Shown one piece after another: positions 1-64,000 of a DNA stretch of 64,000 bases. Under the pieces are notes generated by a model, which was given only the letters and a program-made list of their open reading frames with translations, was not told the DNA's origin and did no database searches. The stretch covers positions 79,904-143,903 of the forward strand of contig CALMYB010000001.1 of NCBI GenBank assembly GCA_937873515.1. The letters are read 5' to 3'. How positions within the stretch are numbered: the first letter of the stretch is position 1; each line of letters opens with the position of its first letter. The stretch comes from an uncultured Acidobacteriota bacterium. GTDB lineage: Bacteria; Acidobacteriota; Blastocatellia; Pyrinomonadales; Pyrinomonadaceae. The position numbers and the translations under genes are program-made.

Positions 1-76
1 GGGCGAGACTCGAACTCGCACGTCTTTCGACGCTAGATCCTAAGTCTAGTGCGTCTGCCAATTTCGCCACCTCGGC
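1..76 (-). tRNA. tRNA-Leu (anticodon UAG), 3' end truncated by the window edge
   Basis: The reverse complement reads GCCGAGG-TG-GCGAAATTGGCAGACGC..CTAGA-CTTAGGA-TCTAG, then a long variable arm, then GCGAG-TTCGAGT-CTCGC-CC. This is a class II cloverleaf very close to the E. coli tRNA-Leu scaffold. The anticodon loop CTTAGGA gives anticodon TAG. The last acceptor nucleotides and CCA lie outside the window. Confidence 0.85.
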
Positions 77-154
77 ACGCTTCGCGGGAAACGAAGGCGA
101 AAAGGAAGAATACCACTCGAGCCAAGCCGCTGACAATGCGCTCTCGGCCGTTTG

Positions 155-415
155 CTATTTGTTGATGTACTTTCGGTCGTATTCGTCCCAGGACATCTGG
201 ATATCGTCAGTTCCGAGACGCGACTGCGGTTCATATCCGAGAGCCTTCGCCTCGATCCTTTTGAAAAGCTTGACGCCGCCGTAGATAAGGCCGCCGATGA
301 CCGCGATCCAGAAAAGATACCAGATCAGCGTCGATAGAAGGCCAAGCACCCAAAGGGCCGCAATACCTGCGAAGAAAATACCGATTATCGCTAGAATTAC
401 CTTGATGATGTTCAT
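155..415 (-). CDS. hypothetical small membrane protein
   Basis: 86-aa ORF with two strongly hydrophobic helices (IIKVILAIIGIFFAGIAALWVLGLL, WYLFWIAVIGGLIYGGV) and a charged tail. No family recognised. Confidence 0.45.
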   Translation of the reverse strand: MNIIKVILAIIGIFFAGIAALWVLGLLSTLIWYLFWIAVIGGLIYGGVKLFKRIEAKALGYEPQSRLGTDDIQMSWDEYDRKYINK

Positions 416-530
416 ACGCCGTGTGCCTCCCTTTGCTTGAAATAGATACGATGCAATTATGAGGGATGTTCGTATTATTTTGCCTCTCTATCGTATAATC
501 GCACGTATTTTAGGATACACCGACAAGCAA

Positions 531-2027
531 GTGACACAACCGACAACTACCATCAACGACCTCGCAAACGCACTCTCTGCAAAAACAACGGGCGATCCCA
601 CGCGAACGGCGACCGACGTAACTCACGATTCGCGACAAGTACGCGAAGGCACGCTTTTTGTGGCGATCAAAGGCTCGACGGTCGATGGACATCGTTTCAT
701 CGATGATGTTTCGCGACGAGGCACGGCCGGGATAATCTCAGAGCAAACGTGTCCTGAAGACTATTCAGGTACTTGGATACAGGTCGCAAACGCAAGAAAA
801 GCACTTGCGGTCGCTGCATCGGTCGTAAATGGCGAGCCGTCGCGGGATCTTTCGCTTGTCGGCATCACAGGCACTAACGGAAAGACGACCACCACTTACC
901 TCTGCTTTGCTCTTGCAGAGACGGCAGGCCAATTCCCGGCTATGCTCACGACGGTCGAATACCGCATTGGTGAGATGAGGCAGGAGGCCGTGCGGACAAC
1001 GCCGGAGGCCTCCGACACGAACAGATTCTTACGCCAGGCCGTTGAGGCCGGCTCGAAGATGGCGGTTATGGAAGCCTCGTCACAGGCGATAGATCTGCAC
1101 CGCTGCGATGGGCTTCATTTTCAGGTTGCGGTCTTTACGAACTTGACGCAGGATCACCTTGATTATCACGGCACGATGGAGGGCTATTTCGAAGCAAAGA
1201 AGAAGCTTTTCGATGGTTCCCTCGGTGATATCCCAAAAGCGTCGGTCATCAATATTGACGATGAATGGGGACGGAAACTTTCGGACGGCCTTCTTGCGTC
1301 CGGGCAGCGTGTAATAACGACGGGGCAGGATTCGAATGCCGACATTACGGGAACGAACGTCGAAGTATCGCTGATCCGCGGCACTTCGTTCGAGCTGACA
1401 TCGCCGCTCGGTTCGGTCAGGATTACGTCGCCGCTCGTCGGTAAACCGCATGTTTACAATATGCTGTCGGCCGCCGGCGTCGCCATCGAACTCGGATATG
1501 ATCTTGGCGTCATCAAGGCCGCATTTGAAAAATGCGTCGGTGCTCCCGGACGATTTGAGCGGGTCCCGCACGAGGGAGACTTCGCAGTGATCGTCGATTA
1601 CGCCCATACGGACGACGCTCTGAGAAACACCCTTCGGACCGCGAAAGAACTTACGACGGGTAGAATAATCACCGTTTTCGGCTGCGGCGGTGACAGGGAC
1701 CGCTCGAAACGGCGTCCGATGGGCGAAGCCGCCGGCGAATTGAGCGATATCGTCGTCATCACTTCAGACAATCCGCGGAATGAAGACCCGCTGAAGATAA
1801 TCGCTTCGATCGAAGAAGGTGTGCGGTCCCGAACAGAGACTTACGAGGTCATAAGCGATCGGCGTGATGCTATCGGGAGAGCCATAGCGTTGGCAGAAAG
1901 CGGTGATGTTGTGATAATTGCTGGGAAGGGCCACGAGAACTATCAGATAGTCGGAGGCGACAAGTTCCATTTCGACGATCGAGAGGTCGCCGCAGATGCC
2001 CTTGCCCGCCGCAATGAAGTTCTCTAG
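531..2027 (+). CDS. murE: UDP-N-acetylmuramoyl-L-alanyl-D-glutamate--2,6-diaminopimelate ligase
   Basis: Mur ligase P-loop GITGTNGKTTT, N-terminal DVTHDSRQV..LFVA..G...DGH, and MurE-type DNPRNEDP near the C-terminus. The ORF opens at 459, but TATAAT at 494..499 and typical MurE length favour GTG 531. The start is uncertain (459 or 531). Confidence 0.9.
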   Translation: MTQPTTTINDLANALSAKTTGDPTRTATDVTHDSRQVREGTLFVAIKGSTVDGHRFIDDVSRRGTAGIISEQTCPEDYSGTWIQVANARKALAVAASVVNGEPSRDLSLVGITGTNGKTTTTYLCFALAETAGQFPAMLTTVEYRIGEMRQEAVRTTPEASDTNRFLRQAVEAGSKMAVMEASSQAIDLHRCDGLHFQVAVFTNLTQDHLDYHGTMEGYFEAKKKLFDGSLGDIPKASVINIDDEWGRKLSDGLLASGQRVITTGQDSNADITGTNVEVSLIRGTSFELTSPLGSVRITSPLVGKPHVYNMLSAAGVAIELGYDLGVIKAAFEKCVGAPGRFERVPHEGDFAVIVDYAHTDDALRNTLRTAKELTTGRIITVFGCGGDRDRSKRRPMGEAAGELSDIVVITSDNPRNEDPLKIIASIEEGVRSRTETYEVISDRRDAIGRAIALAESGDVVIIAGKGHENYQIVGGDKFHFDDREVAADALARRNEVL

Positions 2028-2359
2028 CCTTGTCTGGACTCGCGGACGATGTTTACCAGAACTTCGCGTTGTTCGAACGACAAGGAATCAAATCGAACGC
2101 CGAAGCCGATCTCCACGACGTGGTTGACGATGACGCCGGTAAAAAGGACCTTCATTCCATCGGCAAGCGGCAGATATATCTTGACCGGTGTTCCATCTTC
2201 TACGTTGCCGGAGCTTAAGACAAAACAGCCTTCGAAACTGACGTCGCTGATCGCTCCGGTCTCACGATCACCGGAAGTCTCGAATTCCGCCGGAATATCG
2301 ATCGGATAACGGGTTGTGCCTCTGCGGTCTTCGCCGCTTCGTCTTTCTTGTGTGGACAT
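2024..2359 (-). CDS. PilZ domain-containing protein
   Basis: 111 aa with the c-di-GMP-binding PilZ pattern RRGTTR ... DVSFEGCFV (RxxxR ... D/NxSxxG). Lies directly downstream of the permease gene on the same strand. Confidence 0.7.
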   Translation of the reverse strand: MSTQERRSGEDRRGTTRYPIDIPAEFETSGDRETGAISDVSFEGCFVLSSGNVEDGTPVKIYLPLADGMKVLFTGVIVNHVVEIGFGVRFDSLSFEQREVLVNIVRESRQG

Positions 2360-2363
2360 CTTG

Positions 2364-3839
2364 CTATTCTTGCTCCTCGGCCGCCCCGGCGGCTGGCCGC
2401 ATTTTAGTCAAATAATAATACACTGGAAGGCCTAAAATTATCAGCCCGATCCCGATAAAAGATCGTGTCGGCGAATTCCACATCGTGTTCACAAGCAGCC
2501 ATCCTGCGACGAGCAGGAAGATCACGGGAACGACCGGATAGCCCCAAGCTTTGTATGGACGCGGCAAATCCGCAAATTTCTTACGATAAACGAAGATCGA
2601 AGATGTTACCGCAGCATAGAATATCCAGGACGCGAAGATAACGTAGTCGGTCAGAGTGTCGAACGAGCCCGTCAGCACCAAAGCAAAACCCAGCAGCATT
2701 TGAAGGATGAGAGCCCTGATCGGGACTCCCGTAATGCTCAGGCTGCCAAGAGACCGGAACATCAGCCCGTCGTTTGCCATTGCATACGGCACGCGAGATC
2801 CCGATAGGATCGAGGTATGCAGCGTTCCGAGCGACGACAACATAAGTCCCGTAGCAAACACGGCAACCGCCGCACCGGTTGCGAACTGCGTGATATTCCC
2901 GCCGAAGAACATACTCACAAGAACCTTTCCGACGGAGGAAGATTTTGAGATCGAAGCGATCGTAGTAGGGTCCAGGACGTAGAAATAAGCAAAGTTCGTA
3001 ATTGTGTACAGCAGAATGATAAGGATAGTGCTGCCGATGATCGCAAGCGGAATGTTGCGGTTCGGGTTCTCGACCTCACCGGCGACGAACGTTAGATTGT
3101 TCCAGCCGTCGTAGCCCCAAAGTGCTCCAAGCATTGCCGCTGCAAAGCCGCCGAAGAACGAGTAGGTCGGTGAGCCGTATCTGACCGCCGCGTCAATGTC
3201 TTCGCAAACGCCGCCTGCTTCGACCATCGAAAAATGTGAAAAGTCGCCGGTCGCCCATAGGAATGCGCCTCCGGCAACAAAGAAGATCAGCGCGATCTTT
3301 ACGCCCGTCAAGATCGTCGCGATCCGGCCGCTGATCACCACGGTCGCGCAATTCAGCGTCGTAAAGATCAGTATGACCATCAAGGCAACTACTTGAAACA
3401 GCGTTACGCTAAACTGATAGCCAAAAATATCAAGAGTAAAAAGTTCAGGTTTAAGCCCGCCGCCGAGAAAATCGTTCAGGCCGATCGCGAATGCAACGGC
3501 AGCTGCCGCTTGCGAGCCTGGCTTTGCGACGAACATCTGCATCCATCCGAATAAAAAGCTCGAAAGCCGGCCATACGCGTCACGGAGAAATACGTATTCG
3601 CCGCCGGCCGCAGGCTTCATCGCGGTCAACTCGGCATAGGTCAAGGCACCGGCAAGCGACAAGAGGCCCGCCGCTATCCATGCGGCGAGAACCCAGCCGG
3701 GCGATCCGACATTACAGGTCATCGCTCGAGCCTTCAAAAACACGCCGGTACCGATGACGTTGCCGATTATGATCGAGACCGCCGCGACGAGGCCAAGTCC
3801 ACGCACGAGCGTGATACCGCTTTTTGAGCCAGATTCCAT
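2364..3839 (-). CDS. amino acid permease (APC superfamily)
   Basis: 491 aa, about 12 hydrophobic segments, N-terminal IIGNVIGTGVFL motif typical of APC transporters. Confidence 0.85.
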   Translation of the reverse strand: MESGSKSGITLVRGLGLVAAVSIIIGNVIGTGVFLKARAMTCNVGSPGWVLAAWIAAGLLSLAGALTYAELTAMKPAAGGEYVFLRDAYGRLSSFLFGWMQMFVAKPGSQAAAAVAFAIGLNDFLGGGLKPELFTLDIFGYQFSVTLFQVVALMVILIFTTLNCATVVISGRIATILTGVKIALIFFVAGGAFLWATGDFSHFSMVEAGGVCEDIDAAVRYGSPTYSFFGGFAAAMLGALWGYDGWNNLTFVAGEVENPNRNIPLAIIGSTILIILLYTITNFAYFYVLDPTTIASISKSSSVGKVLVSMFFGGNITQFATGAAVAVFATGLMLSSLGTLHTSILSGSRVPYAMANDGLMFRSLGSLSITGVPIRALILQMLLGFALVLTGSFDTLTDYVIFASWIFYAAVTSSIFVYRKKFADLPRPYKAWGYPVVPVIFLLVAGWLLVNTMWNSPTRSFIGIGLIILGLPVYYYLTKMRPAAGAAEEQE

Positions 3840-3964
3840 ATTCTTTCGATATTCCTTGGGAGAAACCTTTCGGATATATTACGCGAATCGCAGCGGATTA
3901 AAAACGAACGCTCAACAATTTCCTGCGTTGGAAACGGCGAACGACCGTTGCTAGAATTCAATGC

Positions 3965-5275
3965 GTGCCCGAGCTCGATATTTCATCAGTTGAACTCATC
4001 GCAAAGCTGCTAGGCCTATCGCAGCGAGGCCAGGTCGCGATACTCGACAGTTGCGGCGTCGGTCATCTGGGTTCAAAGCTCTTGGTCGCCGGCGTTGACC
4101 CGATCGAGACAACCGAGCTCTTCGGCTTAGATGTGAATGCGAACCTCAACTCCCTGACGCTTGCGGTCGAAGGCGAACTTCCCTGCATCTTCACCCTTTC
4201 GTACGAATTCGGACTGCTCCTGAACGGTATCCGGCCGCGGTATACATCCGCGCCGGAACCGCACCTATTCGTGTCTCGATTCAAGAATCTGATCGTCCAC
4301 AATTACGCGACCGGAACATCTCACGTACTTGGACCTGATCCTCAGCTGACAATTGACCGACTTGTAAATTCGGATAATTTCTCGCCGCTAGGACACCACC
4401 GCGCCAAACTCCTTTCTTCATCATTCTCTAAGCGCGAATATTTGGCCGCCGTTAGCGAAATTCAGGATGAGATACTGGCCGGCAGCACGTACCAAGCGAA
4501 CATCGTGCAAAAGTTTACGGTCGAACTCGAAGAGCTTGACCCGCAGGCCGTTTTCGTCAGGTTAAGGCGGGACCATCCGGCGGCCTTCGCTGCTTTTATA
4601 CAAAGAGCGAATTCCACGGTCGTTTCGGCTTCACCGGAGAGATTCTTCCGGATCGCCGACCGCTTGATCGAGGCGTCACCGATCAAAGGAACGGCACCGC
4701 GCGTCGGCGATGAGGCGCTCGACCTCAAAACCCGCGAGACGCTCCTGCACAGCCGCAAGGACAACGCGGAGAACACGATGATCGTCGATCTCTTGCGGAA
4801 CGACCTTGGACGAGTGTGCGATTTCGGCTCCGTCGTCGTAACCAAACTTTGCGATCTGGAAGAACATCCGACGCTCTTCCATCTTGTATCGACGATCAAA
4901 GGGCAGCTGAAGCCAAATGCCGGGTTTGCCGACGTGATCAGATCGTTATTCCCTTGTGGTTCTATTACGGGAGCTCCGAAAATAAGCACGATGAAGATCA
5001 TCGACCGTGTTGAAAAGGCAGCTCGCGGCCTTTCGATGGGAGCCATAGGATACTCAGTTCCCAAGGGATTCGAAACCGAAGACTCCGGTCTCACGAGCGG
5101 GATCGATGCCAATGTCGCGATTCGAACGATGGTGATCCGGGACGGTGTCGCTTCCTTTTCGACCGGTGGCGGCATCGTTAGCGACTCGCAGCCCGACCTT
5201 GAGTATTCAGAGATGCTTCTAAAGGCGAAAGCCCTTTTTGCCGCCCTAGGAGTCGATCCGAGTGAATTTTTCTGA
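3965..5275 (+). CDS. chorismate-binding enzyme, aminodeoxychorismate synthase component I-like (PabB/TrpE family)
   Basis: 436 aa with SPERFF, GxPKxxTMxIIxxxE (GAPKISTMKIIDRVE) and C-terminal GGGIVSDS motifs of chorismate-utilising enzymes. GTG start. Confidence 0.8.
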   Translation: MPELDISSVELIAKLLGLSQRGQVAILDSCGVGHLGSKLLVAGVDPIETTELFGLDVNANLNSLTLAVEGELPCIFTLSYEFGLLLNGIRPRYTSAPEPHLFVSRFKNLIVHNYATGTSHVLGPDPQLTIDRLVNSDNFSPLGHHRAKLLSSSFSKREYLAAVSEIQDEILAGSTYQANIVQKFTVELEELDPQAVFVRLRRDHPAAFAAFIQRANSTVVSASPERFFRIADRLIEASPIKGTAPRVGDEALDLKTRETLLHSRKDNAENTMIVDLLRNDLGRVCDFGSVVVTKLCDLEEHPTLFHLVSTIKGQLKPNAGFADVIRSLFPCGSITGAPKISTMKIIDRVEKAARGLSMGAIGYSVPKGFETEDSGLTSGIDANVAIRTMVIRDGVASFSTGGGIVSDSQPDLEYSEMLLKAKALFAALGVDPSEFF

Positions 5276-5341
5276 CCTACTTTAGCCCGCCGCGTGCTAC
5301 TATTGAGTCGGAGTTCGTCCCAAAGCCGTAAAGACGGATCC

Positions 5342-6202
5342 ATGCTCTCCCAAAGTCAAAAGATGGCGAATTATTACGAGGTTCTGCGGGTCGCGCAGGA
5401 TGCGACCGGCGCCGAAATAAAATCGGCCTATCGCCGCTTGGCGCGCAAACTCCACCCGGATAAGAACAACGGCGCAGAAGATACGGCCCGCCGTTTTGCC
5501 GAGATCGCCGAAGCCTACGAAATTCTCGGCAACCCGAAACAACGTGCTGAATACGACAGGCGCATCCTCGACGCCCAATTTCGCGGCAACGGACATTCCG
5601 TTTTCACCTCGACGAATAAGCACGCGAATCGTTGGCGTCAGATGGTTTACGAGCGTCGGTATAACGACATTCTGAATCGTATGATCGCAGAGGAACGCCG
5701 CGAGGCAATGGCGTTTCAAAAGGTAGTCTATCCGCTCTCCGCTTTCCTTGTTTCAGCTGTCATCTCCACCGCCGCGAGGCCAAATATATTCGTCAGCGCC
5801 GAAATATTGGGGAAGATCGCGATCATAACGCTCTTTACCGTCGGCGTGATCCATTTGATCGGCCGCCTCCGGGACGGTTTTGTGCGCTATACGTCGTATG
5901 ATGACAACATTCACGACTCGATCCTAGATGACCGGGATCGGAAAACGCCGATGCGTTCAAGGTATGCGGTCGCCGCTATGCTGCTGGCCTCGATCGTAGG
6001 AGCGTTCCTTATCGGTTGGGTATTGGGCATTTTCATTACTTTCCCTGCCGAACTGGTACCGGAAGCGTTCGGCCGTGCACTTAATCCGGAATTCATCCTC
6101 TACCCGCCGATAATCACGCTCTTTGTTGACATGATGCACTCGCTTGTCACCCGGTTCGAACGCCGCCCGGCGGACGTTGACAACTCCGGCATCTTTAGCT
6201 AG
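5342..6202 (+). CDS. J-domain (DnaJ-like) membrane protein
   Basis: Canonical J domain YYEVLRV...[14 protein letters not shown]...[15 protein letters not shown], followed by several hydrophobic helices. Alternative starts at 5294 and 5363. Confidence 0.8.
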
Positions 6203-6243
6203 AATTTGGAGTTTGTCTATAAAGACGATACTGAATTTAAGAA

Positions 6244-6507
6244 ATGGCGAATCATAAATCTGCAGAAAAGCGCGTCCGTCAGACCACGAAACGAAACGCG
6301 ATCAACCGAAGCAATCGCAGCGAGCTCCGCACTTCGATCAAGAAACTTCGTGCGGCCGTCGCTGCAAGCGATAAAAGCGGTGCGACCGAGCTCTTGACCC
6401 CGACCGTCTCTCTCATCGACAAAGCGGTCAATAAGGGCATCATCCACAAGAACACGGCGGCACGGTACAAATCGCGTCTTACCAAGCACACGAACGGCCT
6501 CGCCTAG
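6244..6507 (+). CDS. rpsT: 30S ribosomal protein S20
   Basis: 87 aa, begins MANHKSAEKRVRQTTKRN..., the characteristic S20 N-terminus. Confidence 0.95.
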   Translation: MANHKSAEKRVRQTTKRNAINRSNRSELRTSIKKLRAAVAASDKSGATELLTPTVSLIDKAVNKGIIHKNTAARYKSRLTKHTNGLA

Positions 6508-6646
6508 TTCGCATTACGCCGGAAGCGTCTAAAGCTTTGGGCAAGTTGGTTTCTACGGATGGACGACAGTTTCCTTTTGGAAGTTGTCGCCCATTTTCTT
6601 TTTGCTACAATCAAATCTTCGCCCGAAAACGCGGCCTCTTCTTGTG

Positions 6647-8905
6647 ATGAAGATCACTCTCGGTACACCCATCATCGAACTTCATCGCCACCGGATCTCG
6701 AATCTATCCGCGGGGATGGCCCGCAAACTTGCGACCGCGATCGCGGCCAGCATGGGCAACGCCAATGTTGATAATGCCACTGTCGAAGACCTTCTGAACT
6801 ATTTGCCTTTGCGCTATGAGGATCGGTCGAACTTCCTTTCGCTCGACAAGATCCAGGCCGGCGATGAGGCCGCGGCCGAACTCTTTGTTAGGAATACGGC
6901 GGGAATTCAGGTCGGCAAGTTCCGCGACCGGAAGAAGCCGCCTCTCTACGTATTCGAGATCACGGCCGGCGACCGCGAACGCATTCACAAGCCCGTCATC
7001 GTCAAATGGTTCGTCTCGGGCAAGGGTGCGAACGATATCGTCAATTGGTACGCGAAGAAGTTCGCCCGAGGCACGCGCTTTGTCGCCTACGGACTTTGGG
7101 AGGTCGATCGACGCGGACAACTTGGCCTAAAGATCGGAAAGCCCGAAGAGCTCGAGATCCTTCCGGCGATAGACGACGGACTTTTTTTGCCATCGAGCAT
7201 CGCCGAAGACCTACCCGAAGAGGAGATTCTCGATCCCGCTCTAATCAGCGTGCATACGGGCCGCGTGCCGATCTATCGACGACTTGGCAGCTTCTCGACA
7301 AAAAAGCTGCGTGAGATCTTTCGCTCCGTCCTGGATGAACTCGGAAGCTTCACAGATGATCTTCCAAAGGAATTGCTCGAGCGCCGCGGGTTGCTCGGCC
7401 TTAGACAAGCTTTGGAAGAGGTCCATTTCCCGCCGGAGAGTGCCGTAATGCCGGATTACGAGATGCACCGAAGTCCGGCACACCGCCGCCTTATCTTCGA
7501 TGAATTCTTCTGGCTTGCCTTCGCGATGCGACTGCTCAAGGGCGAACGAGAGCACGAACCAAAGGGCACGGTCATAGAGGTTTCCGACGATGGAAAGAAA
7601 CGGCTTGCCTCGCTAGTGCCGTTTGAACTCACCGCCGCACAGAAGCGGGTTGTCGGCGAGATATTCAGTGACCTCAAAGGTGACAAGCCGATGAATCGGT
7701 TAATTCAGGGCGATGTCGGAAGCGGAAAGACGATCGTGGCGTTCCTTGCGATGATGGCCGCTATGGAGAATGGCTATCAGGCCGCGTTGATGGCACCGAC
7801 CGAGATCCTCGCCGAACAGCATTTTCGAAATGCTCTGGACCTTTTCAAAGATACGGGCTATCGCGTCGAACTTCTGACCGGCGGATTGAAGGCGAGCGAG
7901 CGGAAGCGTGTCCGCGAAGCGATCAAGTCGGGCGAAGCAAATCTAGTGATCGGCACGCATGCGGTCGTTCAGGAAGGCGTCGAGTTTGACCTTCTCGGCC
8001 TCGCAGTGATCGACGAGCAGCACCGTTTCGGCGTTCTTCAGCGAGCGAGATTGAAGGAGCTGGGAACAAATCCGGACGTCCTCGTGATGACCGCGACGCC
8101 GATACCGCGTTCGCTTGCGATGACGGTCTATGGCGACCTTGACGTGTCAGTGATCGACGAACTTCCGCCCGGCCGCACTCCAATAAAAACGGTCGTTTGC
8201 GGCGAAGATCAACGCCAAGGCATCTATCGCGGCATCGAACGGGAGATCGGACTCGGGCGCCAAGCCTACGTTGTCTATCCGCTTGTTAAAGAGTCTGAAA
8301 AATTCGATCTAAAAGCCGCGACTGCGATGCACGAGGACCTTTCGACCCGTATATTTCCGCATTTGAGGATCGGCCTTCTGCACGGAAAAATGAAGCCGGC
8401 AGAAAAGGACGAAGTGATGGGCACTTTTGCTTCGGGCGAACTCGATGTGCTTGTTTCAACGACGGTGATCGAGGTCGGGATCGATGTCGCGAACGCATCT
8501 TTGATGGTGATCGAGCATGCGGAAAGATTCGGCCTGTCGCAGCTTCATCAGCTACGCGGACGAGTCGGCCGCGGCGCCGAACAGAGCTTTTGTGTTTTGC
8601 TCACAGGTGATAAGAAAACGACGGTCGCAAGGCAGCGGTTGGGTATAATGGAGCGAAGTTCGGATGGGTTCGAGATCGCGGAAAAAGACCTCGAGATCCG
8701 CGGACAGGGCGAACTTCTCGGCACACGACAGTCCGGCCTGCAATCGTTCAGGGTTGCGAATATAGTACGCGATCTCGACATCCTTTCGACGGCGCGAGAT
8801 GAGGTCGAGCACTATCTCGGAGCAAATGAAGCCTCTGCCGAAACGAAACTGCTCAAGAGAGCTGCCGATCAGAGAAAGGTGTTCGAACTTGGTAAGGTCG
8901 GCTGA
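6647..8905 (+). CDS. recG: ATP-dependent DNA helicase RecG
   Basis: Walker A GDVGSGKT, DEQHRFG box, motif VI QLHQLRGRVGRG, N-terminal wedge/OB region. The ORF opens at 6584; ATG 6647 (MKITLG...) is the likelier start. Confidence 0.9.
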   Translation: MKITLGTPIIELHRHRISNLSAGMARKLATAIAASMGNANVDNATVEDLLNYLPLRYEDRSNFLSLDKIQAGDEAAAELFVRNTAGIQVGKFRDRKKPPLYVFEITAGDRERIHKPVIVKWFVSGKGANDIVNWYAKKFARGTRFVAYGLWEVDRRGQLGLKIGKPEELEILPAIDDGLFLPSSIAEDLPEEEILDPALISVHTGRVPIYRRLGSFSTKKLREIFRSVLDELGSFTDDLPKELLERRGLLGLRQALEEVHFPPESAVMPDYEMHRSPAHRRLIFDEFFWLAFAMRLLKGEREHEPKGTVIEVSDDGKKRLASLVPFELTAAQKRVVGEIFSDLKGDKPMNRLIQGDVGSGKTIVAFLAMMAAMENGYQAALMAPTEILAEQHFRNALDLFKDTGYRVELLTGGLKASERKRVREAIKSGEANLVIGTHAVVQEGVEFDLLGLAVIDEQHRFGVLQRARLKELGTNPDVLVMTATPIPRSLAMTVYGDLDVSVIDELPPGRTPIKTVVCGEDQRQGIYRGIEREIGLGRQAYVVYPLVKESEKFDLKAATAMHEDLSTRIFPHLRIGLLHGKMKPAEKDEVMGTFASGELDVLVSTTVIEVGIDVANASLMVIEHAERFGLSQLHQLRGRVGRGAEQSFCVLLTGDKKTTVARQRLGIMERSSDGFEIAEKDLEIRGQGELLGTRQSGLQSFRVANIVRDLDILSTARDEVEHYLGANEASAETKLLKRAADQRKVFELGKVG

Positions 8906-8910
8906 AACAA

Positions 8911-9459
8911 ATGCGAATCATTTCAGGACACTACGGCGGCCGACTGCTCAAAAGCCCGCCGGATCACAGGACGCGGCCAACCTCCGGCCGATTGCGCGAA
9001 ACGCTCTTCAATATCCTTGCGCCCAGGATCGAAGGCACCCGCTTCCTTGACCTCTGTTCCGGTTCCGGAGCCATCGGGATCGAGGCCCTTTCTCGGGGTG
9101 CGGAATTTGTAACCTTTGTTGATCGTTCTCGAAAGGCATGTGCGCTGATCGAAGAAAATCTCGACAAACTTGGCATTCCGGAAGACGAAACCGACGTCCA
9201 GAATTTCGAGGCCGAGACCTTTGTTGGTAGATCGCACGAAATCGCGTGGGACATCGTCTTCTACGATCCGCCATACAGCGCCGACTATTCGGTCGTGCTT
9301 CATGAATTCGGTGACAAAAAAGGCCTCCTTGCGGACGACGGGATATTGATCGTCGAGCATCTGGCACGGAAGACCATGCCGGACATTGTCGGATCTTTAA
9401 GGCGCTGGCGGCTCCTAAAACAAGGCGAAACGCACCTAAGTTTCTACGAAAAAGCCTGA
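8911..9459 (+). CDS. rsmD: 16S rRNA (guanine966-N2)-methyltransferase RsmD
   Basis: 182 aa, begins MRIISG..GG, SAM-binding LDLCSGSGAIGIEALSRGA and DPPY motif. Confidence 0.85.
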   Translation: MRIISGHYGGRLLKSPPDHRTRPTSGRLRETLFNILAPRIEGTRFLDLCSGSGAIGIEALSRGAEFVTFVDRSRKACALIEENLDKLGIPEDETDVQNFEAETFVGRSHEIAWDIVFYDPPYSADYSVVLHEFGDKKGLLADDGILIVEHLARKTMPDIVGSLRRWRLLKQGETHLSFYEKA

Positions 9460-9467
9460 CGTGCCTT

Positions 9468-10373
9468 ATGAAGATCTTTGTGTGGCTTCTGCTGGCCCTG
9501 ATTTGGAGTTCGACCTGGATATTCATCAAGGTCGGTCTTGAGGATCTTCCGCCATTCGGCTTCGTTTCACTGCGCTTTCTTCTCGCTGCTGCGGTCCTTG
9601 CTCCGTTCGTTCTATTACGGAAAGGCGGCGGCCTTCCAAAGACTTCATCTGAATGGAAACTGCTTGGCCTGACCGGCGTTCTTCAGTTCACGCTTAACTA
9701 TTCGAGCGTCTTTTGGGCCGAACAGTACATCACGTCGGGTCTCGCCGCGGTGCTTCAGGCAATGATCGTCGTCTTTGGGCTGGTCCTTGCCTGGATGTTC
9801 CTGCCTGCCGAAAAGATAACTGCTCAAAAGATCGTCGCGGTTGTCGCCGGCATAATCGGTGTTGCCGTCATATTCATCGATCAGCTCGGTGTGCACGACC
9901 AAATGGCCTTCGCCGGAAGTGTCGCTATCGTTTTCGGGGCCTACGCTGCAGCACAGTCTTCGATCCTCGTAAAAGCAAAAGCTTCCGATATACGGCCTGA
10001 GGCGATCGTATTTTGGCAAATGGTATGCGGTCTGCCGCCTATCATCATCTATAGCCTCAGCACTGAAGGAAGTCCATTGAACTACCGCTGGTCACTAGCG
10101 GCGCTCGGATGCGTCCTATATTTAGGGTGTATCGGAACCGTCCTGGCGTTCTACAGCTACTATTGGCTCTTGAATAGGATAGAATCTACCAATGCGATGA
10201 TGATCTCGCTCGTCACGCCGCTGCTTGCCGTAGTGATCGGCTGGCTCGTCCTGGGCGAGACCTTGCCGGCTCAGACGGGCTTCGGCGGCATACTGATCAT
10301 TGCGAGCGTCGCACTCCTCGTATTCAGAAGGAAGGGCCTGCCGGCAAAGAATAGGTCGGAATATATAGACTAA
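9468..10373 (+). CDS. EamA/DMT family transporter
   Basis: 301 aa, about 10 TM helices in two EamA-like halves. Its stop overlaps the aroC start (TAATG). Confidence 0.8.
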
Positions 10374-11539
10374 TGAGATTCAATTTCACAACAGCAGGAG
10401 AATCGCACGGCAAGGCCCTCGTAACGATCGTCGAGGGGATGCCAAGCGGCGTCAATATCCAGAATGCGTCCATTGACCACGAACTTTGGCGACGCCAGCA
10501 AGGTTATGGCCGCGGCGGCCGAATGAGGATCGAGACCGATACGGTCGAGATCCTTTCGGGCGTGCGGCATGGCAAAAGCCTTGGTTCGCCGATCACGCTT
10601 CTCATCGAGAACGACGATTTTGTCCATTGGGAAGCAATAATGTCGTCCGAGGCGAACGTAGAATTGCCCAAGAATCCGCGTGTCGTCAAGCGCCCGCGTC
10701 CTGGGCACGCCGACCTTGCCGGCGGCCAAAAATTCGCCACGCGTGATCTTCGCGACATTCTTGAACGCGCATCCGCGCGCGAGACCGCGGCACGCGTTGC
10801 CGCCGGAGCCGTGGCAAAGCAGCTCTTGTCGGAATTCGGCGTTGAGGTCAGAAGCCACGTCATCAAGCTTGGGCACGTGCAGGCGGTTCCGCTCTTGCGC
10901 GACTGGAACGACATTGCGAAACTTCCGGTCGATTCACCGCTCAATTGCGTCGATGTTGTCGCGCAGGAAGAGATGATCCGCTTGATCGACGAAACGCGCG
11001 ATGCGGGCGATACGCTCGGAGGGATATTTGAGGTCGTCGTTCGCGGGCTTCCGATCGGGCTTGGCAGTCACACCTCATGGGAAGACAAATTGGACGGGCG
11101 CATCGCGAGAGCAGTTATGTCGATCCATGCGATCAAGGCGGTCGAGATCGGTGCAGGCGTTGCGAACGCCGGAAAGCCGGGCTCGGAAGTACATGATGAG
11201 ATCGCCTTCGATGGAGAGAATTTCACTCGGCTCTCGAACAATGCCGGCGGCCTCGAAGGCGGTATAACCAACGGCGAAGAGCTGCGGGTTCGCGGCTACA
11301 TGAAGCCGATCTCAACGCTCAAGAAACCGCTCCGTTCGGTCGATATCGACACAAAAGAAGAGCAAGCCGCGGCATTCGAACGCTCTGACGTAACCGCAGT
11401 TCCGGCCGCCGGCGTTATCGGTGAAGCGATGATGGCGATCGTCCTGGCAAACTCGATGCGTGAGAAGTTCGGCGGCGACTCGTTCGATGAAATGCGGCGA
11501 AATTACGATTCATACATCGAAGCAATAAAGGCTTACTAA
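10373..11539 (+). CDS. aroC: chorismate synthase
   Basis: N-terminal [10 protein letters not shown] signature, [20 protein letters not shown]. 388 aa. Confidence 0.95.
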
Positions 11540-11543
11540 AGAT

Positions 11544-12815
11544 CTACTTTCCGATATCTTTGCGAAACTGCATTCCGGGCCACGAGATCTTCGAAACAGC
11601 TTCATAGGCACTCAATAGTGCGCCGTCGAGATTTCTATCGACGGCCGTCACACCAAGCACGCGTCCGCCTGAGGTGACAAAATTCCCTGCCGCATCTCGA
11701 GCGGTTCCGGCATGGAAAACGGCGACATCCTGCACCTTCGCTGCCTCCGTGAGGCCGTTGATAATATCGCCCGTACGCGGCTTGACCGGATAGCCTTCTG
11801 CGGCAAGGATCACGCACGCGGAACTTCCCTTCGTCCATTTGATGTCGAGATCCGACAAATTCCCCGCCAGCATCGCTTCGCAAATATCAACAAAGTCCGT
11901 CTCAAGACGCACGAGTATCGATTGCGTCTCGGGGTCGCCAAAACGGACATTGTATTCAAGGACCATCGGCCCGCTCGCCGTCAGCATCAGTCCAAAAAAG
12001 AGTATGCCGCGAAAGGAAATATCCTCGCGTTTGCAGGCATGAAACGTGGGCCTGACGATGCGTTCCACTATATCTGACAGCTCCGTTTCGGAAAGCAGCG
12101 CGTCATCAGAGACCGTCCCCATGCCGCCGGTATTCGGCCCCGTATCGCCATCGGCAAGGCGTTTGTGGTCGCGAACCGCAGGCATCAACGCAAAATTCTC
12201 GCCGTCCGAAAATGCGAGAAGGGATACTTCCCTGCCCACTAGACATTCTTCAAGAACGATCTTATCAGCGGCCGCGGAGCCGGCGATCTCGCCAAGATGG
12301 TTTATCGCATCGGTCGCCGCGGCACGGCCTTTTGCAACGACAACACCTTTCCCGGCCGCAAGCCCGTCCGCCTTTACCACTACGGTCGCGTCAGGCCCGC
12401 CAAAATCACCGCTCTCAAGCTCTAAGACTGCGAAATCCGCGGAATGCGAAACCGTAAATTTTGCTGTCGGAATTCCGTGCCTTGCCATAAACCCTTTTGC
12501 GAACGCCTTGCTGGCTTCGAGCTGAGCACCAATTGCCCGAGGTCCGATGATCCGCAGCCCGCGGCGTTCGAATTCATCGACGATCCCAAGCGCCAGCGAT
12601 GTTTCGCCGCCCACAAAGGTAATTCCTATGTCGTTCGCGGCCGCAAAATCCGCAAGAGATCTCACATCGTCCGCCGCAATATTCACACAATTTGCGCTCG
12701 ACGCGATCCCGGCATTTCCTGGGGCACAGAAAAGATTCTCTGTTTTTGTAGAACGACGGAACGCCGAGCAGATCGCGTGCTCACGCCCGCCCGATCCAAC
12801 CACTAAAATATTCAT
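11544..12815 (-). CDS. purD: phosphoribosylamine--glycine ligase
   Basis: Begins MNILVVGSGGREHA, ATP-grasp body, C-terminal GGRVLGVTA. 423 aa. Confidence 0.95.
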   Translation of the reverse strand: MNILVVGSGGREHAICSAFRRSTKTENLFCAPGNAGIASSANCVNIAADDVRSLADFAAANDIGITFVGGETSLALGIVDEFERRGLRIIGPRAIGAQLEASKAFAKGFMARHGIPTAKFTVSHSADFAVLELESGDFGGPDATVVVKADGLAAGKGVVVAKGRAAATDAINHLGEIAGSAAADKIVLEECLVGREVSLLAFSDGENFALMPAVRDHKRLADGDTGPNTGGMGTVSDDALLSETELSDIVERIVRPTFHACKREDISFRGILFFGLMLTASGPMVLEYNVRFGDPETQSILVRLETDFVDICEAMLAGNLSDLDIKWTKGSSACVILAAEGYPVKPRTGDIINGLTEAAKVQDVAVFHAGTARDAAGNFVTSGGRVLGVTAVDRNLDGALLSAYEAVSKISWPGMQFRKDIGK

Positions 12816-13028
12816 AAACCTTTGTTAAGTCTCGGTCAGTAATTTTACCTTGACAGGTATTACCCTAAATTGTAACTTCAATTAACATCCTACACCGTTG
12901 ATTCCGAAAGCGCCGAATTATGACGCTCACTTTCTTATCGGACATCAATGCATCGCGACGATAGCTTCTTCGTGCGCTCAAGCGGTCAAGGATGTCCATG
13001 AAACAATTTTAGTCAGCTGGGTTATTAG

Positions 13029-13379
13029 ATGTCTTCGAATCCTCACATTCCTGAGAAAGACCGAAATTCTATGAGCGAAGGCTCTGCCGAATTACCGGAT
13101 ATGTCGATCGTCTGCCTCGACTGCAACCAGGAGTTCATTTGGACGACCGGCGAACGCACCTTTTTTCATCAGAAGGGACTTACAAATCCGCCAAAGCGTT
13201 GCAAACCGTGCAAAAGGGCAAAAAACGATCGTGTCGAAGCTGCGATCGCAGCGTCGAACGGTCAGCGGCAGAAGGTTTCGGTCAAGGTTGAATGTGCCTC
13301 CTGCGGACGCGAAACAACCGTTCCCTTCTACCCCTCTCAGGGCAGGCCCGTCCTTTGCAGGGAGTGTTTCCGCAAATAG
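13029..13379 (+). CDS. zinc-ribbon protein (two CxxC...CxxC modules)
   Basis: 116 aa with CLDC..(30)..CKPC and CASC..(17)..CREC. The second module has CxxC-x17-CxxC spacing. Confidence 0.65.
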   Translation: MSSNPHIPEKDRNSMSEGSAELPDMSIVCLDCNQEFIWTTGERTFFHQKGLTNPPKRCKPCKRAKNDRVEAAIAASNGQRQKVSVKVECASCGRETTVPFYPSQGRPVLCRECFRK

Positions 13380-13496
13380 TCCGCGCCATTTTCTTTCTAC
13401 TAAGCTCAATAAGCGCAGCAATTTGCGTCCGCACCCGGGCGGCCGGCGAATTCAAATAGTCTCAAGGTAAAAAAGTCGGTTCGGTGGAGATGAGTA

Positions 13497-13574
13497 GGGC
13501 GGCGTCTCCCACAGCGCCGCCCTGGTGCCACAAGTCCTCACTTCTTGTGACAAACGTTCACCGGGGTGGTGAAC
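13497..13574. other. three consecutive stem-loops between convergent genes (terminator cluster or small structured RNA)
   Basis: H1 is GGGCGGCG(13497-13504)/CGCCGCCC(13515-13522). H2 is GCCACAAG(13527-13534)/CTTGTGAC(13544-13551). H3 is GTTCACC(13556-13562)/GGTGAAC(13568-13574). Confidence 0.4.
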
Positions 13575-13674
13575 AAAACCGATTATCCACACGGTTGAAA
13601 AAATTGCAACCCGCTAGCAAATATTATTTGTAAGTTTTTGTAAAAAATCCCCCATCTGGGGTATGCAGCAGGCA

Positions 13675-14940
13675 CTACCTGGCGACTGAGATCGCACCGG
13701 GAAGGACGGCAAATTCGCCTGTCGGCAACTGAGCGAAGATCGAATAGGCACCCGCCGGTGCCTTTTCGTCCACAGTTACCTGGAAGCGAATCGCAGAAAC
13801 ATTCTCGGCATAGTCTAGGTCAGCTAGCGTTGTCTCATCTATCCTGACGAACGGAGACGAGGTGTAGAGAGCAAGCTGCGAAGCATCGAGGCCGCGGCCG
13901 CCGACCGTCATCAGGTTCGTAGAGCCCGGCCGAAGCTTGACCGCCGATGTGGACAAGAGGCCGTCAACACCAACATAAGCGAGCTCGAACGGAGCCAGAA
14001 TAGCGGACGGCTTCGCTTCAAACCGCGTCACAACGCCCGATTCGACGGAAAGGGTGCCAAGATCCTCGGCGAGCGTTCCGACGCCTTCACGGGCGATCAG
14101 AACGGCGTACGTTCCTGCGCTCAGGCCCCCGAATGAGAAATCGCCGTCATTTTGAATGCGGGTTCCTGCTGAGATCTCGCCGTTCTTGTCTTCGAGTAAG
14201 ATCAAGCTTCCCGTGAGAGAGCGGTCACTGTCTAGCAGCCTTCCGGTGACACGTCCGCAGCATGATCCGTTTAATGCCGCTGGGCCGTAAAGCGAACGGA
14301 CAACAGCAATATCCTCTGCCGACAGTGCTTTTCTAAACGAGAAGCCGGGACCGATCGTTGAATTGATATCAACGTTCCCGTGCATCACGGAACCCATGAT
14401 CTGCGAGTGGCGAAGACCGAGAAGATGGCCGATCTCGTGAGTGAGAACTCCCTCTAGGTCGTACGTAGCGTAGGAGCCATCGCTAGAGAACGCCGCGAAC
14501 GGATTCAAAACAATATCAGCTTCGGTAACAAATCCGTTTCGATCAGTAAAAACACGCGTTTTGGCCGAAATGTTCGTGTCACCGGATGTAAAGAGGGCGA
14601 GATTTTCGCTTGTCTGGGCTATCGTAACAAGGCTCTCGCCGTCGCCCCGAGTGGCAGGACTTGCATCACGCCGCTTTGATTCGACAAATGCAATTTGGAC
14701 GTTCGCAACCGATTCCCAAGTCGATATCGCATTCCGGATCGCTCTTTCAATATCTGTGCCGGGCTTAAAGTTTGAAGCTCCCGCAAATAGCGAACGGGAG
14801 ATCGCAATGGTTATACGATCCGACCGCCACCTTGCGGGCGCGACCTTAGCTCCGGCTCCTGCCTCATATTCGGAGGCAAAAGAGCTGGTCGCGGCCGCAA
14901 ACACCAAGAAGGCTGCGAGATATCGGATAACGCTTCGCAT
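13675..14940 (-). CDS. secreted zinc metalloprotease (matrixin/M10-like) with CarboxypepD_reg-like domain
   Basis: Signal peptide, HEIGHLLGLRH zinc motif (HExxHxxGxxH), then a beta-sandwich segment VTGRLLD...GDFSFGGLSAGTYAV. Confidence 0.75.
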   Translation of the reverse strand: MRSVIRYLAAFLVFAAATSSFASEYEAGAGAKVAPARWRSDRITIAISRSLFAGASNFKPGTDIERAIRNAISTWESVANVQIAFVESKRRDASPATRGDGESLVTIAQTSENLALFTSGDTNISAKTRVFTDRNGFVTEADIVLNPFAAFSSDGSYATYDLEGVLTHEIGHLLGLRHSQIMGSVMHGNVDINSTIGPGFSFRKALSAEDIAVVRSLYGPAALNGSCCGRVTGRLLDSDRSLTGSLILLEDKNGEISAGTRIQNDGDFSFGGLSAGTYAVLIAREGVGTLAEDLGTLSVESGVVTRFEAKPSAILAPFELAYVGVDGLLSTSAVKLRPGSTNLMTVGGRGLDASQLALYTSSPFVRIDETTLADLDYAENVSAIRFQVTVDEKAPAGAYSIFAQLPTGEFAVLPGAISVAR

Positions 14941-14942
14941 TA

Positions 14943-15203
14943 CTATGGAGCGTCTTCGTGAACCGTGCCGTCCGCATTTACGTGCTCGAGGTCAGCAAAA
15001 GCAACGGTAAGAAGAAGCCAAACAAGGCTGAGGGTCGCAAGCACATAGAGGATCGAGATCTGTTCGTACACGATCAGCAAAGTGACAACGACAGCCACCA
15101 GTGCCATCCAGAAAAAAGCGACCGTTCGCTTGCCAAAACGTCTTTTTGATACAGGTTCCATAGGTAAACCTTGATTATAGGCGGTCAGACCGCAAAATAC
15201 CAA
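14943..15203 (-). CDS. hypothetical small membrane protein
   Basis: 86-aa ORF with two long hydrophobic helices, packed 2 nt upstream of the protease gene. Confidence 0.4.
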   Translation of the reverse strand: MVFCGLTAYNQGLPMEPVSKRRFGKRTVAFFWMALVAVVVTLLIVYEQISILYVLATLSLVWLLLTVAFADLEHVNADGTVHEDAP

Positions 15204-15218
15204 GCAAAAATCGTCAGA

Positions 15219-16160
15219 TCATTCGATGATGACCAACGGAAGGGCGGCATGTTTGTCGGCCGCGGGGCCCGCGATCTCGGGCGGATATTTGCGTTCGCCG
15301 CCGCCTTTTGTCATAACTTCAACGATATCGAGCGGCTGCATTTCAGGGTCTTTTTCGGTTCCGGCGGCGATCTTTTTCAGATCCGCCTCGATACGTGAAG
15401 GTTGGCCTTTGTCTCGTCGATAGATCACGACGCGGCGTTCGTCGCCGTCCTTGGCCACCCCTCCGGCCATAGCGATCAGTCTCGAAAGCGTGACCTTCTC
15501 TTTTGATGGTATCGGCCGCGGGCTCCGTACCCCGCCGATCGCATAGATCGGAAGTGCCTTTTCAACGACCACAAGATCGCCGGGCGAAATGAAAGGATCT
15601 GCGTCCGGGCGGCCGTTGACGAGATCAGAGATCTTTATCACGAAACGCCCGCTTTGCTCCTTTGCATCAGGAGCCGGGCAGCTTGGGCCTTCCGGGCGAA
15701 ATATGCTCACCTCGCCTCCCGAGCTGTCCGTAATTCCGCCCGAGCGTGCTATCAGTTCCCTCAATCGGATCGGACGCTTTATCTGATAACGGTGGGGCGA
15801 GCGAACCGCACCATCAAGGATCGCAACCTGACGATTGGAGCGATCGACGATAAAGACCTTTACTTTTGGATCTCGGAGTGTCGAGGATAGCGTTCTTATG
15901 GCATCTGCAGCTATCTCCGAAGGCATCCTGCATTGTGCCTTTACAGGGTCGCCGAATTCGTTAAAACCGTTAAGAAATCCTTCCGGCGTGAGGCCGCCGC
16001 GCCAATCGTGATCGAGGCTACCTTCGACGTCAACTTCGACGATGTCGCCCGAGTGTACGGCATCGAACCGGTCTGGGGCGAAGGTTTGGGCTGTTACAGT
16101 ATGTGAGAATATGGCCGCAAAAAAGAAGAACACGCCCGCGGCAAGCCCGCACGCGGTCAA
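15219..16160 (-). CDS. polysaccharide export protein (Wza-like, Poly_export + SLBB domains)
   Basis: Signal-like LAAGVFFFFAAIFSHTVTAQ, then SGDIVEVDV...GL, RPIRLRELIARSGG and PGDLVVV repeats typical of Poly_export/SLBB. Paralogous to 59443..60441. The ORF track extends to 16367, but a TTG at 16160 overlaps the stop of the upstream small ORF (TTGA). Confidence 0.75.
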   Translation of the reverse strand: MTACGLAAGVFFFFAAIFSHTVTAQTFAPDRFDAVHSGDIVEVDVEGSLDHDWRGGLTPEGFLNGFNEFGDPVKAQCRMPSEIAADAIRTLSSTLRDPKVKVFIVDRSNRQVAILDGAVRSPHRYQIKRPIRLRELIARSGGITDSSGGEVSIFRPEGPSCPAPDAKEQSGRFVIKISDLVNGRPDADPFISPGDLVVVEKALPIYAIGGVRSPRPIPSKEKVTLSRLIAMAGGVAKDGDERRVVIYRRDKGQPSRIEADLKKIAAGTEKDPEMQPLDIVEVMTKGGGERKYPPEIAGPAADKHAALPLVIIE

Positions 16161-16363
16161 CTCTCCTCGTCGGCACCGCGTGTCTTTTTCTTTCCGGTGG
16201 GCTTGCTCGACACCGTTCCGGGGACGGCAAAACCTTTGAATTCCCAGTTGCAGCTGTCGCATAAGAGAAAGTACCGAAAGAAAAGCTTTGAGAGCACTGT
16301 CGTATGTCGATAACCTCGTCGAATGCGTTTGCTGCTGCAGCGAGGACAGCTTTGAGAGACCAT
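16157..16363 (-). CDS. putative small zinc-ribbon protein
   Basis: 68 aa with CPRC...(27)...CDSC and a Lys-rich tail. Lies in a different frame from the long Wza ORF extension, and its stop overlaps the candidate Wza TTG start. Confidence 0.35.
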   Translation of the reverse strand: MVSQSCPRCSSKRIRRGYRHTTVLSKLFFRYFLLCDSCNWEFKGFAVPGTVSSKPTGKKKTRGADEES

Positions 16364-16379
16364 GCAAAATTATCTTAAC

Positions 16380-17333
16380 CTATAGATCCAAAATATTATC
16401 ATCGCGGCGCGCAAGCCTTTCAAGTCCGCGATCGATCTTCCGCAAGAATTCGTCGCGATCCGGTTCTGCGGCTCGACGCCCGCCTAAAAAGAATAGCGCA
16501 TCTCGGTATAGATGCCTTGCCAAAGGGACATCGCCTTCATTTTCGGCACGTTCTGCCTTTTCGATCGTATCCGAGACCTTGATCTCCGTCACGATCTCAT
16601 CGAGCAGCTCTCGCGACTCCACCAACGCAGGCTCCGACGGATAGAACGCTAGAGCAGAATCGAGAACATCCGTCGCGGCCTGGGCGGCCGAGAGACGCTC
16701 GTCAGGACTCCGTTGCGAGCTTGCCTCCAGCGCAAGGGCCCTTGACTTGATCGACGCCCATTGAAGCAAATGATATTTGTGAAATTCCGCCACCGATCGC
16801 TTTGCCGACTGGAACGCGGGCAGCCTCGGCGAACCCGGGCCAATGCTGTCGAATTCCCTCTCGATCAACGAAAGATACTCGCTGCACATCTCAAAAACCT
16901 CACGATGCCCTTCAGCGAACCGAGCAAGTGTGATGGCGGCATCGGACTTTTTCTTGATGGCACGAAGCAGCTGCGCATTCTGTTCAAGGCTGAGTTTTTC
17001 GTCCTTTGGTGGGCGAACGGCGTTCTTTAGATAGACGTCGTTAAGGCTGCGACTGAATTGCCGCTCAGCGGCAAGGAATTTATTGCGGACGCGCCGAAGA
17101 ATTATCTCACGCAGCGAAACGGCGCAAACAAGTACGAGACTTGCTACGATCCCTGAAGTTATCCAAGGCGTCTGCTCACCGCCGTCGTGCAAGATCCCCC
17201 AAAGCAAAAAGAAGGTGCAAAGAGAGATCGCCAGCGCCAATACGTAGTAGTTTGCCGCCGGAAGCCAGAATGGAATTCGGCCGCGATGGAGCCTGGCTGG
17301 ATTTTGTCGCGATCGCTGGGCGTTTCGGTTCAC
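16380..17333 (-). CDS. hypothetical membrane protein (2 N-terminal TM helices plus long helical cytoplasmic region)
   Basis: 317-aa ORF with coherent composition. No family recognised. Confidence 0.55.
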   Translation of the reverse strand: MNRNAQRSRQNPARLHRGRIPFWLPAANYYVLALAISLCTFFLLWGILHDGGEQTPWITSGIVASLVLVCAVSLREIILRRVRNKFLAAERQFSRSLNDVYLKNAVRPPKDEKLSLEQNAQLLRAIKKKSDAAITLARFAEGHREVFEMCSEYLSLIEREFDSIGPGSPRLPAFQSAKRSVAEFHKYHLLQWASIKSRALALEASSQRSPDERLSAAQAATDVLDSALAFYPSEPALVESRELLDEIVTEIKVSDTIEKAERAENEGDVPLARHLYRDALFFLGGRRAAEPDRDEFLRKIDRGLERLARRDDNILDL

Positions 17334-17658
17334 TTCGACTCGCTCTCGTAAAGAGATTGGAAACTAAGAGTTCCGGGAAGACTTCCCCTTATCGCGAAAT
17401 TTTAACAAAATTACGTGAAGATTCACTACTGTTTCCACAAAAGTTCGAGATTTCCCCTGATGTGTCTGGTAAACTTTTCGATTAGCCGATGGTTAGAAGG
17501 TCCAAACAAAAGACGGAGAAAAGGCCGGTGTTCGATTCGATCCGGAAGCCGACCGCGCCTCCGGCACGACGTTTTGGGGATAACGCTCCTGAGTCGGTGC
17601 GGCACCCGTCCCTACGAAAAGAGAAACATAAGAAGACCGAGGACGAGAGGGGCGAAGA

Positions 17659-17943
17659 ATGAGCTGGTTCAGCCGAAGACCAAAGCGATCGATGACGGCC
17701 GCCGCTTGGGCGCGCCCTGAAATGAGCGTTACCTTTCGTGCGGAGATCATGCCCGGCCGGACGCGTGAAGAACGGACCTTCAAGATCGCAAAGGTCTTTC
17801 CTAATGGCCGCGTTACGCTCTACGATTTCCTCGGCGAACACCGTGAAGGAGCGTTCGAGCCGATCAACTTCCTTCGCGAAAAAGCACGGGCCAGTTTAGA
17901 CGGAAATGACCCCGCCGACGGGAAAGATCCTGACATTGGATAG
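17659..17943 (+). CDS. hypothetical small protein
   Basis: 94-aa ORF with a globular-looking core (FKIAKVFPNGRVTLYDFLGEHREGAFEPINF). Its 3' end overlaps the convergent hydrolase gene by about 48 nt, so the call is weak. Confidence 0.3.
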   Translation: MSWFSRRPKRSMTAAAWARPEMSVTFRAEIMPGRTREERTFKIAKVFPNGRVTLYDFLGEHREGAFEPINFLREKARASLDGNDPADGKDPDIG

Positions 17944-18672
17944 GCCCAACTCTTCGATCTCAGCAACTACCTGTTCACGGAACATCGGTTTGATATTCGC
18001 TACATAGACCGGGAGATCGCCGCGATCCAGCTTTTCGAGCTCAGCCTTCAGGCCGAGCGGCGTAAGATGGCGGGCCGTCGCGGCAAGCTTAGTCATTGAT
18101 TCGGGAAACGCACATTCGACAACGATCGCCCTCAGGTCGTTCCGCTGCCCTGCAGCCACCCAGATCGCGTCCGTATCTGCCGTGTCGCCTGTCAGGGCGA
18201 TCGTGCCGATGGCATCGCCGACAATGAATCCTGCGCTCGGCTCATTGTGATTCACCTTGACCGGAAGGATAGACAGGCCCGCAACGCTGAATTCCACCTC
18301 GAATTCGTATTCACGAAATTCCAGGACCTGCCCGAATTCGTTCTTTATCTCTTCAAAATTCGGATATATGACATCGTTGAATATATGAGATCTAAGGGCC
18401 CCGATCATCGTTAACGAAGCATGAACCCGGATCGGTGAACGCAGGGTTGAAAAAAGGTCATCAATGAAGAGCGGCAAACCTGCAATGTGATCAAGATGTG
18501 TATGCGAAAGCACGATATCACGCACATTCGGGCGATCTTCCCCGATGGCCATCGCGAGGCTTCCGGCGTCAAAAGCCGCCACGCCATTAACAACGAAGCA
18601 CGCAGTATGCTGACGGGTCGAGGCCGAACCATCATCATCGAATGAGCTTTTGAGCAGCCTTATCTCCATCAA
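17896..18672 (-). CDS. MBL-fold metallo-hydrolase, class II cyclic-nucleotide phosphodiesterase-like
   Basis: SHTHLDHIAGLP motif (HxHLDH), 258 aa. Confidence 0.7.
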   Translation of the reverse strand: MMEIRLLKSSFDDDGSASTRQHTACFVVNGVAAFDAGSLAMAIGEDRPNVRDIVLSHTHLDHIAGLPLFIDDLFSTLRSPIRVHASLTMIGALRSHIFNDVIYPNFEEIKNEFGQVLEFREYEFEVEFSVAGLSILPVKVNHNEPSAGFIVGDAIGTIALTGDTADTDAIWVAAGQRNDLRAIVVECAFPESMTKLAATARHLTPLGLKAELEKLDRGDLPVYVANIKPMFREQVVAEIEELGLSNVRIFPVGGVISV

Positions 18673-18675
18673 TTC

Positions 18676-19458
18676 CTAGCGGGCGCACGTTTCGGCGCGT
18701 CCGCCGTCTATCGCATACGTCGCCCCAGTGATCCACCCGGCCTTCTCAGATGCGAGGAAATGGATCAATTCCGCGATCTCTTCGGCGTTTCCCGCACGTC
18801 CCAAAGGGTGTGTTTCTCTCGTTCGTTCGAGGAATTTTGCGTATGCCGGCTCGTCCATTCCGCCGCGTTTATGCAGGTTCGTTACTACGACGCCCGGATT
18901 TACCGCATTCACTCGGATCCCCTTCGATGCAAGATCAAGCGCCGCACAGCGCGTTAGCTGATCTACCGCAGCCTTAGAGACGCAATACGCCAGGACACCC
19001 GGGAAGGCCCGTGTGCCGGTTACGCTCGATACGTTCACGATCGAACCCTTTGTCTTCTCAAGATGCGGTATGCACTTCTGCATCAGGTAATACACCGACC
19101 GGACGTTGATATTCATTTGTTTGTCCCAGTCGGAAAGCGAGCAATCCTCGATACTGCCACCTTTTAGCACGCCTGCCGCGTTCACAAGCGTGTCAATTTG
19201 ACCGAATGAATCGATCGTTTCGCTCACAATTCGGTCGAGTTGAGTGACCTCCATAACGTCACCGAGATGCGGCCGGATCGTGCCTTCCGCATCCTTTAGC
19301 TCGTCACGCAGCGCGAACAGCTCCTTCTCGTTCCTGCCAACACCGACGACGGTCGCACCATTTTCGGCAAACAGCTTTGCGGTCGCTCGCCCGATGCCGC
19401 TGCTTGCACCGGTAACGATGGCAACTTTGTTCTTCATAGCAAACTGGTTCAATTTCAA
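18676..19458 (-). CDS. SDR family oxidoreductase (FabG-like)
   Basis: TGASSGIG cofactor motif, NAAG, catalytic YCVSKAA. 260 aa. Confidence 0.9.
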   Translation of the reverse strand: MKLNQFAMKNKVAIVTGASSGIGRATAKLFAENGATVVGVGRNEKELFALRDELKDAEGTIRPHLGDVMEVTQLDRIVSETIDSFGQIDTLVNAAGVLKGGSIEDCSLSDWDKQMNINVRSVYYLMQKCIPHLEKTKGSIVNVSSVTGTRAFPGVLAYCVSKAAVDQLTRCAALDLASKGIRVNAVNPGVVVTNLHKRGGMDEPAYAKFLERTRETHPLGRAGNAEEIAELIHFLASEKAGWITGATYAIDGGRAETCAR

Positions 19459-19500
19459 AGGTTGAATGTCGCTAGAATAACAAGCGGAGTTAGCAACTAC

Positions 19501-19537
19501 AAAAGCGAAAGGACGCCGAAATCTCTTTCAGCGTCCT
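19501..19537 (-). terminator. rho-independent terminator candidate for 19576..19794
   Basis: On the minus strand, AGGACGC-14 nt-GCGTCCT is followed by TTCGCTTTT. Confidence 0.5.
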
Positions 19538-19575
19538 AAATTTCAGACTTGAACTGGATATGATTGCTTTAGGGT

Positions 19576-19794
19576 CTATGATTCGCTTGGGCGCGGGCCC
19601 GTTGGGAAGAGCTGCTCGATAGCAGCCTTAGTTTCCTCACTCTTGCGGGTCTTAAAATCCGTGACCCAATCCGTGACCGTTGATACCATATCGCGGGCCG
19701 TTGCTCTTGCGGTCTTCACGGGCTTCTTTACTGGCCTGACCGGTACATCGGCTCGCTTGACCACTTTGATCTTTCCGTTTGCTTTCATCAGCAC
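19576..19794 (-). CDS. hypothetical small basic protein
   Basis: 72-aa ORF followed by a terminator-like hairpin. No family recognised. Confidence 0.4.
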   Translation of the reverse strand: MLMKANGKIKVVKRADVPVRPVKKPVKTARATARDMVSTVTDWVTDFKTRKSEETKAAIEQLFPTGPRPSES

Positions 19795-20093
19795 ATTCCT
19801 CCTATCTTAAGATCTTGCCTCCACAGACGGGCATTCTGTTCCTACCATTTGTAGGCAATCCAAATGCCAAAGTATGACGAAAAACCCAATTACTATTTGC
19901 AAAAAGAGCGAATTTACGATTTTGATTGCAAAAACCGGTATTTTCGTTGTCCGGATTCAATATGTTTAACGCTTTTTTTTCTGATTTGTTCCCATGAGTT
20001 GTCGATTTCGGACAATTCGAGCAAGTTTTTGCCCGAAAGCGTGTTCAGGGTCTTCCTTTCCATTCCCTTGAGGCTTATTCTATAAACCGAGTT

Positions 20094-20708
20094 TTGAACC
20101 TCTTCGACCTTGCCATCATCTACCTTGCCTGCGGTGCCCCCTTCGCCGTCCAATACTGGTTTCGGCTCAAAGGACGCAGCCGCTTGGAGAAATCTGCAAA
20201 ATGCGTCCTTGCAGGGCTTGCCTGGCCGGTATTTGCCGTTCTCTATGCGGTTGAGGCCGTCAAGCAGTTCGGCCGGCCGGTTCCTCCACAAGCCGAAGCA
20301 AAGCGGCTGATCGAAGAGATCCGCCGATCGCTCGAGAACTCGGTCGATCTGTCCGGAAGGCCTGATGCCGCCTTCGAATTTCGCCGGGCCGTGCTCCGCT
20401 GGGCGGAGTTGGCGATCGCCGTCCAAGAACCGACGACCGCACCGGCCGCAGCGGGAGTTTGGGAGATCGCGGGACATTCAAAGGCCGGAATCGCGTCGGC
20501 GGCCTACATCCATAGGGAAAGGCGACTCCTTGAAGCCCATTTCGCGGCGGCTCGTGAAGACATTCTCGGCCTCGCTGAATCGCTCAAGGACAACGCCAAT
20601 TTCCGCACGCGAGCGATCGAGGCCGCGAGGCTATTGGCCGATGAACTGACCGTCCAAACCCTGTTGGGATCGGGCAACTCGGAATCCTCCGCCGTTTCTT
20701 CTGCGTAA
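20094..20708 (+). CDS. hypothetical membrane protein
   Basis: 204 aa, two N-terminal hydrophobic helices, TTG start, 6 nt upstream of the kinase-like gene. Confidence 0.5.
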   Translation: MNLFDLAIIYLACGAPFAVQYWFRLKGRSRLEKSAKCVLAGLAWPVFAVLYAVEAVKQFGRPVPPQAEAKRLIEEIRRSLENSVDLSGRPDAAFEFRRAVLRWAELAIAVQEPTTAPAAAGVWEIAGHSKAGIASAAYIHRERRLLEAHFAAAREDILGLAESLKDNANFRTRAIEAARLLADELTVQTLLGSGNSESSAVSSA

Positions 20709-20714
20709 GATCAG

Positions 20715-22469
20715 ATGCTGATTTTGCTCCATCTTTGCTCTGTGTTCCTGCTCGTCGGGCTGGGCTTCTATGTGTTTGCCGCCGATCCGCGCCGCCGCGC
20801 CCATCAAGCGTTTGCCGCATTCATATCGTTCCTTGCCCTTTGGACGATCAAAGATCTTATCTTTTGGGATTTCTATCCAATAGATGCAGCGGCCGGGATT
20901 TGGGCGGCAGCTAGCTTTATCATCGCTTTGCTGATGAATTTCGTATTGGTCGCTTTCGCCTGGGTCTTCCCGGAAAATTCGCGGACTCCGCGCAGAAAGG
21001 CTGCGATCCTTCTTGCACCTGCATTGATCTTCGCTCCGGCCGCAGCCTTTGGACTTTTGTGGGACAAAGCCGGCTTCATCGACGGCCAATTCTCTATAAA
21101 GCTCACGCCGCTCGCGTATGCGTTCGTAACGTACGTCTATTTTCTCTTTTTTTACGGCTCTATCGTTCTTTTCGGCAAATACCGAAAATACCGAGGCACC
21201 GAGAGCGGGTCGCAGCTTGGTGCCATTCTGCTGGCTCTTGTTATTACCGGCGCTTTAAAGACGGTTGCGAACATCGTCTTTCCGCTCTTTGGAAACTACG
21301 ATCTCATACCTCTCAGCTCGATCTTCGTGCTGCCCGGCGTGCTTATATACGCTTACGCGATCTTTAACTTCCGGCTCTTTTCGCTCACGTCCGCTCTCAC
21401 GCAGTTTCGGCTCTTTCCGGTCGCATACAAGGTGGCTATATGCATTGCTGCGGTCGCTGTATCAAGTTTTGTGATCTTTCAGATACCGATCGTATGGTGG
21501 GCGTTCCATAACGGAATGGATGCGGAGGCATGGCGTCGCTATCTCGTTTTCAGCGTGATCTCGGCCCTTGTCCCAAATCTCCTGCTTGTGCTTCTCGTGC
21601 TTAGAACGGTCTTGCGGCCGCTCAAAAGAGTAACGCTGGCTGCCGTTGCGGTCGCAAAGGGTTCTTATGGAGCGGAGGTCGATCTGCGCAAGACGAATGA
21701 CGAGATCGGAGTACTCGCGGAATCTTTCAACAAGATGAGCCGCAAGCTCGCAGACGACATCGAGGAACTGCGGCTCCTGAACGAACGGATGATCGAGACC
21801 GAAAAGTTGAGCGCGATGGGAACCCTTGCGGCAGGTGTCGCCCGCGAGGTCAGCACGCCGCTCGGAGCCATATCTGACAAGGTCGAAGCGATGCGCCGCG
21901 AAGAAGGCCATTCCACAAGCACGCGCGAGGATCTCAGCTTGATCGCCTCGCAGATCGCTCTCGTTACCGACATCATCGCGGATATGAAGGCCTTTGGCCG
22001 CATGGACGGCACGGTAAAGAAAAGCGTGTCAGTGAATGACGTCGTCCTTGCCTCGCTTCGCCTGACGAGCATGGGCGTGAACGATGCACAGATCGAAACA
22101 GATCTTGACGCGAACTCGCCGAGAGTTCTCGGAGACGAGGGCGGGCTCATTCAACTCGTCCTGGACCTTATTCGGAAGGTGCGTCTAGATCCACTTTCCG
22201 AGCTTACGCCGATCTCGGTCTCGACATACACAGCTGGGGCCCAGGTGCTCATCGATATAGCTCAAACTAGCGGCAGCGCCGGCCCCTCGTCCCATTCTGA
22301 GACCGACGCGGCGAGCCTCGACCTTTGGATCAGCCAAAAGTTAGTTTCTGCTCATGAGGGAACTCTCACATCATTCGTGGACGAAAGGAGTCGCAGAGGA
22401 TTCACGATCGCACTGCCGCTGCTTGAACAAAAAGATGCTGCCCGCGTATTGACACCGAGCACGTTTTAG
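20715..22469 (+). CDS. multi-TM sensor histidine kinase-like protein with degenerate catalytic motifs
   Basis: About 8 TM helices and a HAMP-like linker (NDEIGVLAESFNKMSRKL). The dimerisation box reads EKLSAMGTLAAGVAREVSTPL, with Arg (CGC 21843..21845) where the phospho-accepting His is expected. The N, G1 and G2 boxes are not recognisable either. Confidence 0.7.
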   Translation: MLILLHLCSVFLLVGLGFYVFAADPRRRAHQAFAAFISFLALWTIKDLIFWDFYPIDAAAGIWAAASFIIALLMNFVLVAFAWVFPENSRTPRRKAAILLAPALIFAPAAAFGLLWDKAGFIDGQFSIKLTPLAYAFVTYVYFLFFYGSIVLFGKYRKYRGTESGSQLGAILLALVITGALKTVANIVFPLFGNYDLIPLSSIFVLPGVLIYAYAIFNFRLFSLTSALTQFRLFPVAYKVAICIAAVAVSSFVIFQIPIVWWAFHNGMDAEAWRRYLVFSVISALVPNLLLVLLVLRTVLRPLKRVTLAAVAVAKGSYGAEVDLRKTNDEIGVLAESFNKMSRKLADDIEELRLLNERMIETEKLSAMGTLAAGVAREVSTPLGAISDKVEAMRREEGHSTSTREDLSLIASQIALVTDIIADMKAFGRMDGTVKKSVSVNDVVLASLRLTSMGVNDAQIETDLDANSPRVLGDEGGLIQLVLDLIRKVRLDPLSELTPISVSTYTAGAQVLIDIAQTSGSAGPSSHSETDAASLDLWISQKLVSAHEGTLTSFVDERSRRGFTIALPLLEQKDAARVLTPSTF

Positions 22470-22518
22470 TTGAACGTTATCTTTAGGCTCCAATACAACT
22501 TAATTCGAGGAAACAGCA

Positions 22519-23832
22519 ATGAACAAATTTCTGTCGTTACTGTTGGCTACTGTCCTAACGGCTGCGTACGCAGCCGCTCAGGATAAGCCAACGGCCTTTG
22601 TTAATGCGAAGGTGATTCCGATCTCCGGCCCTGCGATCGAGCAAGGCATCGTGATCATCCAAAATGGCAAGATCGTCGCGGTCGGCGATGCCCGAACCGT
22701 AAAGCTTTCGTCAAATATGACCGTGATCGATGCGAAAGGAAAGGTGATAATGCCCGGTATCATCGATTCGCACAGCCATATCGGTAATCCGGCGGGTGGA
22801 GACGGCTCTTCGCCGATACAGCCTGATGTTCGCATTCTGGACAGCGTCAATCCCTTGAGCGCAAGTTTTCAGCGCGCTCAGAGCGGCGGCATTACTACCG
22901 CGAACGTTATGCCCGGTTCGGGACATCTGGACAGCGGCCAGACACTTTATCTAAAACTTCGCGACAACGTGGATAAGATCGACGATCTTTTCATTCTCGA
23001 CAAAGACGGCCATTATATGGGCGGCATCAAGTTCGCGAACGGCACCAACCCGATCCGTCCGGGCGGCGGAGCGTTTCCCGGAACTCGTGCCAAATCCGCC
23101 GCACTCGTCCGAGACGAATTCATTAAGGCCCAAGAATATCGCGACAAGGTTGCAAAAGCGGCCGGCGATGCATCAAAGCTTCCGCCTCGCGACCTGCGAA
23201 TGGAAGCTCTCGTCGAGGTTCTTGACCGAAAGCGGACCGTGCATTTCCACACTCATCGTCACGACGACATTCTGACCGTGCTTCGCCTGCAGAAAGAGTT
23301 CGGCTTCAAGCTCGTTCTTCATCACGTGAGCGATGCGTGGGCGGTCGCCGATGAGATCAAGAAGGCGAACGTTCCCGTCTCGATAATCTTCCTCGATTCG
23401 CCGGGCGGAAAGATCGAAGCGAAGGACATCAAGGCCGAAAATGGAGCGATCCTCGAAAAGGCGGGCGTCCTTATCGGTTTTCATACTGACGATGGAATTA
23501 CCGATTCGCGTTGGTTCCTGCGTTCGGCGGGAATGGCTGTCCGCGCCGGAATGTCGCGTGAAAAGGCACTCTATGCCCTAACACTCGGCAACGCAAAGAT
23601 CCTCGACATCGACGACCGCACCGGTTCGCTTGAGGCCGGCAAGGATGCCGACCTCGTTATCCTCTCGGGCGATCCGCTCAGCATTTACACACACGTCCTT
23701 GAGACTTGGGTCGAAGGCAAGAAGGTATTCGACCGCAGCGACCCGAAAGACCGCCTGATACAGACCGGCGGATACGGCGCGACAAACGACCGTTTCATGG
23801 ATACCGATCACGATGACGGAGGACAGGAATAA
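22519..23832 (+). CDS. secreted amidohydrolase family protein
   Basis: Signal peptide, metal-binding IDSHSHIG (HxH), C-terminal GSLEAGKDADLV motif. Confidence 0.85.
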   Translation: MNKFLSLLLATVLTAAYAAAQDKPTAFVNAKVIPISGPAIEQGIVIIQNGKIVAVGDARTVKLSSNMTVIDAKGKVIMPGIIDSHSHIGNPAGGDGSSPIQPDVRILDSVNPLSASFQRAQSGGITTANVMPGSGHLDSGQTLYLKLRDNVDKIDDLFILDKDGHYMGGIKFANGTNPIRPGGGAFPGTRAKSAALVRDEFIKAQEYRDKVAKAAGDASKLPPRDLRMEALVEVLDRKRTVHFHTHRHDDILTVLRLQKEFGFKLVLHHVSDAWAVADEIKKANVPVSIIFLDSPGGKIEAKDIKAENGAILEKAGVLIGFHTDDGITDSRWFLRSAGMAVRAGMSREKALYALTLGNAKILDIDDRTGSLEAGKDADLVILSGDPLSIYTHVLETWVEGKKVFDRSDPKDRLIQTGGYGATNDRFMDTDHDDGGQE

Positions 23833-25046
23833 TGAACCGCAACATACTTAACAAACTCGCCTTTTTGGCGTTCGCAGTCGCCGTCACGCTTTGCGCGTCG
23901 CAAACATTCTTTGCACAGATCGCCGTCAAAGGCGAAACCGTTTTCACAATGGCGGGCGAACCGATCAAGAACGGCGTCGTACTCGTAAAGGACGGCAAGA
24001 TCGAGGCGGTCGGCGCCGCCGCACAAGTGTCGATCCCTTCGGGCTATCGCGTTATTTCGGCAAAGGTCGTCACACCCGGATTGATCGACGCTCACTCGGT
24101 CGTCGGGCTTAATGGTTACCTGAACCAGCCGACCGATCAGATGGCCCTTGACGGCAGCGGCCCGATACAGCCTGAGCTTCGCGCGTTCGATTCCTACAAC
24201 TCGCGGGAAGTACTCGTCCAATGGCTACGTGAATTCGGTGTTACGACCGTGCATACGGGTCATCAGCCTTCGGCTTTGGTTTCCGGCCAGACGATGGTCG
24301 TCAAGACGTTCGGCAACGAAGTCGACGACGTTATGATCGTCCCCGAGGCGATGATCTCCGTAACACTCGGCCGTGACGGCCTCGCCGGCCAGGGCAAATC
24401 ACCCGGTACTCGTGCAAAGCAGATCGCGATGCTCCGCGCAGAACTTATAAAAGCTCAGGAGAACGCCAAGAAGACCGAGCGTCCCAAAGACCTTCGTTCC
24501 GTCGCCTGGCTCAGCGTGATAGACCGCAAGGTTCCGCTCCTCATCACGGCCGACAAGGCTCAGGACATTATGTCCGCCCTGCGTCTTGCGAAGGAATTCA
24601 ACTTGCGGATCGTGCTCGATTCGGTCTCCGAAGCGCAGCTTGTGATGAAGGAGATCAAGGAGTCCGGCTTCCCCGTCATCGTTCATCCGACGATGGCTCG
24701 TCCGGGCGGGGACAGCGAATCGCTATCGATGGAGGACGCGGCCAAGATCAAGGCTGCGGGCATTCCCGTCGCCCTTCAGAGCGGCTACGAAGGCTATGTG
24801 CCTAAGACGCGTGTCGTTCTTTACGAGGCTGGAATGGCGGCTCAGAACGGCCTTACGCAGCGTGAGGCTCTCGAACTCATCACCATCGACGCCGCGAAGA
24901 TACTCGGCCTCGACGGACGCATCGGTTCGCTCGCAGCAGGAAAAGACGCCGACATCGCGCTCTACGACGGCGATCCGCTCGAATGGACGACGCACTGCGT
25001 CGGCACCATCGTCAACGGTAAGGTCGCAAGCGAGGTCGTCCGCTAG
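23832..25046 (+). CDS. secreted amidohydrolase family protein (paralogue lacking the HxH pair)
   Basis: Same fold signature (GSLAAGKDADIAL). The N-terminal metal motif reads LIDAHSVVG, with only one His. Its start overlaps the upstream stop (TAATG). Confidence 0.8.
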   Translation: MNRNILNKLAFLAFAVAVTLCASQTFFAQIAVKGETVFTMAGEPIKNGVVLVKDGKIEAVGAAAQVSIPSGYRVISAKVVTPGLIDAHSVVGLNGYLNQPTDQMALDGSGPIQPELRAFDSYNSREVLVQWLREFGVTTVHTGHQPSALVSGQTMVVKTFGNEVDDVMIVPEAMISVTLGRDGLAGQGKSPGTRAKQIAMLRAELIKAQENAKKTERPKDLRSVAWLSVIDRKVPLLITADKAQDIMSALRLAKEFNLRIVLDSVSEAQLVMKEIKESGFPVIVHPTMARPGGDSESLSMEDAAKIKAAGIPVALQSGYEGYVPKTRVVLYEAGMAAQNGLTQREALELITIDAAKILGLDGRIGSLAAGKDADIALYDGDPLEWTTHCVGTIVNGKVASEVVR

Positions 25047-25146
25047 TTTTTTTCGGCGGCTGATACTTTTCATTTACGTCCAACGCCTTACGTTACGGCG
25101 GGAGAAATTTCTCTCCCGCGTCACGTACGGCGTTGGACATATTTTT

Positions 25147-27399
25147 ATGAAAAGACAGATCGTTTCCCTGCTTATTCTTACTGCACTTTTTGGTTCGGTT
25201 CTCGACATAGTCGCACAGCGCCGAAAGGCCGCCTCGGTACCTGCAGCCCCGAAATGCTCAGGCGCTTGGACCGGCACGATAACTTACAAACGAACTCAAT
25301 CGGCCTCCGACAACAAGACGATCCAGCGCGTCTCCGGCCGCGGCCAGGACACGCGGAACTGGCAGATGTCTTACGCCTACAACGCGAACGTTACCGTCGC
25401 CGAATCGCCTGAGAAGAATGGTTCGAGCATCGGAATGGCGACGATCAGCCACCAAATGTCGTCGAAAGAGCGCGTTGACGCCGTCGAGAAGAACTCGTGC
25501 GACCGTGGAAAAACATGGCGAGACATGCGCGGCACCTCGACATCTGAGACGAGCACGAGCGGCCAGGCAAGCGGCGAATCGGCCAACGTCGGGATCAACA
25601 TCAACTCCGATGGAACGTATTCTGTCAGCGTCGGCCTGCCGCAGATCAAAGGAAAAACTTCCGGCAGCCAGTCGTCAAGTTTCAGCGGCCAATGCACGGC
25701 AAAGGAAGGCTCGAACCTCTCGATGCCGCCGACCGAAACGACGATCGAGGGCAATTCACTCACGTCTGACGGAACAACGCGGATCAACCCGGACGACCCG
25801 AACAAGCTCTCCGGTTCATACTCATACACTTGGCAGAATGTGACCGAGACGATCACCTGGAACCTGCAGAAATGCGGCGCACCGCTCCGCATCACCGATC
25901 TTAAGTTCGCGGATATGAAATTCCCGAATTGGAACGATTGGCAGGACATCGTACCGCAGAAAGGCACGATCGACGGCAACCTTGTTAAGATCAAGGCGAC
26001 CGTGCTCAACGCATCCGGCGAGACAAAATTCGCAGATCTTAAATTCAAAGAGACGTTCAAGGGCGATAAATGGGATGGTGCAAGGCCGGACGGCCTTCTC
26101 GAGAACGGCGAAACATCGGTTCGGCTCGACCCGGGCGATTCTCGCGAGGTCGAGATCGTATGGGATTCATCAGGCTACGCGTGGTTCGATGACGGCCGTC
26201 CGCGTCTTCTGCAGCGTATCAAAGCAGAGCTATACGAGAACGACAAGAAGACGGACGAGAAGATCGAGAATCTGAAGGTCGCCCCAAAACCGCTCGTTCT
26301 AGTCCACGGACTCTGGAGCAGCTGGAAGGCCTGGGAGACTTGGCAAAATATTCTGACGACGAGCCATTCCTACGACTGGAAAGCCTTCCCTGTCGGCGAA
26401 AAGCCGGAGAAGGGTGTGATGGATACCGGCGGCGAGTTTCTGTCGTCGGCACCGACAAAAACGATCCACGGCAACGCGGTCGAGGTCGATCGATACGTGA
26501 AATACGCTCAGGAAGATCGCAACGCGTGGCACGTCGATATCGTCGCGCATTCGATGGGCGGACTGATCTCACGCGAGTACATTCAGGCGTTCATGAAGCC
26601 GGTCGAGGATGGCCGCCCTCGTGTCTCCCATCTCGTGATGCTCGGAACGCCGAATATGGGCAGTCCGTGTGCCGACACGATGGACATCGCGTTCTCGATC
26701 ACGGGCACGACGCCGAATGCCGTCCGCGAACTAAAGCCCGACGTCGTGGCCGAATTCAATCGGGTCGTAACGGCCCGGAAAGGCGTGAAATTCTCCGTCC
26801 TCGCGGGCAATCCGCTGCCGACGATGTGCAAGAAGATCGAGTGGAATGACGGTGTTGTGGCGGTCTCGTCAGCCCATCGGGTCATCAAGGACAAGGGCAT
26901 CTCAAGCAGCTTGCATACCGACCTCACCGGCACGAAGGACTTTTCGGATTTCGTCAAACCACGGCTTGCGATCGGTCCGAAAGGCGACCACAACCCGGAC
27001 GTGCCTACCGGAGCGAGTTCTTCGATGCCGAACACGAAATTCTATGGTGCCGGAGCAGGCCCGTTCTTTGGCTCATCGCCGGTGTTCAATGATTTTCAGG
27101 ATATCGGAAAGGCGGTCACGGTCGCGGGAAAGCAGACGACGGAGATCGAGCTATCGCTCGAGGCCCGAAACGATCTTGGCATCACGATAATGGCCGACGC
27201 CTCGGTCAGCATCGAGCTGATCGACCCGGCCGGGAAGGTCGGCGGCAAGAACCTTGCCAACACGCCGGAGGCTCGCGCATGGTTCCGCTCGATCTATCTT
27301 AAGACGCCGGTTGCTGGAGGAACGTGGAAACTGCGCGTTACCAACACGTCCGAAGTCGAGCGACCTGCGTACTTCGCGATATGGTCGAACGCCAGATAG
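25147..27399 (+). CDS. secreted multidomain alpha/beta-hydrolase (lipase/esterase-like)
   Basis: ATG 25147 gives signal peptide MKRQIVSLLILTALFGSVLDIVAQ. LVLVHGLWSS and nucleophile elbow AHSMGG are present. The Ser/Thr-rich N-terminal region is unassigned and the C-terminal region is a beta-sandwich. The ORF track's 24796 start overlaps the amidohydrolase gene and is rejected. Confidence 0.7.
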   Translation: MKRQIVSLLILTALFGSVLDIVAQRRKAASVPAAPKCSGAWTGTITYKRTQSASDNKTIQRVSGRGQDTRNWQMSYAYNANVTVAESPEKNGSSIGMATISHQMSSKERVDAVEKNSCDRGKTWRDMRGTSTSETSTSGQASGESANVGININSDGTYSVSVGLPQIKGKTSGSQSSSFSGQCTAKEGSNLSMPPTETTIEGNSLTSDGTTRINPDDPNKLSGSYSYTWQNVTETITWNLQKCGAPLRITDLKFADMKFPNWNDWQDIVPQKGTIDGNLVKIKATVLNASGETKFADLKFKETFKGDKWDGARPDGLLENGETSVRLDPGDSREVEIVWDSSGYAWFDDGRPRLLQRIKAELYENDKKTDEKIENLKVAPKPLVLVHGLWSSWKAWETWQNILTTSHSYDWKAFPVGEKPEKGVMDTGGEFLSSAPTKTIHGNAVEVDRYVKYAQEDRNAWHVDIVAHSMGGLISREYIQAFMKPVEDGRPRVSHLVMLGTPNMGSPCADTMDIAFSITGTTPNAVRELKPDVVAEFNRVVTARKGVKFSVLAGNPLPTMCKKIEWNDGVVAVSSAHRVIKDKGISSSLHTDLTGTKDFSDFVKPRLAIGPKGDHNPDVPTGASSSMPNTKFYGAGAGPFFGSSPVFNDFQDIGKAVTVAGKQTTEIELSLEARNDLGITIMADASVSIELIDPAGKVGGKNLANTPEARAWFRSIYLKTPVAGGTWKLRVTNTSEVERPAYFAIWSNAR

Positions 27400-27429
27400 C
27401 CGAGGACACGCCGTCCTTCGAACCAGACC

Positions 27430-27459
27430 CCGGCAGTCCGCTTAACTGCGGGCTGCCGG
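27430..27459 (+). terminator. terminator-like GC hairpin after the lipase-like gene
   Basis: CCGGCAGTCCGC-TTAACT-GCGGGCTGCCGG, followed by GCCGTTT. Confidence 0.5.
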
Positions 27460-27466
27460 GCCGTTT

Positions 27467-27577
27467 GAACCTCGAACCTCGAACCTCGAACCTCGAACCT
27501 CCACCTTGAACCTTGAACCTTGAACTATGAACCTTGAACTATGAACCTTGAACTATGAACCTTGAACTATGAACCTT
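27467..27577. repeat. heptanucleotide tandem array (GAACCTC x5, then alternating GAACCTT/GAACTAT)
   Basis: About 16 contiguous 7-nt units read directly from the sequence. The array runs into the stop codon of the convergent gene 27576..28676. Confidence 0.95.
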
Positions 27578-28676
27578 ACGGCAACGCCGTGATCCGCAGA
27601 TCATCGATATTGTCGGCGACCGTCACGCTCCGCGGCTCGAACCGATGACGCTTGCTTGACGCCGTCACGACGTACGTCTCGCCTGTCTCGACCGCCGAAA
27701 ACCTGAAATATCCAAAGGACGATGTGATCACCGTTCGCCTCTCACCTCTCGGCGATATCAACGTCACCATCGCACCGCTTATCCCGCTCCCAAACCTATC
27801 CACGACCTGCCCCTTCACAATAGCATCCGCCGCCGTCGTCACCAAGCTGATCTGAAAGTTGTCGATCCCGGCTAAGGCGTCTGACCCGGCCTCGTCCTTG
27901 TCGTACCATCGGATATAGAGATATTGTCCCGGATCCCAACCAATGCCCCGCAGAACCTGAGTCTTCGTCCCAAGGACAAAGAACGGATCGATTATCGATT
28001 GCCCTCCAGGACCACCAATGCCGCTCGTTGGTGTAGAAAAGCTAAGAGTATCGGGGATTTCTTCAAGGTCGCCCGGTGTATGCCAGGAATCAGGAGCGGC
28101 GGCAGCATCGTTGAAAGTCCCCGCTCCAGTATCATCGATAACTGTGCTCGGCGCCGAAGCGTTAACGAGCCATCTCACGGGAAAATCGTTGACTGTGGAG
28201 CTGGGGTTTCGCGCGATGACGGCGTCATAAGAAACGCTAACGCTTACGATCGAGTTCGGTGTATCGTTTCGAAGAACGACGCCAAAGTATCCGCTGGCAC
28301 GAGTTGAAGCAAGAGAACCGAATGCTCGACTGGGTGTCAACTCTCCCGTGTATATGGAATAGAAGGCTCCCGTCGAATTGTTTCCTTTATTCCTTCCCCA
28401 CCTTGACTCTGTTGACAGTCCATATACATACCAGCCCTGTATAGCTCCCCCGTCCGCAAAGCTTGCCAGTTCTAACATTGTTCGTTGAGAGATATCGGTG
28501 GCTGTATTTGTCGAAAGGGTGAAGGATTGAAAGTCCTGAGAATAGTTACCGGTAAATCCCACGGCTGTCGCCGGGCGGTGGTGTTGACTTCCCTGACCAT
28601 AAATTGAAAAAAGAGAACCGAATACGAGAACAAGTGCTCCAAGACAGCAAAGCACATCAAATTTTTGAAAATGCAC
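27576..28676 (-). CDS. secreted protein with C-terminal CarboxypepD_reg-like domain
   Basis: Signal peptide, then about 280 aa unassigned. The last ~85 aa (KGQVVDRFGSGISGAMVTL...SSFGYFRF...ETGETYVVTASSKRHRFEPRSVTVADNIDDLRIT) align with the C-termini of both giant proteins. Confidence 0.65.
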   Translation of the reverse strand: MHFQKFDVLCCLGALVLVFGSLFSIYGQGSQHHRPATAVGFTGNYSQDFQSFTLSTNTATDISQRTMLELASFADGGAIQGWYVYGLSTESRWGRNKGNNSTGAFYSIYTGELTPSRAFGSLASTRASGYFGVVLRNDTPNSIVSVSVSYDAVIARNPSSTVNDFPVRWLVNASAPSTVIDDTGAGTFNDAAAAPDSWHTPGDLEEIPDTLSFSTPTSGIGGPGGQSIIDPFFVLGTKTQVLRGIGWDPGQYLYIRWYDKDEAGSDALAGIDNFQISLVTTAADAIVKGQVVDRFGSGISGAMVTLISPRGERRTVITSSFGYFRFSAVETGETYVVTASSKRHRFEPRSVTVADNIDDLRITALP

Positions 28677-28756
28677 CAGTGGGAAACTCCTTATTGTTTG
28701 CTGAATTTATACCGCGTTGAGGATATTGGGTCAAGGCTGGATAGGATCCGGATCAC

Positions 28757-28819
28757 TTCGTGCAGATCGTGCATCTTGTGCAAATCGTGCACTTTGATAC
28801 GTTTTGTGCGGTTTGTGCT
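28757..28819. repeat. 9-nt tandem repeat (about 7 units, core TCGTGCA/TTGTGC)
   Basis: Reads TTCGTGCAG ATCGTGCAT CTTGTGCAA ATCGTGCAC TTTGATACG TTTTGTGCG GTTTGTGCT. Confidence 0.85.
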
Positions 28820-28887
28820 TCAAATGCGCGCGCCGTTTCGCTATGATGACAACACGGTCGAAACGGCCGTTCGTTCATTGACAAGCT

Positions 28888-28973
28888 AAATTCAGATTTC
28901 AGTTTGCAGTGCCGGGTCTCAGGCTTCAGGTTTGGGATCCCTATCTCGAATTTCAAATTTCAGATCTGAGATT
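28888..28973. repeat. degenerate 7-nt periodic tract ending in copy 1 of a 31-nt element
   Basis: TTCAGAT TTCAGTT TGCAGTG ... TCAGGCT TCAGGTT. Then ATCTCGAATTTCAAATTTCAGATCTGAGATT (28943..28973), which contains the palindrome TCAGATCTGA. Confidence 0.85.
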
Positions 28974-29244
28974 TTAGACAGGCTTTTGCTCCGTGGATTC
29001 GGGAATCATCGGTGGTTCTTGCGGCTTGCCGCAGCGCAGTGCGGCCGGGCTGGCCCGACCGATGTACGAAACAAGTGATCTCGGAGGCGGCTTGCCGCCG
29101 ACAAGGACACACTCCCTACCGGTCGTGTTTCCGCCTCGCCGCATCCAAACCTTCGCGAACGCTACGCGTTCTTTGCGTTTAAATTCCCGTTTAAAAACGC
29201 AAAGTACGCCAAGCGAAACCCCGCAAAGACCACAAAGGTTTTCG

Positions 29245-29275
29245 ATCTCAAATTTCACATTTCAGATCTGAGATT
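29245..29275. repeat. copy 2 of the 31-nt element (29/31 identical to 28943..28973)
   Basis: ATCTCAAATTTCACATTTCAGATCTGAGATT, a direct repeat 302 bp downstream of copy 1. Confidence 0.9.
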
Positions 29276-29283
29276 GGTCAGGT

Positions 29284-29389
29284 CGTCCCCGTAGGGGACG
29301 CGAGATCATAGCCCAGGGTAAGGCCGTTAGGCCGCAACCCTGGGAAAGAGGTCGCAAAACAGATCGATGGAGCTCCGTTAGGAGCGACA
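29284..29389. repeat. cluster of REP-like GC-rich hairpins
   Basis: CGTCCCC-GTA-GGGGACG. CCCAGGGT..(GGCC-GTTA-GGCC)..ACCCTGGG. GCTCC-GTTA-GGAGC nested in GTCGC...GCGAC. The core CCGTTAGG recurs. Confidence 0.8.
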
Positions 29390-29397
29390 GAGGGATT

Positions 29398-29548
29398 TGT
29401 CGGCGGCCGAGCCGCCTCCCGGGAATTTATTTTCCGTCCTAAACCACGCCGTAAACGACGTGGCTATGCGAATCCATTGTTGTCGGCGGCAAGCCGCCTC
29501 CGGGGAATGATCTTCTGCCCTGATCCACGGCATAAATGCCGTGGCAAT
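29398..29548. repeat. two tandem ~68-nt units, each with two hairpins
   Basis: Units span 29398..29467 and 29481..29548. Both begin TGTCGGCGGC..GCCGCCTCC and end in a 9-bp hairpin: CCACGCCGT-AA-ACGACGTGG versus CCACGGCAT-AA-ATGCCGTGG. Paired positions differ between units, but the stem is kept. Confidence 0.8.
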
Positions 29549-29719
29549 TCAAAGGCAATGCCCTTACTGAAATCCGGGCTTCCGCAATACTGACCGCCCA
29601 CTGCTCCCTCCACCCCGGCCTTCGGCCACCCCTCCTCGGGCAGGAGGGGAGCTGGCGGTTCTGACAGGCGGACGACGTGATGCGGACGGGGGCGTCCGCA
29701 TCTCCGGCGCGGGCGGTTC

Positions 29720-29768
29720 TGACCACTGACCACTGACCACTGATCACTGACCACTGATCACTGCCCAC
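29720..29768. repeat. heptanucleotide tandem array (TGACCAC/TGATCAC x7)
   Basis: Read directly from the sequence. Followed by TATGAAC, the same unit type as in the 27467 array. Confidence 0.95.
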
Positions 29769-29824
29769 TATGAACCATTTAGAGGATTTTGCGTATAATG
29801 CAGAGAAACTCAAAAATAAAACCT

Positions 29825-31351
29825 ATGAAAACTGCTCTTCTCTTGGCGCTTACTCTGCTTGTATCGGCCGGGGCCATCGCTCAGGCGCCTTCAGCAAAAC
29901 CTTCTGATGACAAGAAGCCTGAAGCCTCGAAGCTTCTCGATCCGCAGATGGACAAGCCACCGGTCGTCACGCATCATACATCGCGTGCGGGCGGCAAGAC
30001 CTTGACATACACGACGACGACCGGCTTTATGCCGATCAAGAATCCGCAGACCGGCGAGACGGAGGCTCACATCTTCTATATGGCCTACACGCTCGATAAT
30101 CCGCCGGCGAATCGTCCGCTGATGTTCTCATTCAACGGCGGGCCGGGTTCGGCGAGCGTTTGGCTGCACCTCGGAGCTCTTGGCCCCAGGCGCGTGAAGA
30201 TGCTCGATGACGGGATGTATCCGCCGCCGCCTTTTGAAATGGAGGACAATGCCGAAACCTGGCTTGCGGACACTGACCTCGTATTCATCGATCCCGTCGG
30301 AACTGGATATTCGCGTCCGACAAAGCAGGAATTCGGTCAGAAGTTCTTCGGACTTCGCGGAGACATCGCTTCGGTCGGTGAATTTATCAGGCTCTATCTC
30401 GGCCAGAATGAACGCTGGATGTCGCCGCTTTTCCTGGTCGGCGAAAGCTATGGCACGACGAGGGCCTCGGGGCTTTCGAACTGGCTCTTTGATCACGGGA
30501 TCGCGTTGAACGGCATCGCCCTCATTTCGACCGTGATGAACTTTCAGACGCTGGATTTCGCAAGCAACAACGATCTGCCGCTCGTTCTCATCCTGCCGAG
30601 TTACGCGACGACGGCCTGGTACCACAAAAGGCTTTCACCGGCTTTGCAGGCGAAATCCGTCGCTCAAGTCGCCGAGGAGGCACGGCAGTTCGCAGCGAAT
30701 GAGTATATGCCCGCGATGCTGCGCATCGACCGTCTCACGTCCGGTGAACGCGATGCCCTTGCGGACAAATTCGCATCTCTCACAGGACTCACGCGGGATT
30801 TTGTCGAGCGGAATAATTTCCGTGTAGAGCTCGGTGAATTCAACAAAGAGCTGCTTCGCGATCAGCGACGTTCGACCGGCCGTCTCGACAGCCGATTCAC
30901 CGGTATCGACAGCGATGCCGCAGGCGACGGCCCGGACCGCGACCCTTCGATGAGCGCGATCCGTCCCCCGTACACCGCCGCATTCAATGATTACGTGCGT
31001 CGCGATCTCGGGTTCAAGTCCGATATGGAATATTACATCCTGGGCGGAGGCGTCGGCCGCTGGGATTTCAGCAGCGATAACGCATATGCGGATACGAGCA
31101 GTGCCCTTCGTTCGGCAATGGCGAAGAATCCGTATATGAAGATAATGATCGCCGCCGGGTATTACGATATGGCGACGCCATTCTATGCCGCGGAATATAC
31201 GGTCTCGGCGATGAATCTGGATCCGAGCCTTCGGAAGAATATCAGCTTCGACTACTACGATTCAGGCCATATGATGTACATCGATGTGCCGTCGCTGATG
31301 AAACTCCACAGCGATGCTTCGGCGTTCATTTCCGGGTCGATGAAGAAGTAG
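29825..31351 (+). CDS. serine carboxypeptidase (peptidase S10 family), secreted
   Basis: Signal peptide MKTALLLALTLLVSAGAIAQA, NGGPGSAS, active-site GESYGT. The ORF opens at 29789, but TATAAT at 29794..29799 favours ATG 29825. Confidence 0.85.
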   Translation: MKTALLLALTLLVSAGAIAQAPSAKPSDDKKPEASKLLDPQMDKPPVVTHHTSRAGGKTLTYTTTTGFMPIKNPQTGETEAHIFYMAYTLDNPPANRPLMFSFNGGPGSASVWLHLGALGPRRVKMLDDGMYPPPPFEMEDNAETWLADTDLVFIDPVGTGYSRPTKQEFGQKFFGLRGDIASVGEFIRLYLGQNERWMSPLFLVGESYGTTRASGLSNWLFDHGIALNGIALISTVMNFQTLDFASNNDLPLVLILPSYATTAWYHKRLSPALQAKSVAQVAEEARQFAANEYMPAMLRIDRLTSGERDALADKFASLTGLTRDFVERNNFRVELGEFNKELLRDQRRSTGRLDSRFTGIDSDAAGDGPDRDPSMSAIRPPYTAAFNDYVRRDLGFKSDMEYYILGGGVGRWDFSSDNAYADTSSALRSAMAKNPYMKIMIAAGYYDMATPFYAAEYTVSAMNLDPSLRKNISFDYYDSGHMMYIDVPSLMKLHSDASAFISGSMKK

Positions 31352-31357
31352 CGAGGA

Positions 31358-31825
31358 TCAATGCTCGGTCCGGCCGCGAAGAAGCTCGACAGCGTGCTTT
31401 AGAACCGGCCGGATCACCTCAAAGCATTCTTCAACGGCCTTTGGCTTGCCGGGCATATTCACGATCAAGGTATTCCCTGCAATGCCGCTCACGGCACGCG
31501 AAAGCATCGCGAACGGCGTATGCTTTGCAGTTTCACGACGCATGGCCTCGGCAATCCCCGGAGCTTCGCGTTCGATCACTGACCGAGTCGCTTCCGGCGT
31601 GTTATCGCGAGCGGCAAAGCCAGTTCCGCCGGTCGTGAAGACGCAATCGACGTCAGGAGAGGCAACATATTCACGGAGTTTCGAGGCGATCAAATCGAGA
31701 TCGTCAGAGACCAACTCCCGCGAGGCGATCTCTCCGATCTCTGCGGCAAGCTCCGTAAGTCGATCGCCGGAAGGATCGTTCGCAAGTTCGCGTGTGTCGC
31801 TAATGGTTAGGATGGCGAATTTCAT
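31358..31825 (-). CDS. molybdenum cofactor biosynthesis protein B / MogA family
   Basis: ATG 31825 gives MKFAILTISDTRE; TTGGTG motif. The ORF track's longer form (to 31936) overlaps the upstream gene. Confidence 0.8.
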   Translation of the reverse strand: MKFAILTISDTRELANDPSGDRLTELAAEIGEIASRELVSDDLDLIASKLREYVASPDVDCVFTTGGTGFAARDNTPEATRSVIEREAPGIAEAMRRETAKHTPFAMLSRAVSGIAGNTLIVNMPGKPKAVEECFEVIRPVLKHAVELLRGRTEH

Positions 31826-31835
31826 ATGGCCCATT

Positions 31836-32726
31836 TTACGCGGCCGTCGCCTCGACATCTTCGACGCGGCGTTCGAGCCGGCGGCTGTTGAAAACACTCG
31901 CAAGAACGCCTGCGACGACGAGCAGCATTCCGCCAAGCGTCAACAAGCTTTGGCTTTCGCCAAAGACGGCCCAGCCGACCACGACGGCGTAAACGAGGCC
32001 GGAATATATGACGATCGCGACGCCTGCAACTTTCTCGCGTTGAAGGGCGTCGGTCAAGTAGATCTGACCAAGCTGCGAAAATATGCCAAGGCCGAGCAGC
32101 CAAAGCCAGTCCCATCCCGTCGGCTGTACCCAATCGAAGAGAACCGCAATGAAGCCTGCGATAGCACCGATAAACTGGAAATGGAACACGATCGTCAGAC
32201 GATGTTCCTGGCCTGTCATTCGACGCACAAGATTGTACGCCACGCCGGAGCAGAACGCGGAAAACACTCCGAGCAGAACGTAGAACGGTTCGACGCGATG
32301 ATCGACCCTTTGGATCAGCAGCACGCCCGCGAATGCGACCGCGTAGAAGATCCATTGCGTGCGGCCGAGCTTTTCTCCAAGGATAACGATGGCAAGCACG
32401 GCACTAAAGATCGGCGAAACGTATTGCAGTGTTTGTGCCGTTGCCAGCGGAATGTGATGAAGCGTTTCAAAGAACGTGAACAAGGCGATCGTGCCGAAAA
32501 TGCCGCGAAGGGCGAGGATCAAATGGTTCGAGCCGATCACGCTCGCCTTCGCGCGATGAAGGCCGATCAGGCACAGGACCGATGCGATCGTGCAGCGGAA
32601 AAAGACGGCTTCCATCGCCGGCAGATGGCTTACTTCCTTTACAAAGACATTTGCCACAAAAAAGAACGCGGTCGAAAGAAACATCGACCGCACTCCGTGT
32701 GTTATGAATCTGTTGCCGTCAGCCAT
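31836..32726 (-). CDS. EamA/DMT family transporter
   Basis: About 10 TM helices in two EamA halves. ATG 32726 (MADGN...) overlaps the upstream stop as TGATG. Confidence 0.8.
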   Translation of the reverse strand: MADGNRFITHGVRSMFLSTAFFFVANVFVKEVSHLPAMEAVFFRCTIASVLCLIGLHRAKASVIGSNHLILALRGIFGTIALFTFFETLHHIPLATAQTLQYVSPIFSAVLAIVILGEKLGRTQWIFYAVAFAGVLLIQRVDHRVEPFYVLLGVFSAFCSGVAYNLVRRMTGQEHRLTIVFHFQFIGAIAGFIAVLFDWVQPTGWDWLWLLGLGIFSQLGQIYLTDALQREKVAGVAIVIYSGLVYAVVVGWAVFGESQSLLTLGGMLLVVAGVLASVFNSRRLERRVEDVEATAA

Positions 32727-32890
32727 CAGCTTTCTTTTGATGCCCTGCCGCTCTTGCTCGCGCCGCAGCCGCAATCCGCCTCGCACTCGTCGTCGCTTAC
32801 GGTGAACGCCTTCTTTTGGGCGATACCACGCCTAACCAGAAGAAGGCCCGCACCCGCAACGATCAATAATACGACAATTAGCTGCCACAT
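32726..32890 (-). CDS. FeoB-associated Cys-rich membrane protein
   Basis: 54 aa: MWQLIVVLLIVAGAGLLLVRRG...ECEADCGCG. One TM helix plus a Cys cluster immediately after feoB is the classic arrangement of this family. In the ORF track it is hidden inside a longer 119-aa ORF. Confidence 0.7.
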   Translation of the reverse strand: MWQLIVVLLIVAGAGLLLVRRGIAQKKAFTVSDDECEADCGCGASKSGRASKES

Positions 32891-34878
32891 CACCCGTACC
32901 CCAACAATCGGCCGCCTTGATAGGTCAAAAATGCTGCCGCGTATGCGATCACCGTCATATAGCCGAACATGAACAACGGCCACGACCACGAATTCGTTTC
33001 GCGTCGGACGACCGCCAACGTTGACATGCACTGCATCGCGAGAACGAAAAAGACCATCAGCGTCAACGCAGTCAGCGGCGTCCAAACCGGCCGCCCGTCG
33101 TCGCGTTTAGCATCGCGGAGCGCCGAAACGAGCGTGGTCGATTCCGCGTCGGCATCCTTGCCAACATTGTAGATGATGCTGAGCGTCGAAACCAGAACTT
33201 CGCGGGCCGCAAAACTTGCGATCAAGGCAACGCCGATCTTCCAATCAAACCCGAGCGGCTGAATTACGGGCTCGATCGTGTGGCCGAGCTTTCCCGCGAA
33301 ACTATGCTTGAGCTGCTCGCTTTCTTTGACGACGTCCTCAGCGGGCGCAGGCTCACCGTTTGCCTCGATGGTTTGTGCCGTCTCACTTGCAGAAGGCTGC
33401 GTCGGGGCAAGATCTCTCGGGAAATACATCAAGGCCCAAAGCAGGATCGAGATCGCAAGGATCACCGTGCCCGCACGCTTCAAAAAGAGCCAGGCGCGCG
33501 TGAGCATATTTTGGAGTACCGTTCGAAGGTTAGGCAGGCGATAGTCCGGCAGTTCCATTAGGAACGGCGGCGGCGGAGCTTTGAGAACCGTGCGTTTCAA
33601 GATGAATGCGACGACAACGGCGACCACGATACCAAGCGCGTACATCGTCAGCATGAGAACGGCGGCAACGGAAATGAATCCGAAGATCGTCTGCCCTGCG
33701 AAGAAAGCCGCGATCATCAGCGTATAGACAGGCAGACGCGCAGAACACGACATAAACGGAGCGACCATGATAGTTGCGAACCGGTCGCGTCGATTCTCGA
33801 TCGTACGCGTCGCCATAATGCCGGGAATTGCACACGCGAAGCTGCTGACGAGCGGCAAAAAGGCCTTTCCGTGAAGGCCGACCTTGCTCATCAGTTTATC
33901 CATCAGGAACGCCGCACGGGCCATATATCCCGTGTCTTCAAGGATCGAGATGAACAAAAAGAGCAGTAGGATCTGCGGCAAGAAGACGACAACACCGCCG
34001 ACTCCGGCAATGATGCCGTCACTTATAAGATCCGTGAGAATGCCCGGCGGCATATTCTCTTTGACAACGGCGCTTAGCCCGCCAAATCCCTGCTCAAGCA
34101 GATCCATCGGCACGGTTGCCCAGGAAAAGATTGCCTGGAAAACAATGAGCAATACTGCGACTAGAATCAGAAGCCCGAAGAACTTGTGGGTCAAGATCTT
34201 GTCGATCTTGTGTGATATGCGGAGCCTTGACGTGTCGTTGTGCCGCGTGGATTCCTGCACCGCCTTAGCGATAAAACTGTATCTCGCAAATATCTTCGCG
34301 TGCGGGCCCGACGTTTCGTCGGCATCATCAAAGACGGGAGCCTTGCTATCGCTTTGTTCCGAGGCCTTGCGGACCTCCTGGGCGAGTTCCTTAATGCCGC
34401 GGCCGGTCTTGGCATTGATCGCGACGACCGGCGTCTTGAGCATCCGGGCAAGCTTTTCGACATTGATCTGATGATCGAGCTTCTCGAAAACGTCGATCAT
34501 CGTCAGAGCTACGACGACAGGGATCTTGAAGCCAAAAAGCTGCGTAACGACGTAGAGGTTGCGTTCGAGATTTGTTGCGTCAACGACCGCGACGACGACG
34601 TCAGGGCGTTTTACGCCTTTCTGTTCGCCGGTGATGACGCTGCGTGCGATCTGTTCGTCAAGCGAGGTGGCATCGAGGCTGTAAAGCCCCGGAAGGTCGA
34701 TCAGATCCGCTGCGTTTCCGTTCAACTGCCAGCGGCCGGTCTTTCTCTCGACCGTAACGCCGGGATAATTTGCGACCTTCTGCTTCAGGCCCGTGAGTGC
34801 ATTGAAAAGGGTTGTCTTGCCCGCGTTCGGATTGCCCGCGAGCGCAATCGTGAGGCTGTGGGCAGCTGAATTTGCCAT
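32890..34878 (-). CDS. feoB: ferrous iron transporter FeoB
   Basis: N-terminal G domain GNPNAGKTTLFNALTG, DLPG, then a polytopic membrane domain. 662 aa. Confidence 0.95.
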   Translation of the reverse strand: MANSAAHSLTIALAGNPNAGKTTLFNALTGLKQKVANYPGVTVERKTGRWQLNGNAADLIDLPGLYSLDATSLDEQIARSVITGEQKGVKRPDVVVAVVDATNLERNLYVVTQLFGFKIPVVVALTMIDVFEKLDHQINVEKLARMLKTPVVAINAKTGRGIKELAQEVRKASEQSDSKAPVFDDADETSGPHAKIFARYSFIAKAVQESTRHNDTSRLRISHKIDKILTHKFFGLLILVAVLLIVFQAIFSWATVPMDLLEQGFGGLSAVVKENMPPGILTDLISDGIIAGVGGVVVFLPQILLLFLFISILEDTGYMARAAFLMDKLMSKVGLHGKAFLPLVSSFACAIPGIMATRTIENRRDRFATIMVAPFMSCSARLPVYTLMIAAFFAGQTIFGFISVAAVLMLTMYALGIVVAVVVAFILKRTVLKAPPPPFLMELPDYRLPNLRTVLQNMLTRAWLFLKRAGTVILAISILLWALMYFPRDLAPTQPSASETAQTIEANGEPAPAEDVVKESEQLKHSFAGKLGHTIEPVIQPLGFDWKIGVALIASFAAREVLVSTLSIIYNVGKDADAESTTLVSALRDAKRDDGRPVWTPLTALTLMVFFVLAMQCMSTLAVVRRETNSWSWPLFMFGYMTVIAYAAAFLTYQGGRLLGYG

Positions 34879-34896
34879 CGAACTATACCCGTTTTC

Positions 34897-35151
34897 TTAG
34901 AGAGTCACCTCGATAGCTGCGGCTTCGCTGCGTCGCATCGCGAGACTATAACCGCGGACACTGACCTCGATCGGGTCATCGAATGGAGCTGATTTTATAA
35001 GTTGGACGAGGACACCAGGAATTATGCCCATTTCGAGGATGCGGCGCGTTATCCGTGAATCGCCGTTAACTGCCGTCACTCGGCCTGACGCACCGATCGG
35101 AAGAGTGTTCAATGTGGTCTGCTCAGTCATTTTGCGTTGATTCTCGCTCAA
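34897..35151 (-). CDS. feoA: ferrous iron transport protein FeoA
   Basis: 84 aa, SH3-like FeoA pattern (RILEMGIIPGVLVQLI..AP..DPIEV). Directly upstream of feoB. Confidence 0.9.
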   Translation of the reverse strand: MSENQRKMTEQTTLNTLPIGASGRVTAVNGDSRITRRILEMGIIPGVLVQLIKSAPFDDPIEVSVRGYSLAMRRSEAAAIEVTL

Positions 35152-35173
35152 TATTCCAATTCAAGAATATATC

Positions 35174-35198
35174 GCAATTGAAAGTGATTTTCAATTGC
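35174..35198. promoter_or_regulatory. Fur-box-like palindromic operator upstream of feoA
   Basis: GCAATTGAAA-GTGAT-TTTCAATTGC, with perfect 10-bp arms. The inner TGAAAGT-G-ATTTTCA fits the 7-1-7 Fur-box geometry. It lies 23-47 nt upstream of the feoA ORF start. Confidence 0.5.
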
Positions 35199-35249
35199 AA
35201 AATACGACCTTGCGATGAAATTCTCCTGATTTCCTTTATATCAGAACAT

Positions 35250-36752
35250 TTACGGCAGGCTATTCGATTCAGAAACCAGGTCAGCCTGGAAGCCGCCGAT
35301 ACTGAACCGTAAGGGCGTTCTGGCCGCTCCCATCGAGAGCCAGATCTTGAAGCCAAGCTGATCTACCGCGGGATCGCTTGTAACAATGGTGATCAGTTGA
35401 GCTTCGACCTTCTTTTCACCGAGCGTGAGCATCTCCGGCCGCGATGGACGAAGCGAAAAGATATGCACTTTATCCCGCCAGAACACCGCGACGCGCGTGT
35501 CATTCACCGGATTCGACGCTTCCCTGCTTGGTATAAGGTTAAAAGACCTCATTGCATAGATGAGCGAAAGAATTGAATGTACGCCGACCGGGCCTTCGGC
35601 TCTATTGGGCCCAAAGGTCACGACTCCGGTCCTCTGATCAAAAGCCGCATTCTGCGAATACGGTGCCAACTGCTTGGACAAGTGTGCGCTAAATGTATTC
35701 GGGCCTAGGCTCTCGGGGCTTACATTAGCGATCATCCCATCGCCGAGAGAGAAGGGTGAGTTCGCTCCGTCAACGCCCGTCACTTTGGCTTCGAGCACCA
35801 GCGTATCTTGAACGCCTACAAGTTTTCGTTCCGGTACACCAAGCGAAAAACTGCCGACCGACCGACCTGCGTTCGTCACCTGGTAATTCAAGCTTTCGCC
35901 AAGCCGAAACTTGAGTTCGGAAAGCAGGGGCTGGTTTGGGATGTATGGAGTTGGCGACGGCGTCGGCCGTACGACAGGCTTTTGTGGCGTCGGCACGACG
36001 AACGGCGTTGGAGTTGGTGTTGGGTCCACCGTCGAGCCCGTCTGTTTTTCGACCGAATATGACGCAAGCGTACCGCGGAAGGTTCCATTCCGCGACTTGA
36101 ATTCAAAGGCCACGGGTATCTTTTCGTCAGTATTCGAGAGCCAGAGCCTGACGTTCTTTAATCCACGCGAGTCAAAATACGGACTCGAAACGCGTACGCT
36201 CGTCGTTTCGAAAGTACCCTGGTCGGTCGTCACCTTCTGTGTACCTTCCGGCAAGAACGTGATAGTTGATCCTTCGCCGTCTTCCGCAAAAGGAAAGCTT
36301 CCGCTCCCGTTCGCCTCGCGCGCTTTGAAAAGAGCGGCAAAGAGGTCGAACGGTGCAGTTGAGGCCTTTGTATTGTCGATATCGATCTGATTTGCCGAAA
36401 CTCCGCCGTCCAGTACGCGTTTTATCAGTAACGGACGACCGTCGTCGATCGCCACGTAGACGGTTCGAGTTTCATCTACCAATACGATCGCGGCGCTCAC
36501 GAAGCCTTCGGTCTTGATCCGCCCGACTATCTCAACGACATCTTGACCCGCGATCTTTCCGCGCGAAGCGACGTTCGTCTCAACGAAAGCGACATTCTTG
36601 AATTTGTCCAGCGAAACGTTGTAGGAAATATGTTCGCCGATGCGAAACGAGCCGGCGGTCGGCACGGTTTGAGCAAAGGTGATCGTTCCAAAAAACCCGA
36701 CCGCGAGGCCGAGTGTCAAAAAGGTCGGAATGAGAGCGAGTTTCTTCATCAA
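35250..36752 (-). CDS. hypothetical secreted protein (two beta-rich halves joined by a Pro/Thr-rich linker)
   Basis: Signal peptide and central PTPTPTPFVVPTPQKPVVRPTPSPTPYIP linker. The halves may be DUF3108-like, but I cannot confirm this. Confidence 0.55.
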   Translation of the reverse strand: MMKKLALIPTFLTLGLAVGFFGTITFAQTVPTAGSFRIGEHISYNVSLDKFKNVAFVETNVASRGKIAGQDVVEIVGRIKTEGFVSAAIVLVDETRTVYVAIDDGRPLLIKRVLDGGVSANQIDIDNTKASTAPFDLFAALFKAREANGSGSFPFAEDGEGSTITFLPEGTQKVTTDQGTFETTSVRVSSPYFDSRGLKNVRLWLSNTDEKIPVAFEFKSRNGTFRGTLASYSVEKQTGSTVDPTPTPTPFVVPTPQKPVVRPTPSPTPYIPNQPLLSELKFRLGESLNYQVTNAGRSVGSFSLGVPERKLVGVQDTLVLEAKVTGVDGANSPFSLGDGMIANVSPESLGPNTFSAHLSKQLAPYSQNAAFDQRTGVVTFGPNRAEGPVGVHSILSLIYAMRSFNLIPSREASNPVNDTRVAVFWRDKVHIFSLRPSRPEMLTLGEKKVEAQLITIVTSDPAVDQLGFKIWLSMGAARTPLRFSIGGFQADLVSESNSLP

Positions 36753-36762
36753 AACGGTAAAG

Positions 36763-37497
36763 TTAGGCGGTCAAAGCCGCTAATGCCGCACGTCGATCCC
36801 TTTCGGCAGTGATCGGTCGGCCGACGACAGCGTAGCTCGCGCCTGAGTTAAGGGCTTCCCTAAACGTCATCACACGCTTCTGGTCGTCGATCGTTCCGCC
36901 TTTTGGCCGAATTCCCGGCGTAACGGTAACAAATTCCACGCCGATGGCTGATCTGATCGCAGAGGCTTCGCATGCAGAGGCGACGACACCGTCGAGCCCT
37001 GAGGATGCAGCTAGCTTCGCCATTCGCAGTACGTACTCTTCGGCCGTTCCGTCGAATCCAAGCTCCTTTAGATGCTCCTCACCGCTGCTCGTAAGAAGCG
37101 TAACGCCGATCAGCAAAGGCCGCTCAAGCCCTTCCTTTGAGCAAACATTTTCGACCGCAAGCCGGGCGGTTTCAAGTGCTTCGCGACCCGCGGATGCATG
37201 GAAGTTCATCATCCAGACGCCAAGCCGAGCCGCAGATACCGCGGCCATCGCGGTAGTCTTCGGGATGTCGTGAAACTTTAGGTCGAGAAAGACTCTCTCA
37301 CCCCGCTCGACGAGATCAGATACTAACGCGGGCCCCTCGGCCGTGAATAATTGAAGCCCGACCTTAAACGCAAAGACCTCACCTGATAGCTCACTGACGA
37401 TATCGAGAGCTTCGCCCGCATTCGGCGTATCAAGTGCAAGGATCAGACGTTCTCTTGCCGAAGGCTGTTGGCCGGTTGAAGGTAAGGTTGGGGGCAT
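36763..37497 (-). CDS. pyrF: orotidine 5'-phosphate decarboxylase
   Basis: LILALD..., FLDLKFHDIPKT and VVGRPI motifs. Confidence 0.9.
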   Translation of the reverse strand: MPPTLPSTGQQPSARERLILALDTPNAGEALDIVSELSGEVFAFKVGLQLFTAEGPALVSDLVERGERVFLDLKFHDIPKTTAMAAVSAARLGVWMMNFHASAGREALETARLAVENVCSKEGLERPLLIGVTLLTSSGEEHLKELGFDGTAEEYVLRMAKLAASSGLDGVVASACEASAIRSAIGVEFVTVTPGIRPKGGTIDDQKRVMTFREALNSGASYAVVGRPITAERDRRAALAALTA

Positions 37498-37501
37498 TTG
37501 T

Positions 37502-37789
37502 TCAGTCGAGATCGAGCGGATTCTTATATGGTGTGCCGTCGTCGGTCCCGGCCCGTTTCATCGCTTCTTTGAACTTCTCTTCGAGCAAGCGTTCACGATC
37601 TTTCATCGAAGACATCTCCTGCGAAAAGATCTGGTCACGCAGTTCCTTTTGCTTGCTAAGTCCTTCTTTTAGTTCATCGAAGGACGCCGTCGCCTTCTTC
37701 TTTTCTTCGTGAGCAAGGATCGCGCCGGTCGTCGAATCGATCGTGAGGGTCGCTTCGCAGCAAGGGCAAATTACCGTCAGTTTATCCAT
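37502..37789 (-). CDS. hypothetical small protein with N-terminal CxxC knuckle
   Basis: 95 aa, MDKLTVICPCCEATLTID, then a charged helical tail. Confidence 0.5.
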   Translation of the reverse strand: MDKLTVICPCCEATLTIDSTTGAILAHEEKKKATASFDELKEGLSKQKELRDQIFSQEMSSMKDRERLLEEKFKEAMKRAGTDDGTPYKNPLDLD

Positions 37790-37794
37790 AGAAC

Positions 37795-38394
37795 CTACTT
37801 CACCGGCTTTGCGCCGGTCGAATTTCGCTCCGGAGTTCGCTTCGGAGTGATGCCCGCCATCTCTATCAATGCGGCCGCAGACGGCGTACCGATCTGCTTG
37901 ACCTGGTCGGCCGGCAGCTTTATGCTTTTCCCGTTTTTCAGAACAAGCCGAACCGTCCGCTCGCGTCCCTTTGTATGGATCTCAAGCGTATTCAAATATT
38001 CATTGCCTGAAAAGACGCGCCGCTCAAGTATCGATCCGTCCTTCAGCATTTCGCTCGACACGGCAGAATTGTCACTTGCCCCGACCGTGGGAGGTTTCGA
38101 GCCGGGCGGAGGCGGCGGCCCTTCAACGATCGTGCGGCCGCGGTTGACGGCTTCGACAGGCCCCGCCGGCTGTGAATTCACATCGGAGGAAACAGCGTTC
38201 GGATCAGTCGGGATTCCCGCCATATTCGGACCGGCGGACGGACCCGAATTCGAATTGGCGTTCGAAACCACACTCGGCGCGGAGTTTGAGTTCGCGTACC
38301 CGTTCTGCGACGAGTTAGTTGTCGAACCCGGATCCGGCGCCGACCCGCAAGTTCCAAACATGATACAGGTCAAAATAACACTGAGATACTTCAT
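37795..38394 (-). CDS. hypothetical lipoprotein
   Basis: ATG 38394 gives MKYLSVILTCIMFGTCGS (lipobox-like FGTC), a low-complexity Asn/Ser/Pro region and a globular C-terminus. Confidence 0.6.
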   Translation of the reverse strand: MKYLSVILTCIMFGTCGSAPDPGSTTNSSQNGYANSNSAPSVVSNANSNSGPSAGPNMAGIPTDPNAVSSDVNSQPAGPVEAVNRGRTIVEGPPPPPGSKPPTVGASDNSAVSSEMLKDGSILERRVFSGNEYLNTLEIHTKGRERTVRLVLKNGKSIKLPADQVKQIGTPSAAALIEMAGITPKRTPERNSTGAKPVK

Positions 38395-38490
38395 TTGCTT
38401 ATCGATGAGAAACCGAGCGCATTCTCGTGGCCTTTCTTCCCGCTTCAATAATACCGAATTTTGTCATTTTCATGTAAGGCTGATGTTTCG

Positions 38491-38527
38491 CGCAAAAAAA
38501 GCGCGTGACCAAAGGATCATGCGCTTT
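38491..38527 (-). terminator. rho-independent terminator candidate after glnA
   Basis: On the minus strand, AAAGCGC-16 nt-GCGCTTT continues into a T7 run. Confidence 0.45.
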
Positions 38528-38552
38528 GATGGAAAATAGGCGGCGAAAACGT

Positions 38553-39968
38553 CTAAACGTCGTAATACATTGAGAATTCGAGAGGATGCGGCCTCAGGCG
38601 GAGCGGCGTGATCTCGTTATCGCGCTTGTATCGTATCCAGCGTTCGATCAATCGTTCGGAGAAGACATCACCTTTGAGAAGAAACTCATGGTCGTCTTCA
38701 AGAGCCTTCAGAGCATCGTCAAGACTGCCGGGAAGTGACGGAACGTTCGCGAGTTCTTCGGGCGGAAGATCATAGATATCCTTGTCAAGCGGTTCGCCCG
38801 GATCGATACGATTCTGTATTCCGTCAAGCCCTGCCATCAAGAGTGCGGCGAACGTGAGATAGGGATTGCACGACGGATCCGGCGGGCGGAACTCGAGTCG
38901 TTTTGCCTTAGGCGAGGCCGAGAACATCGGAATACGGACCGCAGCACTACGGTTTCGAGCCGAATATGCTAGATTGACCGGTGCCTCGAAGCCGGGCACG
39001 AGACGCTTAAATGAATTCGTCGTCGGCGCCGCAAATCCGATCAATGCCGGAGCGTGCTTCAAAAGGCCGCCGATATAGAACTTTGCCATTTCGGACAAGC
39101 CGGCGTATCCATCGCCGGCAAAAAGCGGCGTACCGTCCTTCCAGAGCGATTGGTGCACGTGCATTCCCGATCCATTATCGCCATAGAGCGGCTTTGGCAT
39201 AAATGTCGCCGTTTTGCCGACCGCGTGCGCGGTATTCTTGACGACGTACTTGAACAGCATCAGATTGTCCGCAGTGCGCAGCATATTCGAGAACTTAAAA
39301 TCGATCTCGCACTGGCCTGCCGTTGCGACCTCGTGGTGATGGCATTCAACAAAAATGCCGACCTCGTTCAGGATCGATGCCATCGTATTGCGCAGATCGA
39401 CCAGCGTATCCATCGGCGCGACCGGAACATATCCTTCTTTGGGCCGAATATGAAAACCGCTATTGACCGGATCGCCCTTTCGGCCCGAGTTCCAATGCCC
39501 TTCCTCCGAATCGACCGTGTAACCGGCCGAATGTTGATCATTGTGGAAGCGCGCTTCGTCAAAGACAAAGAACTCGGCTTCGGGGCCGACAAATACCGTG
39601 TCCGCAATGCCAGTGAACTTTAAGTAGCTTTCCGCACGGGTCGCGACCGAACGCGGGTCAAGTCCGTAGCCTTCTTTCGTGATCGGATCGACCGCATTCG
39701 CGATCAGACAGAGCGTCGGTTCTTCCGTAAACGGGTCGATCCAAAATCGCGTCGGATCCGGGACAAGCAACATATCTGACTCATGGATCGCGGCCCATCC
39801 GCGCAAACTCGATGCGTCAAATCCGAATCCGTCTTCGAAGCTGTCTTCGCTAAGTTGTGTTATCGGAAATGTGAGGTGGTGCCAGGCACCGGGCAGATCG
39901 GTAAATCTTACCGAAACGAATTTCGCTCCTTGGTCTGCGGCATAGGTCAATACGTCTTTTAGTTTCAT
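38553..39968 (-). CDS. glnA: glutamine synthetase, type I
   Basis: 471 aa, [35 protein letters not shown] motifs. Confidence 0.95.
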
Positions 39969-39999
39969 TTTTCTCCTAATATCGGGCTGATCTTAATAG

Positions 40000-40016
40000 T
40001 GCGTTGTGTGCTCCAA
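40000..40016 (-). promoter_or_regulatory. candidate sigma-54 (-24/-12) promoter for glnA
   Basis: The minus strand reads TTGGAGCACACAACGCA, giving GG-N10-GC spacing (consensus TGGCAC-N5-TTGCA). It lies about 30-45 nt upstream of the glnA ATG. Confidence 0.35.
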
Positions 40017-40089
40017 GTCGCTAATCCTAGCAAACGGACAGGCGAGCGCGTTAGGGCCGGAATGAAGAGGTGAAAAATGGGCGCAAATC

Positions 40090-40107
40090 TCCTACATTTT
40101 TGTAGGA
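40090..40107. promoter_or_regulatory. perfect inverted repeat upstream of the candidate glnA promoter
   Basis: TCCTACA-TTTT-TGTAGGA. Could be an activator (bEBP) site for glnA or the rimO terminator stem. Confidence 0.3.
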
Positions 40108-40148
40108 ACACATGCTCGAAGACGTGGAACTCACCTAAAGAATGGAGC

Positions 40149-41501
40149 CTACGGCGTGATGGCTCCGATCAGGTCGTAGTCGTGCGCTTCCGTGATCTTT
40201 ACGTTGTAAACGCATCCGATCTTAGGCTCAAAGCCTTCCGGCATATCATTTAGGAGGATGTAGCCATCGATCTCCTGGGCCTGACCGGCAAGCCGTCCCT
40301 GGAAAAGCAGATCCGATTCCTGGGAAAGGCCTTCGAACATCACGGGGAAGGTCCTTCCGACCTTCGCCTTATTAAGAGCACGGCTGATCTTTGCCTGCTC
40401 CTTCATCAAGCGATCTCGTCGTTTTCTTGCCACTTTTGGATCTACCTTGTTCGGCAGGTCGAACGCGGCAGTTCCCTCTTCATCTGAGTACGTAAAGACG
40501 CCCAAATTATCGAACCGGCAGTTTCGGACAAAGGTCAGCAATTCTTCAAAGTCCTCGTCGGTTTCGCCGGGAAAACCGGTGATGAACGTCGTGCGGATCG
40601 CAATTCCCGGTACGGCGGTTCGGACACGCTCGATAAGCCTCTCAAGGCTCTCGCGGTTTCCTCCGCGTTTCATCAGCTTAAGCACGTTGCGCGAAGCGTG
40701 CTGCAACGGCATATCAAGATACTTGACCGCCTTTTCAGTCTCGGCGATCGCGGACAGGAATGCGTCCGAGATGTGTGTCGGGTAAGCATACATCGGACGG
40801 ATCCACTCGAGGCCTTCGACCGCGCCCAGAGCTCGGATCAAAGCCGCAAGGGCATCGACCTCTCCAAGGTCCTCGCCATATCTCGAGCTGTCCTGTGCGA
40901 CGAGAACGACCTCCTTTACACCATCTTTGGCAAGGTTTCGAGCCTCTTCGACGATCGAACCAAAGCGGCGTGAGCGAAAACTCCCGCGCATCGAAGGAAT
41001 CGAGCAAAAAGCACAGGGACGGTCGCATCCTTCTGCGATCTTTATGAACGCGGTGTGGCCATTGGTGGCACGTATCCTCGGACTAGATTCATCATAAAGA
41101 TAAGTAGAAGACTTGTTGCCGATCGGCCTGAGGATCAACTCTCTAGCGTCGAACTCATCGTCGGCCGCCTTTAGGATGTCGGCTACCTGCGAAGTGCCGA
41201 TGAACGCATCGACCTCGGGCAGTTCGACGATCAGGTCATCGCGGTAGCGTTCTACGAGACAACCGGCGACGACCACACGCGAAGCGTGCCCGTCCGCCTT
41301 AAGCTTCGTGGCTTCGAGTATCGCATCGATAGACTCCTGCTTGGCAGATTCGATAAAACCGCACGTATTCACGACGACAGTATCGGCCTGCCCCGCATCA
41401 TTCGTGATCTCGTAGCCCGCCTCTGCGAGCGTACCCATCATCACCTCGCTGTCAACGAGGTTCTTTGGGCACCCTAAACTAACAAAACCGACCTTCTTCA
41501 T
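40149..41501 (-). CDS. rimO: ribosomal protein S12 methylthiotransferase RimO
   Basis: ATG 41501 gives MKKVGFVSLGCPKNLVDSE. Radical-SAM CDRPCAFC, C-terminal TRAM-like domain. Confidence 0.9.
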   Translation of the reverse strand: MKKVGFVSLGCPKNLVDSEVMMGTLAEAGYEITNDAGQADTVVVNTCGFIESAKQESIDAILEATKLKADGHASRVVVAGCLVERYRDDLIVELPEVDAFIGTSQVADILKAADDEFDARELILRPIGNKSSTYLYDESSPRIRATNGHTAFIKIAEGCDRPCAFCSIPSMRGSFRSRRFGSIVEEARNLAKDGVKEVVLVAQDSSRYGEDLGEVDALAALIRALGAVEGLEWIRPMYAYPTHISDAFLSAIAETEKAVKYLDMPLQHASRNVLKLMKRGGNRESLERLIERVRTAVPGIAIRTTFITGFPGETDEDFEELLTFVRNCRFDNLGVFTYSDEEGTAAFDLPNKVDPKVARKRRDRLMKEQAKISRALNKAKVGRTFPVMFEGLSQESDLLFQGRLAGQAQEIDGYILLNDMPEGFEPKIGCVYNVKITEAHDYDLIGAITP

Positions 41502-41594
41502 CGCATTTCGCACAAACTTGATATTATAACGCACTCTCTGATCAAGAGCGACAACAGCCGCGATCCTCGGGCATTCATCGTCAGGCTAGGTTGA

Positions 41595-41618
41595 CATACC
41601 ACTCAAACGGGTGATACA
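41595..41618 (+). promoter_or_regulatory. site A of shared motif (CATACC-N4-AAACGGGTGAT-ACA), overlapping a sigma-70-like promoter
   Basis: TTGACA (41591..41596), an 18-nt spacer, then TACATT preceded by TG. The motif shares CATACC and an identical 11-mer AAACGGGTGAT with site B. It lies 18-40 nt upstream of the LuxR-type gene. Confidence 0.45.
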
Positions 41619-41635
41619 TTGCCTTTCAACTTGGC

Positions 41636-42793
41636 TTGATTACCCCCAAAATGCCCAAAAAGAAGGAAAAGCAGAGTATAAAGGTAGCCGGACGACGTTA
41701 TTCAGGTTCCGACGGCAAGGATCCTCTATCGACTGCCCTCGATGACACGGCAAGGTTATTTAATAATGGGTCGCTCTCGCTTGAGGCTCGCAAAGAAGAA
41801 GCGGCGTCCGGGGAAAGATCGCTCTCTCGGGAACTCGACGATGTTTTCATAAATAAGTACATCGAAACATTTGGTGACATAAAAGCTTCCCCCGAGACAA
41901 GCCGCGCAGCGGCTGACGACCAGGCTCTGGCAAAGACAGACAAGCTACGGGACCAGTCGTTTGAAAAAACTGAGATATATAAGGGCTTCTTTCGGGAATA
42001 CGATATTTTCAACTACGAATATCACGCTCTCGTCCGTCCGGACGGCGTTATGGCCGGGTTCAGCATTTCGCTGCCGGAGCGGAAAAAGGTCTATAGCAAG
42101 AAAGAGCGTGGATCACTGGATTCGCTGCTCCCGCAGCTCCATCAGTCGTTAAGCGACAGCCTTGTCGACATCACCAAAACGTCCGATCATGCCGTCCTGA
42201 TCGAAACCGTGAGCAAGATGACGAGGCCCGCCTTGATCGTTGATCAAAATGCGCGGGTGCGGACGGCCAACGCTCGTGCGGCTAGGATTTTGGAGGCCAA
42301 TGACGGACTCTCGGTCGATAAGAATGGCTCTTTGGCGGCGAGAACCCCGGAAGCGACCAGAGATCTTCATGCGATCCTCGAGACAGTTCATTCCGGACAC
42401 AGAGACGGAACCCAGGACGCAGCGGCCATATGTCTCCTGCGGAGGCCATCCGGCAATCGGCATCTCCAACTCTTGGCATCGCCAATTGGAGACAATTCGG
42501 GAATCGAAGGAGAATTCTTAGCTCTCGTTTTTTTGTGCGACCCCGAAAGATCAGTAAGGGTTAGCGAAGCGGTCCTTCGAAAGCTTTACGAGCTTACACC
42601 CGCCGAGGCTGCGGTCGCTTCCCGGCTTGCTAAGGGCGAATCGGTCGAACAGATCTGCGACCATCTCACGATCACTGCCAATACATGTCGCACCCATTTG
42701 AAGCGCATCTATTCCAAGACCTCAACTTCCAGACAAGGCGAACTCATTTCGCTCATCCTTACCAGCATCGCAACGATTCCCGAGCCATCCTAG
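41636..42793 (+). CDS. LuxR/NarL-family HTH transcriptional regulator without receiver domain
   Basis: C-terminal LTPAEAAVASRLAKGESVEQICDHLTITANTCRTHLKRIYSKTSTSRQGELISLI (GerE/LuxR HTH). The ~300-aa N-terminal region is unassigned. Start is TTG 41636 or ATG 41651. Confidence 0.75.
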   Translation: MITPKMPKKKEKQSIKVAGRRYSGSDGKDPLSTALDDTARLFNNGSLSLEARKEEAASGERSLSRELDDVFINKYIETFGDIKASPETSRAAADDQALAKTDKLRDQSFEKTEIYKGFFREYDIFNYEYHALVRPDGVMAGFSISLPERKKVYSKKERGSLDSLLPQLHQSLSDSLVDITKTSDHAVLIETVSKMTRPALIVDQNARVRTANARAARILEANDGLSVDKNGSLAARTPEATRDLHAILETVHSGHRDGTQDAAAICLLRRPSGNRHLQLLASPIGDNSGIEGEFLALVFLCDPERSVRVSEAVLRKLYELTPAEAAVASRLAKGESVEQICDHLTITANTCRTHLKRIYSKTSTSRQGELISLILTSIATIPEPS

Positions 42794-42819
42794 TGCCACT
42801 TTATTACTTATTTCCTCTG

Positions 42820-42842
42820 CATACCCTAAACGGGTGATGACA
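42820..42842 (+). promoter_or_regulatory. site B of shared motif CATACCCTAAACGGGTGATGACA
   Basis: 18/23 identical to site C with the same spacing and orientation. Lies about 385 nt upstream of ATG 43226. Confidence 0.45.
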
Positions 42843-43225
42843 AAGGCCCGCCGTTGTCGTAACCTCAACGAGATTTGAAGTCAATTTGCTCGTGTCGGAT
42901 TATTTTCGTGTACGAGACTGCAAGCGGGTTGTTGGTCGGCCTTTTTTAAGGTTTATCAATTGATTCGCCTTGACGTTTCATGATCAGGCCTCTCATTGTC
43001 CTCTTCATGAACATTCGCTGACCGGAGACGGGATTCCTTTACGCTCTTCCCTGTCCGCCATCAGCGCGAAACGCCGCGACTTCTTAAACGGATAAATTGT
43101 GATCACGACCAACTTCCCAAGGTCTATAGCACTGTCTACGCGGACGATCAACATCGCCCCGTTAGCTAGCTGCGCAATTTTTCGAGCCCTGTTCAGTTTG
43201 CCGAATATCTCAGGAGAAGAACCAA

Positions 43226-43453
43226 ATGTTTTTAAAGTATATCCCTGTCGAATTAACACGTGCTGCCCGAAACTTAACCGCTAAAGCTACAAGCCTAAGC
43301 CCGCGGCTCAAAGTTTCAGCAGCTTTCCTCACCTTGTGCTTGACCTTCGGCGCCGTTTGGATACAGCCGGCTCTTGCAAGCTCAGCCCCGGCCCCCACGC
43401 CGGCAACCGTCTCGCTCTCAAGCATCGCAGACTACTTTTGGTCTTTCTTCTAA
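43226..43453 (+). CDS. signal-peptide/N-terminal fragment of giant surface protein 1 (ends at in-frame TAA)
   Basis: 75 aa, homologous along its whole length to residues 1-75 of the protein starting at 52893 (MFLK..., WIQP.(L/F)A, Y(F/I)WSFF). Identical RBS context CTCAGGAGAA..CCAAATGTTT. Same reading frame as 43502..52363. Confidence 0.7.
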   Translation: MFLKYIPVELTRAARNLTAKATSLSPRLKVSAAFLTLCLTFGAVWIQPALASSAPAPTPATVSLSSIADYFWSFF

Positions 43454-43501
43454 AGCCCATCAAGCGGCGGTTCAGATAGACGTCCGCCAAAGGCCAACCC
43501 T

Positions 43502-46500
43502 TTGCTGTCAGAAGACACAGGGGCGAAGCAGCAGCCCATACCACCGACCGCTGCCGCTCTCCCATGCACGCCGACAGGGATAACACTCCCGGTACCTAGC
43601 ACATATCCAACTATCCAGGCCGCGATCAATGCCGCAAACCCGGCGGGTGGTGACAAGATCCAGGTGGCGGCAAATACCTACACTGAACAGCTGTCCATAA
43701 CCAAATGCGTCACAATCGAAGGCGCAGGCATCGGTTCAACGATCATCCAGGCTCCTGCGACGTTGGCTCCAAGCGGTGTTCTCGGCTTCACCGGAAATTC
43801 GATAGTCGAGGTGAGGAGTAACTCGTATGTAACTGTCACAGGTGTTACTATCACCGGTCCGCTACCGCTTTTAGCCTATCCTAACAAGACGTTTGGTATC
43901 TTTGTCGCCGAGAATGCCACCCTCGATATGTCAAATTCTCAGGTTACTGCAATTCACACTAGCAGTGGTGTGGACGGCGCCCAGAACGGAACCGGAATAG
44001 GGGTTGGCAGCACAGCGGCGAATACGATCGGCACTATCGTCTTGAACAATGTCACGGTCAATGACTACCAAAAGAACGGTATGCTTGTCGAACGCACTGG
44101 TTCGGTAGCCACAATTGCGAATTCGACCGTAACCGGCATTGGGCCGACGAGTATCATCGCACAGAACGGAATTCAGATAGCAGACGGCGCGACGGGCACG
44201 ATAACAGCTTCGACCATAACACAAAATCTTTACATCATTACGAATCCGCTAAACCCTTGGGCATCATCCGGCGTACTGCCTTGGAATGCCGGGGCAGTGA
44301 CGATCACCGGTTCAACCTTAAATAATAATGATGTCTCCGTTTACACAGGGACAAGCTCTGTTCCCGCTACGCCCGCACCGCTTACGATCACAGGTAATAC
44401 TTTTGACGCTAATACATACAACGCCGTATTTTACGACGCCGAGCACCCGGTAACGATCACCGATAATATTGTAACCAACACCAATTCAGCCTTTGGCGGC
44501 CTTGTTTTTGACGGGCAGACATCGACGATCTCGCGCAACTCATTCACTCTGGCCGCCGGAAGCGGCAGCGCAGGCCTTGGTTTCTACAACTACGACGACT
44601 TGTCGCCGACGACGACGGCAACGATCAACGCTCATTTCAACCGCCTATCGAGCGACAACGCAGGTGGACGCGACGGCATTTATAACGAAACTTCGAGCAA
44701 CGTTAACGCAGAAAATAACTGGTGGGGCTGTAACGCGGGACCCGGGAATACTGGCTGCGACGTCGTTAATGACACAAGCGCAGGCACAACAAACTACAGC
44801 CCTTGGCTGACGCTCACGGGTATAACTGCGTCAGCGCCTACGGTTCAATACAACGGAACATCAAATATCACAGGTGTCAGTCTCTGTATGAATTCGGTTT
44901 CGGCCGATGTTTGTACCCTCACCGACCACATCATCGACGGCCTTGCGTTCGGATATGGAACAGCACCTGGTACAGCGGGATCGGTATCTCCCACAACATC
45001 AACTTTTATGACCGGAGTTGCGAACGCCGGTACGACATTCACCGCGGGCGCCGGTCCATTCGTCGGCGACCAGACCGAAGCCGTCGGAGCGACCTTCGAC
45101 AACCAAACGATCTCGACGAACGTCGTCGTCCACGACAGCACCCCGCCTACGTTGGTCTCGTTTACTGCGGATACGGCTGATCCGCAGAATTCGCTGACGG
45201 TGACATTTACGGCAGTCTTCAGCGAACCGGTAATTAATTTTGACGGTGGTGATTTTGGCACTGCATCCGGAAGCGTTAATTCAGTTACGCAAATAGCTCC
45301 GATGGATGGCACGACCTGGAAGGTTACGGCTACTGCGAATCCGGGATCGACTTCAATGTCGGTCAATCTTCTTAGCGGCGGTATTCAAGACACGGCGGTG
45401 CCCGCAAACAATCTTGGAAGTGGCCAAAATGTTACAGTGACCTTTGCTTCTGCGTCAGGGGAATTCATCGTCGACGAAGCAGGCATTAACTGCCTCGGCA
45501 ACGGCAAACCGATCTTTACTGATATTCCAAGTGCAGCGAGTGCGGCGAGTACGGGATCAACGATACGCGTCTGCCCGGGTACGTATCCGCAAGGCAGTTC
45601 GACGGTATCAATCCCAAGCGGAAAGAACAATGTGACGATCATCAATGCTCAGGCGACAAAACCTGTGGTCAATGTTTCCGGAACGAGTTATGGATTTCAG
45701 ATCGGCGGAAGCGGGGCCACGATCGAAGGTTTCGAAATTCACAAAATCGACAACGTGGACAAGAACGTCATCACAATCCAAGGCACGAACTTCACCGGCC
45801 AGAATCTCGACTTCATTGCTGATACACCATGGTCAGGCGGGCAGGTTTCGCGTGCCTTTGAGGTCTCAAGCACCGGACTTAACATCAATAACAATACGAT
45901 CACCGATTTCCGGCAGCCGGCGTATATAAACGGCGACGGCTCAACAAACCTCGGTACGATCTCGAACAACGTTTCATCTGGTACCAAGGGCTGGGTATTC
46001 GATAATGCGATGGTCACGATGACCGGCAATACGTTTCCCGCGGGCTGCGCAGCATGCGGGTTCAGCGACATTGCGGTCTTCCCAGGTGCTTCGGCTACTG
46101 TCCAGGCATTCTGGGGCGGCACGAACGCTCTTGCTATCAGCAACACGAATGACAACGCGTATCTTGACCTGCAATGGACAGGTGCGGGCGATGACGGGCG
46201 TGCGATTAGCTATGTTGACGATATCGTAACCGCCGGCAACGGCAGGACGGTGGCGGCTGCGCGCAACTCGATCCAGGACGGCATCGACAACACTCTTATC
46301 GGCGGCACCGTTCACATCGAACCGGGCACATTCGTCCAGGAAGCCAACGTAAATCGAACCGTCAAGGTTGAAGGATCGGGAGCCGAAGGCGCAAATCAAT
46401 CGAAGGTGTCGGGACCTATCGGCGGCACGGATAGTGCGACGATTCGTATCACGGCGAACAATGTCGATATCAGCGGACTTCTTATCACCCGCGAAGGCAA

Positions 46501-49500
46501 CAACACGACTGATTGGAATAGCGGTCTGAAGTCCGCCGGGCTTGCGATCCAGGGTCAGGCAACCACAGGTGCGGTCATCCACGACAACAAGTTTGACGGT
46601 AACCGGAACGCTCTTGATATCAACAATTCGAACGGCCACACGATCCGCAATAACGTTATCGACAACAACCGAACCGGAATGATCTTTCGAAATCAGACCG
46701 ACAATTTGAAGGTTGTTGAAAACGCGATCACCAACAACTGGACAGTAGGCGTTCTCTTCCTTGATGCAAGCGGCGGGACGAATTCGCCCGTGCAGACAGC
46801 CGCAAACTCCATTTTTAGCAACAACAACATTAGCGGAAATTGGTACGGTCAGATCGTTGAACGCCAGGCAGGCGGTTCCCTTCCCGCGCCTGGCACGAAT
46901 TTGAAGAACTTCCAGGGCAACTGGTACGGCTCAGCTGCTCCGGTCGTCACGACCGCCAATAGTACGGAACCCGGATATTCGGCACTGATACCGGTCGCCT
47001 ACGGCGGAACCGCAACTGCTCCGGGCGGTCAGCCCGATATCGCAGGTCCGGCTTCCGCGAACTTCCGCTACGATCTGCCATTGACCGTTGGAACTGACAC
47101 TGACGTTGAAACAATCTCAGGCCGCGGAACTTACGGCTTCCAGGGCGCGAATCTCGTTGTCAACAGCGCCGTGACGATCAACGATCCAGATCCTCGTCCG
47201 GCCGGGTGGTTCTTCTGGAACGAAGGGCCGAACGGCTCGCATGGGTTAGAGACTGGGCCGAACGGCAGTCATCTCGGCGCCGGCAGTGCTCGTCTGAGTA
47301 TCGACGTAAACGGTCGCGAGAGTTTTGGAACGGCGGCCTACGGCGGTATTCGACTTCGCGACATCACCAAACTGAAGTTCAAGACGTGGACGACGGGCCC
47401 GGATGCTCCTGTTCTGCAGTTCGATGTGGATAACGATCTCTCTGAAAATACGACCATTCCCGACACGACATATCAAGGCCGTCTTGTATTTCAACCGGCA
47501 GGCACTGTAACGCCGAATACTTGGCAGCAATGGGACATATTTGCCCCCGGAACTCTGGTTTGGGGAAGTGGTTCGGGACCAAATCGACCGTTTTCAAATG
47601 CCTGTCCGCAATCAAACCCATGCACGCTCGCAGCGTTGCTCGCGAATAATACTTTCAAAGATCTGGGTGTAAGGCTTCCCGGCGGCGGCGGAACTCTGCT
47701 CTTCCGTGCAGGCGGTCCATCAAGCACGGATATAACCGAGTTTGTCGACGATTTTGAGGTCGGAATCCAAACCGGAAACACTACCTACGACTTTGAACCC
47801 GATCTCAACACCGCTCCTACCGTGACCTCGATCACACGCGGCGGTCCCGATCCGACAAATGCTGCGAACGTTACGTTCAACGTTGCGTTCAGCGAACCGG
47901 TAACGGGCGTTGATACTACTGACTTTGCTCTCGATACTGCAGGCGTTTCAGGTACGTCGATCTCGAACGTTACAGGGTCGAATGGAAACTACGTCGTTAC
48001 GGTCAATACAGGCTCAGGCAGCGGCACGATCCGCCTCGACGTGAATGCCGGAGCGTCAATCTTCGACATCGCGAACAACCAGTTTGGCAATGCTTACACC
48101 GGGCGTGAAATTTACACGATCGATAGGACGGGGCCGAACTCTACGGTCTCGCCTGTCGCGGATCCTGACACGACGTCGCCTGTTGACTTCACGGTCAGTT
48201 TTGGCGAGACCGTTACCGGATTCGATGCCGCGGATGTAACGATCGGCGGTTCAGCCAATCCAACGGGATTCACGATCGATGGCTCTTACACCGTTCACGT
48301 TACCGGTATGAATCAGTCCGGCACGGTGACCGTCAGCATCAACAACGCAGGCGTTACCGACTCACTCGGCAATGCGGGTACCGGAGCATCGTCTAGCTCT
48401 GCACAATTCAACCAGCAGACAACACCGAACGTCCAGACGCCTTTGGCACCGACCTGGGCGTACTATGACGACAATACGAACGCCGTAATCTCCGGCTATG
48501 ACTATGTTTATGGGCCGAACGGCGGGCCGCTGCCGGCGGGCAGTGCTCGCTTGCAGAGCGGAGCCGGCGATCTCAAAGGTCTGTTCACGCAAGACTATAA
48601 CAACACGAAGCTCGCTAACATTACGACGCTCAGCTACTCGACCTATGTCCACGGCTCGGCAACGAATGAGCCGACGCTTCAGTTCAACGTGGATTATGAC
48701 CTTACAGACGGCAACACGACCTACCAGGGCCGCGTGGTTTACGTCCCAAGTCAAAACGGCAGCGTCTCGGCTGACACCTGGCAGAATTGGAACGCTTTGA
48801 CAGGCGTATTCTGGTATTCGTCACTTTCGCCAGTAGCAATTGAGTGTACACAAACTGTGCCCTGCACGCTCAGCCAGATGCTCGCGGCTCATCCAAACAT
48901 GGGCATCCATGCTACGGCCGGAGCTATCGGTTTCCGATCCGAGCAGAACAGCAACTCCAACGTTGACAACTTCGTGATCGGCATCAACAGTGCGAACACT
49001 GTGGTCAACTTCGAGCCCGCGGGGGCGATGGTGAGCACGCCTTCGTCACCGAACGGCTGGTTCTATTGGGAGGATGACGATGACCATCTCGTAACGGGAT
49101 ACGATTATGTATTTGGGCCTTTGGGCGGACCGCTTCCGGTGGGAAGCGCCCGCGTCGCGAGCGGAACCACGCCCGGCGATCAGAAGAAGGGGCTCTTTAC
49201 ATTCCAGTATCGCGGTACGCCTCTTGATCAACTGACGACGCTCAAATATTCAACCTATGCCGCTACGGCAGGTGATGTTCCATATTTCCAGATAAGCGTT
49301 GACTTTACGGGTAACGCCAATCCGGGATACCAAGGCCGACTGGTCTATGTCCCGAGTGAGAACGGCACATTTACCGCGAACACTTGGCAGACCTGGGATA
49401 TGTTGGCTTCGACTGCGAAGTTCTACTATTCGTCCGGCACTTACTCGCCAAATGGCGACGGATGTCTAGCAAGTGAAGGCAACGGCGGCTGCACTCTGGC

Positions 49501-52363
49501 CACTATCCTTTCGGCGCACCCGAACGCTCGTGTGATGCCGAATGGTGATCCGGGCCATCCCGATCCGAATAACACTTGGGGTGTGATCGGCGTCCGCACC
49601 GACCCCGGAAAATCCGGCAACGTCGATAACATTATCGTCGGCGTCAATGCCGCGGACACGACCTTTAACTTCGAGCCTGCAGGCGTAGTTGTAAGTACGC
49701 CCGTATCGCCAAAGGGCTGGTTCAGTTGGGACGACACAGCCGAAGTTCCGTGTGACAGCGAGTATGTGACTGGTCCGGCGGGCGGGCCTTTGCCGGTCGG
49801 AAGCGCACATCTTTCGAGCGCGACCTGCAGTGGTTCGGTTACTAGTACCGACAGGAAAGGCTTCTTCACGAAAGCTTTCCAGGGAGCCCGTCTCGATCAG
49901 ATCACGACGCTCAAGTACTCGTCGTACGTCCCAACCGGCACCGGTACGCCGTCGTTCCAGATCGGCGTCGACTTTACCGGTGCCGCCAATCCGACCTACC
50001 AGGGTCGCCTCGTCTATGTTCCGACCGGTGTCAGCTACGGCAGTTGGCAGACTTGGGATCTTATGACTCCTGGTACGAAGTTCTATTACTCGTCAAACAC
50101 GTACTCGCCGAACGGTGACGGTTGCTTGATGAATCAGGGCTCAGGCTGTACTTTGGCCACGATCCTTGCGGCTCACCCGAATGCTCGTGTAATGCCGAAT
50201 GACGACCCGAACCCGCTTGTCCCGGATACTTGGGGCGTTCTCGGCATCCGAATGGACGCGAACGCGAACGCCAACGTAGATAACGTCATCGTCGGGGTTA
50301 ATGGTGCGGTCAACACGTTCGACTTCGAGGCGGCGCCGCCGACGGTCTCGATCGCGGTTAATCCTGGCAATGTGACCGAGGGCAGCAATGTATCGTTCAC
50401 GGTCTCGCTTACGGGCGATACACCGGAACGCACGGTGCCTGTCACGGTGCTTCTAAATACTACAGACGGAACAGCGACGGGCAGCGGCACAGACTACACG
50501 TCTGCCGTGAATCAAGTTGTGACATTTGCACCGGGTGTTTCGTCACAGACGGTCACCGTCGCTACTGCGACCGACAACATCGCGGAAGGTGCCGAAACGT
50601 TTACGGCAACGCTTTCAAATGCTGTAAACGCCGGTATCGGCACCGCATCCGCGACCGGCACGATCAACGATGGAGCAGGCTACATCGCCATCGGCGGCCA
50701 CGTTATGGCTTACAACAACGGCGGCCCGCAGACTGGTATCGCCGGCGTCACAATGACTCTGACCGGAACTAGCAACGGTTCGCCGATCACTCTGACGACC
50801 CCAACGGACGTTAACGGCAACTACAACTTCAACACGGGACTTTCGACAACTGGGCAATATTCGGTGGCTCCGACCGTGGCAGCACCCTATGTGTACGATC
50901 CGGAGTCGATCTACTACATCAATCCCGCAAGCAGTGTCACGAACGCAAACTTCGTTGGATACAATAATGACAATCCGCGACATGTAACAATTGGAAATGT
51001 CACTCAAAGCCAAGTTGGGGCAAATGTAGTTGTTCCAGTGACGTTCAACGCTTTGGGAACAGAACAAGGCGGCTCATTCGTACTCAGTTTCGACACGTCA
51101 AAACTTCAGTATGTCTCGGCGTCGGCACCGTCTGGCACAAATCTGGTAGTCTCTGCTGGTCCGGGACCGAAGACAGTATCGTTTAGTAAACTTGGTCCGC
51201 CCTACACGGGCTCGGTCACGCTGAACTTCACCTTCAGTGCAACGCCGGGCAATGCACTATCGACTCCCGTAGCCTTCGCAAATCCCAAGAGAATCTCCAA
51301 TACCCAAGGTGTTGGTGTCCCCGCGGTTTGGACTGATGGCTCTGTTATTTTTGCCCAAGGCAACGAGGGTGATATTTCCGACGGCACCACGGGCGGATTT
51401 ACGGACGGGTACGTCGATTCCCCGGACGTTAGCAGGGTCGTAAGTCTTATAGTAGGTGACGCAGTTCCGAATCCAAACGTAAATGAATTCCAACGCGCGG
51501 ATGCAGGGCCTTACCTCCCAAGTCGCGGCGACGGTTGTATCGACGCTCTCGATCTGACGGCAATCCTGCTCTATTCAGTCGGCGATCTACCGACGACACC
51601 AGCGGCTGGCCCGGTAGCACCTCCGTGCGGTTCACCACTCCAGGCGAAGGATGCCGCAAACCGAATAACCGGCGGTACAGTTGTTCGATTTGTCGGGTCA
51701 CGGGCGGCTCCGGGCAGCAACATTGACGTACAGGTAGAACTCTCGGCTCAAGGTATCGAAAATGGCACAACATTCACCTTGAACTATAATTCGACAGTAC
51801 TGGATGAATTTCCGACGATCACGCTTGGCTCGGGAGTTCCCAATGGTGCCTTCTTCTTTACGAACTCGATGTCGCATCCCGGAAAAACGGCCGTAACGTT
51901 CAGCCTGCAATCGGGCCAGACAATGCCTGTCGGAGATACAGTTATTCTCAACTTCCAGTATCACGTTAAGTCGTCGGCCGCTGTCGGCACCTACCCTGTG
52001 GTGTTCACCAGCGACTTAGCCCGCCAGCGGGTAAGTAATACTCAGGCACAGAACGTCCCTGCGACTTGGGAAGATGGTGCCGTTGAGATAATGCTTGCAC
52101 CGACGGCGGCGACGTCTTCGGTGGGCGGCCAGGTGCGGACGGCGGATGGTCGTGGCATTGGCAATACGGTCGTAACCCTGACGGGCACGGACGGAAGCGT
52201 CCGCAGGGCGTTGACGAACCAGATGGGCTTCTACCGCATCGACGACGTACCGACGGGTGCGACGTATGTACTCGGCGCGACGTCGAAGCGCTACACCTTC
52301 GACAGTCGGGTGGTCACGGTAGGCGATAACATCACGGATGCGGATATCACTCCGCGTGAGTAA
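43502..52363 (+). CDS. giant secreted surface protein 1
   Basis: 2953-codon open frame. Domain order is beta-helix x2, Ig-like domains, 4 unassigned modules, Calx-beta, CarboxypepD_reg, cohesin, dockerin-like, cohesin, CarboxypepD_reg CTD. Supporting motifs: YPTIQAAINAANP..G and NWWGCNAGPG of beta-helix proteins; Calx-beta (DGTATGSGTDYT...TV..ATDNIAEGAETF); cohesin-like V.V.V....G......F.L.(Y/F)(D/N)...L blocks. The listed TTG start is only the first start-type codon (TTG) after the in-frame TAA. The biological start is probably ATG 43226. Confidence 0.8.
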   Translation: MLSEDTGAKQQPIPPTAAALPCTPTGITLPVPSTYPTIQAAINAANPAGGDKIQVAANTYTEQLSITKCVTIEGAGIGSTIIQAPATLAPSGVLGFTGNSIVEVRSNSYVTVTGVTITGPLPLLAYPNKTFGIFVAENATLDMSNSQVTAIHTSSGVDGAQNGTGIGVGSTAANTIGTIVLNNVTVNDYQKNGMLVERTGSVATIANSTVTGIGPTSIIAQNGIQIADGATGTITASTITQNLYIITNPLNPWASSGVLPWNAGAVTITGSTLNNNDVSVYTGTSSVPATPAPLTITGNTFDANTYNAVFYDAEHPVTITDNIVTNTNSAFGGLVFDGQTSTISRNSFTLAAGSGSAGLGFYNYDDLSPTTTATINAHFNRLSSDNAGGRDGIYNETSSNVNAENNWWGCNAGPGNTGCDVVNDTSAGTTNYSPWLTLTGITASAPTVQYNGTSNITGVSLCMNSVSADVCTLTDHIIDGLAFGYGTAPGTAGSVSPTTSTFMTGVANAGTTFTAGAGPFVGDQTEAVGATFDNQTISTNVVVHDSTPPTLVSFTADTADPQNSLTVTFTAVFSEPVINFDGGDFGTASGSVNSVTQIAPMDGTTWKVTATANPGSTSMSVNLLSGGIQDTAVPANNLGSGQNVTVTFASASGEFIVDEAGINCLGNGKPIFTDIPSAASAASTGSTIRVCPGTYPQGSSTVSIPSGKNNVTIINAQATKPVVNVSGTSYGFQIGGSGATIEGFEIHKIDNVDKNVITIQGTNFTGQNLDFIADTPWSGGQVSRAFEVSSTGLNINNNTITDFRQPAYINGDGSTNLGTISNNVSSGTKGWVFDNAMVTMTGNTFPAGCAACGFSDIAVFPGASATVQAFWGGTNALAISNTNDNAYLDLQWTGAGDDGRAISYVDDIVTAGNGRTVAAARNSIQDGIDNTLIGGTVHIEPGTFVQEANVNRTVKVEGSGAEGANQSKVSGPIGGTDSATIRITANNVDISGLLITREGNNTTDWNSGLKSAGLAIQGQATTGAVIHDNKFDGNRNALDINNSNGHTIRNNVIDNNRTGMIFRNQTDNLKVVENAITNNWTVGVLFLDASGGTNSPVQTAANSIFSNNNISGNWYGQIVERQAGGSLPAPGTNLKNFQGNWYGSAAPVVTTANSTEPGYSALIPVAYGGTATAPGGQPDIAGPASANFRYDLPLTVGTDTDVETISGRGTYGFQGANLVVNSAVTINDPDPRPAGWFFWNEGPNGSHGLETGPNGSHLGAGSARLSIDVNGRESFGTAAYGGIRLRDITKLKFKTWTTGPDAPVLQFDVDNDLSENTTIPDTTYQGRLVFQPAGTVTPNTWQQWDIFAPGTLVWGSGSGPNRPFSNACPQSNPCTLAALLANNTFKDLGVRLPGGGGTLLFRAGGPSSTDITEFVDDFEVGIQTGNTTYDFEPDLNTAPTVTSITRGGPDPTNAANVTFNVAFSEPVTGVDTTDFALDTAGVSGTSISNVTGSNGNYVVTVNTGSGSGTIRLDVNAGASIFDIANNQFGNAYTGREIYTIDRTGPNSTVSPVADPDTTSPVDFTVSFGETVTGFDAADVTIGGSANPTGFTIDGSYTVHVTGMNQSGTVTVSINNAGVTDSLGNAGTGASSSSAQFNQQTTPNVQTPLAPTWAYYDDNTNAVISGYDYVYGPNGGPLPAGSARLQSGAGDLKGLFTQDYNNTKLANITTLSYSTYVHGSATNEPTLQFNVDYDLTDGNTTYQGRVVYVPSQNGSVSADTWQNWNALTGVFWYSSLSPVAIECTQTVPCTLSQMLAAHPNMGIHATAGAIGFRSEQNSNSNVDNFVIGINSANTVVNFEPAGAMVSTPSSPNGWFYWEDDDDHLVTGYDYVFGPLGGPLPVGSARVASGTTPGDQKKGLFTFQYRGTPLDQLTTLKYSTYAATAGDVPYFQISVDFTGNANPGYQGRLVYVPSENGTFTANTWQTWDMLASTAKFYYSSGTYSPNGDGCLASEGNGGCTLATILSAHPNARVMPNGDPGHPDPNNTWGVIGVRTDPGKSGNVDNIIVGVNAADTTFNFEPAGVVVSTPVSPKGWFSWDDTAEVPCDSEYVTGPAGGPLPVGSAHLSSATCSGSVTSTDRKGFFTKAFQGARLDQITTLKYSSYVPTGTGTPSFQIGVDFTGAANPTYQGRLVYVPTGVSYGSWQTWDLMTPGTKFYYSSNTYSPNGDGCLMNQGSGCTLATILAAHPNARVMPNDDPNPLVPDTWGVLGIRMDANANANVDNVIVGVNGAVNTFDFEAAPPTVSIAVNPGNVTEGSNVSFTVSLTGDTPERTVPVTVLLNTTDGTATGSGTDYTSAVNQVVTFAPGVSSQTVTVATATDNIAEGAETFTATLSNAVNAGIGTASATGTINDGAGYIAIGGHVMAYNNGGPQTGIAGVTMTLTGTSNGSPITLTTPTDVNGNYNFNTGLSTTGQYSVAPTVAAPYVYDPESIYYINPASSVTNANFVGYNNDNPRHVTIGNVTQSQVGANVVVPVTFNALGTEQGGSFVLSFDTSKLQYVSASAPSGTNLVVSAGPGPKTVSFSKLGPPYTGSVTLNFTFSATPGNALSTPVAFANPKRISNTQGVGVPAVWTDGSVIFAQGNEGDISDGTTGGFTDGYVDSPDVSRVVSLIVGDAVPNPNVNEFQRADAGPYLPSRGDGCIDALDLTAILLYSVGDLPTTPAAGPVAPPCGSPLQAKDAANRITGGTVVRFVGSRAAPGSNIDVQVELSAQGIENGTTFTLNYNSTVLDEFPTITLGSGVPNGAFFFTNSMSHPGKTAVTFSLQSGQTMPVGDTVILNFQYHVKSSAAVGTYPVVFTSDLARQRVSNTQAQNVPATWEDGAVEIMLAPTAATSSVGGQVRTADGRGIGNTVVTLTGTDGSVRRALTNQMGFYRIDDVPTGATYVLGATSKRYTFDSRVVTVGDNITDADITPRE
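47201..50329 (+). repeat. four copies of a ~190-210-aa protein module inside giant gene 1
   Basis: Copies lie at about 47201-47800, 48448-49018, 49049-49678 and 49708-50329. Two Ig-like domains separate copies 1 and 2. Shared landmarks: GWF.W.., Y(V).GP.GGPLP.GSA(R/H), TTL.YS(T/S)Y, FQ..VD(F/Y), YQGR(L/V)VYVP, TWQ.W(D/N), CTL...LAAHPN, NVDN.(I/V)(I/V)G(I/V)N....(N/D)FE. Confidence 0.8.
50975..52095 (+). other. cohesin / dockerin-like / cohesin cassette of giant protein 1
   Basis: Cohesin-like blocks at about 50975-51355 and 51671-52095. Dockerin-like duplicated segment at 51362-51590 (TDGYVDSPDVSRVVSLIVG and GDGCIDALDLTAILLYSVG, each fitting DG.(V/I)(D/N)..D(L/V)..(L/I/V)....). Confidence 0.6.
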
Positions 52364-52651
52364 GTAAGAAGGTAAGTTTGGGTGGAGAGCATCAAGATCC
52401 TTGCCGCTTGCCACCCTTGCTCTTTTCCTAAGATCGCGTAGAACGCACGATTTATCTTCCCACAAATGGCATGCTGCTTTTTCTCCCACTAAAGCGGTAT
52501 GCCATTTTCTTTTCGTCCGCGAGAACCTTGGACGGTTGACCCAGATCGTACAAACAGGCCATCGGCCGCTGCCGCGTGGGCCGATTCTCCCCGTTCATCG
52601 CGCTAGATACCTGTCTAACCATAGCCTGATCAAAACGACCAATTTATATGG

Positions 52652-52674
52652 CATACCTCAATTGAGTGATGACA
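52652..52674 (+). promoter_or_regulatory. site C of shared motif CATACCTCAATTGAGTGATGACA
   Basis: Contains the perfect 10-bp palindrome CTCAATTGAG (52657..52666). Reads as 7-2-7 TACCTCA-AT-TGAGTGA. Lies about 220 nt upstream of ATG 52893. Confidence 0.45.
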
Positions 52675-52892
52675 GGTTCTCCGCAACCTGTGCAATCTAT
52701 ACGGAAAATTAGCAAAGACCTGCGGTCTTCCTTTGGCATTTGCCCCCAAAGAGCGTTTCTCGTCCTCGTTCGATCAAGTTTCGGGAGTGACGCGCAATTC
52801 CATTCCCGGGGGGCGGCTTGAAGTGATGACCGCCTTTTCTGTTTCACTCGGCGAACGGAAGCGCATTTTTTAGGTTCTCAGGAGAAAGCCAA

Positions 52893-55800
52893 ATGTTTCT
52901 GAAAAGGAATCCCTTCGTTTTTGTATCAGCTCTTCGATATTTTGGAAATATCGCATCCGGTCTTGAACTGCGTTTGAAGATCTCAGCCGCACTTGTCGCC
53001 TTGGGCATCGCCGCCGGCCTTGGCTGGATACAGCCGACGTTTGCAAATTCAGTTGTCGCCCCTGTTGAGGCGAGCTTCTCGCTTTCGGGTATTTCTGCCT
53101 ACATTTGGTCATTCTTCTCGCACGACGGTCGACGACGGATCCCGACTCCGCGTCCTGCCCGAGACATTGCATCCTTTGGCAGTCGGGAGAGCCTTCCCCA
53201 GACTTCTTCTGCCGCTCCTTGTTCTCCTTCCGGCGTAACCCTGAATGTTCCGGGAACGTATCCGACCATCCAGGCGGCAATTAACGCGGCCAACCCCTCC
53301 GGCGGCGATACGATCGCAGTTGCCGCAGGCAGCTATACTGAGCAGATATCGGCAGGAAAGTGCGTATCGATCGTCGGCTCGGGAGTCAGCAGTACGACGA
53401 TATTTGCACCCGCGACCATGGTTGATAGTACAGTACCCGGCGGCTCGGCCAGGGCGATCGTCGAAGCACGGGCGAACGCATATGTCACCGTCAAAGACCT
53501 ATCGATCTCCGGCCCGGTCACGTTTTCTCCAACGAGTGGAACCTTTGGCGTCTTCGTGGCGGAATCGGCGACCTTGAACATGCGCAATGTTCGCGTCACG
53601 ACTATACAGCAGTCTTCCGGAATTAACTCTGCCCAAGACGGACAAGGAATTGTTGCAGGTGATACGACCTTCGGCACTGCGGGCTCCCTCGATCTTGATG
53701 GGGTTACGATCGATGGTTATCAGGAGAATGGCATACTCGTAGGGGGCGCCGGCTCTTCCGCAACCATCGCGAATACAACGGTAACCGGCACGGGACCGAC
53801 CAGCTTGATAGCACAGAGCGGGATCCAGATCTACGGAGGAGCGTCCGGGGTTATCTCTTCCTCGACCGTAAACGATAATCTGTACTCATTGAATTCAGGA
53901 GCCGCTACAGGAATTCTCACTGCGGATGCGGGAGCTGTATCGGTTTCGGGCAGTGCATTCAGCGGAAATAGCTACGCGATCTATCAATACAATTCGGCTC
54001 TCCCGCTTACCCCTTCAAACTTTTCAGCGACAGCCTGCACGTTCACGAATAATCCCGGAGCAGGCATCGTTTATTCAGCGGCCGCAAGCCCGACGATCAC
54101 AAATAACTTCATCTCCGGGAGCAATATCGGCATCGCCGGATTTGTTGCTGACAACCAAACGTCAACGGTGAAGGGCAACTCGATCACTAACGCGACGGGA
54201 GCCAACAGCGTTGCGATCTTTTTCAACGACTTCAGCAGTTCCGTCAACACAACGTTAGCGACGGTCAATGCGAACTTTAACCGACTCTCGAGCAACAACA
54301 CCGGCGGCCTAGCGGGCCTTCAAAACGACTCTGCCAGTTCGGTCAATGCTGAAAATAATTGGTGGGGATGTAATGCCGGCCCGGGCGCTACCGGGTGCGA
54401 CATCGTCGCCGGTACGGGCCCCGGTGTCGTCGACAGTGATCCGTGGTTAACTCTCAGTGGGATAACTGCTTCGCCTGTAAGTCTGAATTATTCGCAGACG
54501 TCAACGATCAGCGGTGTGAACCTGTGCACAAACTCGGCCGCAGCAACCGTGTGCAGCCCTGCCGATCACACTCCTGATAGCCTGAGCGTTGCCTACTCCA
54601 CGTCGCCGGGCACGAACGGCTCGGTTGCGCCGGCAAGCGGTGCGTTCACAACCGGTGTCGCGGCGGGTACAACGTTCACCGCCACGAGCGGGCCGATTGT
54701 CGGCAACCAGATCGAGAACGTCGGTGCTATTTTCGACAATCAAACCATCGCAACAGCAATTACAATACTCGATCCATCAGGCGGAATCTCCATCAGTGGA
54801 CGGATCACCGCCTACACTGGCGGTGCCGGGATAGACGGAGTTACTGTAACCTTAACTGGAACTAGCAGCGGCAGCCCCGTCAACCTTTCGACCACTACCG
54901 CGTCCGGTGGGAACTTCGCGTTCAGCGGCGGCCTTTTCGCGAACGGATCATACTCGATCATTCCGTCATGCCCGAGTGACCCGCAATGTTCTGCCTTTAC
55001 CTTTGATGCTTCCCAGCGAGACTATCTCAACCCGCCGAGCAGTATAACGACTGCGGATTTTGTTGGCTATAACGGAGATAATCCAAGAGATGTGGTGATC
55101 AAGAACACAACTCAAACGCCTGTTCTTCCGGGACAGCCGGCCGGAGTGGGCGCCAATATTACCGTGCCGATTCAGATCGCAAGTCAAGGTACCGAGAATG
55201 CAATGGCATTTACGCTGGTCTATGACTCGAGTAAGCTGCAGTTCTTATCGGCCGCATGCGACCCTTCTCTGGCATCGTTGGGATGCGGCATTACTCAGCC
55301 CGGGCCGGGCGGCTCGCCGACGACCTTGACGATGGCCTTACAGCCCGGAGCTGTTCTGCCGGCATCAGCCACACCGGCAACGGCCTTGTTGGTCACCTTC
55401 AAGGCGACCCCGGGCACGTCGACGTCGACACCGCTTGCCTTCAATACGATCCCGAGTTCCAAATCCGTCAGCAACAATAACGGCTACGCAGTACCTGCGG
55501 ACTGGATAGATGGTGTGGTTTCTTTCGCTGGCGGTTTTGAAGGCGATGTCGCTGGAGGACAACCAGCAAGCTCTGGGATACCGAATGGCCAGGTCACGTC
55601 GGGAGATATCACGAGGATCCTAAATCTGGTTTCTCACAATACAACGCCAAACCCAAACGTAAACGAGTATCAGCGTGCAGACTGTGCCCCGATCGGAACC
55701 TTTGGAAATGGCCTGCTCACCTCGGGTGATGTCACCGTAGCCTTGCGTTACGCAAACGGTGACCTGGTTGGTATCCACAACCCGGCAGCAGGAGCCTCTA

Positions 55801-56576
55801 CCGGGCTTAGGCAAACACAGGTTCCTCGCGATCGGGACTCTAGATCGCCGTCACTTTTACTCGCACCGGGAGATGTCAGCGTTCTCGGAGCCCTTGCGGC
55901 CCCAGGCAGCACTGTCGCAATTGATATCGAGCTTGAGGGCCAAGGTATCGAAGCAGGATTTGGATTCACACTTGAGTTCGACCCAAATGTGCTGAGTCTG
56001 AGCACTCCCGGCGGGGTTTCTGAAGGGGCTGACGTCTCAACGTATCCTCATATATTCTCACCTAACATATCGCAGGCTTCGAGCGGAAGAATCGGTGTTG
56101 TTTACAATCTCACGACCTTTGGTGCGAGTATGACCCCGGCGGGACCAAAGAGGATTGTTCACGTGACGTTTTTAGTAAACTCTGCTGCCGTCGTTGGAAG
56201 CACTACACCGATCTCGTTCTCAGACGCGGTTTCCATTAGAGAGGTCAACGACGTTGACGGAAATTCCTTGACTCCAAATTGGGGTGATGGGGTCATCGAG
56301 ATCAGTCTCTCCCCGACGGCGGCTGAATCTTCAGTTGGCGGGCAAGTAAGGACGAATGATGGTCGAGGAATTGGAAATACTGTCGTTACCTTGACTGGTG
56401 TTGACGGCGTAGTCCGCAGAGCGTTAACGAACTCCTTTGGATATTATCGTATAGACAATGTACCGACAGGAGCGACGTACGCCTTAGGAGCTACTTCGAA
56501 GCGGTATGCTTTTGATACTCGGGTAATCACAGTGGGCGACAATATCACTGACGCAGACCTCACACCGCGCGAATGA
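52893..56576 (+). CDS. giant secreted surface protein 2
   Basis: 1227 aa with an intact signal peptide. Collinear with the N-terminal ~480 aa and C-terminal ~750 aa of protein 1. Domain order is beta-helix, CarboxypepD_reg, cohesin, dockerin-like, cohesin, CarboxypepD_reg CTD. It lacks the central ~1700 aa of protein 1. Confidence 0.85.
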   Translation: MFLKRNPFVFVSALRYFGNIASGLELRLKISAALVALGIAAGLGWIQPTFANSVVAPVEASFSLSGISAYIWSFFSHDGRRRIPTPRPARDIASFGSRESLPQTSSAAPCSPSGVTLNVPGTYPTIQAAINAANPSGGDTIAVAAGSYTEQISAGKCVSIVGSGVSSTTIFAPATMVDSTVPGGSARAIVEARANAYVTVKDLSISGPVTFSPTSGTFGVFVAESATLNMRNVRVTTIQQSSGINSAQDGQGIVAGDTTFGTAGSLDLDGVTIDGYQENGILVGGAGSSATIANTTVTGTGPTSLIAQSGIQIYGGASGVISSSTVNDNLYSLNSGAATGILTADAGAVSVSGSAFSGNSYAIYQYNSALPLTPSNFSATACTFTNNPGAGIVYSAAASPTITNNFISGSNIGIAGFVADNQTSTVKGNSITNATGANSVAIFFNDFSSSVNTTLATVNANFNRLSSNNTGGLAGLQNDSASSVNAENNWWGCNAGPGATGCDIVAGTGPGVVDSDPWLTLSGITASPVSLNYSQTSTISGVNLCTNSAAATVCSPADHTPDSLSVAYSTSPGTNGSVAPASGAFTTGVAAGTTFTATSGPIVGNQIENVGAIFDNQTIATAITILDPSGGISISGRITAYTGGAGIDGVTVTLTGTSSGSPVNLSTTTASGGNFAFSGGLFANGSYSIIPSCPSDPQCSAFTFDASQRDYLNPPSSITTADFVGYNGDNPRDVVIKNTTQTPVLPGQPAGVGANITVPIQIASQGTENAMAFTLVYDSSKLQFLSAACDPSLASLGCGITQPGPGGSPTTLTMALQPGAVLPASATPATALLVTFKATPGTSTSTPLAFNTIPSSKSVSNNNGYAVPADWIDGVVSFAGGFEGDVAGGQPASSGIPNGQVTSGDITRILNLVSHNTTPNPNVNEYQRADCAPIGTFGNGLLTSGDVTVALRYANGDLVGIHNPAAGASTGLRQTQVPRDRDSRSPSLLLAPGDVSVLGALAAPGSTVAIDIELEGQGIEAGFGFTLEFDPNVLSLSTPGGVSEGADVSTYPHIFSPNISQASSGRIGVVYNLTTFGASMTPAGPKRIVHVTFLVNSAAVVGSTTPISFSDAVSIREVNDVDGNSLTPNWGDGVIEISLSPTAAESSVGGQVRTNDGRGIGNTVVTLTGVDGVVRRALTNSFGYYRIDNVPTGATYALGATSKRYAFDTRVITVGDNITDADLTPRE
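55083..56310 (+). other. cohesin / dockerin-like / cohesin cassette of giant protein 2
   Basis: Cohesin-like blocks at about 55083-55535 and 55869-56310. Dockerin-like segments are PNGQVTSGDITRILNLVS and GNGLLTSGDVTVALRYANG, joined by the conserved linker PNPNVNEYQRAD. Confidence 0.6.
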
Positions 56577-56639
56577 GTCGAACTAAGCTGGAGTCGAGGG
56601 CCTGAGGCTACCGATCCTATCAGGTGTTCTAATGCGTCC

Positions 56640-57371
56640 TCAGTTCCCGTTCAGTTCCTCTCCGTTGGTCGAAGGGCGATAAGCCGGATGATGGGCAGGA
56701 CTCCCCGGCGCTTCGACAAGCCCGTTCTCGTAGGCATAGATCACCAGGTTAAGCCTGTCGTCAACACCGATCTTTCCGTAGATCGAACTTAGATGGTGCC
56801 GAATCGTCGCCTCACTGACGGCGAGTTCACGGGCGAGTTCCTTGTTCTTTCGACCGGCCGCCAAAAGCTTTATTACCTCAAGTTCTCTAGGAGTCAAAGA
56901 TTCCGCGTCGGTTGCCCTAGAATGATTTGCCGAAGTCTCGCTTGGGTGTTTCTCCCTCTCAAGGATCTTGTGAAGGACGGTTTGATTCAACCAGGTTTCG
57001 CCGGCATAGGTCTGGCGGATAGCCTCGACCAAGAGTTTTGCACTCTGCTCGATCTGAACGATGCCGACAGCACCCATTTTCAGAGCACGAGCCTGCGAGT
57101 CCAGATCCGCTCCGGCAACGAGGATAACAACCCGAAGCGCCGGATTCTCGTTCAATAGATGCCCAACGACATCAACCTGATCTTCTGCGGTCAAATAGAC
57201 GACAGCAACATCGGCATTTAAGACGCTGGATGTACTGCCTTTTGTGTGGTCGAAAGTGTATAGCCCCGTGACAGAGAGGCCCTCATTCGACTCGATAAGA
57301 TGCCTAAGGCTCTCCTGCACGATCTCGTACTTACCGACAAGGAGGACACCGATATGTTTACTTCTACTCAT
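56640..57371 (-). CDS. LuxR/NarL-family regulator with pseudo-receiver domain
   Basis: C-terminal HTH LTPRELEVIKLLAAGRKNKELARELAVSEATIRHHLSSIYGKI. Aligned by eye to NarL, the acidic pair is GK, the phospho-Asp position is Tyr (VAVVYLTAE), and the conserved Thr/Ser and Lys positions are also substituted. Confidence 0.75.
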   Translation of the reverse strand: MSRSKHIGVLLVGKYEIVQESLRHLIESNEGLSVTGLYTFDHTKGSTSSVLNADVAVVYLTAEDQVDVVGHLLNENPALRVVILVAGADLDSQARALKMGAVGIVQIEQSAKLLVEAIRQTYAGETWLNQTVLHKILEREKHPSETSANHSRATDAESLTPRELEVIKLLAAGRKNKELARELAVSEATIRHHLSSIYGKIGVDDRLNLVIYAYENGLVEAPGSPAHHPAYRPSTNGEELNGN

Positions 57372-58240
57372 GGGGATCTAATTGCAATCTTCTATTTTAA
57401 AGCTGAATAGTATCTGCAAGGAAAACGCTGGGAACCGGCTGAGTCCAGTTTCCCACATCGAATCCTACATCATTTGTCCAATCTTGCATAGCGCAAATAT
57501 ACAGCACCCTCTTAACACAAACGCCCATCGTTCCGACACGTTAGCTTCGACGAAGGACAATTCCGCTTATTTGTGATCTATGAAATGTCGCCATACCTAA
57601 GACGGATTCCACCTAAAGAAAGTAGAAAAACTTGCGTATTTTCAACTTTTCTCAGCATTCGTGCTCCTTCACACATCTATTAGACGCACCCTAGTTATCG
57701 CTTTTGCCTTGACGCACACCTTCCAACAGCCCAAGAAGTGCAGTGGTTTTGGCTGCTTAGCATAGTAATCGGAGGATTGGCCTACGTATATTGACCGAAA
57801 ATATCGAAATGCGCTATCTGCCTATTGGTCAGATGTCCAATGGCCCTATATCAGGCCAGAGGGACATATGTATCACGAAATATATCGAATTAGCCGATGA
57901 TGTGTGTGCCTGTGCGGCCTTAACATTAATCCCATATTCAATCCAGAACGAGGAACGAGTGATCGCTGCCAGTTCCTCTTGTTGGGATTCAAACTGAAAG
58001 CTGGTCTGAGTCTCGAATGAATATGTGTCTATAGAATGCTGTATGGGTAGGCCATGTGGAAATACGTATCAGCGGCTCAGAAAATCCGGATAAGTTGATC
58101 CGGTTGAGAGACGGCCGCGTGTTCGACCCGAAACGTAACAATCTGATCGTTGGTTTGAGTTTAATATTTTTCCCACCTGTTACTCCGAATCAATGCGGAA
58201 GGAGCGACGAGTTGAAGTAATAAATTAAGGTAGGAAATCT

Positions 58241-58963
58241 ATGACATCCCCAATCATCAAGCTGGTCATGATCGGAGAATATTCGATCTTTAGGGGAGCA
58301 TTGCGAATGCTCCTCGAAACTGACCCCAAGTTTCGCGTTATAGGCGAAGCTAAGAATCCTGAATCTGCACTGCAAATTATCGATGACGAGAGGCCGGACC
58401 TTATCTTGGTTGACCTTCCCGACAACGATGTTGCCAAACTGCTTCCTCTTCTCAAAGACGCGGAACTGCCCGTCTTGCTGCTCATCGATGAACTTGACGT
58501 TGAGATCTATAAGCAATGCCTGAGAATCGGCATCCGCGGACTCGTCCTAAAGCAGGAGCGCGCGGACACTCTGTTCAAGGCAATTGAAAAGATCCATGCA
58601 GGTGAGATCTGGTTCGATCGGATCGTAATGGGTGACACCATTCGTCATTTGATCGGAGAAATGCAAATGCTTCACTCCCTTCCCCTCAGTCCGGTCGCGT
58701 CCGCGCTGACCGATCGGGAACGCGAAGTGATAGGTCTGATCTGCAAAGGAATGAAGAATAAGGAGATCGCAGAATCTCTCTTCATTTCTGAAACAACGGT
58801 CCGGCATCACCTGACCTCGATCTTCAACAAACTGGATATAACCAGCCGTCTCGAACTCGTTGTTTATGCGTTCGAGAACAACCTGGTAAAGAAACTGAAC
58901 GAAAGCAGCTTCTATCCAATGAACGGCTACGCCAGGAACACGACGGATTCGTTGGGAGCCTGA
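58241..58963 (+). CDS. LuxR/NarL-family response regulator with atypical receiver
   Basis: HTH LTDREREVIGLICKGMKNKEIAESLFISETTVRHHLTSIFNKL. The receiver keeps the Asp (LILVDLP) and Lys (LVLKQ), but the acidic pair is GE and the Thr/Ser position is Ile. Paralogue of 56640..57371. Confidence 0.75.
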   Translation: MTSPIIKLVMIGEYSIFRGALRMLLETDPKFRVIGEAKNPESALQIIDDERPDLILVDLPDNDVAKLLPLLKDAELPVLLLIDELDVEIYKQCLRIGIRGLVLKQERADTLFKAIEKIHAGEIWFDRIVMGDTIRHLIGEMQMLHSLPLSPVASALTDREREVIGLICKGMKNKEIAESLFISETTVRHHLTSIFNKLDITSRLELVVYAFENNLVKKLNESSFYPMNGYARNTTDSLGA

Positions 58964-59132
58964 CGGTCTCTTAACTTAGGTCGTAAGTCTGCCGGCCTAG
59001 GAACAAGGATCGCACGTATGTGGCCATGGGCTACCTGCAGATTTTCTAAATTTTCAACTGCCTGGATTCAGGCTTCCCTTCTGGGTTTATGCGTCTGATT
59101 CGGACAGGTCGTAAGGATATAGGTGTAAGGAA

Positions 59133-59420
59133 ATGCCGACTGATAAGAATGATAAGAAGCTGAAAAAGCTTCAACGCAGGAAGAAGAAAAAAAATGCCTT
59201 GATCATGTGCCATGACGGAAAGGAGTACTGGACGACCCAGACCGAATTTTGGCAATGGGTGCGCAGCTGTGTAGTACGAAAGGTGAGCGATGCTCCCCTT
59301 AGAGGCCAGTTCATCCGTCAGAACGAAGAGTACAACGTTGTTATCGGCAATACGGTTCTAAACCTAAAGTGCCCGAACCATCTAAGCGAGGCACTGTATG
59401 CCCGTAGAAAAGCATATTGA
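59133..59420 (+). CDS. hypothetical small basic protein
   Basis: 95-aa ORF with a Lys/Arg-rich N-terminus (KKLKKLQRRKKKKN) and Trp/Cys-containing core. No family recognised. Confidence 0.3.
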   Translation: MPTDKNDKKLKKLQRRKKKKNALIMCHDGKEYWTTQTEFWQWVRSCVVRKVSDAPLRGQFIRQNEEYNVVIGNTVLNLKCPNHLSEALYARRKAY

Positions 59421-59442
59421 CCAGAAAACCTGCTGGACTTCG

Positions 59443-60441
59443 ATGAGGGGAATCATTTCGAATGAGTTGAGCTTTGCGTTATCGATCCTCTTCTGCGTGT
59501 GTGTACCGCAAATGACGTTGGGCCAGTCGCCGAATGCCACCCCACAACCTAATGGTCCTGTTGCGGCGATGAACTATAGGATCGGGCCGGGCGACGTGAT
59601 CGACGTACTCGTAACAAAGAACGAGGCGTTGTCTCGTACCGGTGTTCGCGTAAATAGCCAAGGCACAATCCAGTTGCCGATGCTCGATAACGATATTTCG
59701 GCAGCCTGTCTCACTGAAGGGCAATTAGCAGAACGGGTTGAGGAAGCTTACAGGAAATATCTTGTTTCGCCATCGGTAAATGTTTCTGTTCGTGAATTCA
59801 ATTCAAACCCGGTCGCCGTCATTGGGGCGGTAAACTCACCCGGACGATTCCAAATGCAGCGTCCGATCCGACTTGCCGAACTCCTCACGTTCGTCAACGG
59901 GCCGAGCACAAGCGCCGGCAGAACGGTCGAGATAATTCGCGACCCATCACATCCGTTCTGCGATGGACCTAAACTTGAAAGGCCGATCGCCACTGGAGAG
60001 GAACTCTTGTCGTTTCGGCTGGATGATGTGTTCCGCGGCGGGGAACAAACCAACCCGCTCATAAAAGCAGGCGATGTCGTTCGGATTGCTGAGGCCGATA
60101 AGGTTAATGCCTATATTCAAGGAAACATTCGTAGCGCACTCGCGATAAATCTTGCGGATCCGGTTACCCTCACGCAGGCAATCGCAATGGCCGGAGGGAC
60201 AACCTCCGGGGCACAACTCGACAAAGTTTCCATCAGGCGACAGATAGCCGGGTCGATAAACCGCAATGAAATGGTCGTTAACGTCAAAGAGATCAATCAA
60301 GGCAAGCGCGACGACGTGCTATTAGAACCGAACGACATTATCAACGTACCCGGTCCAACTGGAAGCAAAAAGATCCTTGGTGATATTTTCCGTTCGATCA
60401 TTCCGACGATAACCCGGTTTCCGGTGTCAGTTATCCCATAG
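59443..60441 (+). CDS. polysaccharide export protein (Wza family; Poly_export + SLBB)
   Basis: Signal-like LSFALSILFCVCVPQMTLGQ, YRIGPGDVIDV, RPIRLAELLTFVNG, KAGDVVRI, NDIINV. Alternative start at 59398. Confidence 0.85.
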   Translation: MRGIISNELSFALSILFCVCVPQMTLGQSPNATPQPNGPVAAMNYRIGPGDVIDVLVTKNEALSRTGVRVNSQGTIQLPMLDNDISAACLTEGQLAERVEEAYRKYLVSPSVNVSVREFNSNPVAVIGAVNSPGRFQMQRPIRLAELLTFVNGPSTSAGRTVEIIRDPSHPFCDGPKLERPIATGEELLSFRLDDVFRGGEQTNPLIKAGDVVRIAEADKVNAYIQGNIRSALAINLADPVTLTQAIAMAGGTTSGAQLDKVSIRRQIAGSINRNEMVVNVKEINQGKRDDVLLEPNDIINVPGPTGSKKILGDIFRSIIPTITRFPVSVIP

Positions 60442-60452
60442 GCCGATACGGG

Positions 60453-62924
60453 ATGGTAGATCTAAAGATGCAAAACAACCAGCAGGTCGTAAAAAGAGGT
60501 TTGCGGAACGATCCCGAGTCGATCGAGTACTGCGACCAAGCTTATCCGTATGCAGATAGCTATTATGGCGATTCGGTAAATGACTCGACCGAAAAGCAGC
60601 AGATCTTCAGCATCCTCTCGATACTTAAAAAACACTGGCTCTTGATCGCTTTGATCACGATCCTTGGCACGTCGCTGGTAATCGTTTATGAAGCGCAGAA
60701 GCCGGATATCTATCAGGCCTCGGTCCGGGTTCAGGTGAACAATGAATCGAACCCGGCGGCGAGCGAGGGCGGAGCAAGTTCGATCATTCTAAATCAGGGG
60801 AGCGATCCGACATACTTCGCAACGCAGCTACAGATTCTGGAAGGCCCGGGGCTTTTGAGGCGAGTAGTAAAGAACTTGGACCTCGAGCACAACCCAACGT
60901 TCTTCCGACCTGGCAAGGATCAGGAGACGACGGTTTGGCAAAACGTGCTACGCATGTTCGGACTATATAAACAACCTGTAAGGTCTCAATCTGCTGGCCT
61001 ATCCTCGACTGACGATAAACTCGAACTGAAGACCGATCCGACGGTCGATCTTGACAGCCAAGCCGAGGCCTTGGCTCCGTACGTTGGATATATCAAACGA
61101 AACCTAGAGGTCGCACCGGTGAAAGACTCAAGGACGGCCACAAAAGAGACGAGGTTGATACAGATAGGATATCAACACTACGACCCTATAGTCGCGACAA
61201 AGGTAGTAAACTCCATTGCTGATACATACGTCCTCCAAAATCTTGAGCAAAAGGTACAAACGAATGCTTCGGCAAGCGACTTCCTACAGAAGCGCGTCGC
61301 TGAACTCCAGTCGCAGATCCGATCCGGGGAGGAAAGTCTGATCAACTATGCAAAAAACAACCAGATCCTGTCGTTAGATGCTAATCAGAACACTGTCGTG
61401 CAAAGGCTGTCGGACCTTAATACGAAGCTCAGCCAAGCCGAAAGCGATAGAATAACTGCCGAAGCTGCTTACAAAGCGGCTCTCCAGAACCCATTGGCGA
61501 GCACATCTGCCGAAACGAAGGATGCGAGGACGACCGGGCTCGAATCCCAATTGACAACCCTTAAGCAACAATTAGCCCAACTGAAAGTTGATTATACCGA
61601 TGCTTGGCCAGAGGTGAAAAAGGTCGAGAAGCAGATCGCAGCGATCGAGAAGGAACTTCAGTCGAACCGAAAACGCTCCGCCGATACGCAGATGTCAACG
61701 CTTTTGCAGACATACCGTGAGTCCGCGTCGCGTGAAAGTGAGCTGCGAAAGAACTTCGACACGCAAAGAAGCGCTGTACTAAGCCAAAATGAAGCGGCCA
61801 TCAACTATCGGATCATCCAACAGGAGATCGATACCAACAAGAGCCTGCTAAACAACCTTCTTCAGAGATCGCGCGAGACGGAGGTCGTCCTGAACGGTAC
61901 ACCGAACAACGTACATGTTGTTGATCGAGCTCTTGTTCCCGGTTCGCCAAGCAGTCCACAACGAACAAAGAACGTCGTCCTGGCCTTCTTTGTGTCCCTT
62001 CTTGGCGGAATGGCAATAGCCTTTGGACTCAACTGGCTCGATGATACGATCCGCATTCCTATTACCTTTCAGGCTCAGCTTGGAGTGCCAATCATCGGGA
62101 TGATCCCGCAAGTCGGGCACAACGGCGGCCGAAAGCGATTCCCTGCAAGATTTTCAGCATTTAAAAATGGCAATGGGAACGGGAGTACTGACGACATCGC
62201 AGACTCGACCTACAGCGAGAGCTTTGATCATCCGCTGATAACCGAAGCCTTCTATCAGCTTCGAACTTCCCTGCTTCTGTCGACGGCTGGCGGGTCGCCC
62301 AAAACGGTACTGGTCACATCCGGTGAACCGTCCGAAGGAAAGACAATAACTTCATTGAATCTCGCAAAAAGCCTTGCTCAACTTGGAGAGAAAGTCCTCC
62401 TTGTGGATGCCGACCTCAGGTGCCCCAAGATGCATTTGATCAATAGCCTTAGCAACTCATCCGGCTTAAGTACTGCGTTGACCGCTAAAGTATTGGATCA
62501 GCTTCAGCTCGACGAGGCGATCAAGAAAGGTGTCGAATCGAACCTGGACATCATGACGTCCGGACCGCGTGTTCCCGACCCGGCAAATCTGTTTTCGTCC
62601 GTCCAAATGAGGTCCCTCATTGAGCGGCTCGGAGCGAGCTATAGCTACATTGTGATCGATTCTCCGCCTCTTCTTTATTTCGCTGATAGCGTGATCATTT
62701 CTACCGAGGTAGACGCCGTTGTTCTTGTAGCACGATCGGACTTTAGTTCACGCGATGTCCTGCTCCGCGCCCGCCAAAAAATGCAGGATGTTCGGGGAAA
62801 TGTCGTAGGGGTGGTCCTGAACGATATACAACTAAGCAGCTTTAAGTACTACAACCATACGTACTACAAACAGCTGATCGCGCAGGAGGCCGAGCCCGAA
62901 GACGGGAACGTCCTTCATATTTAG
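60453..62924 (+). CDS. polysaccharide co-polymerase / tyrosine autokinase (Wzc/GumC/EpsG-like)
   Basis: Wzz-type N-terminal TM plus a long coiled-coil periplasmic region and a second TM. Walker A GEPSEGKT, A' LLVDADLR, B VIDSPP, C-terminal Tyr cluster FKYYNHTYYKQ. Confidence 0.9.
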   Translation: MVDLKMQNNQQVVKRGLRNDPESIEYCDQAYPYADSYYGDSVNDSTEKQQIFSILSILKKHWLLIALITILGTSLVIVYEAQKPDIYQASVRVQVNNESNPAASEGGASSIILNQGSDPTYFATQLQILEGPGLLRRVVKNLDLEHNPTFFRPGKDQETTVWQNVLRMFGLYKQPVRSQSAGLSSTDDKLELKTDPTVDLDSQAEALAPYVGYIKRNLEVAPVKDSRTATKETRLIQIGYQHYDPIVATKVVNSIADTYVLQNLEQKVQTNASASDFLQKRVAELQSQIRSGEESLINYAKNNQILSLDANQNTVVQRLSDLNTKLSQAESDRITAEAAYKAALQNPLASTSAETKDARTTGLESQLTTLKQQLAQLKVDYTDAWPEVKKVEKQIAAIEKELQSNRKRSADTQMSTLLQTYRESASRESELRKNFDTQRSAVLSQNEAAINYRIIQQEIDTNKSLLNNLLQRSRETEVVLNGTPNNVHVVDRALVPGSPSSPQRTKNVVLAFFVSLLGGMAIAFGLNWLDDTIRIPITFQAQLGVPIIGMIPQVGHNGGRKRFPARFSAFKNGNGNGSTDDIADSTYSESFDHPLITEAFYQLRTSLLLSTAGGSPKTVLVTSGEPSEGKTITSLNLAKSLAQLGEKVLLVDADLRCPKMHLINSLSNSSGLSTALTAKVLDQLQLDEAIKKGVESNLDIMTSGPRVPDPANLFSSVQMRSLIERLGASYSYIVIDSPPLLYFADSVIISTEVDAVVLVARSDFSSRDVLLRARQKMQDVRGNVVGVVLNDIQLSSFKYYNHTYYKQLIAQEAEPEDGNVLHI

Positions 62925-63016
62925 TCAAGCGGATCGCTCTTTTTCTACCGTATTCGATCTCTGCTATCGACGGCCGCTTAATGACCGAAAGTTTCCGACA
63001 CGAATGCCTTCGGAGC

Positions 63017-64000
63017 ATGCCAGGAAGATCAGAACCTGGAAAATGCCTTCTCATCGGTGAGGTAGCTCAAACCCATGACGGAAGTCTGGGAATCGCCCAT
63101 GCGTTCATTGATGCAATCGCGGACGCCGGAGCTGACGGCGTCAAGTTTCAGACTCACATTGCCGAAGAAGAGAGTACGCCCGAAGAACCTTGGCGGGTGA
63201 AGTTCAGCCCTAAAGATGAAACACGTTTCGAATACTGGAAGCGAATGGAGTTTACAAGGGACGAATGGTGTGGACTAAAAGCACATGCCGACGAACGGAA
63301 TCTCCTATTTATGAGCACGCCGTTTTCAGAGAGAGCGGCGGAAATGCTCGCGGAGATCGGTATGCGCGTTTGGAAGGTCGCATCCGGCGAAGTCGGAAAC
63401 GTCCCCTTGTTAAAGCGGATAATTGCTTCGCAGGATCCCGTTATTCTCTCGTCAGGGATGAGCGACTGGAGCGAGCTGGACATGGCCGTTTCGGCGATCC
63501 GAGACGCCGGAAACCCATTAGCCGTGCTTCAATGCACATCAGCCTACCCGTGTCCGCCGGAACAAGTGGGATTGAATGTGCTAGCTGCCCTGAGAGACCG
63601 ATATGGTGTCGCAGCGGGACTTTCGGATCATACGGGAAATATCTTCGCATCACTTGCAGCAGTAACACTCGGTGCGGAGGTCGTCGAGGTTCATGTAGCT
63701 TTAAGCCGTGAAATGTATGGCCCTGACGTGCCGGCATCGTTGACAACAGCGGAACTCCGTCAACTGGTGGACGGCACCCGCCAAATAGAGCGAATGCAAG
63801 CAGCACCTGTCGATAAGGATCTGGCCGCCAGAGATATGTCTGAGCTTCGTTTGATATTTACGAAGAGTGTTGTGGCTAGCCGAGCCTTGCCGGCCGGGAC
63901 CACGATCGTCGCCGAGGATCTTAAGTTAAAGAAACCCGGAACTGGGATTCCTGCGAGCGAACTTCATAAATTGATCGGACGAAAAATCAAGCACGCTGTT
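63017..64000 (+). CDS. NeuB-family sialic/nonulosonic acid synthase (SpsE-like), 3' end outside the window
   Basis: Not in the ORF track because no stop falls within the window. My translation reads MPGRSEPGKCLLIGEVAQTHDGSLGIAHAFIDAIADAGADGVKFQTH...STPFSERAAEML...WKVASGEV...PVILSSGMS...LQCTSAYPCPPE...GLSDHTG, then a C-terminal SAF-like part. An alternative in-frame ATG lies at 62981. Confidence 0.8.
   Translation, partial: MPGRSEPGKCLLIGEVAQTHDGSLGIAHAFIDAIADAGADGVKFQTHIAEEESTPEEPWRVKFSPKDETRFEYWKRMEFTRDEWCGLKAHADERNLLFMSTPFSERAAEMLAEIGMRVWKVASGEVGNVPLLKRIIASQDPVILSSGMSDWSELDMAVSAIRDAGNPLAVLQCTSAYPCPPEQVGLNVLAALRDRYGVAAGLSDHTGNIFASLAAVTLGAEVVEVHVALSREMYGPDVPASLTTAELRQLVDGTRQIERMQAAPVDKDLAARDMSELRLIFTKSVVASRALPAGTTIVAEDLKLKKPGTGIPASELHKLIGRKIKHAV

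Follow-up and report, generated by a model that had tools for sequence, protein, structure and literature searches.

A putative PAS-LuxR-controlled module of secreted β-helix proteins at the head of an exopolysaccharide locus in a Pyrinomonadaceae clade

The locus belongs to a soil/sludge acidobacterium, a diderm member of a Pyrinomonadaceae (Acidobacteriota) clade, and lies within the 64-kb stretch of DNA that was analysed (the window). Its core consists of five open reading frames, which the initial annotation had placed at 41636..42793 (+), 43226/43502..52363 (+), 52893..56576 (+), 56640..57371 (-) and 58241..58963 (+), and all five were found there: the gene of a LuxR-type regulator (LuxR1), two giant genes (giant 1 and giant 2) and a divergent pair of LuxR-type genes (LuxR2 and LuxR3). 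The ORF list has no kinase, ATPase, sortase or transposase ORF interleaved among them, in agreement with the claimed lack of histidine kinase, secretion ATPase, sortase and transposase genes, and the EPS export locus said to follow directly downstream is indeed present, with Wza and Wzc genes identified by family matches. MiaB, GlnA and PyrF form the upstream flank, and in relatives NeuB, Epimerase_2 and CTP_transf_3 come after the EPS export genes. The features are as follows.

41591..41620, +, sigma-70-like promoter of the LuxR1 gene (TTGACA-18-TACATT, TG extension, 10/12 matches), overlapping motif copy 1
41595..41618, +, motif copy 1 (CATACCACTCAAACGGGTGATACA), inside the LuxR1 promoter
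41651..42793, +, LuxR1, 380 aa from the ATG used by orthologues (ORF opens at 41636); C-terminal GerE/LuxR HTH
42815..52420, +, 9.6-kb segment (motif copy 2 and giant 1), present or absent among close relatives
42820..42842, +, motif copy 2 (CATACCCTAAACGGGTGATGACA), 26 nt past the LuxR1 stop (ends 42793) and 406 nt before the giant 1 ATG
43226..52363, +, giant 1, 3,045 codons with an in-frame TAA at codon 76; long ORF 43502..52363
43451-43453, +, in-frame TAA of giant 1, splitting the signal peptide from the remaining protein
50975..52105, +, giant 1 Coh-Doc-Coh cassette (Cohesin 30.6 and 44.5 bits; Dockerin_1 E = 0.079; family HMM 3.7e-87)
52118-52360, +, CarboxypepD_reg-like tail of giant 1, equivalent to the giant 2 tail (300-nt repeat D1)
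52652..52674, +, motif copy 3 (CATACCTCAATTGAGTGATGACA), 241 nt before the giant 2 ATG
52893..56576, +, giant 2, 1,227 aa, paralogue of giant 1
53211..54779, +, predicted right-handed β-helix module of giant 2 (AF2 model, pLDDT 89, pTM 0.89)
55083..56315, +, giant 2 Coh-Doc-Coh cassette (Cohesin 20.7 and 47.9 bits; dockerin profile; structure model)
56331..56573, +, C-terminal CarboxypepD_reg β-sandwich tail of giant 2 (Pfam; 300-nt repeat D1)
56640..57371, -, LuxR2, pseudo-receiver and LuxR HTH (Response_reg 16.6 bits, below cut-off)
57372..58240, no strand, LuxR2/LuxR3 divergent intergenic region, 869 bp, containing extended invariant stretches and recurring ATATCGAAAT boxes, without the 23-nt motif
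58241..58963, +, LuxR3, atypical receiver and LuxR HTH (Response_reg 38.9 bits, passing Pfam)
59398..62924, +, EPS export genes: Wza-like 59398-60441 (Poly_export/SLBB) and Wzc-like 60453-62924 (Wzz/GNVR/AAA_31)

The giant genes encode multidomain proteins with predicted signal peptides. Giant 1 comprises, in this order, the signal peptide, a β-helix, an Ig-like (Big_12) domain, a second, NosD-like β-helix, four repeats of ~210 aa with further Big_12 domains between them, Calx-β, a CarboxypepD_reg-like module, a cohesin-dockerin-cohesin (Coh-Doc-Coh) cassette and a CarboxypepD_reg-like tail. Pfam scanning of the whole proteins returned Beta_helix, NosD, Big_12 and Calx-beta in giant 1 and listed CarboxypepD_reg for giant 2 only, the two CarboxypepD_reg-like modules of giant 1 being deduced through paralogy with giant 2. 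The latter corresponds to giant 1 aa 1-637 (50% identity) joined to aa 2479-3045 (44.5% identity), with the central ~1,840 aa missing and the signal-peptide-like N-terminus kept. Both proteins end in the same fixed arrangement, in which the cassette is followed by a CarboxypepD_reg β-sandwich.

Cohesin is not listed in the Pfam scans of the whole giant proteins, and the scores given above were obtained on excised segments (cut-off 24.1 bits), in which Dockerin_1 reached E = 0.079 in giant 1 and gave nothing in giant 2. A profile of the dockerin segment built from 38 homologous proteins, 18 of which reach Pfam Dockerin_1, has only dockerins as its top PDB matches (4uyp_B 3.7e-5, 1ohz_B 9.7e-5), and the Ca2+-loop positions are non-canonical in both giants. 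The model of the giant 2 cassette consists of two β-sandwiches with a helical middle, and its top 50 PDB folds are all cohesins. Support for cohesin thus comes from the predicted fold and from Pfam scores of the excised segments, and that for the putative dockerin from the family profile; this is also the level at which the initial annotation of these domains holds, the dockerin alone being below Pfam significance here. The cassette is widespread (1,335 clusters) and occurs as a C-terminal unit on many different proteins; among the best 150 matches, 95 span the full set of three modules, the cassette mostly stops 66-100 aa short of the C-terminus, and 27 of 39 short tails that follow the cassette in other proteins belong to the CarboxypepD_reg family.

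All three regulators exceed the Pfam GerE cut-off of 23.5 bits (31.3, 60.6 and 71.8 bits). LuxR1 is without a receiver domain, and its N-terminal ~300 aa contain a weak PAS-like stretch (PAS/PAS_4 E ~0.005, below the Pfam threshold); its homologues carry PF08448/PF13188 PAS domains and are named CsgD-family/PAS. Relative to the receiver consensus, LuxR2 has DD replaced by GK, the phospho-Asp by Tyr, Thr by Ala and Lys by Ile, and these substitutions, which are kept in orthologues, mark it as a true pseudo-receiver protein. In LuxR3 the DD pair reads GE and Thr is Ile, whereas the phospho-acceptor Asp and the Lys are retained, so that phosphorylation of LuxR3 would be possible. The best PDB match to its C-terminal 138 residues (aa 79-216) is VpsT, with WFDR aligned to WLTR. 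Of the initial view of the regulators, the pseudo-receiver is confirmed for LuxR2, whereas LuxR1 has a PAS-like input region that had been missed and LuxR3 may still be phosphorylated.

The three motif copies share the consensus CATACC-N-AAAyGGGTGAyGACA, a 23-nt imperfect dyad with no further match in the 64-kb window. Shuffled sequences give an expectation of 0.01 matches, a circular test in that the pattern was built from the same three sites, and independent support comes from conservation of the motif in related loci (numbered L001 onwards). In the MiaB-LuxR1 spacer of eight loci the LuxR1 promoter with its motif is the most conserved island (23/30 invariant columns vs 12/101 outside), and upstream of the giants the motif ranks second, behind the RBS/start region; this ranking holds even in loci with LuxR1 only 52-57% identical. 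Copy 2 is kept at the same place in L006-L012, L014, L016, L018, L020, L023 and L025, and copy 3 in L004, L005, L006, L012 and L022, being degenerate in L001-L003 and L013. A scan of 241 million metagenome records returned nine exact matches, five of them at the same LuxR1-to-giant position and four, three of which are inside ORFs, on contigs without homology to the locus. At the giants the motif is far from the start codons (240-406 nt) and no promoter was detected close to it, which speaks against the regulatory model given below, and neither the LuxR2/LuxR3 region nor the EPS region contains a copy. These results support a conserved, operator-like motif linking the LuxR1 gene, over whose promoter it lies, and the giant genes, each of which has it 240-400 nt upstream; the shared motif first noted upstream of them is thereby confirmed and found to be kept in relatives, and the single regulon proposed to span all three regulators is not, the motif being absent from the other regions.

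A narrow clade of Pyrinomonadaceae shares the order MiaB, LuxR1, motif, giant(s), LuxR2. LuxR1, motif and giant occur together in every locus examined except L015, from the related species OLB17, which has no giant and in which the module is absent. LuxR2 follows the giant wherever the DNA reaches past it, except in L007, where a different, canonical response regulator takes its place and LuxR1 and the motif are kept, and LuxR3 and the EPS genes come next wherever the fetched DNA extends that far (L001-L005 and L013; LuxR3 only in L023). Relatives carry one giant-1-type gene, giant 2 only (L001-L005, L013) or both (L006, L012), and the junction in L022 joins 42814 to 52421, i.e. the 9.6-kb segment is missing. 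The ancestral state is one giant, with giant 2 as a paralogue; of the gene order initially noted, LuxR1/giant(s)/LuxR2 recurs, with LuxR3 and EPS where the DNA reaches, and the presence of two giants does not.

There is an even chance that these genes, which stand at the start of an exopolysaccharide locus, form a surface- or matrix-protein module confined to this clade. In functional terms, and with middling confidence, the module would produce secreted β-helix proteins that self-assemble at the surface or in the matrix, under the control of a PAS-LuxR regulator and next to the EPS genes. In this model, LuxR1 would act as a one-component sensor-regulator binding the 23-nt dyad, activating the giant gene(s) and repressing its own promoter, the latter being proposed because the motif sits between the -35 and -10 boxes. 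Following Sec export, the dockerin of one molecule would bind a cohesin of another giant, or of another cassette-bearing protein, and such contacts could give rise to a network of non-covalently joined proteins at the cell surface or inside the EPS. The module encodes no outer-membrane translocation or anchoring system, so that the surface location of the giants is an assumption. The main targets of LuxR2 and LuxR3 may be the adjacent EPS genes and the long, conserved spacer from which their own genes diverge, with LuxR3 as a VpsT-like, possibly ligand- or c-di-GMP-responsive candidate. Since no copy of the motif is present around LuxR2/LuxR3 or the EPS genes, what links the giants to EPS is their adjacency.

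Two alternatives concern the giants themselves. The start at 43226, offered together with 43502 for giant 1, is cut off by the in-frame TAA, which had gone unremarked, while the long ORF stands. L006 has TCA (Ser) in place of the stop, the matching residue of giant 2 is Ser as well and the L012 orthologue is one uninterrupted ORF, and giant 1 is probably inactivated in this genome by the nonsense codon, giant 2 being the working copy. That the stop is instead an assembly or population artefact, with both giants functional in the real organism, is possible though on the improbable side: it is a single C-to-A change relative to L006, the remainder of the 8.9-kb frame stays open, the L012 orthologue is intact and minority alleles can enter MAG consensus sequences, whereas substitutions are less typical of assembly errors than indels, and giant 1 is deleted in the close relatives L001-L005, L013 and L022 and hence dispensable there, which fits relaxed selection. 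As for function, modelling indicates that the N-terminal modules fold as right-handed β-helices, like enzymes that bind or process polysaccharides, which leaves the scaffold reading of the initial annotation as one option only. The giants might be secreted polysaccharide-degrading or -modifying enzymes of the lyase, epimerase or depolymerase type rather than structural scaffolds, with the cassette grouping them in cellulosome-like complexes for nutrient acquisition or tailoring of the cell's own EPS; taken jointly, we consider this unlikely. The best PDB folds for the giant 2 module are AlgE4/AlgE6 epimerase A-modules, alginate epimerase/lyase, pectate lyase, fucoidan lyase and phage capsule depolymerases, an annotated metalloprotease is among the other proteins with the same cassette, and the giant genes adjoin the EPS locus. 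Against this, the TM-scores to enzyme folds are only 0.4-0.58, sequence searches of the β-helix against the PDB found nothing, the AlgE-type catalytic DPH motif is absent from the giant 2 module, the Pfam matches are limited to the generic Beta_helix and NosD families, and adhesins also commonly contain β-helices.

The regulatory part of the model has been weighed against two further readings. It is rather doubtful that the locus comprises two independent adjacent units, LuxR1/motif/giant(s) and LuxR2/LuxR3/EPS, with no joint surface-scaffold regulon. The restriction of the motif to LuxR1 and the giants would agree with such a division, as would the unrelated regulator at the LuxR2 position in L007 and the conservation of LuxR3, which far exceeds that of its neighbours (98% identity vs 79-86%) and is in step with Wzc at 91%; the otherwise constant place of LuxR2 downstream of the giant, the LuxR3 and EPS genes reached in L001-L005 and L013 (LuxR3 only in L023) and the established functional arrangement of matrix proteins beside EPS genes argue for a joint locus. 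Less probable still is binding of the motif by LuxR2, LuxR3 or an unlinked factor, which would make LuxR1 a cascade target and not the direct regulator of the giants. All three regulators have a GerE-type HTH, a motif over the LuxR1 promoter fits control of LuxR1 by another protein equally well, and LuxR2 stays beside the giant even in the distant loci L008, L009, L014 and L023; yet it is LuxR1, motif and giant that travel together in all loci but the giant-less L015, LuxR1 and the motif persist in L007 despite the replacement of LuxR2, and the LuxR2/LuxR3 intergenic region has different conserved boxes.

The module is not a wholly new kind of system, and its composition, for which the initial annotation knew of no described system, has precedents in VpsT/CsgD-type pseudo-receiver regulators of matrix genes and in single proteins with both cohesin and dockerin (PMC12632262, PMC3359988, PMC4611034). 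Its relatives are these regulators and the non-cellulosomal cohesin-dockerin proteins. Among the latter, the Archaeoglobus fulgidus cohesin (PDB 2xdh) is one of the top structural matches to the giant 2 cassette, and Ruminococcus bromii Amy4, like the giants, carries cohesin and dockerin in one polypeptide, through which it may self-aggregate (PMC4611034). The duplicated loop-helix segment of the giants matches PDB dockerins at profile level, but its loops are expanded (consensus DVAPRP..GDG) and below the Pfam threshold; the giants differ further in their fixed tri-module directly before a C-terminal β-sandwich, in the diderm acidobacterial host and in having giant β-helix proteins as passengers. 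With the clostridial/ruminococcal cellulosome they share the two module families, the top 50 cohesin folds being almost all from cellulosomal scaffoldins; unlike it, the module has no multi-cohesin scaffoldin, SLH or sortase anchor, no glycoside-hydrolase family domain was detected, and control is putatively of LuxR type, whereas cellulosome genes are described as being under the RsgI/SigI system (PMC12484212).

AlgE-type mannuronan C-5 epimerases, to which the N-terminal β-helix comes closest in structure, are likewise secreted, modular and genetically associated with exopolysaccharide, but the two show little similarity (TMt up to 0.58, 13-16% identity) and the giants lack the catalytic DPH motif, RTX R-modules and type I secretion genes. 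LuxR1, at ~380 aa with a PAS-like region before its C-terminal HTH, resembles PAS-LuxR one-component regulators (JGI label 'CsgD family/PAS domain-containing'; weak match to NCBIfam BagY/FevT), of which dozens of same-length homologues occur in Acidobacteria (Bryobacteraceae) and Alphaproteobacteria; it differs in its own sub-threshold PAS match and in the narrowness of the orthologue group tied to motif and giant (5/185,579 species representatives).

VpsT of Vibrio cholerae and the enterobacterial CsgD are pseudo-receiver LuxR-type regulators of biofilm matrix genes (PMC12632262, PMC3359988), and LuxR2 and LuxR3 are similarly REC-like plus GerE proteins with degenerate phospho-sites, encoded beside EPS genes. 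The WLTR segment of VpsT contains R134, required for c-di-GMP binding (PMC3359988, PMC12632262), and is the segment with which WFDR of LuxR3 aligns. Differences lie in the third motif position (Asp in LuxR3 vs Thr/Ser), in WLNQ of LuxR2, which is without the Arg, in the phospho-acceptor Asp and Lys retained by LuxR3, and in the confinement of its identity to VpsT to the α6/HTH half. If LuxR2 and LuxR3 do control the EPS genes, the island would serve as a biofilm-matrix unit, with a parallel in the VpsT-controlled vps/rbm genes of Vibrio.

The best-supported reading of the locus is that of a gene, or genes, for secreted β-helix proteins which bear a cohesin-dockerin-cohesin (Coh-Doc-Coh) cassette near their C-termini and are controlled by a PAS-LuxR regulator. 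Alongside this unit lie VpsT/CsgD-like regulators and EPS genes. The ORFs named in the initial annotation are all present, and its statement that an EPS export locus follows holds good, with Wza-like and Wzc-like genes downstream. Upstream are housekeeping genes (FeoB, DUF3108, PyrF, GlnA, MiaB), and nothing else of size is interleaved among the ORFs of the module, which are as follows.

41651..42793, plus strand: LuxR1, a GerE/LuxR HTH regulator
43226..52363, plus strand: giant 1, a large, putatively secreted protein
52893..56576, plus strand: giant 2, its paralogue
56640..57371, minus strand: LuxR2, a GerE/LuxR HTH regulator
58241..58963, plus strand: LuxR3, a GerE/LuxR HTH regulator

Other envelope- or secretion-related genes occur elsewhere in the window.

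13675-14940, minus strand: matrixin-like metallopeptidase with CarboxypepD_reg
15219-16367, minus strand: second SLBB-domain protein, adjoining the metallopeptidase
20715-22469: HAMP-domain protein

Judged by their alignment, the giants are paralogues that differ by ~1,840 central residues, giant 2 corresponding to residues 1-637 (50% identity) and 2479-3045 (44.5% identity) of giant 1. Giant 2 has a 100% match in a Pyrinomonadaceae MAG, annotated there as a hypothetical protein, which makes the window chromosomal DNA of an acidobacterium in the class Blastocatellia. Both share a conserved signal-peptide-like N-terminus. The N-terminal module is modelled by AF2 as a right-handed parallel β-helix (pLDDT 89), for which the closest solved folds are the AlgE4/AlgE6 epimerase modules (E = 7e-7 and TMt 0.58 for AlgE4), an alginate epimerase/lyase, pectate lyase and phage depolymerases. 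In giant 1 the Pfam Beta_helix family reaches 61 bits, and a phmmer search of the β-helix sequence against the PDB found nothing. The catalytic motif of the AlgE enzymes is YG(F/I)DPH(D/E), and no DPH or similar occurs in either giant. Giant 1 additionally carries Ig-like (Big_12) domains, a second, NosD-like β-helix, a Calx-β domain and four ~210-aa repeats, the latter matching no Pfam family. These repeats occupy window positions 46931-50335 (aa ~1236-2370), with 27-62% pairwise identity and a recurring YQGR(L/V)VYVP.

Directly after its signal-peptide region the frame of giant 1 contains a TAA (43451-43453, codon 76), which separates this region from the long frame that follows. In the related locus L006 the same codon is TCA (Ser), and the orthologue in locus L012 is a single intact ORF. 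The stop means either that giant 1 recently became a pseudogene or that the MAG consensus is in error here. In L006 itself (3498-4306 and 10001-19109) PyrF and giant 1 are both broken into several ORFs, and the splitting of both points to frameshifts introduced by assembly, not to a biological cause.

The cohesins proposed in the initial annotation are upheld at the level of both sequence and predicted fold. When the segments were excised and compared with Pfam Cohesin (PF00963, gathering score 24.1 bits), three of the four exceeded the cut-off, namely the second cohesin (Coh2) of giant 2 (47.9 bits), Coh2 of giant 1 (44.5 bits) and the first cohesin (Coh1) of giant 1 (30.6 bits), with Coh1 of giant 2 falling below it at 20.7 bits; a Pfam scan of the whole giants listed neither the Cohesin nor the Dockerin family. 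The AF2 model of the giant 2 cassette (pLDDT 78.7) shows two β-sandwiches around a small helical unit of three helices, and the top 50 Foldseek matches to it in the PDB are all cohesins (TMt up to 0.87), so that the modelled domains appear to have the nine-stranded jelly-roll β-sandwich fold expected of cohesins. When the C-terminal half, with the cassette, was compared with the PDB by sequence, it gave chance matches only.

The dockerin assignment stands at the level of the family profile, but not by Pfam Dockerin_1 in these two proteins. The threshold of the latter (PF00404, 22.9 bits) was not reached by giant 1 (13.6 bits, E = 0.079, over 13 residues), and giant 2 gave no match. A profile built from 38 homologous middle segments, 18 of which match Dockerin_1 themselves, returned dockerins as its top PDB matches (4uyp_B, 3.7e-5; 1ohz_B, 9.7e-5), with both repeats covered, and all nine family-invariant residues are retained in both giants. 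A duplicated loop-helix (EF-hand-like) dockerin repeat of ~22 residues, homologous to those of solved dockerins, is therefore present. Its loops are expanded by insertions (consensus DVAPRPxGDGxVTxxD) and are non-canonical in their Ca2+ positions: set against the canonical Asp/Asn at loop positions 1, 3, 5, 9 and 12, conservation is limited to the first Asp, the G-D/N-G and the position-12 Asp.

Within the window the cassette is limited to the two giants. A word-indexed homologue search queried with it returned 9 proteins, and an exhaustive HMMER search was used instead, which found the cassette in 1,335 clusters at 50% identity. Among the best 150 of these clusters, all three modules were matched as one unit in 95, and the cassette mostly stops 66-100 aa short of the C-terminus. 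The short tails that follow it belong to CarboxypepD_reg in 27 of 39 cases and to the type IX secretion sorting domain (Por_Secre_tail) in 3; the other 9 matched neither family, and several of them have a '...FYRL'-type ending. Across the representative carriers P0108-P0257, the tail is from one of these two families or is ~70 aa long and ends in ...F(Y/F)RL. With tails of these three kinds, the cassette sits just before apparent C-terminal sorting domains, and it probably does so in several phyla. The few named carriers with legible taxonomy are all Acidobacteriota proteins, of diverse type, an annotated metalloprotease among them. When the literature was searched for these two module types in Acidobacteria, Blastocatellia or Pyrinomonadaceae, nothing specific emerged, and no description of a widespread Coh-Doc-Coh C-terminal cassette was found in the searchable literature.

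All three regulators carry a C-terminal GerE HTH (PF00196, gathering score 23.5 bits) that scores over the cut-off (LuxR1 31.3, LuxR2 60.6 and LuxR3 71.8 bits). LuxR1, the start of which is best placed at ATG 41651 in agreement with its orthologues, lacks a receiver and has a weak PAS-like stretch at aa ~190-295 (PAS 17.2 and PAS_4 17.0 bits, weak matches against Pfam cut-offs near 23). Its N-terminal 300 aa have no sequence match in the PDB. Several of its homologues contain PF08448 or PF13188, and its family of PAS/LuxR proteins, ~380 aa long, is common in Acidobacteria and Alphaproteobacteria. The PAS-like stretch and this family membership together suggest that LuxR1 is a regulator of the one-component kind whose input is probably a sensory region of its own, and not a protein without input.

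A complete canonical NarL/FixJ receiver (acidic pair, Asp, Thr/Ser, Lys) is found in none of the three, and the ORF survey detected no histidine kinase encoded within the module. In LuxR2, aligned to VraR and NarL, every catalytic receiver position is lost (DD to GK, Asp to Tyr, Thr to Ala, Lys to Ile), the substitutions persist among orthologues as little as 75% identical, and its Response_reg score of 16.6 bits is under the Pfam cut-off. LuxR3 passes Response_reg (38.9 bits) and retains the phospho-Asp and Lys, with GE occupying the DD position and Ile that of Thr. The c-di-GMP motif following the receiver is reportedly W[F/L/M][T/S]R (Krasteva and colleagues, 2010), and it is matched in full by neither LuxR3 (WFDR) nor LuxR2 (WLNQ). 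The best solved relative of the C-terminal 138 residues of LuxR3 (aa 79-216) is VpsT, against whose WLTR segment the WFDR of LuxR3 matches at three of four positions, keeping the Arg that corresponds to R134, which VpsT requires for c-di-GMP binding (PMC3359988). The aligned stretch reads EIWFDR in LuxR3 (residues ~124-129) and EMWLTR in VpsT. Between genomes that share 98% identity in LuxR3, the neighbours of this gene share 79-86%, and LuxR3 is accordingly under much stronger constraint.

The 23-nt motif noted previously recurs as described, at 41595-41618, 42820-42842 and 52652-52674, with no further matches in the window and none in the LuxR2/LuxR3 spacer or EPS genes, and it is also conserved in related loci. 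The copy before LuxR1 lies inside a sigma-70-like promoter (TTGACA-18-TACATT) and, across eight loci, no other block of the spacer is as conserved (23 of 30 columns invariant versus 12 of 101 outside it). Before the giants the motif ranks second in conservation, behind the RBS/start region, and its conservation there extends to loci whose LuxR1 is only 52-57% identical. Scanning a metagenome collection with the giant-type motif gave nine matches, five of them at the same LuxR1-to-giant position and four on contigs without homology to this locus (three inside ORFs), and thus no further regulon candidates. Rfam matches the whole window at a single place, a tRNA (1-76), which leaves the motif and the long leaders unexplained by any known RNA element. 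A terminator-like hairpin between motif copy 2 and giant 1 (42926-42942) was discarded, as such hairpins are as frequent as expected (2 found, 2.2 expected) and this one is conserved in the closest relative only. The motif core may resemble the CsgD box (CGGGKGAKNKA), a likeness to which we attach no weight, as this sequence did not turn up in the literature searched. We infer both the protein that would bind the motif and the direction in which it would regulate.

Comparison of related loci supports the proposed gene order in part. The arrangement MiaB(-), LuxR1, giant(s), LuxR2(-) recurs in all of them except one, but giants 1 and 2 occur together only in the window, L006 and L012. Giant 2 is found without giant 1 in L001-L005, L013 and L022, distant relatives have one intact giant-1-type gene (2,687-2,957 aa), and in L007 the giant is a 1,029-aa version, after which comes a canonical, unrelated response regulator. 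Since giant copy number and size vary in this way, the conserved unit consists of LuxR1, the motif and a giant. In L001, L002, L004, L005 and L013 the order continues with LuxR3, a small ORF, Wza, Wzc and NeuB-type genes; L003 and L023 end within or just past LuxR3. L022, a very close relative, has a clean junction of window positions 42814 and 52421. The 9.6-kb segment precisely missing there (42815-52420) holds motif copy 2 and giant 1, and TTTCCT occurs as a short shared sequence close to each junction. An orthologue of LuxR1 exists in five GTDB species only, and the module is absent from one of these, OLB17 (L015). There (Acidobacteria bacterium OLB17, 9968-12919) the first 243 residues of the orthologue run into a 983-aa FG-GAP-repeat ORF, followed by a transglutaminase gene and rRNA with no giant, which reflects either a rearrangement or a chimeric contig.

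The divergent LuxR2/LuxR3 spacer (57372-58240, 869 bp) is unusually conserved among close relatives (84% mean column identity), and long invariant blocks persist even where LuxR2 identity drops to 75% in one locus. Two boxes of the ATATCGAAAT type occur in the spacer, at about 57800-57820 and 57870-57905, and Rfam has no match there. The small ORF between LuxR3 and Wza (59133-59420) overlaps the Wza start. It is called at 71 aa in relatives, against 95 aa here, keeps its place in L001-L005, and matches nothing in Pfam or NCBIfam.

Domain composition, motif conservation and synteny are established here. In the mechanism that we propose, the β-helix giants would assemble via cohesin-dockerin contacts, either at the cell surface or within an EPS matrix, and might be coupled to EPS. 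A wider reading, which we offer as possible but on balance doubtful, is that Coh-Doc-Coh with its short β-sandwich tail constitutes an undescribed, widespread cassette for surface display and self-assembly, its tail being CarboxypepD_reg in Acidobacteriota and a type IX secretion sorting domain or '...FYRL' domain in other members. In Blastocatellia the cassette would link diverse exported proteins, β-helix giants and metalloproteases among them, into a lattice outside the cell held by non-covalent contacts. One of these proteins would, in this clade, have gained its own PAS-LuxR regulator and operator, beside a VpsT-like, possibly c-di-GMP-sensing regulator of EPS genes. Soil and activated sludge are rich in Acidobacteria, whose way of building surfaces and flocs is poorly known; a compact unit of sensor-regulator, defined operator, giant with a self-assembly cassette and adjacent EPS genes offers an entry to acidobacterial matrix formation. 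Should Coh-Doc-Coh be a general assembly device, cohesin-dockerin logic would reach well beyond plant-fibre degradation, and biotechnology would gain new orthogonal connectors between proteins. A likely pseudo-receiver and a VpsT-like protein are also added outside Proteobacteria, making receiver switching directly testable in a new lineage.

The module as a whole resembles known kinds, and we rate the widespread Coh-Doc-Coh C-terminal cassette as its more novel aspect. Pseudo-receivers are already recognised as a class, with those of VpsT and CsgD among them (PMC12632262), and these two matrix regulators provide the precedent for the regulators found here (PMC12632262, PMC3359988). Single proteins with both cohesin and dockerin that may self-aggregate also have precedent (PMC4611034), and the proposed lattice would follow a principle like that of the cellulosome, but in the service of the cell envelope or matrix of diderm bacteria.

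Follow-up and report, generated by a model that had tools for sequence, protein, structure and literature searches.

The in-frame TAA that interrupts a giant gene in the window (the whole 64,000-nucleotide stretch of DNA that was analysed) is probably a recent, unprogrammed change of TCA to TAA that has turned an accessory gene for a giant exoprotein into a null allele. The stop is found in none of the homologous genes that we compared, the frame beyond it bears the imprint of purifying selection up to the recent past, and signals that would allow ribosomes to pass the stop were not detected. An error in the sequence, which would look the same at so early a stage, is the main alternative weighed below.

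One interrupted reading frame and its intact paralogue

Translation of the frame from 43226 to 52363 gave 3046 codons with a single internal stop, at codon 76, in addition to the terminal one; across the internal stop, the frame reads ...SSIADYFWSFF, stop, SPSSGGSDRRPPKANPLLSEDTG.... An open reading frame of 75 aa with an ATG start (43226..43453) ends at this TAA (43451-43453), and a second one, listed as 2953 aa (43502..52363), begins at the first in-frame TTG; the two share one frame, and their starts lie 276 nt apart. The true open stretch directly after the premature TAA amounts to 2969 codons and runs up to the TAA at 52361-52363. The 75 codons align end to end with the N-terminal parts of homologues that run uninterrupted past the stop site, and because the match extends over their full length, the short open reading frame and the frame downstream were not juxtaposed by chance. 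Read from its sequence, the locus is one disrupted giant gene (~3,045 codons) and not two open reading frames (Table 1).

Table 1. Features of the giant-gene locus, in window coordinates
Feature	Position	Strand	Evidence and remarks
LuxR/GerE-family regulator gene	41636..42793	+	Pfam GerE, 1.5e-07; directly upstream of the giant-gene family in L001, L002 and L161-L165 too
Shine-Dalgarno AGGAG	43212..43216	+	9 nt before ATG 43226, within the conserved TCTCAGGAGA block
N-terminus of the giant protein, 75 sense codons, predicted extended signal peptide	43226..43450	+	Translation; full-length alignment to intact homologues
Premature TAA (ochre), codon 76	43451..43453	+	Orthologue has TCA; single C-to-A at 43452
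Remainder of the giant gene, 2969 codons and natural TAA	43454..52363	+	Beta_helix/NosD, Big_12 and Calx-beta domains; in between, internal repeats of no assigned family
TTG codon, the first in frame beyond the stop; start assigned mechanically to the listed 2953-aa frame	43502..43504	+	Without convincing Shine-Dalgarno; product without signal peptide
Intact paralogue, 1227 aa	52893..56576	+	N-terminal module as in the giant gene; codon 76 is TCG (Ser); C-terminal CarboxypepD_reg

The paralogue (52893..56576) reads ...SGISAYIWSFFSHDGRRRIPTPRP... across the corresponding site, where TCG occupies positions 53118-53120, likewise codon 76. Aligning four 5' regions (those of the two window genes, the orthologue in locus L001 and the homologue in locus L002) revealed an invariant block, TCTCAGGAGA..CAAATGTTT, as their shared start context. 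These results bear out much of a preliminary description of this DNA, which had placed the two open reading frames in one frame with a single stop between them, had found the paralogue continuous with TCG in place of the TAA, and had noticed a start context common to both genes. They also agree with its remarks that ~8.9 kb of the downstream frame are fully open (2969 codons without a stop) and that the 2953-aa frame lacks a signal peptide and begins at a TTG without an obvious ribosome-binding site: the only hydrophobic segment lies upstream, and a convincing Shine-Dalgarno sequence was not found at the TTG. Elsewhere in the window, in-frame neighbour pairs tested as candidates for further stop-split genes proved by Pfam to be unrelated genes (chorismate-binding/DnaJ, SDR/metallo-beta-lactamase and others).

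The predicted exoprotein

Pfam identified Beta_helix/NosD, Big_12 and Calx-beta domains in the giant protein, and its first 400 aa contain a sole hydrophobic segment, residues 28-47 (core given as 30-46). This segment has a number of features in sequence: basic residues (R27 and K29) precede the hydrophobic core, A-L-A follows it at residues 49-51, and the motif SLSSIADYFWSFF, which is retained in every family member, comes after the signal segment. The first 75 codons are thus predicted to encode an extended Sec signal peptide with a putative cleavage site, and the gene product is predicted to be a Sec-exported multidomain beta-helix/Ig/Calx-beta protein. In the orthologue from the sister species (described below), the signal peptide runs on unbroken into the mature protein; in the window, the TAA separates the two.

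The N-terminal module of the family begins with MFLK, continues through a hydrophobic core that ends with WIQP[AT][LF]A[SN] and, after ~12 residues, reaches SL[SA]..[AS].Y.WSFF (window 43226-43450 and 52893-53117; loci L002-L005); it had no Pfam or NCBIfam match. The aromatic motif beyond the predicted site of cleavage could serve in sorting or anchoring. Further downstream, four internal repeats of ~190 aa each were seen in the translation at residues ~1160-2250 (window 46700-50000), with the signature W[FA].W...GP.GGPLP.GSA..., TLKYS.Y, YQGR[LV]VYVP and ...F[ND]FEP, and these too matched no Pfam domain or NCBIfam model. The C-terminal ~95 aa (SSVGGQVRT.DGRGIGNTVVTLTG.DG.VRRALTN...TPRE) are near-identical in the giant protein, the paralogue and homologues from other samples (window 52080-52360 and 56290-56573). 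Pfam calls this stretch CarboxypepD_reg in the paralogue only, with no such match in the giant protein; these proteins may share it as a domain for anchoring or sorting.

In its domains, its size of ~3,000 aa, its extended N-terminal signal peptide and its mosaic divergence (see below), the protein resembles the giant bacterial exoproteins built from parallel beta-helix, Ig-like and Calx-beta arrays. It differs from them in the N-terminal module (WIQPxxA ... SLSSIADYxWSFF) and the four ~190-aa repeats, which are the parts that Pfam and NCBIfam models leave unmatched.

Codon 76 and constraint across relatives

The giant-gene orthologue in Acidobacteria MAG SZAS-14 (locus L003; nearest named relatives, Pyrinomonadaceae) is one uninterrupted open reading frame of 3079 aa, with TCA (Ser) at the position of the window's TAA. 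Nucleotide identity between the window and this orthologue is ~88%, so L003 represents a different (sister) species. The window itself belongs to a soil or sludge acidobacterium: flanking genes and relatives point to Acidobacteriota, with Pyrinomonadaceae MAGs as the nearest named relatives. Exact copies of the 3079-aa protein are recorded on 24 contigs or more, and the six places shown correspond to six sequencing runs. Position 43452 is A in the window as compared to C in L003 and L001 (GCA_044220715.1, JBGAQL010000012.1), two loci that are not independent of each other; the ancestral serine codon is therefore one transversion away from the stop, TCA becoming TAA through the C-to-A change. 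The closest protein (P0001), which comes from L001 and is 88% identical over the query, is likewise uninterrupted at the stop site, reading ...WSFFSSPSNGSSDRRPPKANPLLSEDTG.

Elsewhere in the family, codon 76 is TCA in L001, L003 and L004, GCT in L002 and L005, TCG in the window paralogue and a serine codon in the L003 paralogue; the L005 homologue is an intact giant of 2922 aa. A sense codon was present at the site in all six homologous genes examined, and the stop was unique to the window. This comparison of the codon in relatives, which the preliminary description had proposed, found TCA in the sister-species orthologue and sense codons in all other homologues. A single orthologous species, but no sister strain, emerged from the genome scan, and neither the 75-aa frame nor the 1227-aa paralogue had an exact-protein match in the collection searched. 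A DNA pattern across codon 76, with N at the variable bases, had no match in metagenome contigs, and a profile scan of metagenomes recovered distant relatives only (identity did not exceed 35% over sizeable stretches or 59% over short fragments).

At L001, the giant gene falls into pieces of 998, 273 and 1703 aa because of gaps; the gene for OMP decarboxylase is likewise in pieces there, and the glutamine synthetase gene is shortened. We considered this three-way split as pseudogenisation of an orthologue and rejected it: L001 has zero base mismatches to L003 and differs by only three small gaps, and genes other than the giant one are split as well. Since L001 equals L003 apart from these three gaps, its splits are assembly artefacts and not pseudogenes. 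Accumulated lesions in orthologues, which according to the preliminary description would point to plain pseudogenisation, were not found; the L001 splits are gaps relative to L003, which carries the gene intact.

Downstream of the stop, comparison of the window with L003 over 3024 codons gave a dN/dS of 0.14, indicating strong purifying selection, and all indels between the two orthologues comprise whole codons. Neither a frameshift nor a second stop was found in the 2969 codons past the premature TAA. A relative-rate test with L005 as the outgroup counted 119 amino-acid changes unique to the window and 133 unique to L003, and thus no acceleration. Between 2.4% and 2.8% of point changes in the frame of the giant gene would create a stop; given 2969 codons without a second one, neutral drift since inactivation is bounded at less than about 1.2-1.4% (95%). 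Secondary decay in the window lineage, in the form of stops, frameshifts or a raised dN/dS, was not found, and if the gene has been inactivated, only a very young event fits its absence. Together, these data suggest that either the mutation is very young, or it is not present in the organism, or the gene is still expressed.

Divergence from the L003 orthologue is mosaic (window 43226-46500 compared to L003 10001-13300). Identity is ~91% upstream of 43470 and 98.6% over 43470-44190, and it falls abruptly to 61-67% over 44192-44491; dS between the window and L003 is 0.077 in the first 250 codons and 0.6-1.6 elsewhere. This pattern suggests recent recombination inside the giant gene. The near-identical tract has its 5' edge 18 nt downstream of the TAA.

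The content of the locus also varies: L004 carries the short paralogue only, L005 the giant gene only, and the window and L003 carry both. As the giant gene is missing in L004, and the short paralogue in L005, loss of the giant gene is tolerated in the family. A GerE/LuxR regulator gene stands upstream of the locus in the window as it does in the other loci named in Table 1.

Origin and consequences of the premature stop

A consensus, sequencing or assembly error would place TAA in an intact gene whose codon 76 is TCA in the organism, and we regard this as possible, if rather unlikely. Such an error is consistent with the single base that separates the stop from the orthologous serine codon, with the giant gene being otherwise without sign of decay and with our searches, in which the collections yielded no independent sequence of the window's own species to confirm the base; artefacts do occur in related MAG assemblies, L001 differing from L003 by nothing else than three gene-splitting gaps. 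Against an error, the site is neither a homopolymer nor a repeat, and the other genes checked are unsplit: the in-frame neighbour pairs tested belong to separate Pfam families, and open reading frame lengths match those of L003 where the two are syntenic. With other genes unsplit and lengths in agreement with L003, the window does not look error-rich, which modestly favours a real mutation. Consensus errors in long-read data are mostly indels, and substitutions in short-read data are rare at normal coverage. A programmed ON/OFF switch is a further possible reading, as phase variation is frequent among large surface proteins. The change, however, is a base substitution in unique, non-repetitive sequence; no simple-sequence tract, inverted repeat, invertible element or silent cassette copy was found at the stop site, and no repeats of 40 nt or longer were found in window 42800-57000. 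Phase variation of the usual kind, the form in which the preliminary description had raised an OFF state, is thus highly improbable here.

The stop might instead be real and bypassed, a functional protein being made at full length through near-cognate readthrough or an ochre-suppressor tRNA encoded elsewhere in the genome, or in N-terminally truncated form through reinitiation at TTG 43502 or GTG 43664. The open 8.9-kb frame with its unchanged constraint would also be expected if the stop were tolerated or bypassed, and the base at +4 is A and not U, the strongest terminator base at that position (PMC5289835). Readthrough in bacteria, on the other hand, is lowest at UAA (PMC5289835), and the stop is present in no homologue examined; this lack of conservation among orthologues argues against programmed readthrough or recoding. 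TAA is moreover an ordinary terminator in this genome region, ending nine of the 35 long open reading frames in the window (three of them as TAAA) and the giant gene itself in both the window and L003. The RNA fold of 121 nt around the site was not significant relative to shuffled sequences (z = -1.1) and was not kept in L003 (z = 0.1), no Rfam family matched at the stop site, and ARAGORN found no complete tRNA gene in the window. A partial tRNA gene, cut by the window edge, matches Rfam RF00005 at window 1-76 on the minus strand (41.7 bits) and is not called by ARAGORN. As for reinitiation, the in-frame restarts (TTG 43502, GTG 43664 and TTG 43763) are not preceded by a convincing Shine-Dalgarno sequence, and a restart product without the only signal segment would strand an exported protein in the cytoplasm. 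We therefore consider bypass improbable, and both of the forms that the preliminary description had entertained, readthrough and reinitiation, lose ground on these observations. Efficient decoding of a real ochre codon, by a suppressor tRNA or in an unusually leaky context, would explain the lack of decay across 8.9 kb, with the giant protein still made at a reduced, perhaps regulated, level; to this version we give very little credence. Programmed readthrough and recoding (leaky UGA, selenocysteine, pyrrolysine) share with this locus an in-frame stop followed by a long, open and conserved frame. They differ in that the codon here is UAA and not UGA or UAG, is unconserved and is accompanied by no SECIS- or PYLIS-like element or significant structure, and in that the same tetranucleotide ends ordinary genes of the window. 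An altered genetic code, in which TAA would be a sense codon in this organism, has nothing in its favour beyond the in-frame TAA itself. It is effectively refuted by the open reading frames that end in TAA, among them the giant gene, which stops after ...ITPRE where its orthologue also ends; no other homology-supported in-frame TAA was found within the window.

We thus favour a recent nonsense mutation, one of three options that the preliminary description had left side by side; TCA in the orthologue supports it, a sequencing error still stands beside it, and readthrough or reinitiation recedes. The features of a nonsense allele are present, with a premature stop where the orthologue is continuous and a sense codon one step away. 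We infer that the DNA truly carries the change and that the cell makes no full-length protein. Under this reading, a point change from TCA (Ser) to TAA would have arisen very recently in the window's lineage; ribosomes starting from ATG 43226 would stop at codon 76, releasing a 75-aa signal-peptide fragment and leaving the downstream 8.9 kb untranslated. Such an allele would be either a pseudogene that has only just formed or, in the population sequenced, a variant that has lost its function, and the intact neighbouring 1227-aa paralogue may take over part of the function.

The closest parallel is found in accessory genes for large surface or secreted proteins that have become ochre null alleles or nascent pseudogenes: they share with this locus the single premature stop relative to intact orthologues, the codon one step from sense, the variable presence of the gene and the absence of a bypass signal. 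The window differs in having neither further lesions nor relaxed constraint, which places it at the youngest detectable stage, where a base-call error looks the same. The finding is an ordinary one. Its main consequence concerns annotation, in which a single giant gene interrupted by a premature stop (a disrupted gene or pseudogene) should take the place of a 75-aa open reading frame followed by a signal-less 2953-aa protein starting at TTG. Should the mutation be real, it would represent a common evolutionary event that raises no new question, the first step in the loss of a costly accessory exoprotein.

Follow-up and report, generated by a model that had tools for sequence, protein, structure and literature searches.

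Are the cohesin-like and dockerin-like modules encoded at this locus what they appear to be, and what could they do when they are joined in a single chain? The preliminary description of the window (the whole stretch of 64,000 nucleotides that was analyzed) had placed two cohesin-like domains and a duplicated dockerin-like segment in each of two giant paralogues, here termed P1 and P2, and had suggested head-to-tail polymerization or cross-linking between them. We conclude that the regions concerned are C-terminal cohesin-dockerin-cohesin (CDC) cassettes, and we read these, with evenly balanced confidence, as integrated self-complementary assembly modules.

Two adjacent genes with a common C-terminal order

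The host is a soil-type Acidobacterium in which P1 and P2 are adjacent giant secreted proteins; polysaccharide export genes lie downstream. In BlastP comparisons, P1 and P2 are 52% identical across the N-terminal 537 aa and 45% identical across the C-terminal 613 aa and, judged by sequence, they are true paralogues. In both, the C-terminal order is CarboxypepD_reg-like domain, cohesin A, a duplicated helical module of about 90 aa, cohesin B and CarboxypepD_reg domain (Table 1). The intervals originally delimited, 50975..52095 and 55083..56310, indeed correspond to residues 2492-2865 of the P1 and 731-1139 of the P2 reading frame, and the strings quoted for them were located (NGQVTSGDITRIL and NGLLTSGDVTVAL in P2, DGYVDSPDVSRVV and DGCIDALDLTAIL in P1), as was PNPNVNE(F/Y)QRAD in both proteins. 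Searches with the family HMMs retrieved no cohesin-only or dockerin-only protein in the window.

Table 1. Coordinates of P1, P2 and their C-terminal modules in the window
Feature	Position	Strand	Remarks
75-aa ORF	43226..43453	+	likely true P1 N-terminus with signal-peptide-like segment; same frame as P1
P1 stop-to-stop frame	opens at 43454	+	
P1, giant paralogue	43502..52363	+	2953 aa counted from first listed start
P1 CarboxypepD_reg-like beta-sandwich	50681..50971	+	precedes cassette; aligns with P2 region weakly matching CarbopepD_reg_2; assigned by P2 homology, without own Pfam match
P1 cohesin A	50975..51358	+	Pfam Cohesin 30.6 bits, E 4.4e-7
P1 dockerin-like duplicated module	51359..51616	+	loop-helix 1 GDISDGTTGGFTDGYVDSPDVSRVVSLIVG, short helix NEFQRAD, loop-helix 2 DAGPYLPSRGDGCIDALDLTAILLYSVG
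P1 Pro-rich linker, dockerin-like module to cohesin B	51617..51661	+	holds second Cys of P1-type pair (PPCGSP)
P1 cohesin B	51662..52096	+	Pfam Cohesin 44.5 bits, E 2.4e-11
P1 C-terminal CarboxypepD_reg-like domain	52112..52360	+	tail of about 88 aa past cohesin B; homology to PF13620-matching P2 tail
P2, shorter paralogue	52893..56576	+	1227 aa; signal-peptide-like hydrophobic segment at N-terminus
P2 cohesin A	55083..55532	+	Pfam Cohesin 20.8 bits, under 24.1 cut-off, E 4.9e-4
P2 dockerin-like duplicated module	55533..55796	+	loop-helix 1 GDVAGGQPASSGIPNGQVTSGDITRILNLVSH, short helix NEYQRAD, loop-helix 2 DCAPIGTFGNGLLTSGDVTVALRYANG
P2 cohesin B	55854..56309	+	Pfam Cohesin 48.0 bits, E 2e-12
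P2 C-terminal CarboxypepD_reg domain	56331..56573	+	PF13620, 43.4 bits (whole protein), best stretch residues 1147-1216

The 75-aa reading frame upstream of P1 (MFLKY...LTLCLTFGAVWIQPALASS...FWSFF*) resembles the N-terminus of P2 (MFLKR...GIAAGLGWIQPTFANS...IWSFFSHD). It is closed by an in-frame TAA at 43451-43453, which separates the signal-peptide-like segment from P1. Because this stop codon lies beyond the signal peptide, P1 may be a pseudogene. Pfam matches in P1 comprise Beta_helix, NosD, Big_12 and Calx-beta, and it is possible that its two right-handed beta-helix regions are carbohydrate-active.

Cohesin folds on both sides of a divergent dockerin homologue

The Pfam Cohesin cut-off (PF00963, 24.1 bits) is passed by three of the four candidate domains, and the fourth, P2 cohesin A, reaches 131.8 bits with the family cohesin HMM. 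P1 cohesin A scores 73.9 bits with a position-specific cohesin A HMM, and AlphaFold models it as an all-beta domain (residues 1-120, block-mean pLDDT 76-95); for P1 cohesin B, a phmmer match in the PDB is the cohesin 4ums_A, with Foldseek cohesin matches at TM values of about 0.8. When the model of the complete P1 cassette (pLDDT 88.6) was compared with the PDB, cohesins again headed the matches (3l8q, E 7e-14; 6kgd_A, TM 0.82; 2xdh, TM 0.80). The Pfam scores and the fold matches together show that the cohesin fold of the flanking modules is genuine, as had been proposed. The assignment of the P1 tail is supported by the occurrence of PF13620 in a close relative as well (P0001).

The dockerin assignment is less straightforward. 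Pfam Dockerin_1 (cut-off 22.9 bits) gives only 13.4 bits for the P1 module and no match for that of P2, and its cut-off was never reached by the family modules tested; the family HMM does match the P2 module, a result that is partly circular as P2 is within the seed alignment. The other lines of evidence nevertheless converge on a dockerin. The two halves of the module are homologous to each other (hhalign 99.3%, E 5e-20). Against five canonical type I dockerins, the family profile reaches 92.9% in hhalign (E 3.7e-7), and six of its seven best PDB sequence matches are dockerins. Modelled alone (pLDDT 81.7), the module retrieved exclusively dockerins among its 23 Foldseek matches in the PDB, with 4fl4_G as the best (probability 0.99, TM 0.76). 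The middle module is thus a divergent type I dockerin homologue in which two loop-helix repeats are bridged by the short EFQRAD helix.

The divergence resides in the loops. Each calcium loop of both modules is lengthened by four to seven residues, inserted between loop positions 1-2 and 3-4; this insertion makes Pfam Dockerin_1 miss the module. The F-hand pattern initially described holds from loop position 5 onwards but not for the earlier positions. Loop positions 5, 6, 8 and 12 and an aromatic residue at helix position 19 are retained in the family, and so is an arginine at helix position 18 (84% of the modules in repeat 1 and 94% in repeat 2), a position at which type I dockerins contact the cohesin. 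Within the insertion, a Pro-Arg pair is conserved in most family members; it is absent from P1 and P2. Other earlier interpretations had to be revised as well. Asn and Thr in P2 had been regarded as replacements of calcium ligands, yet the family normally has Asn or Asp at loop position 5 and Thr or Ser at position 9, all of them usual ligands in EF-hands. What truly sets the module apart from canonical dockerins is the loop insertion, which affects P1 and P2 alike. Likewise, the supposed linker PNPNVNEFQRAD is no spacer, as it holds the most conserved motif of the family, which opens the second repeat.

A fixed C-terminal cassette and its possible function

The middle-module family comprises about 1,870 protein clusters at E <= 1e-3, a recruitment that places the module identification, on sequence grounds, far beyond chance; 335 family loci were found across 185,579 species genomes. 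The cassette sits at the C-terminus of large proteins rich in Ig-like, lectin or beta-helix domains in Blastocatellia and Verrucomicrobiota, and the loci repeat the order cohesin A, dockerin, cohesin B and a terminal tail of 84-90 aa. Cohesins flank 109 of the 158 modules on both sides in the best 150 representatives, which are those nearest to a profile derived from CDC proteins, a choice that may bias this architecture count; in the same set, a downstream cohesin follows 138 of the 139 modules that have room for one. Cohesins A and B are positional orthologues in 172 of 173 cassettes, whole cassettes measure 378 ± 9 aa across the two phyla, and the P1 and P2 cassettes fall within a divergent subclade. 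The module is not confined to the cassette, since a few proteins (P0017, P0022-24) carry tandem dockerin-like modules without cohesins between them. Taken together, the CDC cassette is an ancient, fixed C-terminal unit on hundreds of large multi-domain secreted proteins in Blastocatellia (Acidobacteriota) and Verrucomicrobiota.

Might the names of the modules reflect nothing but ancestry? The helical module could then be an EF-hand-like spacer or hinge, binding calcium or stabilized by arginine, that stiffens an adhesin base between generic beta-sandwich stalk domains without any cohesin-dockerin binding. The missed Pfam cut-off, the disrupted canonical loop positions 1-3 and the position of the cohesin-like sandwiches among many other Ig-like stalk domains are in line with this, and the high conservation of the small module would suit purely structural or metal-binding constraints. 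Generic neighbours, however, hardly explain the near-obligate downstream cohesin, the conservation of cohesins A and B as distinct positional types or the persistence of the arginine at helix position 18, and we consider this explanation improbable.

The spacing of the modules points in another direction. A median of only three residues separates the end of cohesin A from the conserved Glu of the dockerin, and 30 residues (23-44) lie between its last helix and cohesin B; part of the P1 Pro-rich linker (residues 222-229 of the 373-aa model) has a pLDDT below 50. AlphaFold assigned a pTM of 0.77 to this 373-aa three-module chain. By our own estimate, freely jointed modules would score about 0.4-0.55, and the value obtained suggests a compact unit. 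The dockerin module has a pLDDT of 81.7 when modelled alone, and its helices reach 91-95 in the cassette. Together with the fixed order and the single gene per locus in most relatives, the short junction, the narrow linkers and the pTM point to an integrated cassette rather than to free binding modules. We propose that the CDC cassette is a self-complementary assembly module rather than a scaffoldin that takes up cargo: the dockerin, joined almost linkerless to cohesin A and tethered to cohesin B, would pack onto its own cohesins to give a single compact three-module body, a contact deduced from the pTM alone. Packing could occur in cis, within one chain, which is the variant we favour, or two chains could exchange modules reciprocally. 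At the cell surface or within the extracellular matrix, the body may serve as a base that holds or oligomerizes a long passenger (beta-helix, Ig-like, Calx-beta and unknown repeats).

Assembly in trans, as originally suggested, would have the dockerin of one chain bind a cohesin of another, resulting in head-to-tail polymers, branched networks or P1-P2 hetero-complexes in a surface layer or matrix. All three module types are real, the near-symmetric repeats resemble those of dual-binding dockerins, and positions 10/11 and 17/18, the specificity determinants of type I dockerins, read SP/VS and AL/LL in P1 versus SG/LN and SG/LR in P2; the tandem P1-P2 pair in the closest relative (L002) and the downstream polysaccharide export genes would also fit. 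Linkers of assembling scaffoldins are variable, whereas junction and linkers are fixed and narrow here, and the predicted unit is closed. Moreover, 78 of 80 loci contain one cassette gene only. Cross-linking of paralogues is not general, because at the syntenic locus L003 has only a P1-like and L004 only a P2-like gene. We regard assembly in trans as rather doubtful, and polymerization or paralogue cross-linking as possible but unsupported.

Several points run counter to the self-complementary reading. Besides the tandem dockerin-like modules, the possible bias of the architecture count and the possible pseudogene status of P1, mean pairwise identity is 54% for the dockerin module but 37% and 33% for the cohesins, which would fit an invariant binding partner (the module itself, a metal, a glycan or a conserved machine) better than co-evolution with its own variable cohesins. 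This conservation across two phyla also speaks for a sorting or anchoring tag. In that case one or both cohesins, or the highly conserved dockerin face with EFQRADCAPR, would recognize a conserved component of the envelope or of secretion that is encoded elsewhere, and would thereby hold the protein at the outer membrane. The strictly C-terminal position ahead of a conserved terminal domain agrees with such a role, and a covalent bond to a partner could be formed by the lone conserved Cys of RADCAP, present in 147 of 173 cassettes, whose cohesins mostly lack Cys. This cysteine is, however, lost from P1-type modules, no conserved partner gene adjoins the cassette genes outside the closest relatives, and neither Pfam nor NCBIfam detected known sorting domains (T9SS CTD, PEP-CTERM), all of which makes a tag highly improbable.

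Relation to known cohesin-dockerin systems

The CDC tail is widespread yet apparently undescribed on large surface proteins of Acidobacteriota and Verrucomicrobiota and has no link to cellulose breakdown. The non-cellulosomal context assumed from the outset was borne out, as a Pfam search of P1, P2 and 50 family members detected no glycoside hydrolase. Our literature search turned up nothing on a cassette with fixed Coh-Doc-Coh order, on the EFQRADCAPR motif or on its spread in Blastocatellia and Verrucomicrobiota; a mention is possible in Peer et al. 2009 (FEMS Microbiol Lett 291:1; cited in PMC2930009), reportedly a survey of non-cellulosomal cohesin and dockerin modules.

With the type I clostridial cellulosome pair (Clostridium thermocellum CipA cohesin and Xyn10B dockerin, PDB 1OHZ/2CCL; 4FL4), the CDC cassette shares the cohesin jelly-roll fold (TM about 0.8) and the duplicated loop-helix topology of the dockerin (TM 0.76 to 4fl4_G, hhalign 92.9%). 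Unlike the clostridial dockerins, the CDC module fails Pfam Dockerin_1, has four to seven extra residues at loop positions 1-2/3-4 in both repeats and lies, almost linkerless, between two cohesins instead of at the end of the protein; the CDC proteins have no carbohydrate-active enzyme attached, and the hosts are diderm Acidobacteriota and Verrucomicrobiota rather than cellulolytic Bacillota. Cohesins and a dockerin also share one chain in adaptor and primary scaffoldins such as ScaA/ScaB of A. cellulolyticus and those of A. clariflavus and P. cellulosolvens (PMC11557425). There, the dockerin is terminal, differs in specificity type from the cohesins of its own chain and is set off by long variable linkers, and the number of cohesins varies, whereas order, stoichiometry and length are all fixed in CDC proteins. 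Cohesin or dockerin folds outside cellulose degradation occur in Archaeoglobus fulgidus (cohesin 2XDH) and Clostridium perfringens (cohesin-like 2JH2/2W1N), as they do in the CDC family, and the P1 cassette model has 2XDH and 2JH2 among its best structural matches. Finally, a non-standard arrangement of dockerin repeats is found in the double-dockerin module of C. thermocellum Clo1313_0689 (PDB 8X39), which is among the Foldseek matches of the CDC dockerin; the few family members with tandem modules resemble it in this respect, whereas P1 and P2 each have one dockerin module set between cohesins.

Two giant paralogues and their surroundings

The neighbouring giant proteins P1 and P2 are paralogues, judged by their sequence identity (52% over the N-terminal 537 aa and 45% over the C-terminal 613 aa), with P1 containing an extra middle part of ~1,840 residues compared with P2. 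The C-terminal stretches singled out in the preliminary description correspond to residues 2492-2865 of P1 and 731-1139 of P2, and every sequence string quoted there was found in the two proteins. P1 as listed in the table begins without a signal peptide because an in-frame TAA (ttc ttc taa agc) splits off a short upstream ORF. This stop codon could have arisen by nonsense mutation, which would make P1 a pseudogene, or by sequencing error, or it could be read through. The repeat domain inside P1 is marked by the motif YQGR(L/V)V(F/Y)(Q/V)P (at 47471, 48722, 49328 and 49997), downstream of which come WQxW and a Cys pair. The repeats have no Pfam or PDB sequence match save for an interspersed Big_12 Ig domain, and for the N-terminal domain common to P1 and P2 together with the P1 repeats the PDB and Pfam searches returned Beta_helix, NosD and Big_12 and no more.

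Coordinates of the genes and features discussed (positions refer to the window unless a related locus is named)
Feature	Coordinates	Strand	Remarks
P1	43502..52363	+	2953 aa ORF
P2	52893..56576	+	1227 aa ORF
P1 N-terminus, signal-peptide-bearing	43226..43453	+	75-aa ORF in the P1 frame; homologous to P2 N-terminus
In-frame TAA ahead of P1	43451..43453		
P1 internal repeat domain	about 47189..50330	+	~180-220 aa, 4 copies (3 in tandem); P1 residues about 1230-2275
Cys of P2 QRADCAP	55680..55682	+	column 52 of the module alignment
Neighbour genes (regulators, Wza-like, Wzc-like)	41636..42793; 56640..57371 (-); 58241..58963; 59398..60441; 60453..62924		
Locus L002 (SZAS-14)	64..7389 and 7919..11590		P1-like and P2-like tandem pair
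Locus L003 (Pyrinomonadaceae MAG)	388..7404		P1-like gene only at the syntenic site
Locus L004 (another Pyrinomonadaceae MAG)	3784..7482		P2-like gene only at the syntenic site

In the 64-kb window, no protein besides P1 and P2 carries cohesin or dockerin-like modules. Three LuxR/GerE-type regulators, including a response regulator, flank the two genes. Genes for glutamine synthetase and a MiaB-like enzyme lie upstream, and a response regulator gene and Wza-like (Poly_export/SLBB) and Wzc-like (Wzz/GNVR/AAA_31) polysaccharide export genes are located downstream. The adjoining regulators and Wza/Wzc-like genes suggest that the giant genes are linked to extracellular matrix production. The syntenic locus comprises GlnA, MiaB-like, LuxR, response regulator, Wza and Wzc. 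Conservation of this neighbourhood is confined to the closest relatives, as is the linkage of the giant genes to LuxR, response regulator, Wza and Wzc, and an explanation in terms of operon partners was therefore rejected. P2-type dockerin helices are almost identical across the window and the syntenic relatives.

A cohesin-dockerin-cohesin cassette

Near their C-termini, both proteins carry the modules cohesin A, a dockerin-like module and cohesin B, an arrangement that we term the CDC cassette. When the modules were excised and compared with Pfam Cohesin (PF00963, gathering cut-off 24.1 bits), P1 cohesin A, P1 cohesin B and P2 cohesin B scored 30.6, 44.5 and 48.0 bits, while P2 cohesin A stayed just under the cut-off (20.8 bits, E 4.9e-4). 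The excised 373-aa (P1) and 409-aa (P2) segments reached ~62 bits (E 1e-16). Pfam scans of full-length P1 and P2 reported neither Cohesin nor Dockerin. As the excised segments do match Cohesin, this miss is a filter effect for that domain, and automated annotation of such long proteins will therefore miss the cassette. For the 373-aa P1 segment, AlphaFold2 gave a model with a mean pLDDT of 88.6 from a 50-sequence alignment. The best Foldseek match of this model in the PDB was the cohesin dyad of A. cellulolyticus ScaA (3l8q, E 7e-14), and against single cohesins TM values of 0.80-0.83 were obtained (e.g., 0.82 for 6kgd_A, 0.80 for 2xdh, the non-cellulosomal A. fulgidus cohesin, and 0.80 for 1aoh_A, the CipA cohesin). 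The modelled flanking modules of P1 thus superpose on solved cohesins as predicted nine-stranded beta jelly-rolls, and phmmer with the P1 segment against PDB sequences gave one match only, a weak one, again to a cohesin; dockerins came up only with a family profile. The cohesin assignment made from the sequence has therefore stood up, by Pfam score for three of the four modules and by predicted fold for P1.

The middle module is less easily recognized. Compared with Pfam Dockerin_1 (PF00404, gathering cut-off 22.9 bits), the P1 module scored 13.4 bits over 13 residues, the P2 module gave no match, and of six other family modules three scored 13.5-18.9 bits and three did not match. Nevertheless, four independent lines (PDB profile search, hhalign comparison, internal duplication and fold) show this module, as judged from sequence and model, to be a dockerin homologue. 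Alignment of half 1 with half 2 of the family alignment by hhalign revealed a tandem loop-helix duplication (probability 99.3%, E 5e-20). A profile of 16 dockerin-like modules, run against all PDB sequences, retrieved seven matches at E <= 10, one a calmodulin and six dockerins (2ccl_B, 4fl4_A, 1ohz_B, 5nrm_B, 4uyq_B and 4uyp_B; E 0.15-1.2, none significant singly), and the best alignments (2ccl_B, 4fl4_A, 1ohz_B and 4uyq_B) covered both repeats in register. With five canonical dockerin sequences drawn from those PDB search outputs, hhalign aligned the profile over 55 columns (92.9%, E 3.7e-7). The AlphaFold model of the module alone (pLDDT 81.7, pTM 0.77) consists of loop-helix, short helix and loop-helix, with helices at 26-37, 48-52 and 68-78. 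All 23 of its 23 Foldseek matches in the PDB are dockerin chains, headed by 4fl4_G (probability 0.99, TM 0.76, rmsd 2.7 A), with E-values of only 0.09-7 because the domain is small. The proposed dockerin identity is thus borne out by duplication, profile match and fold, but not by the Pfam Dockerin_1 threshold, which neither P1 nor P2 reaches.

P1 and P2 belong to a large family. Its size became apparent when 1.84 billion representative proteins were searched exhaustively with a profile, which yielded 1,870 clusters at E <= 1e-3 and 1,585 at E <= 1e-10; word-indexed homologue searches had given just 5 and 14 proteins. The cassette is not represented among the NCBIfam models. Scoring the best 150 representatives with our own cohesin HMM, we counted 158 dockerin-like modules, 109 with a cohesin on both sides and 21 with one downstream only; a downstream cohesin was present in 138 of the 139 modules with room for one. 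A one-genome-per-species scan yielded 335 loci, the closest being that of the Acidobacteria MAG SZAS-14 (78% identity). For P2, an exact-match look-up in public assemblies gave no record. By label, the best 80 of these 335 belong overwhelmingly to Blastocatellia (Pyrinomonadaceae, Chloracidobacterium) and Verrucomicrobiota (Limisphaerales, Pedosphaera), with a few MAGs bearing other labels. The module order in these loci is C-D-C, sometimes D-C, followed by a terminal domain of 84-90 aa. P1 and P2 share this module order, E(F/Y)QRAD between the repeats, the near-C-terminal site and a tail of matching length (88 aa) behind cohesin B. Pfam detected Cohesin in 32 of 50 family members, together with passenger domains such as Ig/I-set, Laminin_G_3, TIG, FG-GAP and similar.

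The geometry of the cassette is tightly constrained. In 174 unique cassettes, the median distance is 3 residues from the end of cohesin A to the conserved Glu and 30 residues (23-44) from the last helix to cohesin B, and the whole cassette measures 378 ± 9 aa. Cohesins A and B form separate positional types in 172 of 173 cases, and mean pairwise identity amounts to 54% for the dockerin module, 37% for cohesin A and 33% for cohesin B. The three modules form an ancient unit, invariable in order and length, with which large secreted proteins end at the C-terminus. Four short metagenomic proteins or fragments (P0017 with 319 aa, P0022, P0023 and P0024) contain two to three back-to-back dockerin-like modules with no intervening cohesin; the module thus also exists as tandem arrays.

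Remodelled calcium loops and a lone cysteine

We aligned 254 family modules, anchored on the invariant Asp at position 12 of the canonical 12-residue dockerin loop. Position 4 is Gly (99-100%), position 5 Asp or Asn (95-97%), position 6 Gly, position 8 Val, Ile or Leu, and position 9 Thr or Ser in most. Upstream lies a further invariant Asp, part of EGD (repeat 1) and of QRAD (repeat 2), that would equal position 1; it is separated from Gly4 by 6-9 residues versus 2 in the canonical loop (family mode 6 and 7; 6 and 8 in P1, 9 and 7 in P2). The per-repeat family consensus reads D-(V/C)-(A/S)-P-R-x-x-(x)-G-(D/N)-G-x-(V/I/L)-T-x-x-D-W-V-Q-x-G-R-(F/Y)-x-A-G-L-D. P1 and P2 do not conform to the canonical pattern D1-x-N/D3-x-D/N5-G6-x-I/V8-N/D9-x-x-D12, of which they keep position 5 (D in P1, N in P2), 6 (G), 8 (V/I/L) and 12 (D). 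At position 9, P1 has D and P2 has T; with Asp at positions 5, 9 and 12 in each of its two loops, P1 is more acidic than P2. Asn and Thr in P2 had been taken for replacements of calcium ligands. This view finds no support: Asn5 and Thr9 are the family norm and ordinary EF-hand ligands and are therefore no peculiarity of P2. Likewise, the segment PNPNVNEFQRAD, described as a conserved linker, does contain the family's most conserved run of residues (90-100% for E, F/Y, Q, R, A and D) but is no linker, as this region forms the short connecting helix and the beginning of loop 2.

A divergent subclade, composed of P1, P2 and their closest relatives (the proteins of loci L002-L004, and P0001), lacks both the loop Pro-Arg and the helix motif DWVQxGR. 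Among the 254 modules, positions 3/5/9 more often hold at least two acidic residues when the loop Arg/Lys is absent (Fisher p 0.02 for repeat 1 and 0.004 for repeat 2, statistics that ignore phylogeny), a hint that the loop Arg might compensate for lost calcium ligands. Of 173 cassettes, 147 have the Cys of RADCAP. As the cohesins are mostly Cys-free (cohesin A in 142 and cohesin B in 132 of the 173), it is the lone conserved Cys of a secreted module. An inter-domain disulfide as a sign of contact in cis was rejected on the same grounds, the family Cys being unpaired. In the P1-type lineage, Ala takes the place of the RADCAP Cys, and there is a new pair of Cys (GDGC... and PPCGSP).

Assembly of the cassette and comparison with known systems

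We infer that the CDC unit is self-complementary and not part of a scaffold-plus-cargo arrangement, because all modules co-occur obligately in one chain, the junction between cohesin A and the dockerin is nearly linkerless, tether lengths are narrowly distributed, the three-module chain reaches a pTM of 0.77 versus ~0.4-0.55 estimated for a freely jointed one, and the dockerin helices are modelled more confidently in context than alone. The dockerin would dock in cis or by reciprocal swap between chains. Open polymerisation or cross-linking of P1 with P2, as initially proposed, is less probable; P1 and P2 do differ at the specificity-setting positions of type I dockerins. Two sequence features run counter to a self-complementary unit: the dockerin shows higher conservation than the cohesins, as would equally fit binding to an invariant partner, and there are the few proteins with tandem dockerin-like modules and no cohesins between them. 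A further reading strikes us as improbable. According to it, the CDC cassette would constitute an unrecognised class of surface-protein assembly modules in diderm soil and freshwater bacteria, in which a two-fold symmetric, remodelled dockerin would be clamped by both flanking cohesins, each gripping one face, within one chain or a swapped dimer. The Pro-Arg insertion would place a guanidinium group at the canonical calcium site and render most members calcium-independent, the lone RADCAP Cys would tie oligomers covalently, and the P1/P2 subclade would have lost the Arg and shifted toward canonical features, i.e., acidic loop ligands (P1) and a more canonical-looking helix motif (P1 and P2).

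No high-affinity system of protein assembly in bacteria is better known than the cohesin-dockerin pair, a workhorse of synthetic biology. To our knowledge, mechanistic insight into this pair stems almost entirely from cellulolytic Bacillota. Non-cellulosomal cohesin and dockerin modules are known, e.g., from A. fulgidus and C. perfringens, and are reportedly surveyed by Peer et al. 2009. A fixed Coh-Doc-Coh cassette was not described in the literature that we searched, to which Peer et al. 2009 did not belong. Standard annotation overlooks the cassette, with Dockerin_1 never over threshold and Cohesin lost in full-length scans. The ~1,900 clusters from Acidobacteriota and Verrucomicrobiota combine both folds in fixed Coh-Doc-Coh order with remodelled calcium loops in non-enzymatic giant surface proteins. 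They could yield new orthogonal or calcium-independent binding modules and, if the proposed assembly is true, would offer a way to study how soil phyla that are abundant but hardly cultured construct their surface or matrix.

The cassette shares its folds with the type I cellulosomal pair. Its middle module departs from Pfam-type dockerins in two defining features, the HMM cut-off and the canonical 12-residue loop. Cellulosomes consist of dockerin-bearing carbohydrate-active enzymes and a multi-cohesin scaffoldin with a CBM; such a set is found neither in P1 and P2, nor in the 50 family members, nor in the 64-kb window. Pfam detected no glycoside hydrolase or CBM family in P1 and P2 and neither of these nor Dockerin_1 in the 50 members, in agreement with the non-cellulosomal context envisaged from the start. 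Scaffoldins that combine cohesins with a dockerin have a terminal dockerin, long variable linkers and variable cohesin numbers (PMC11557425), whereas in the CDC cassette the dockerin is embedded and order and length are fixed. If our reading is true, the cassette would represent a second, structurally distinct use of the cohesin-dockerin pair, self-complementary as opposed to scaffold plus cargo.
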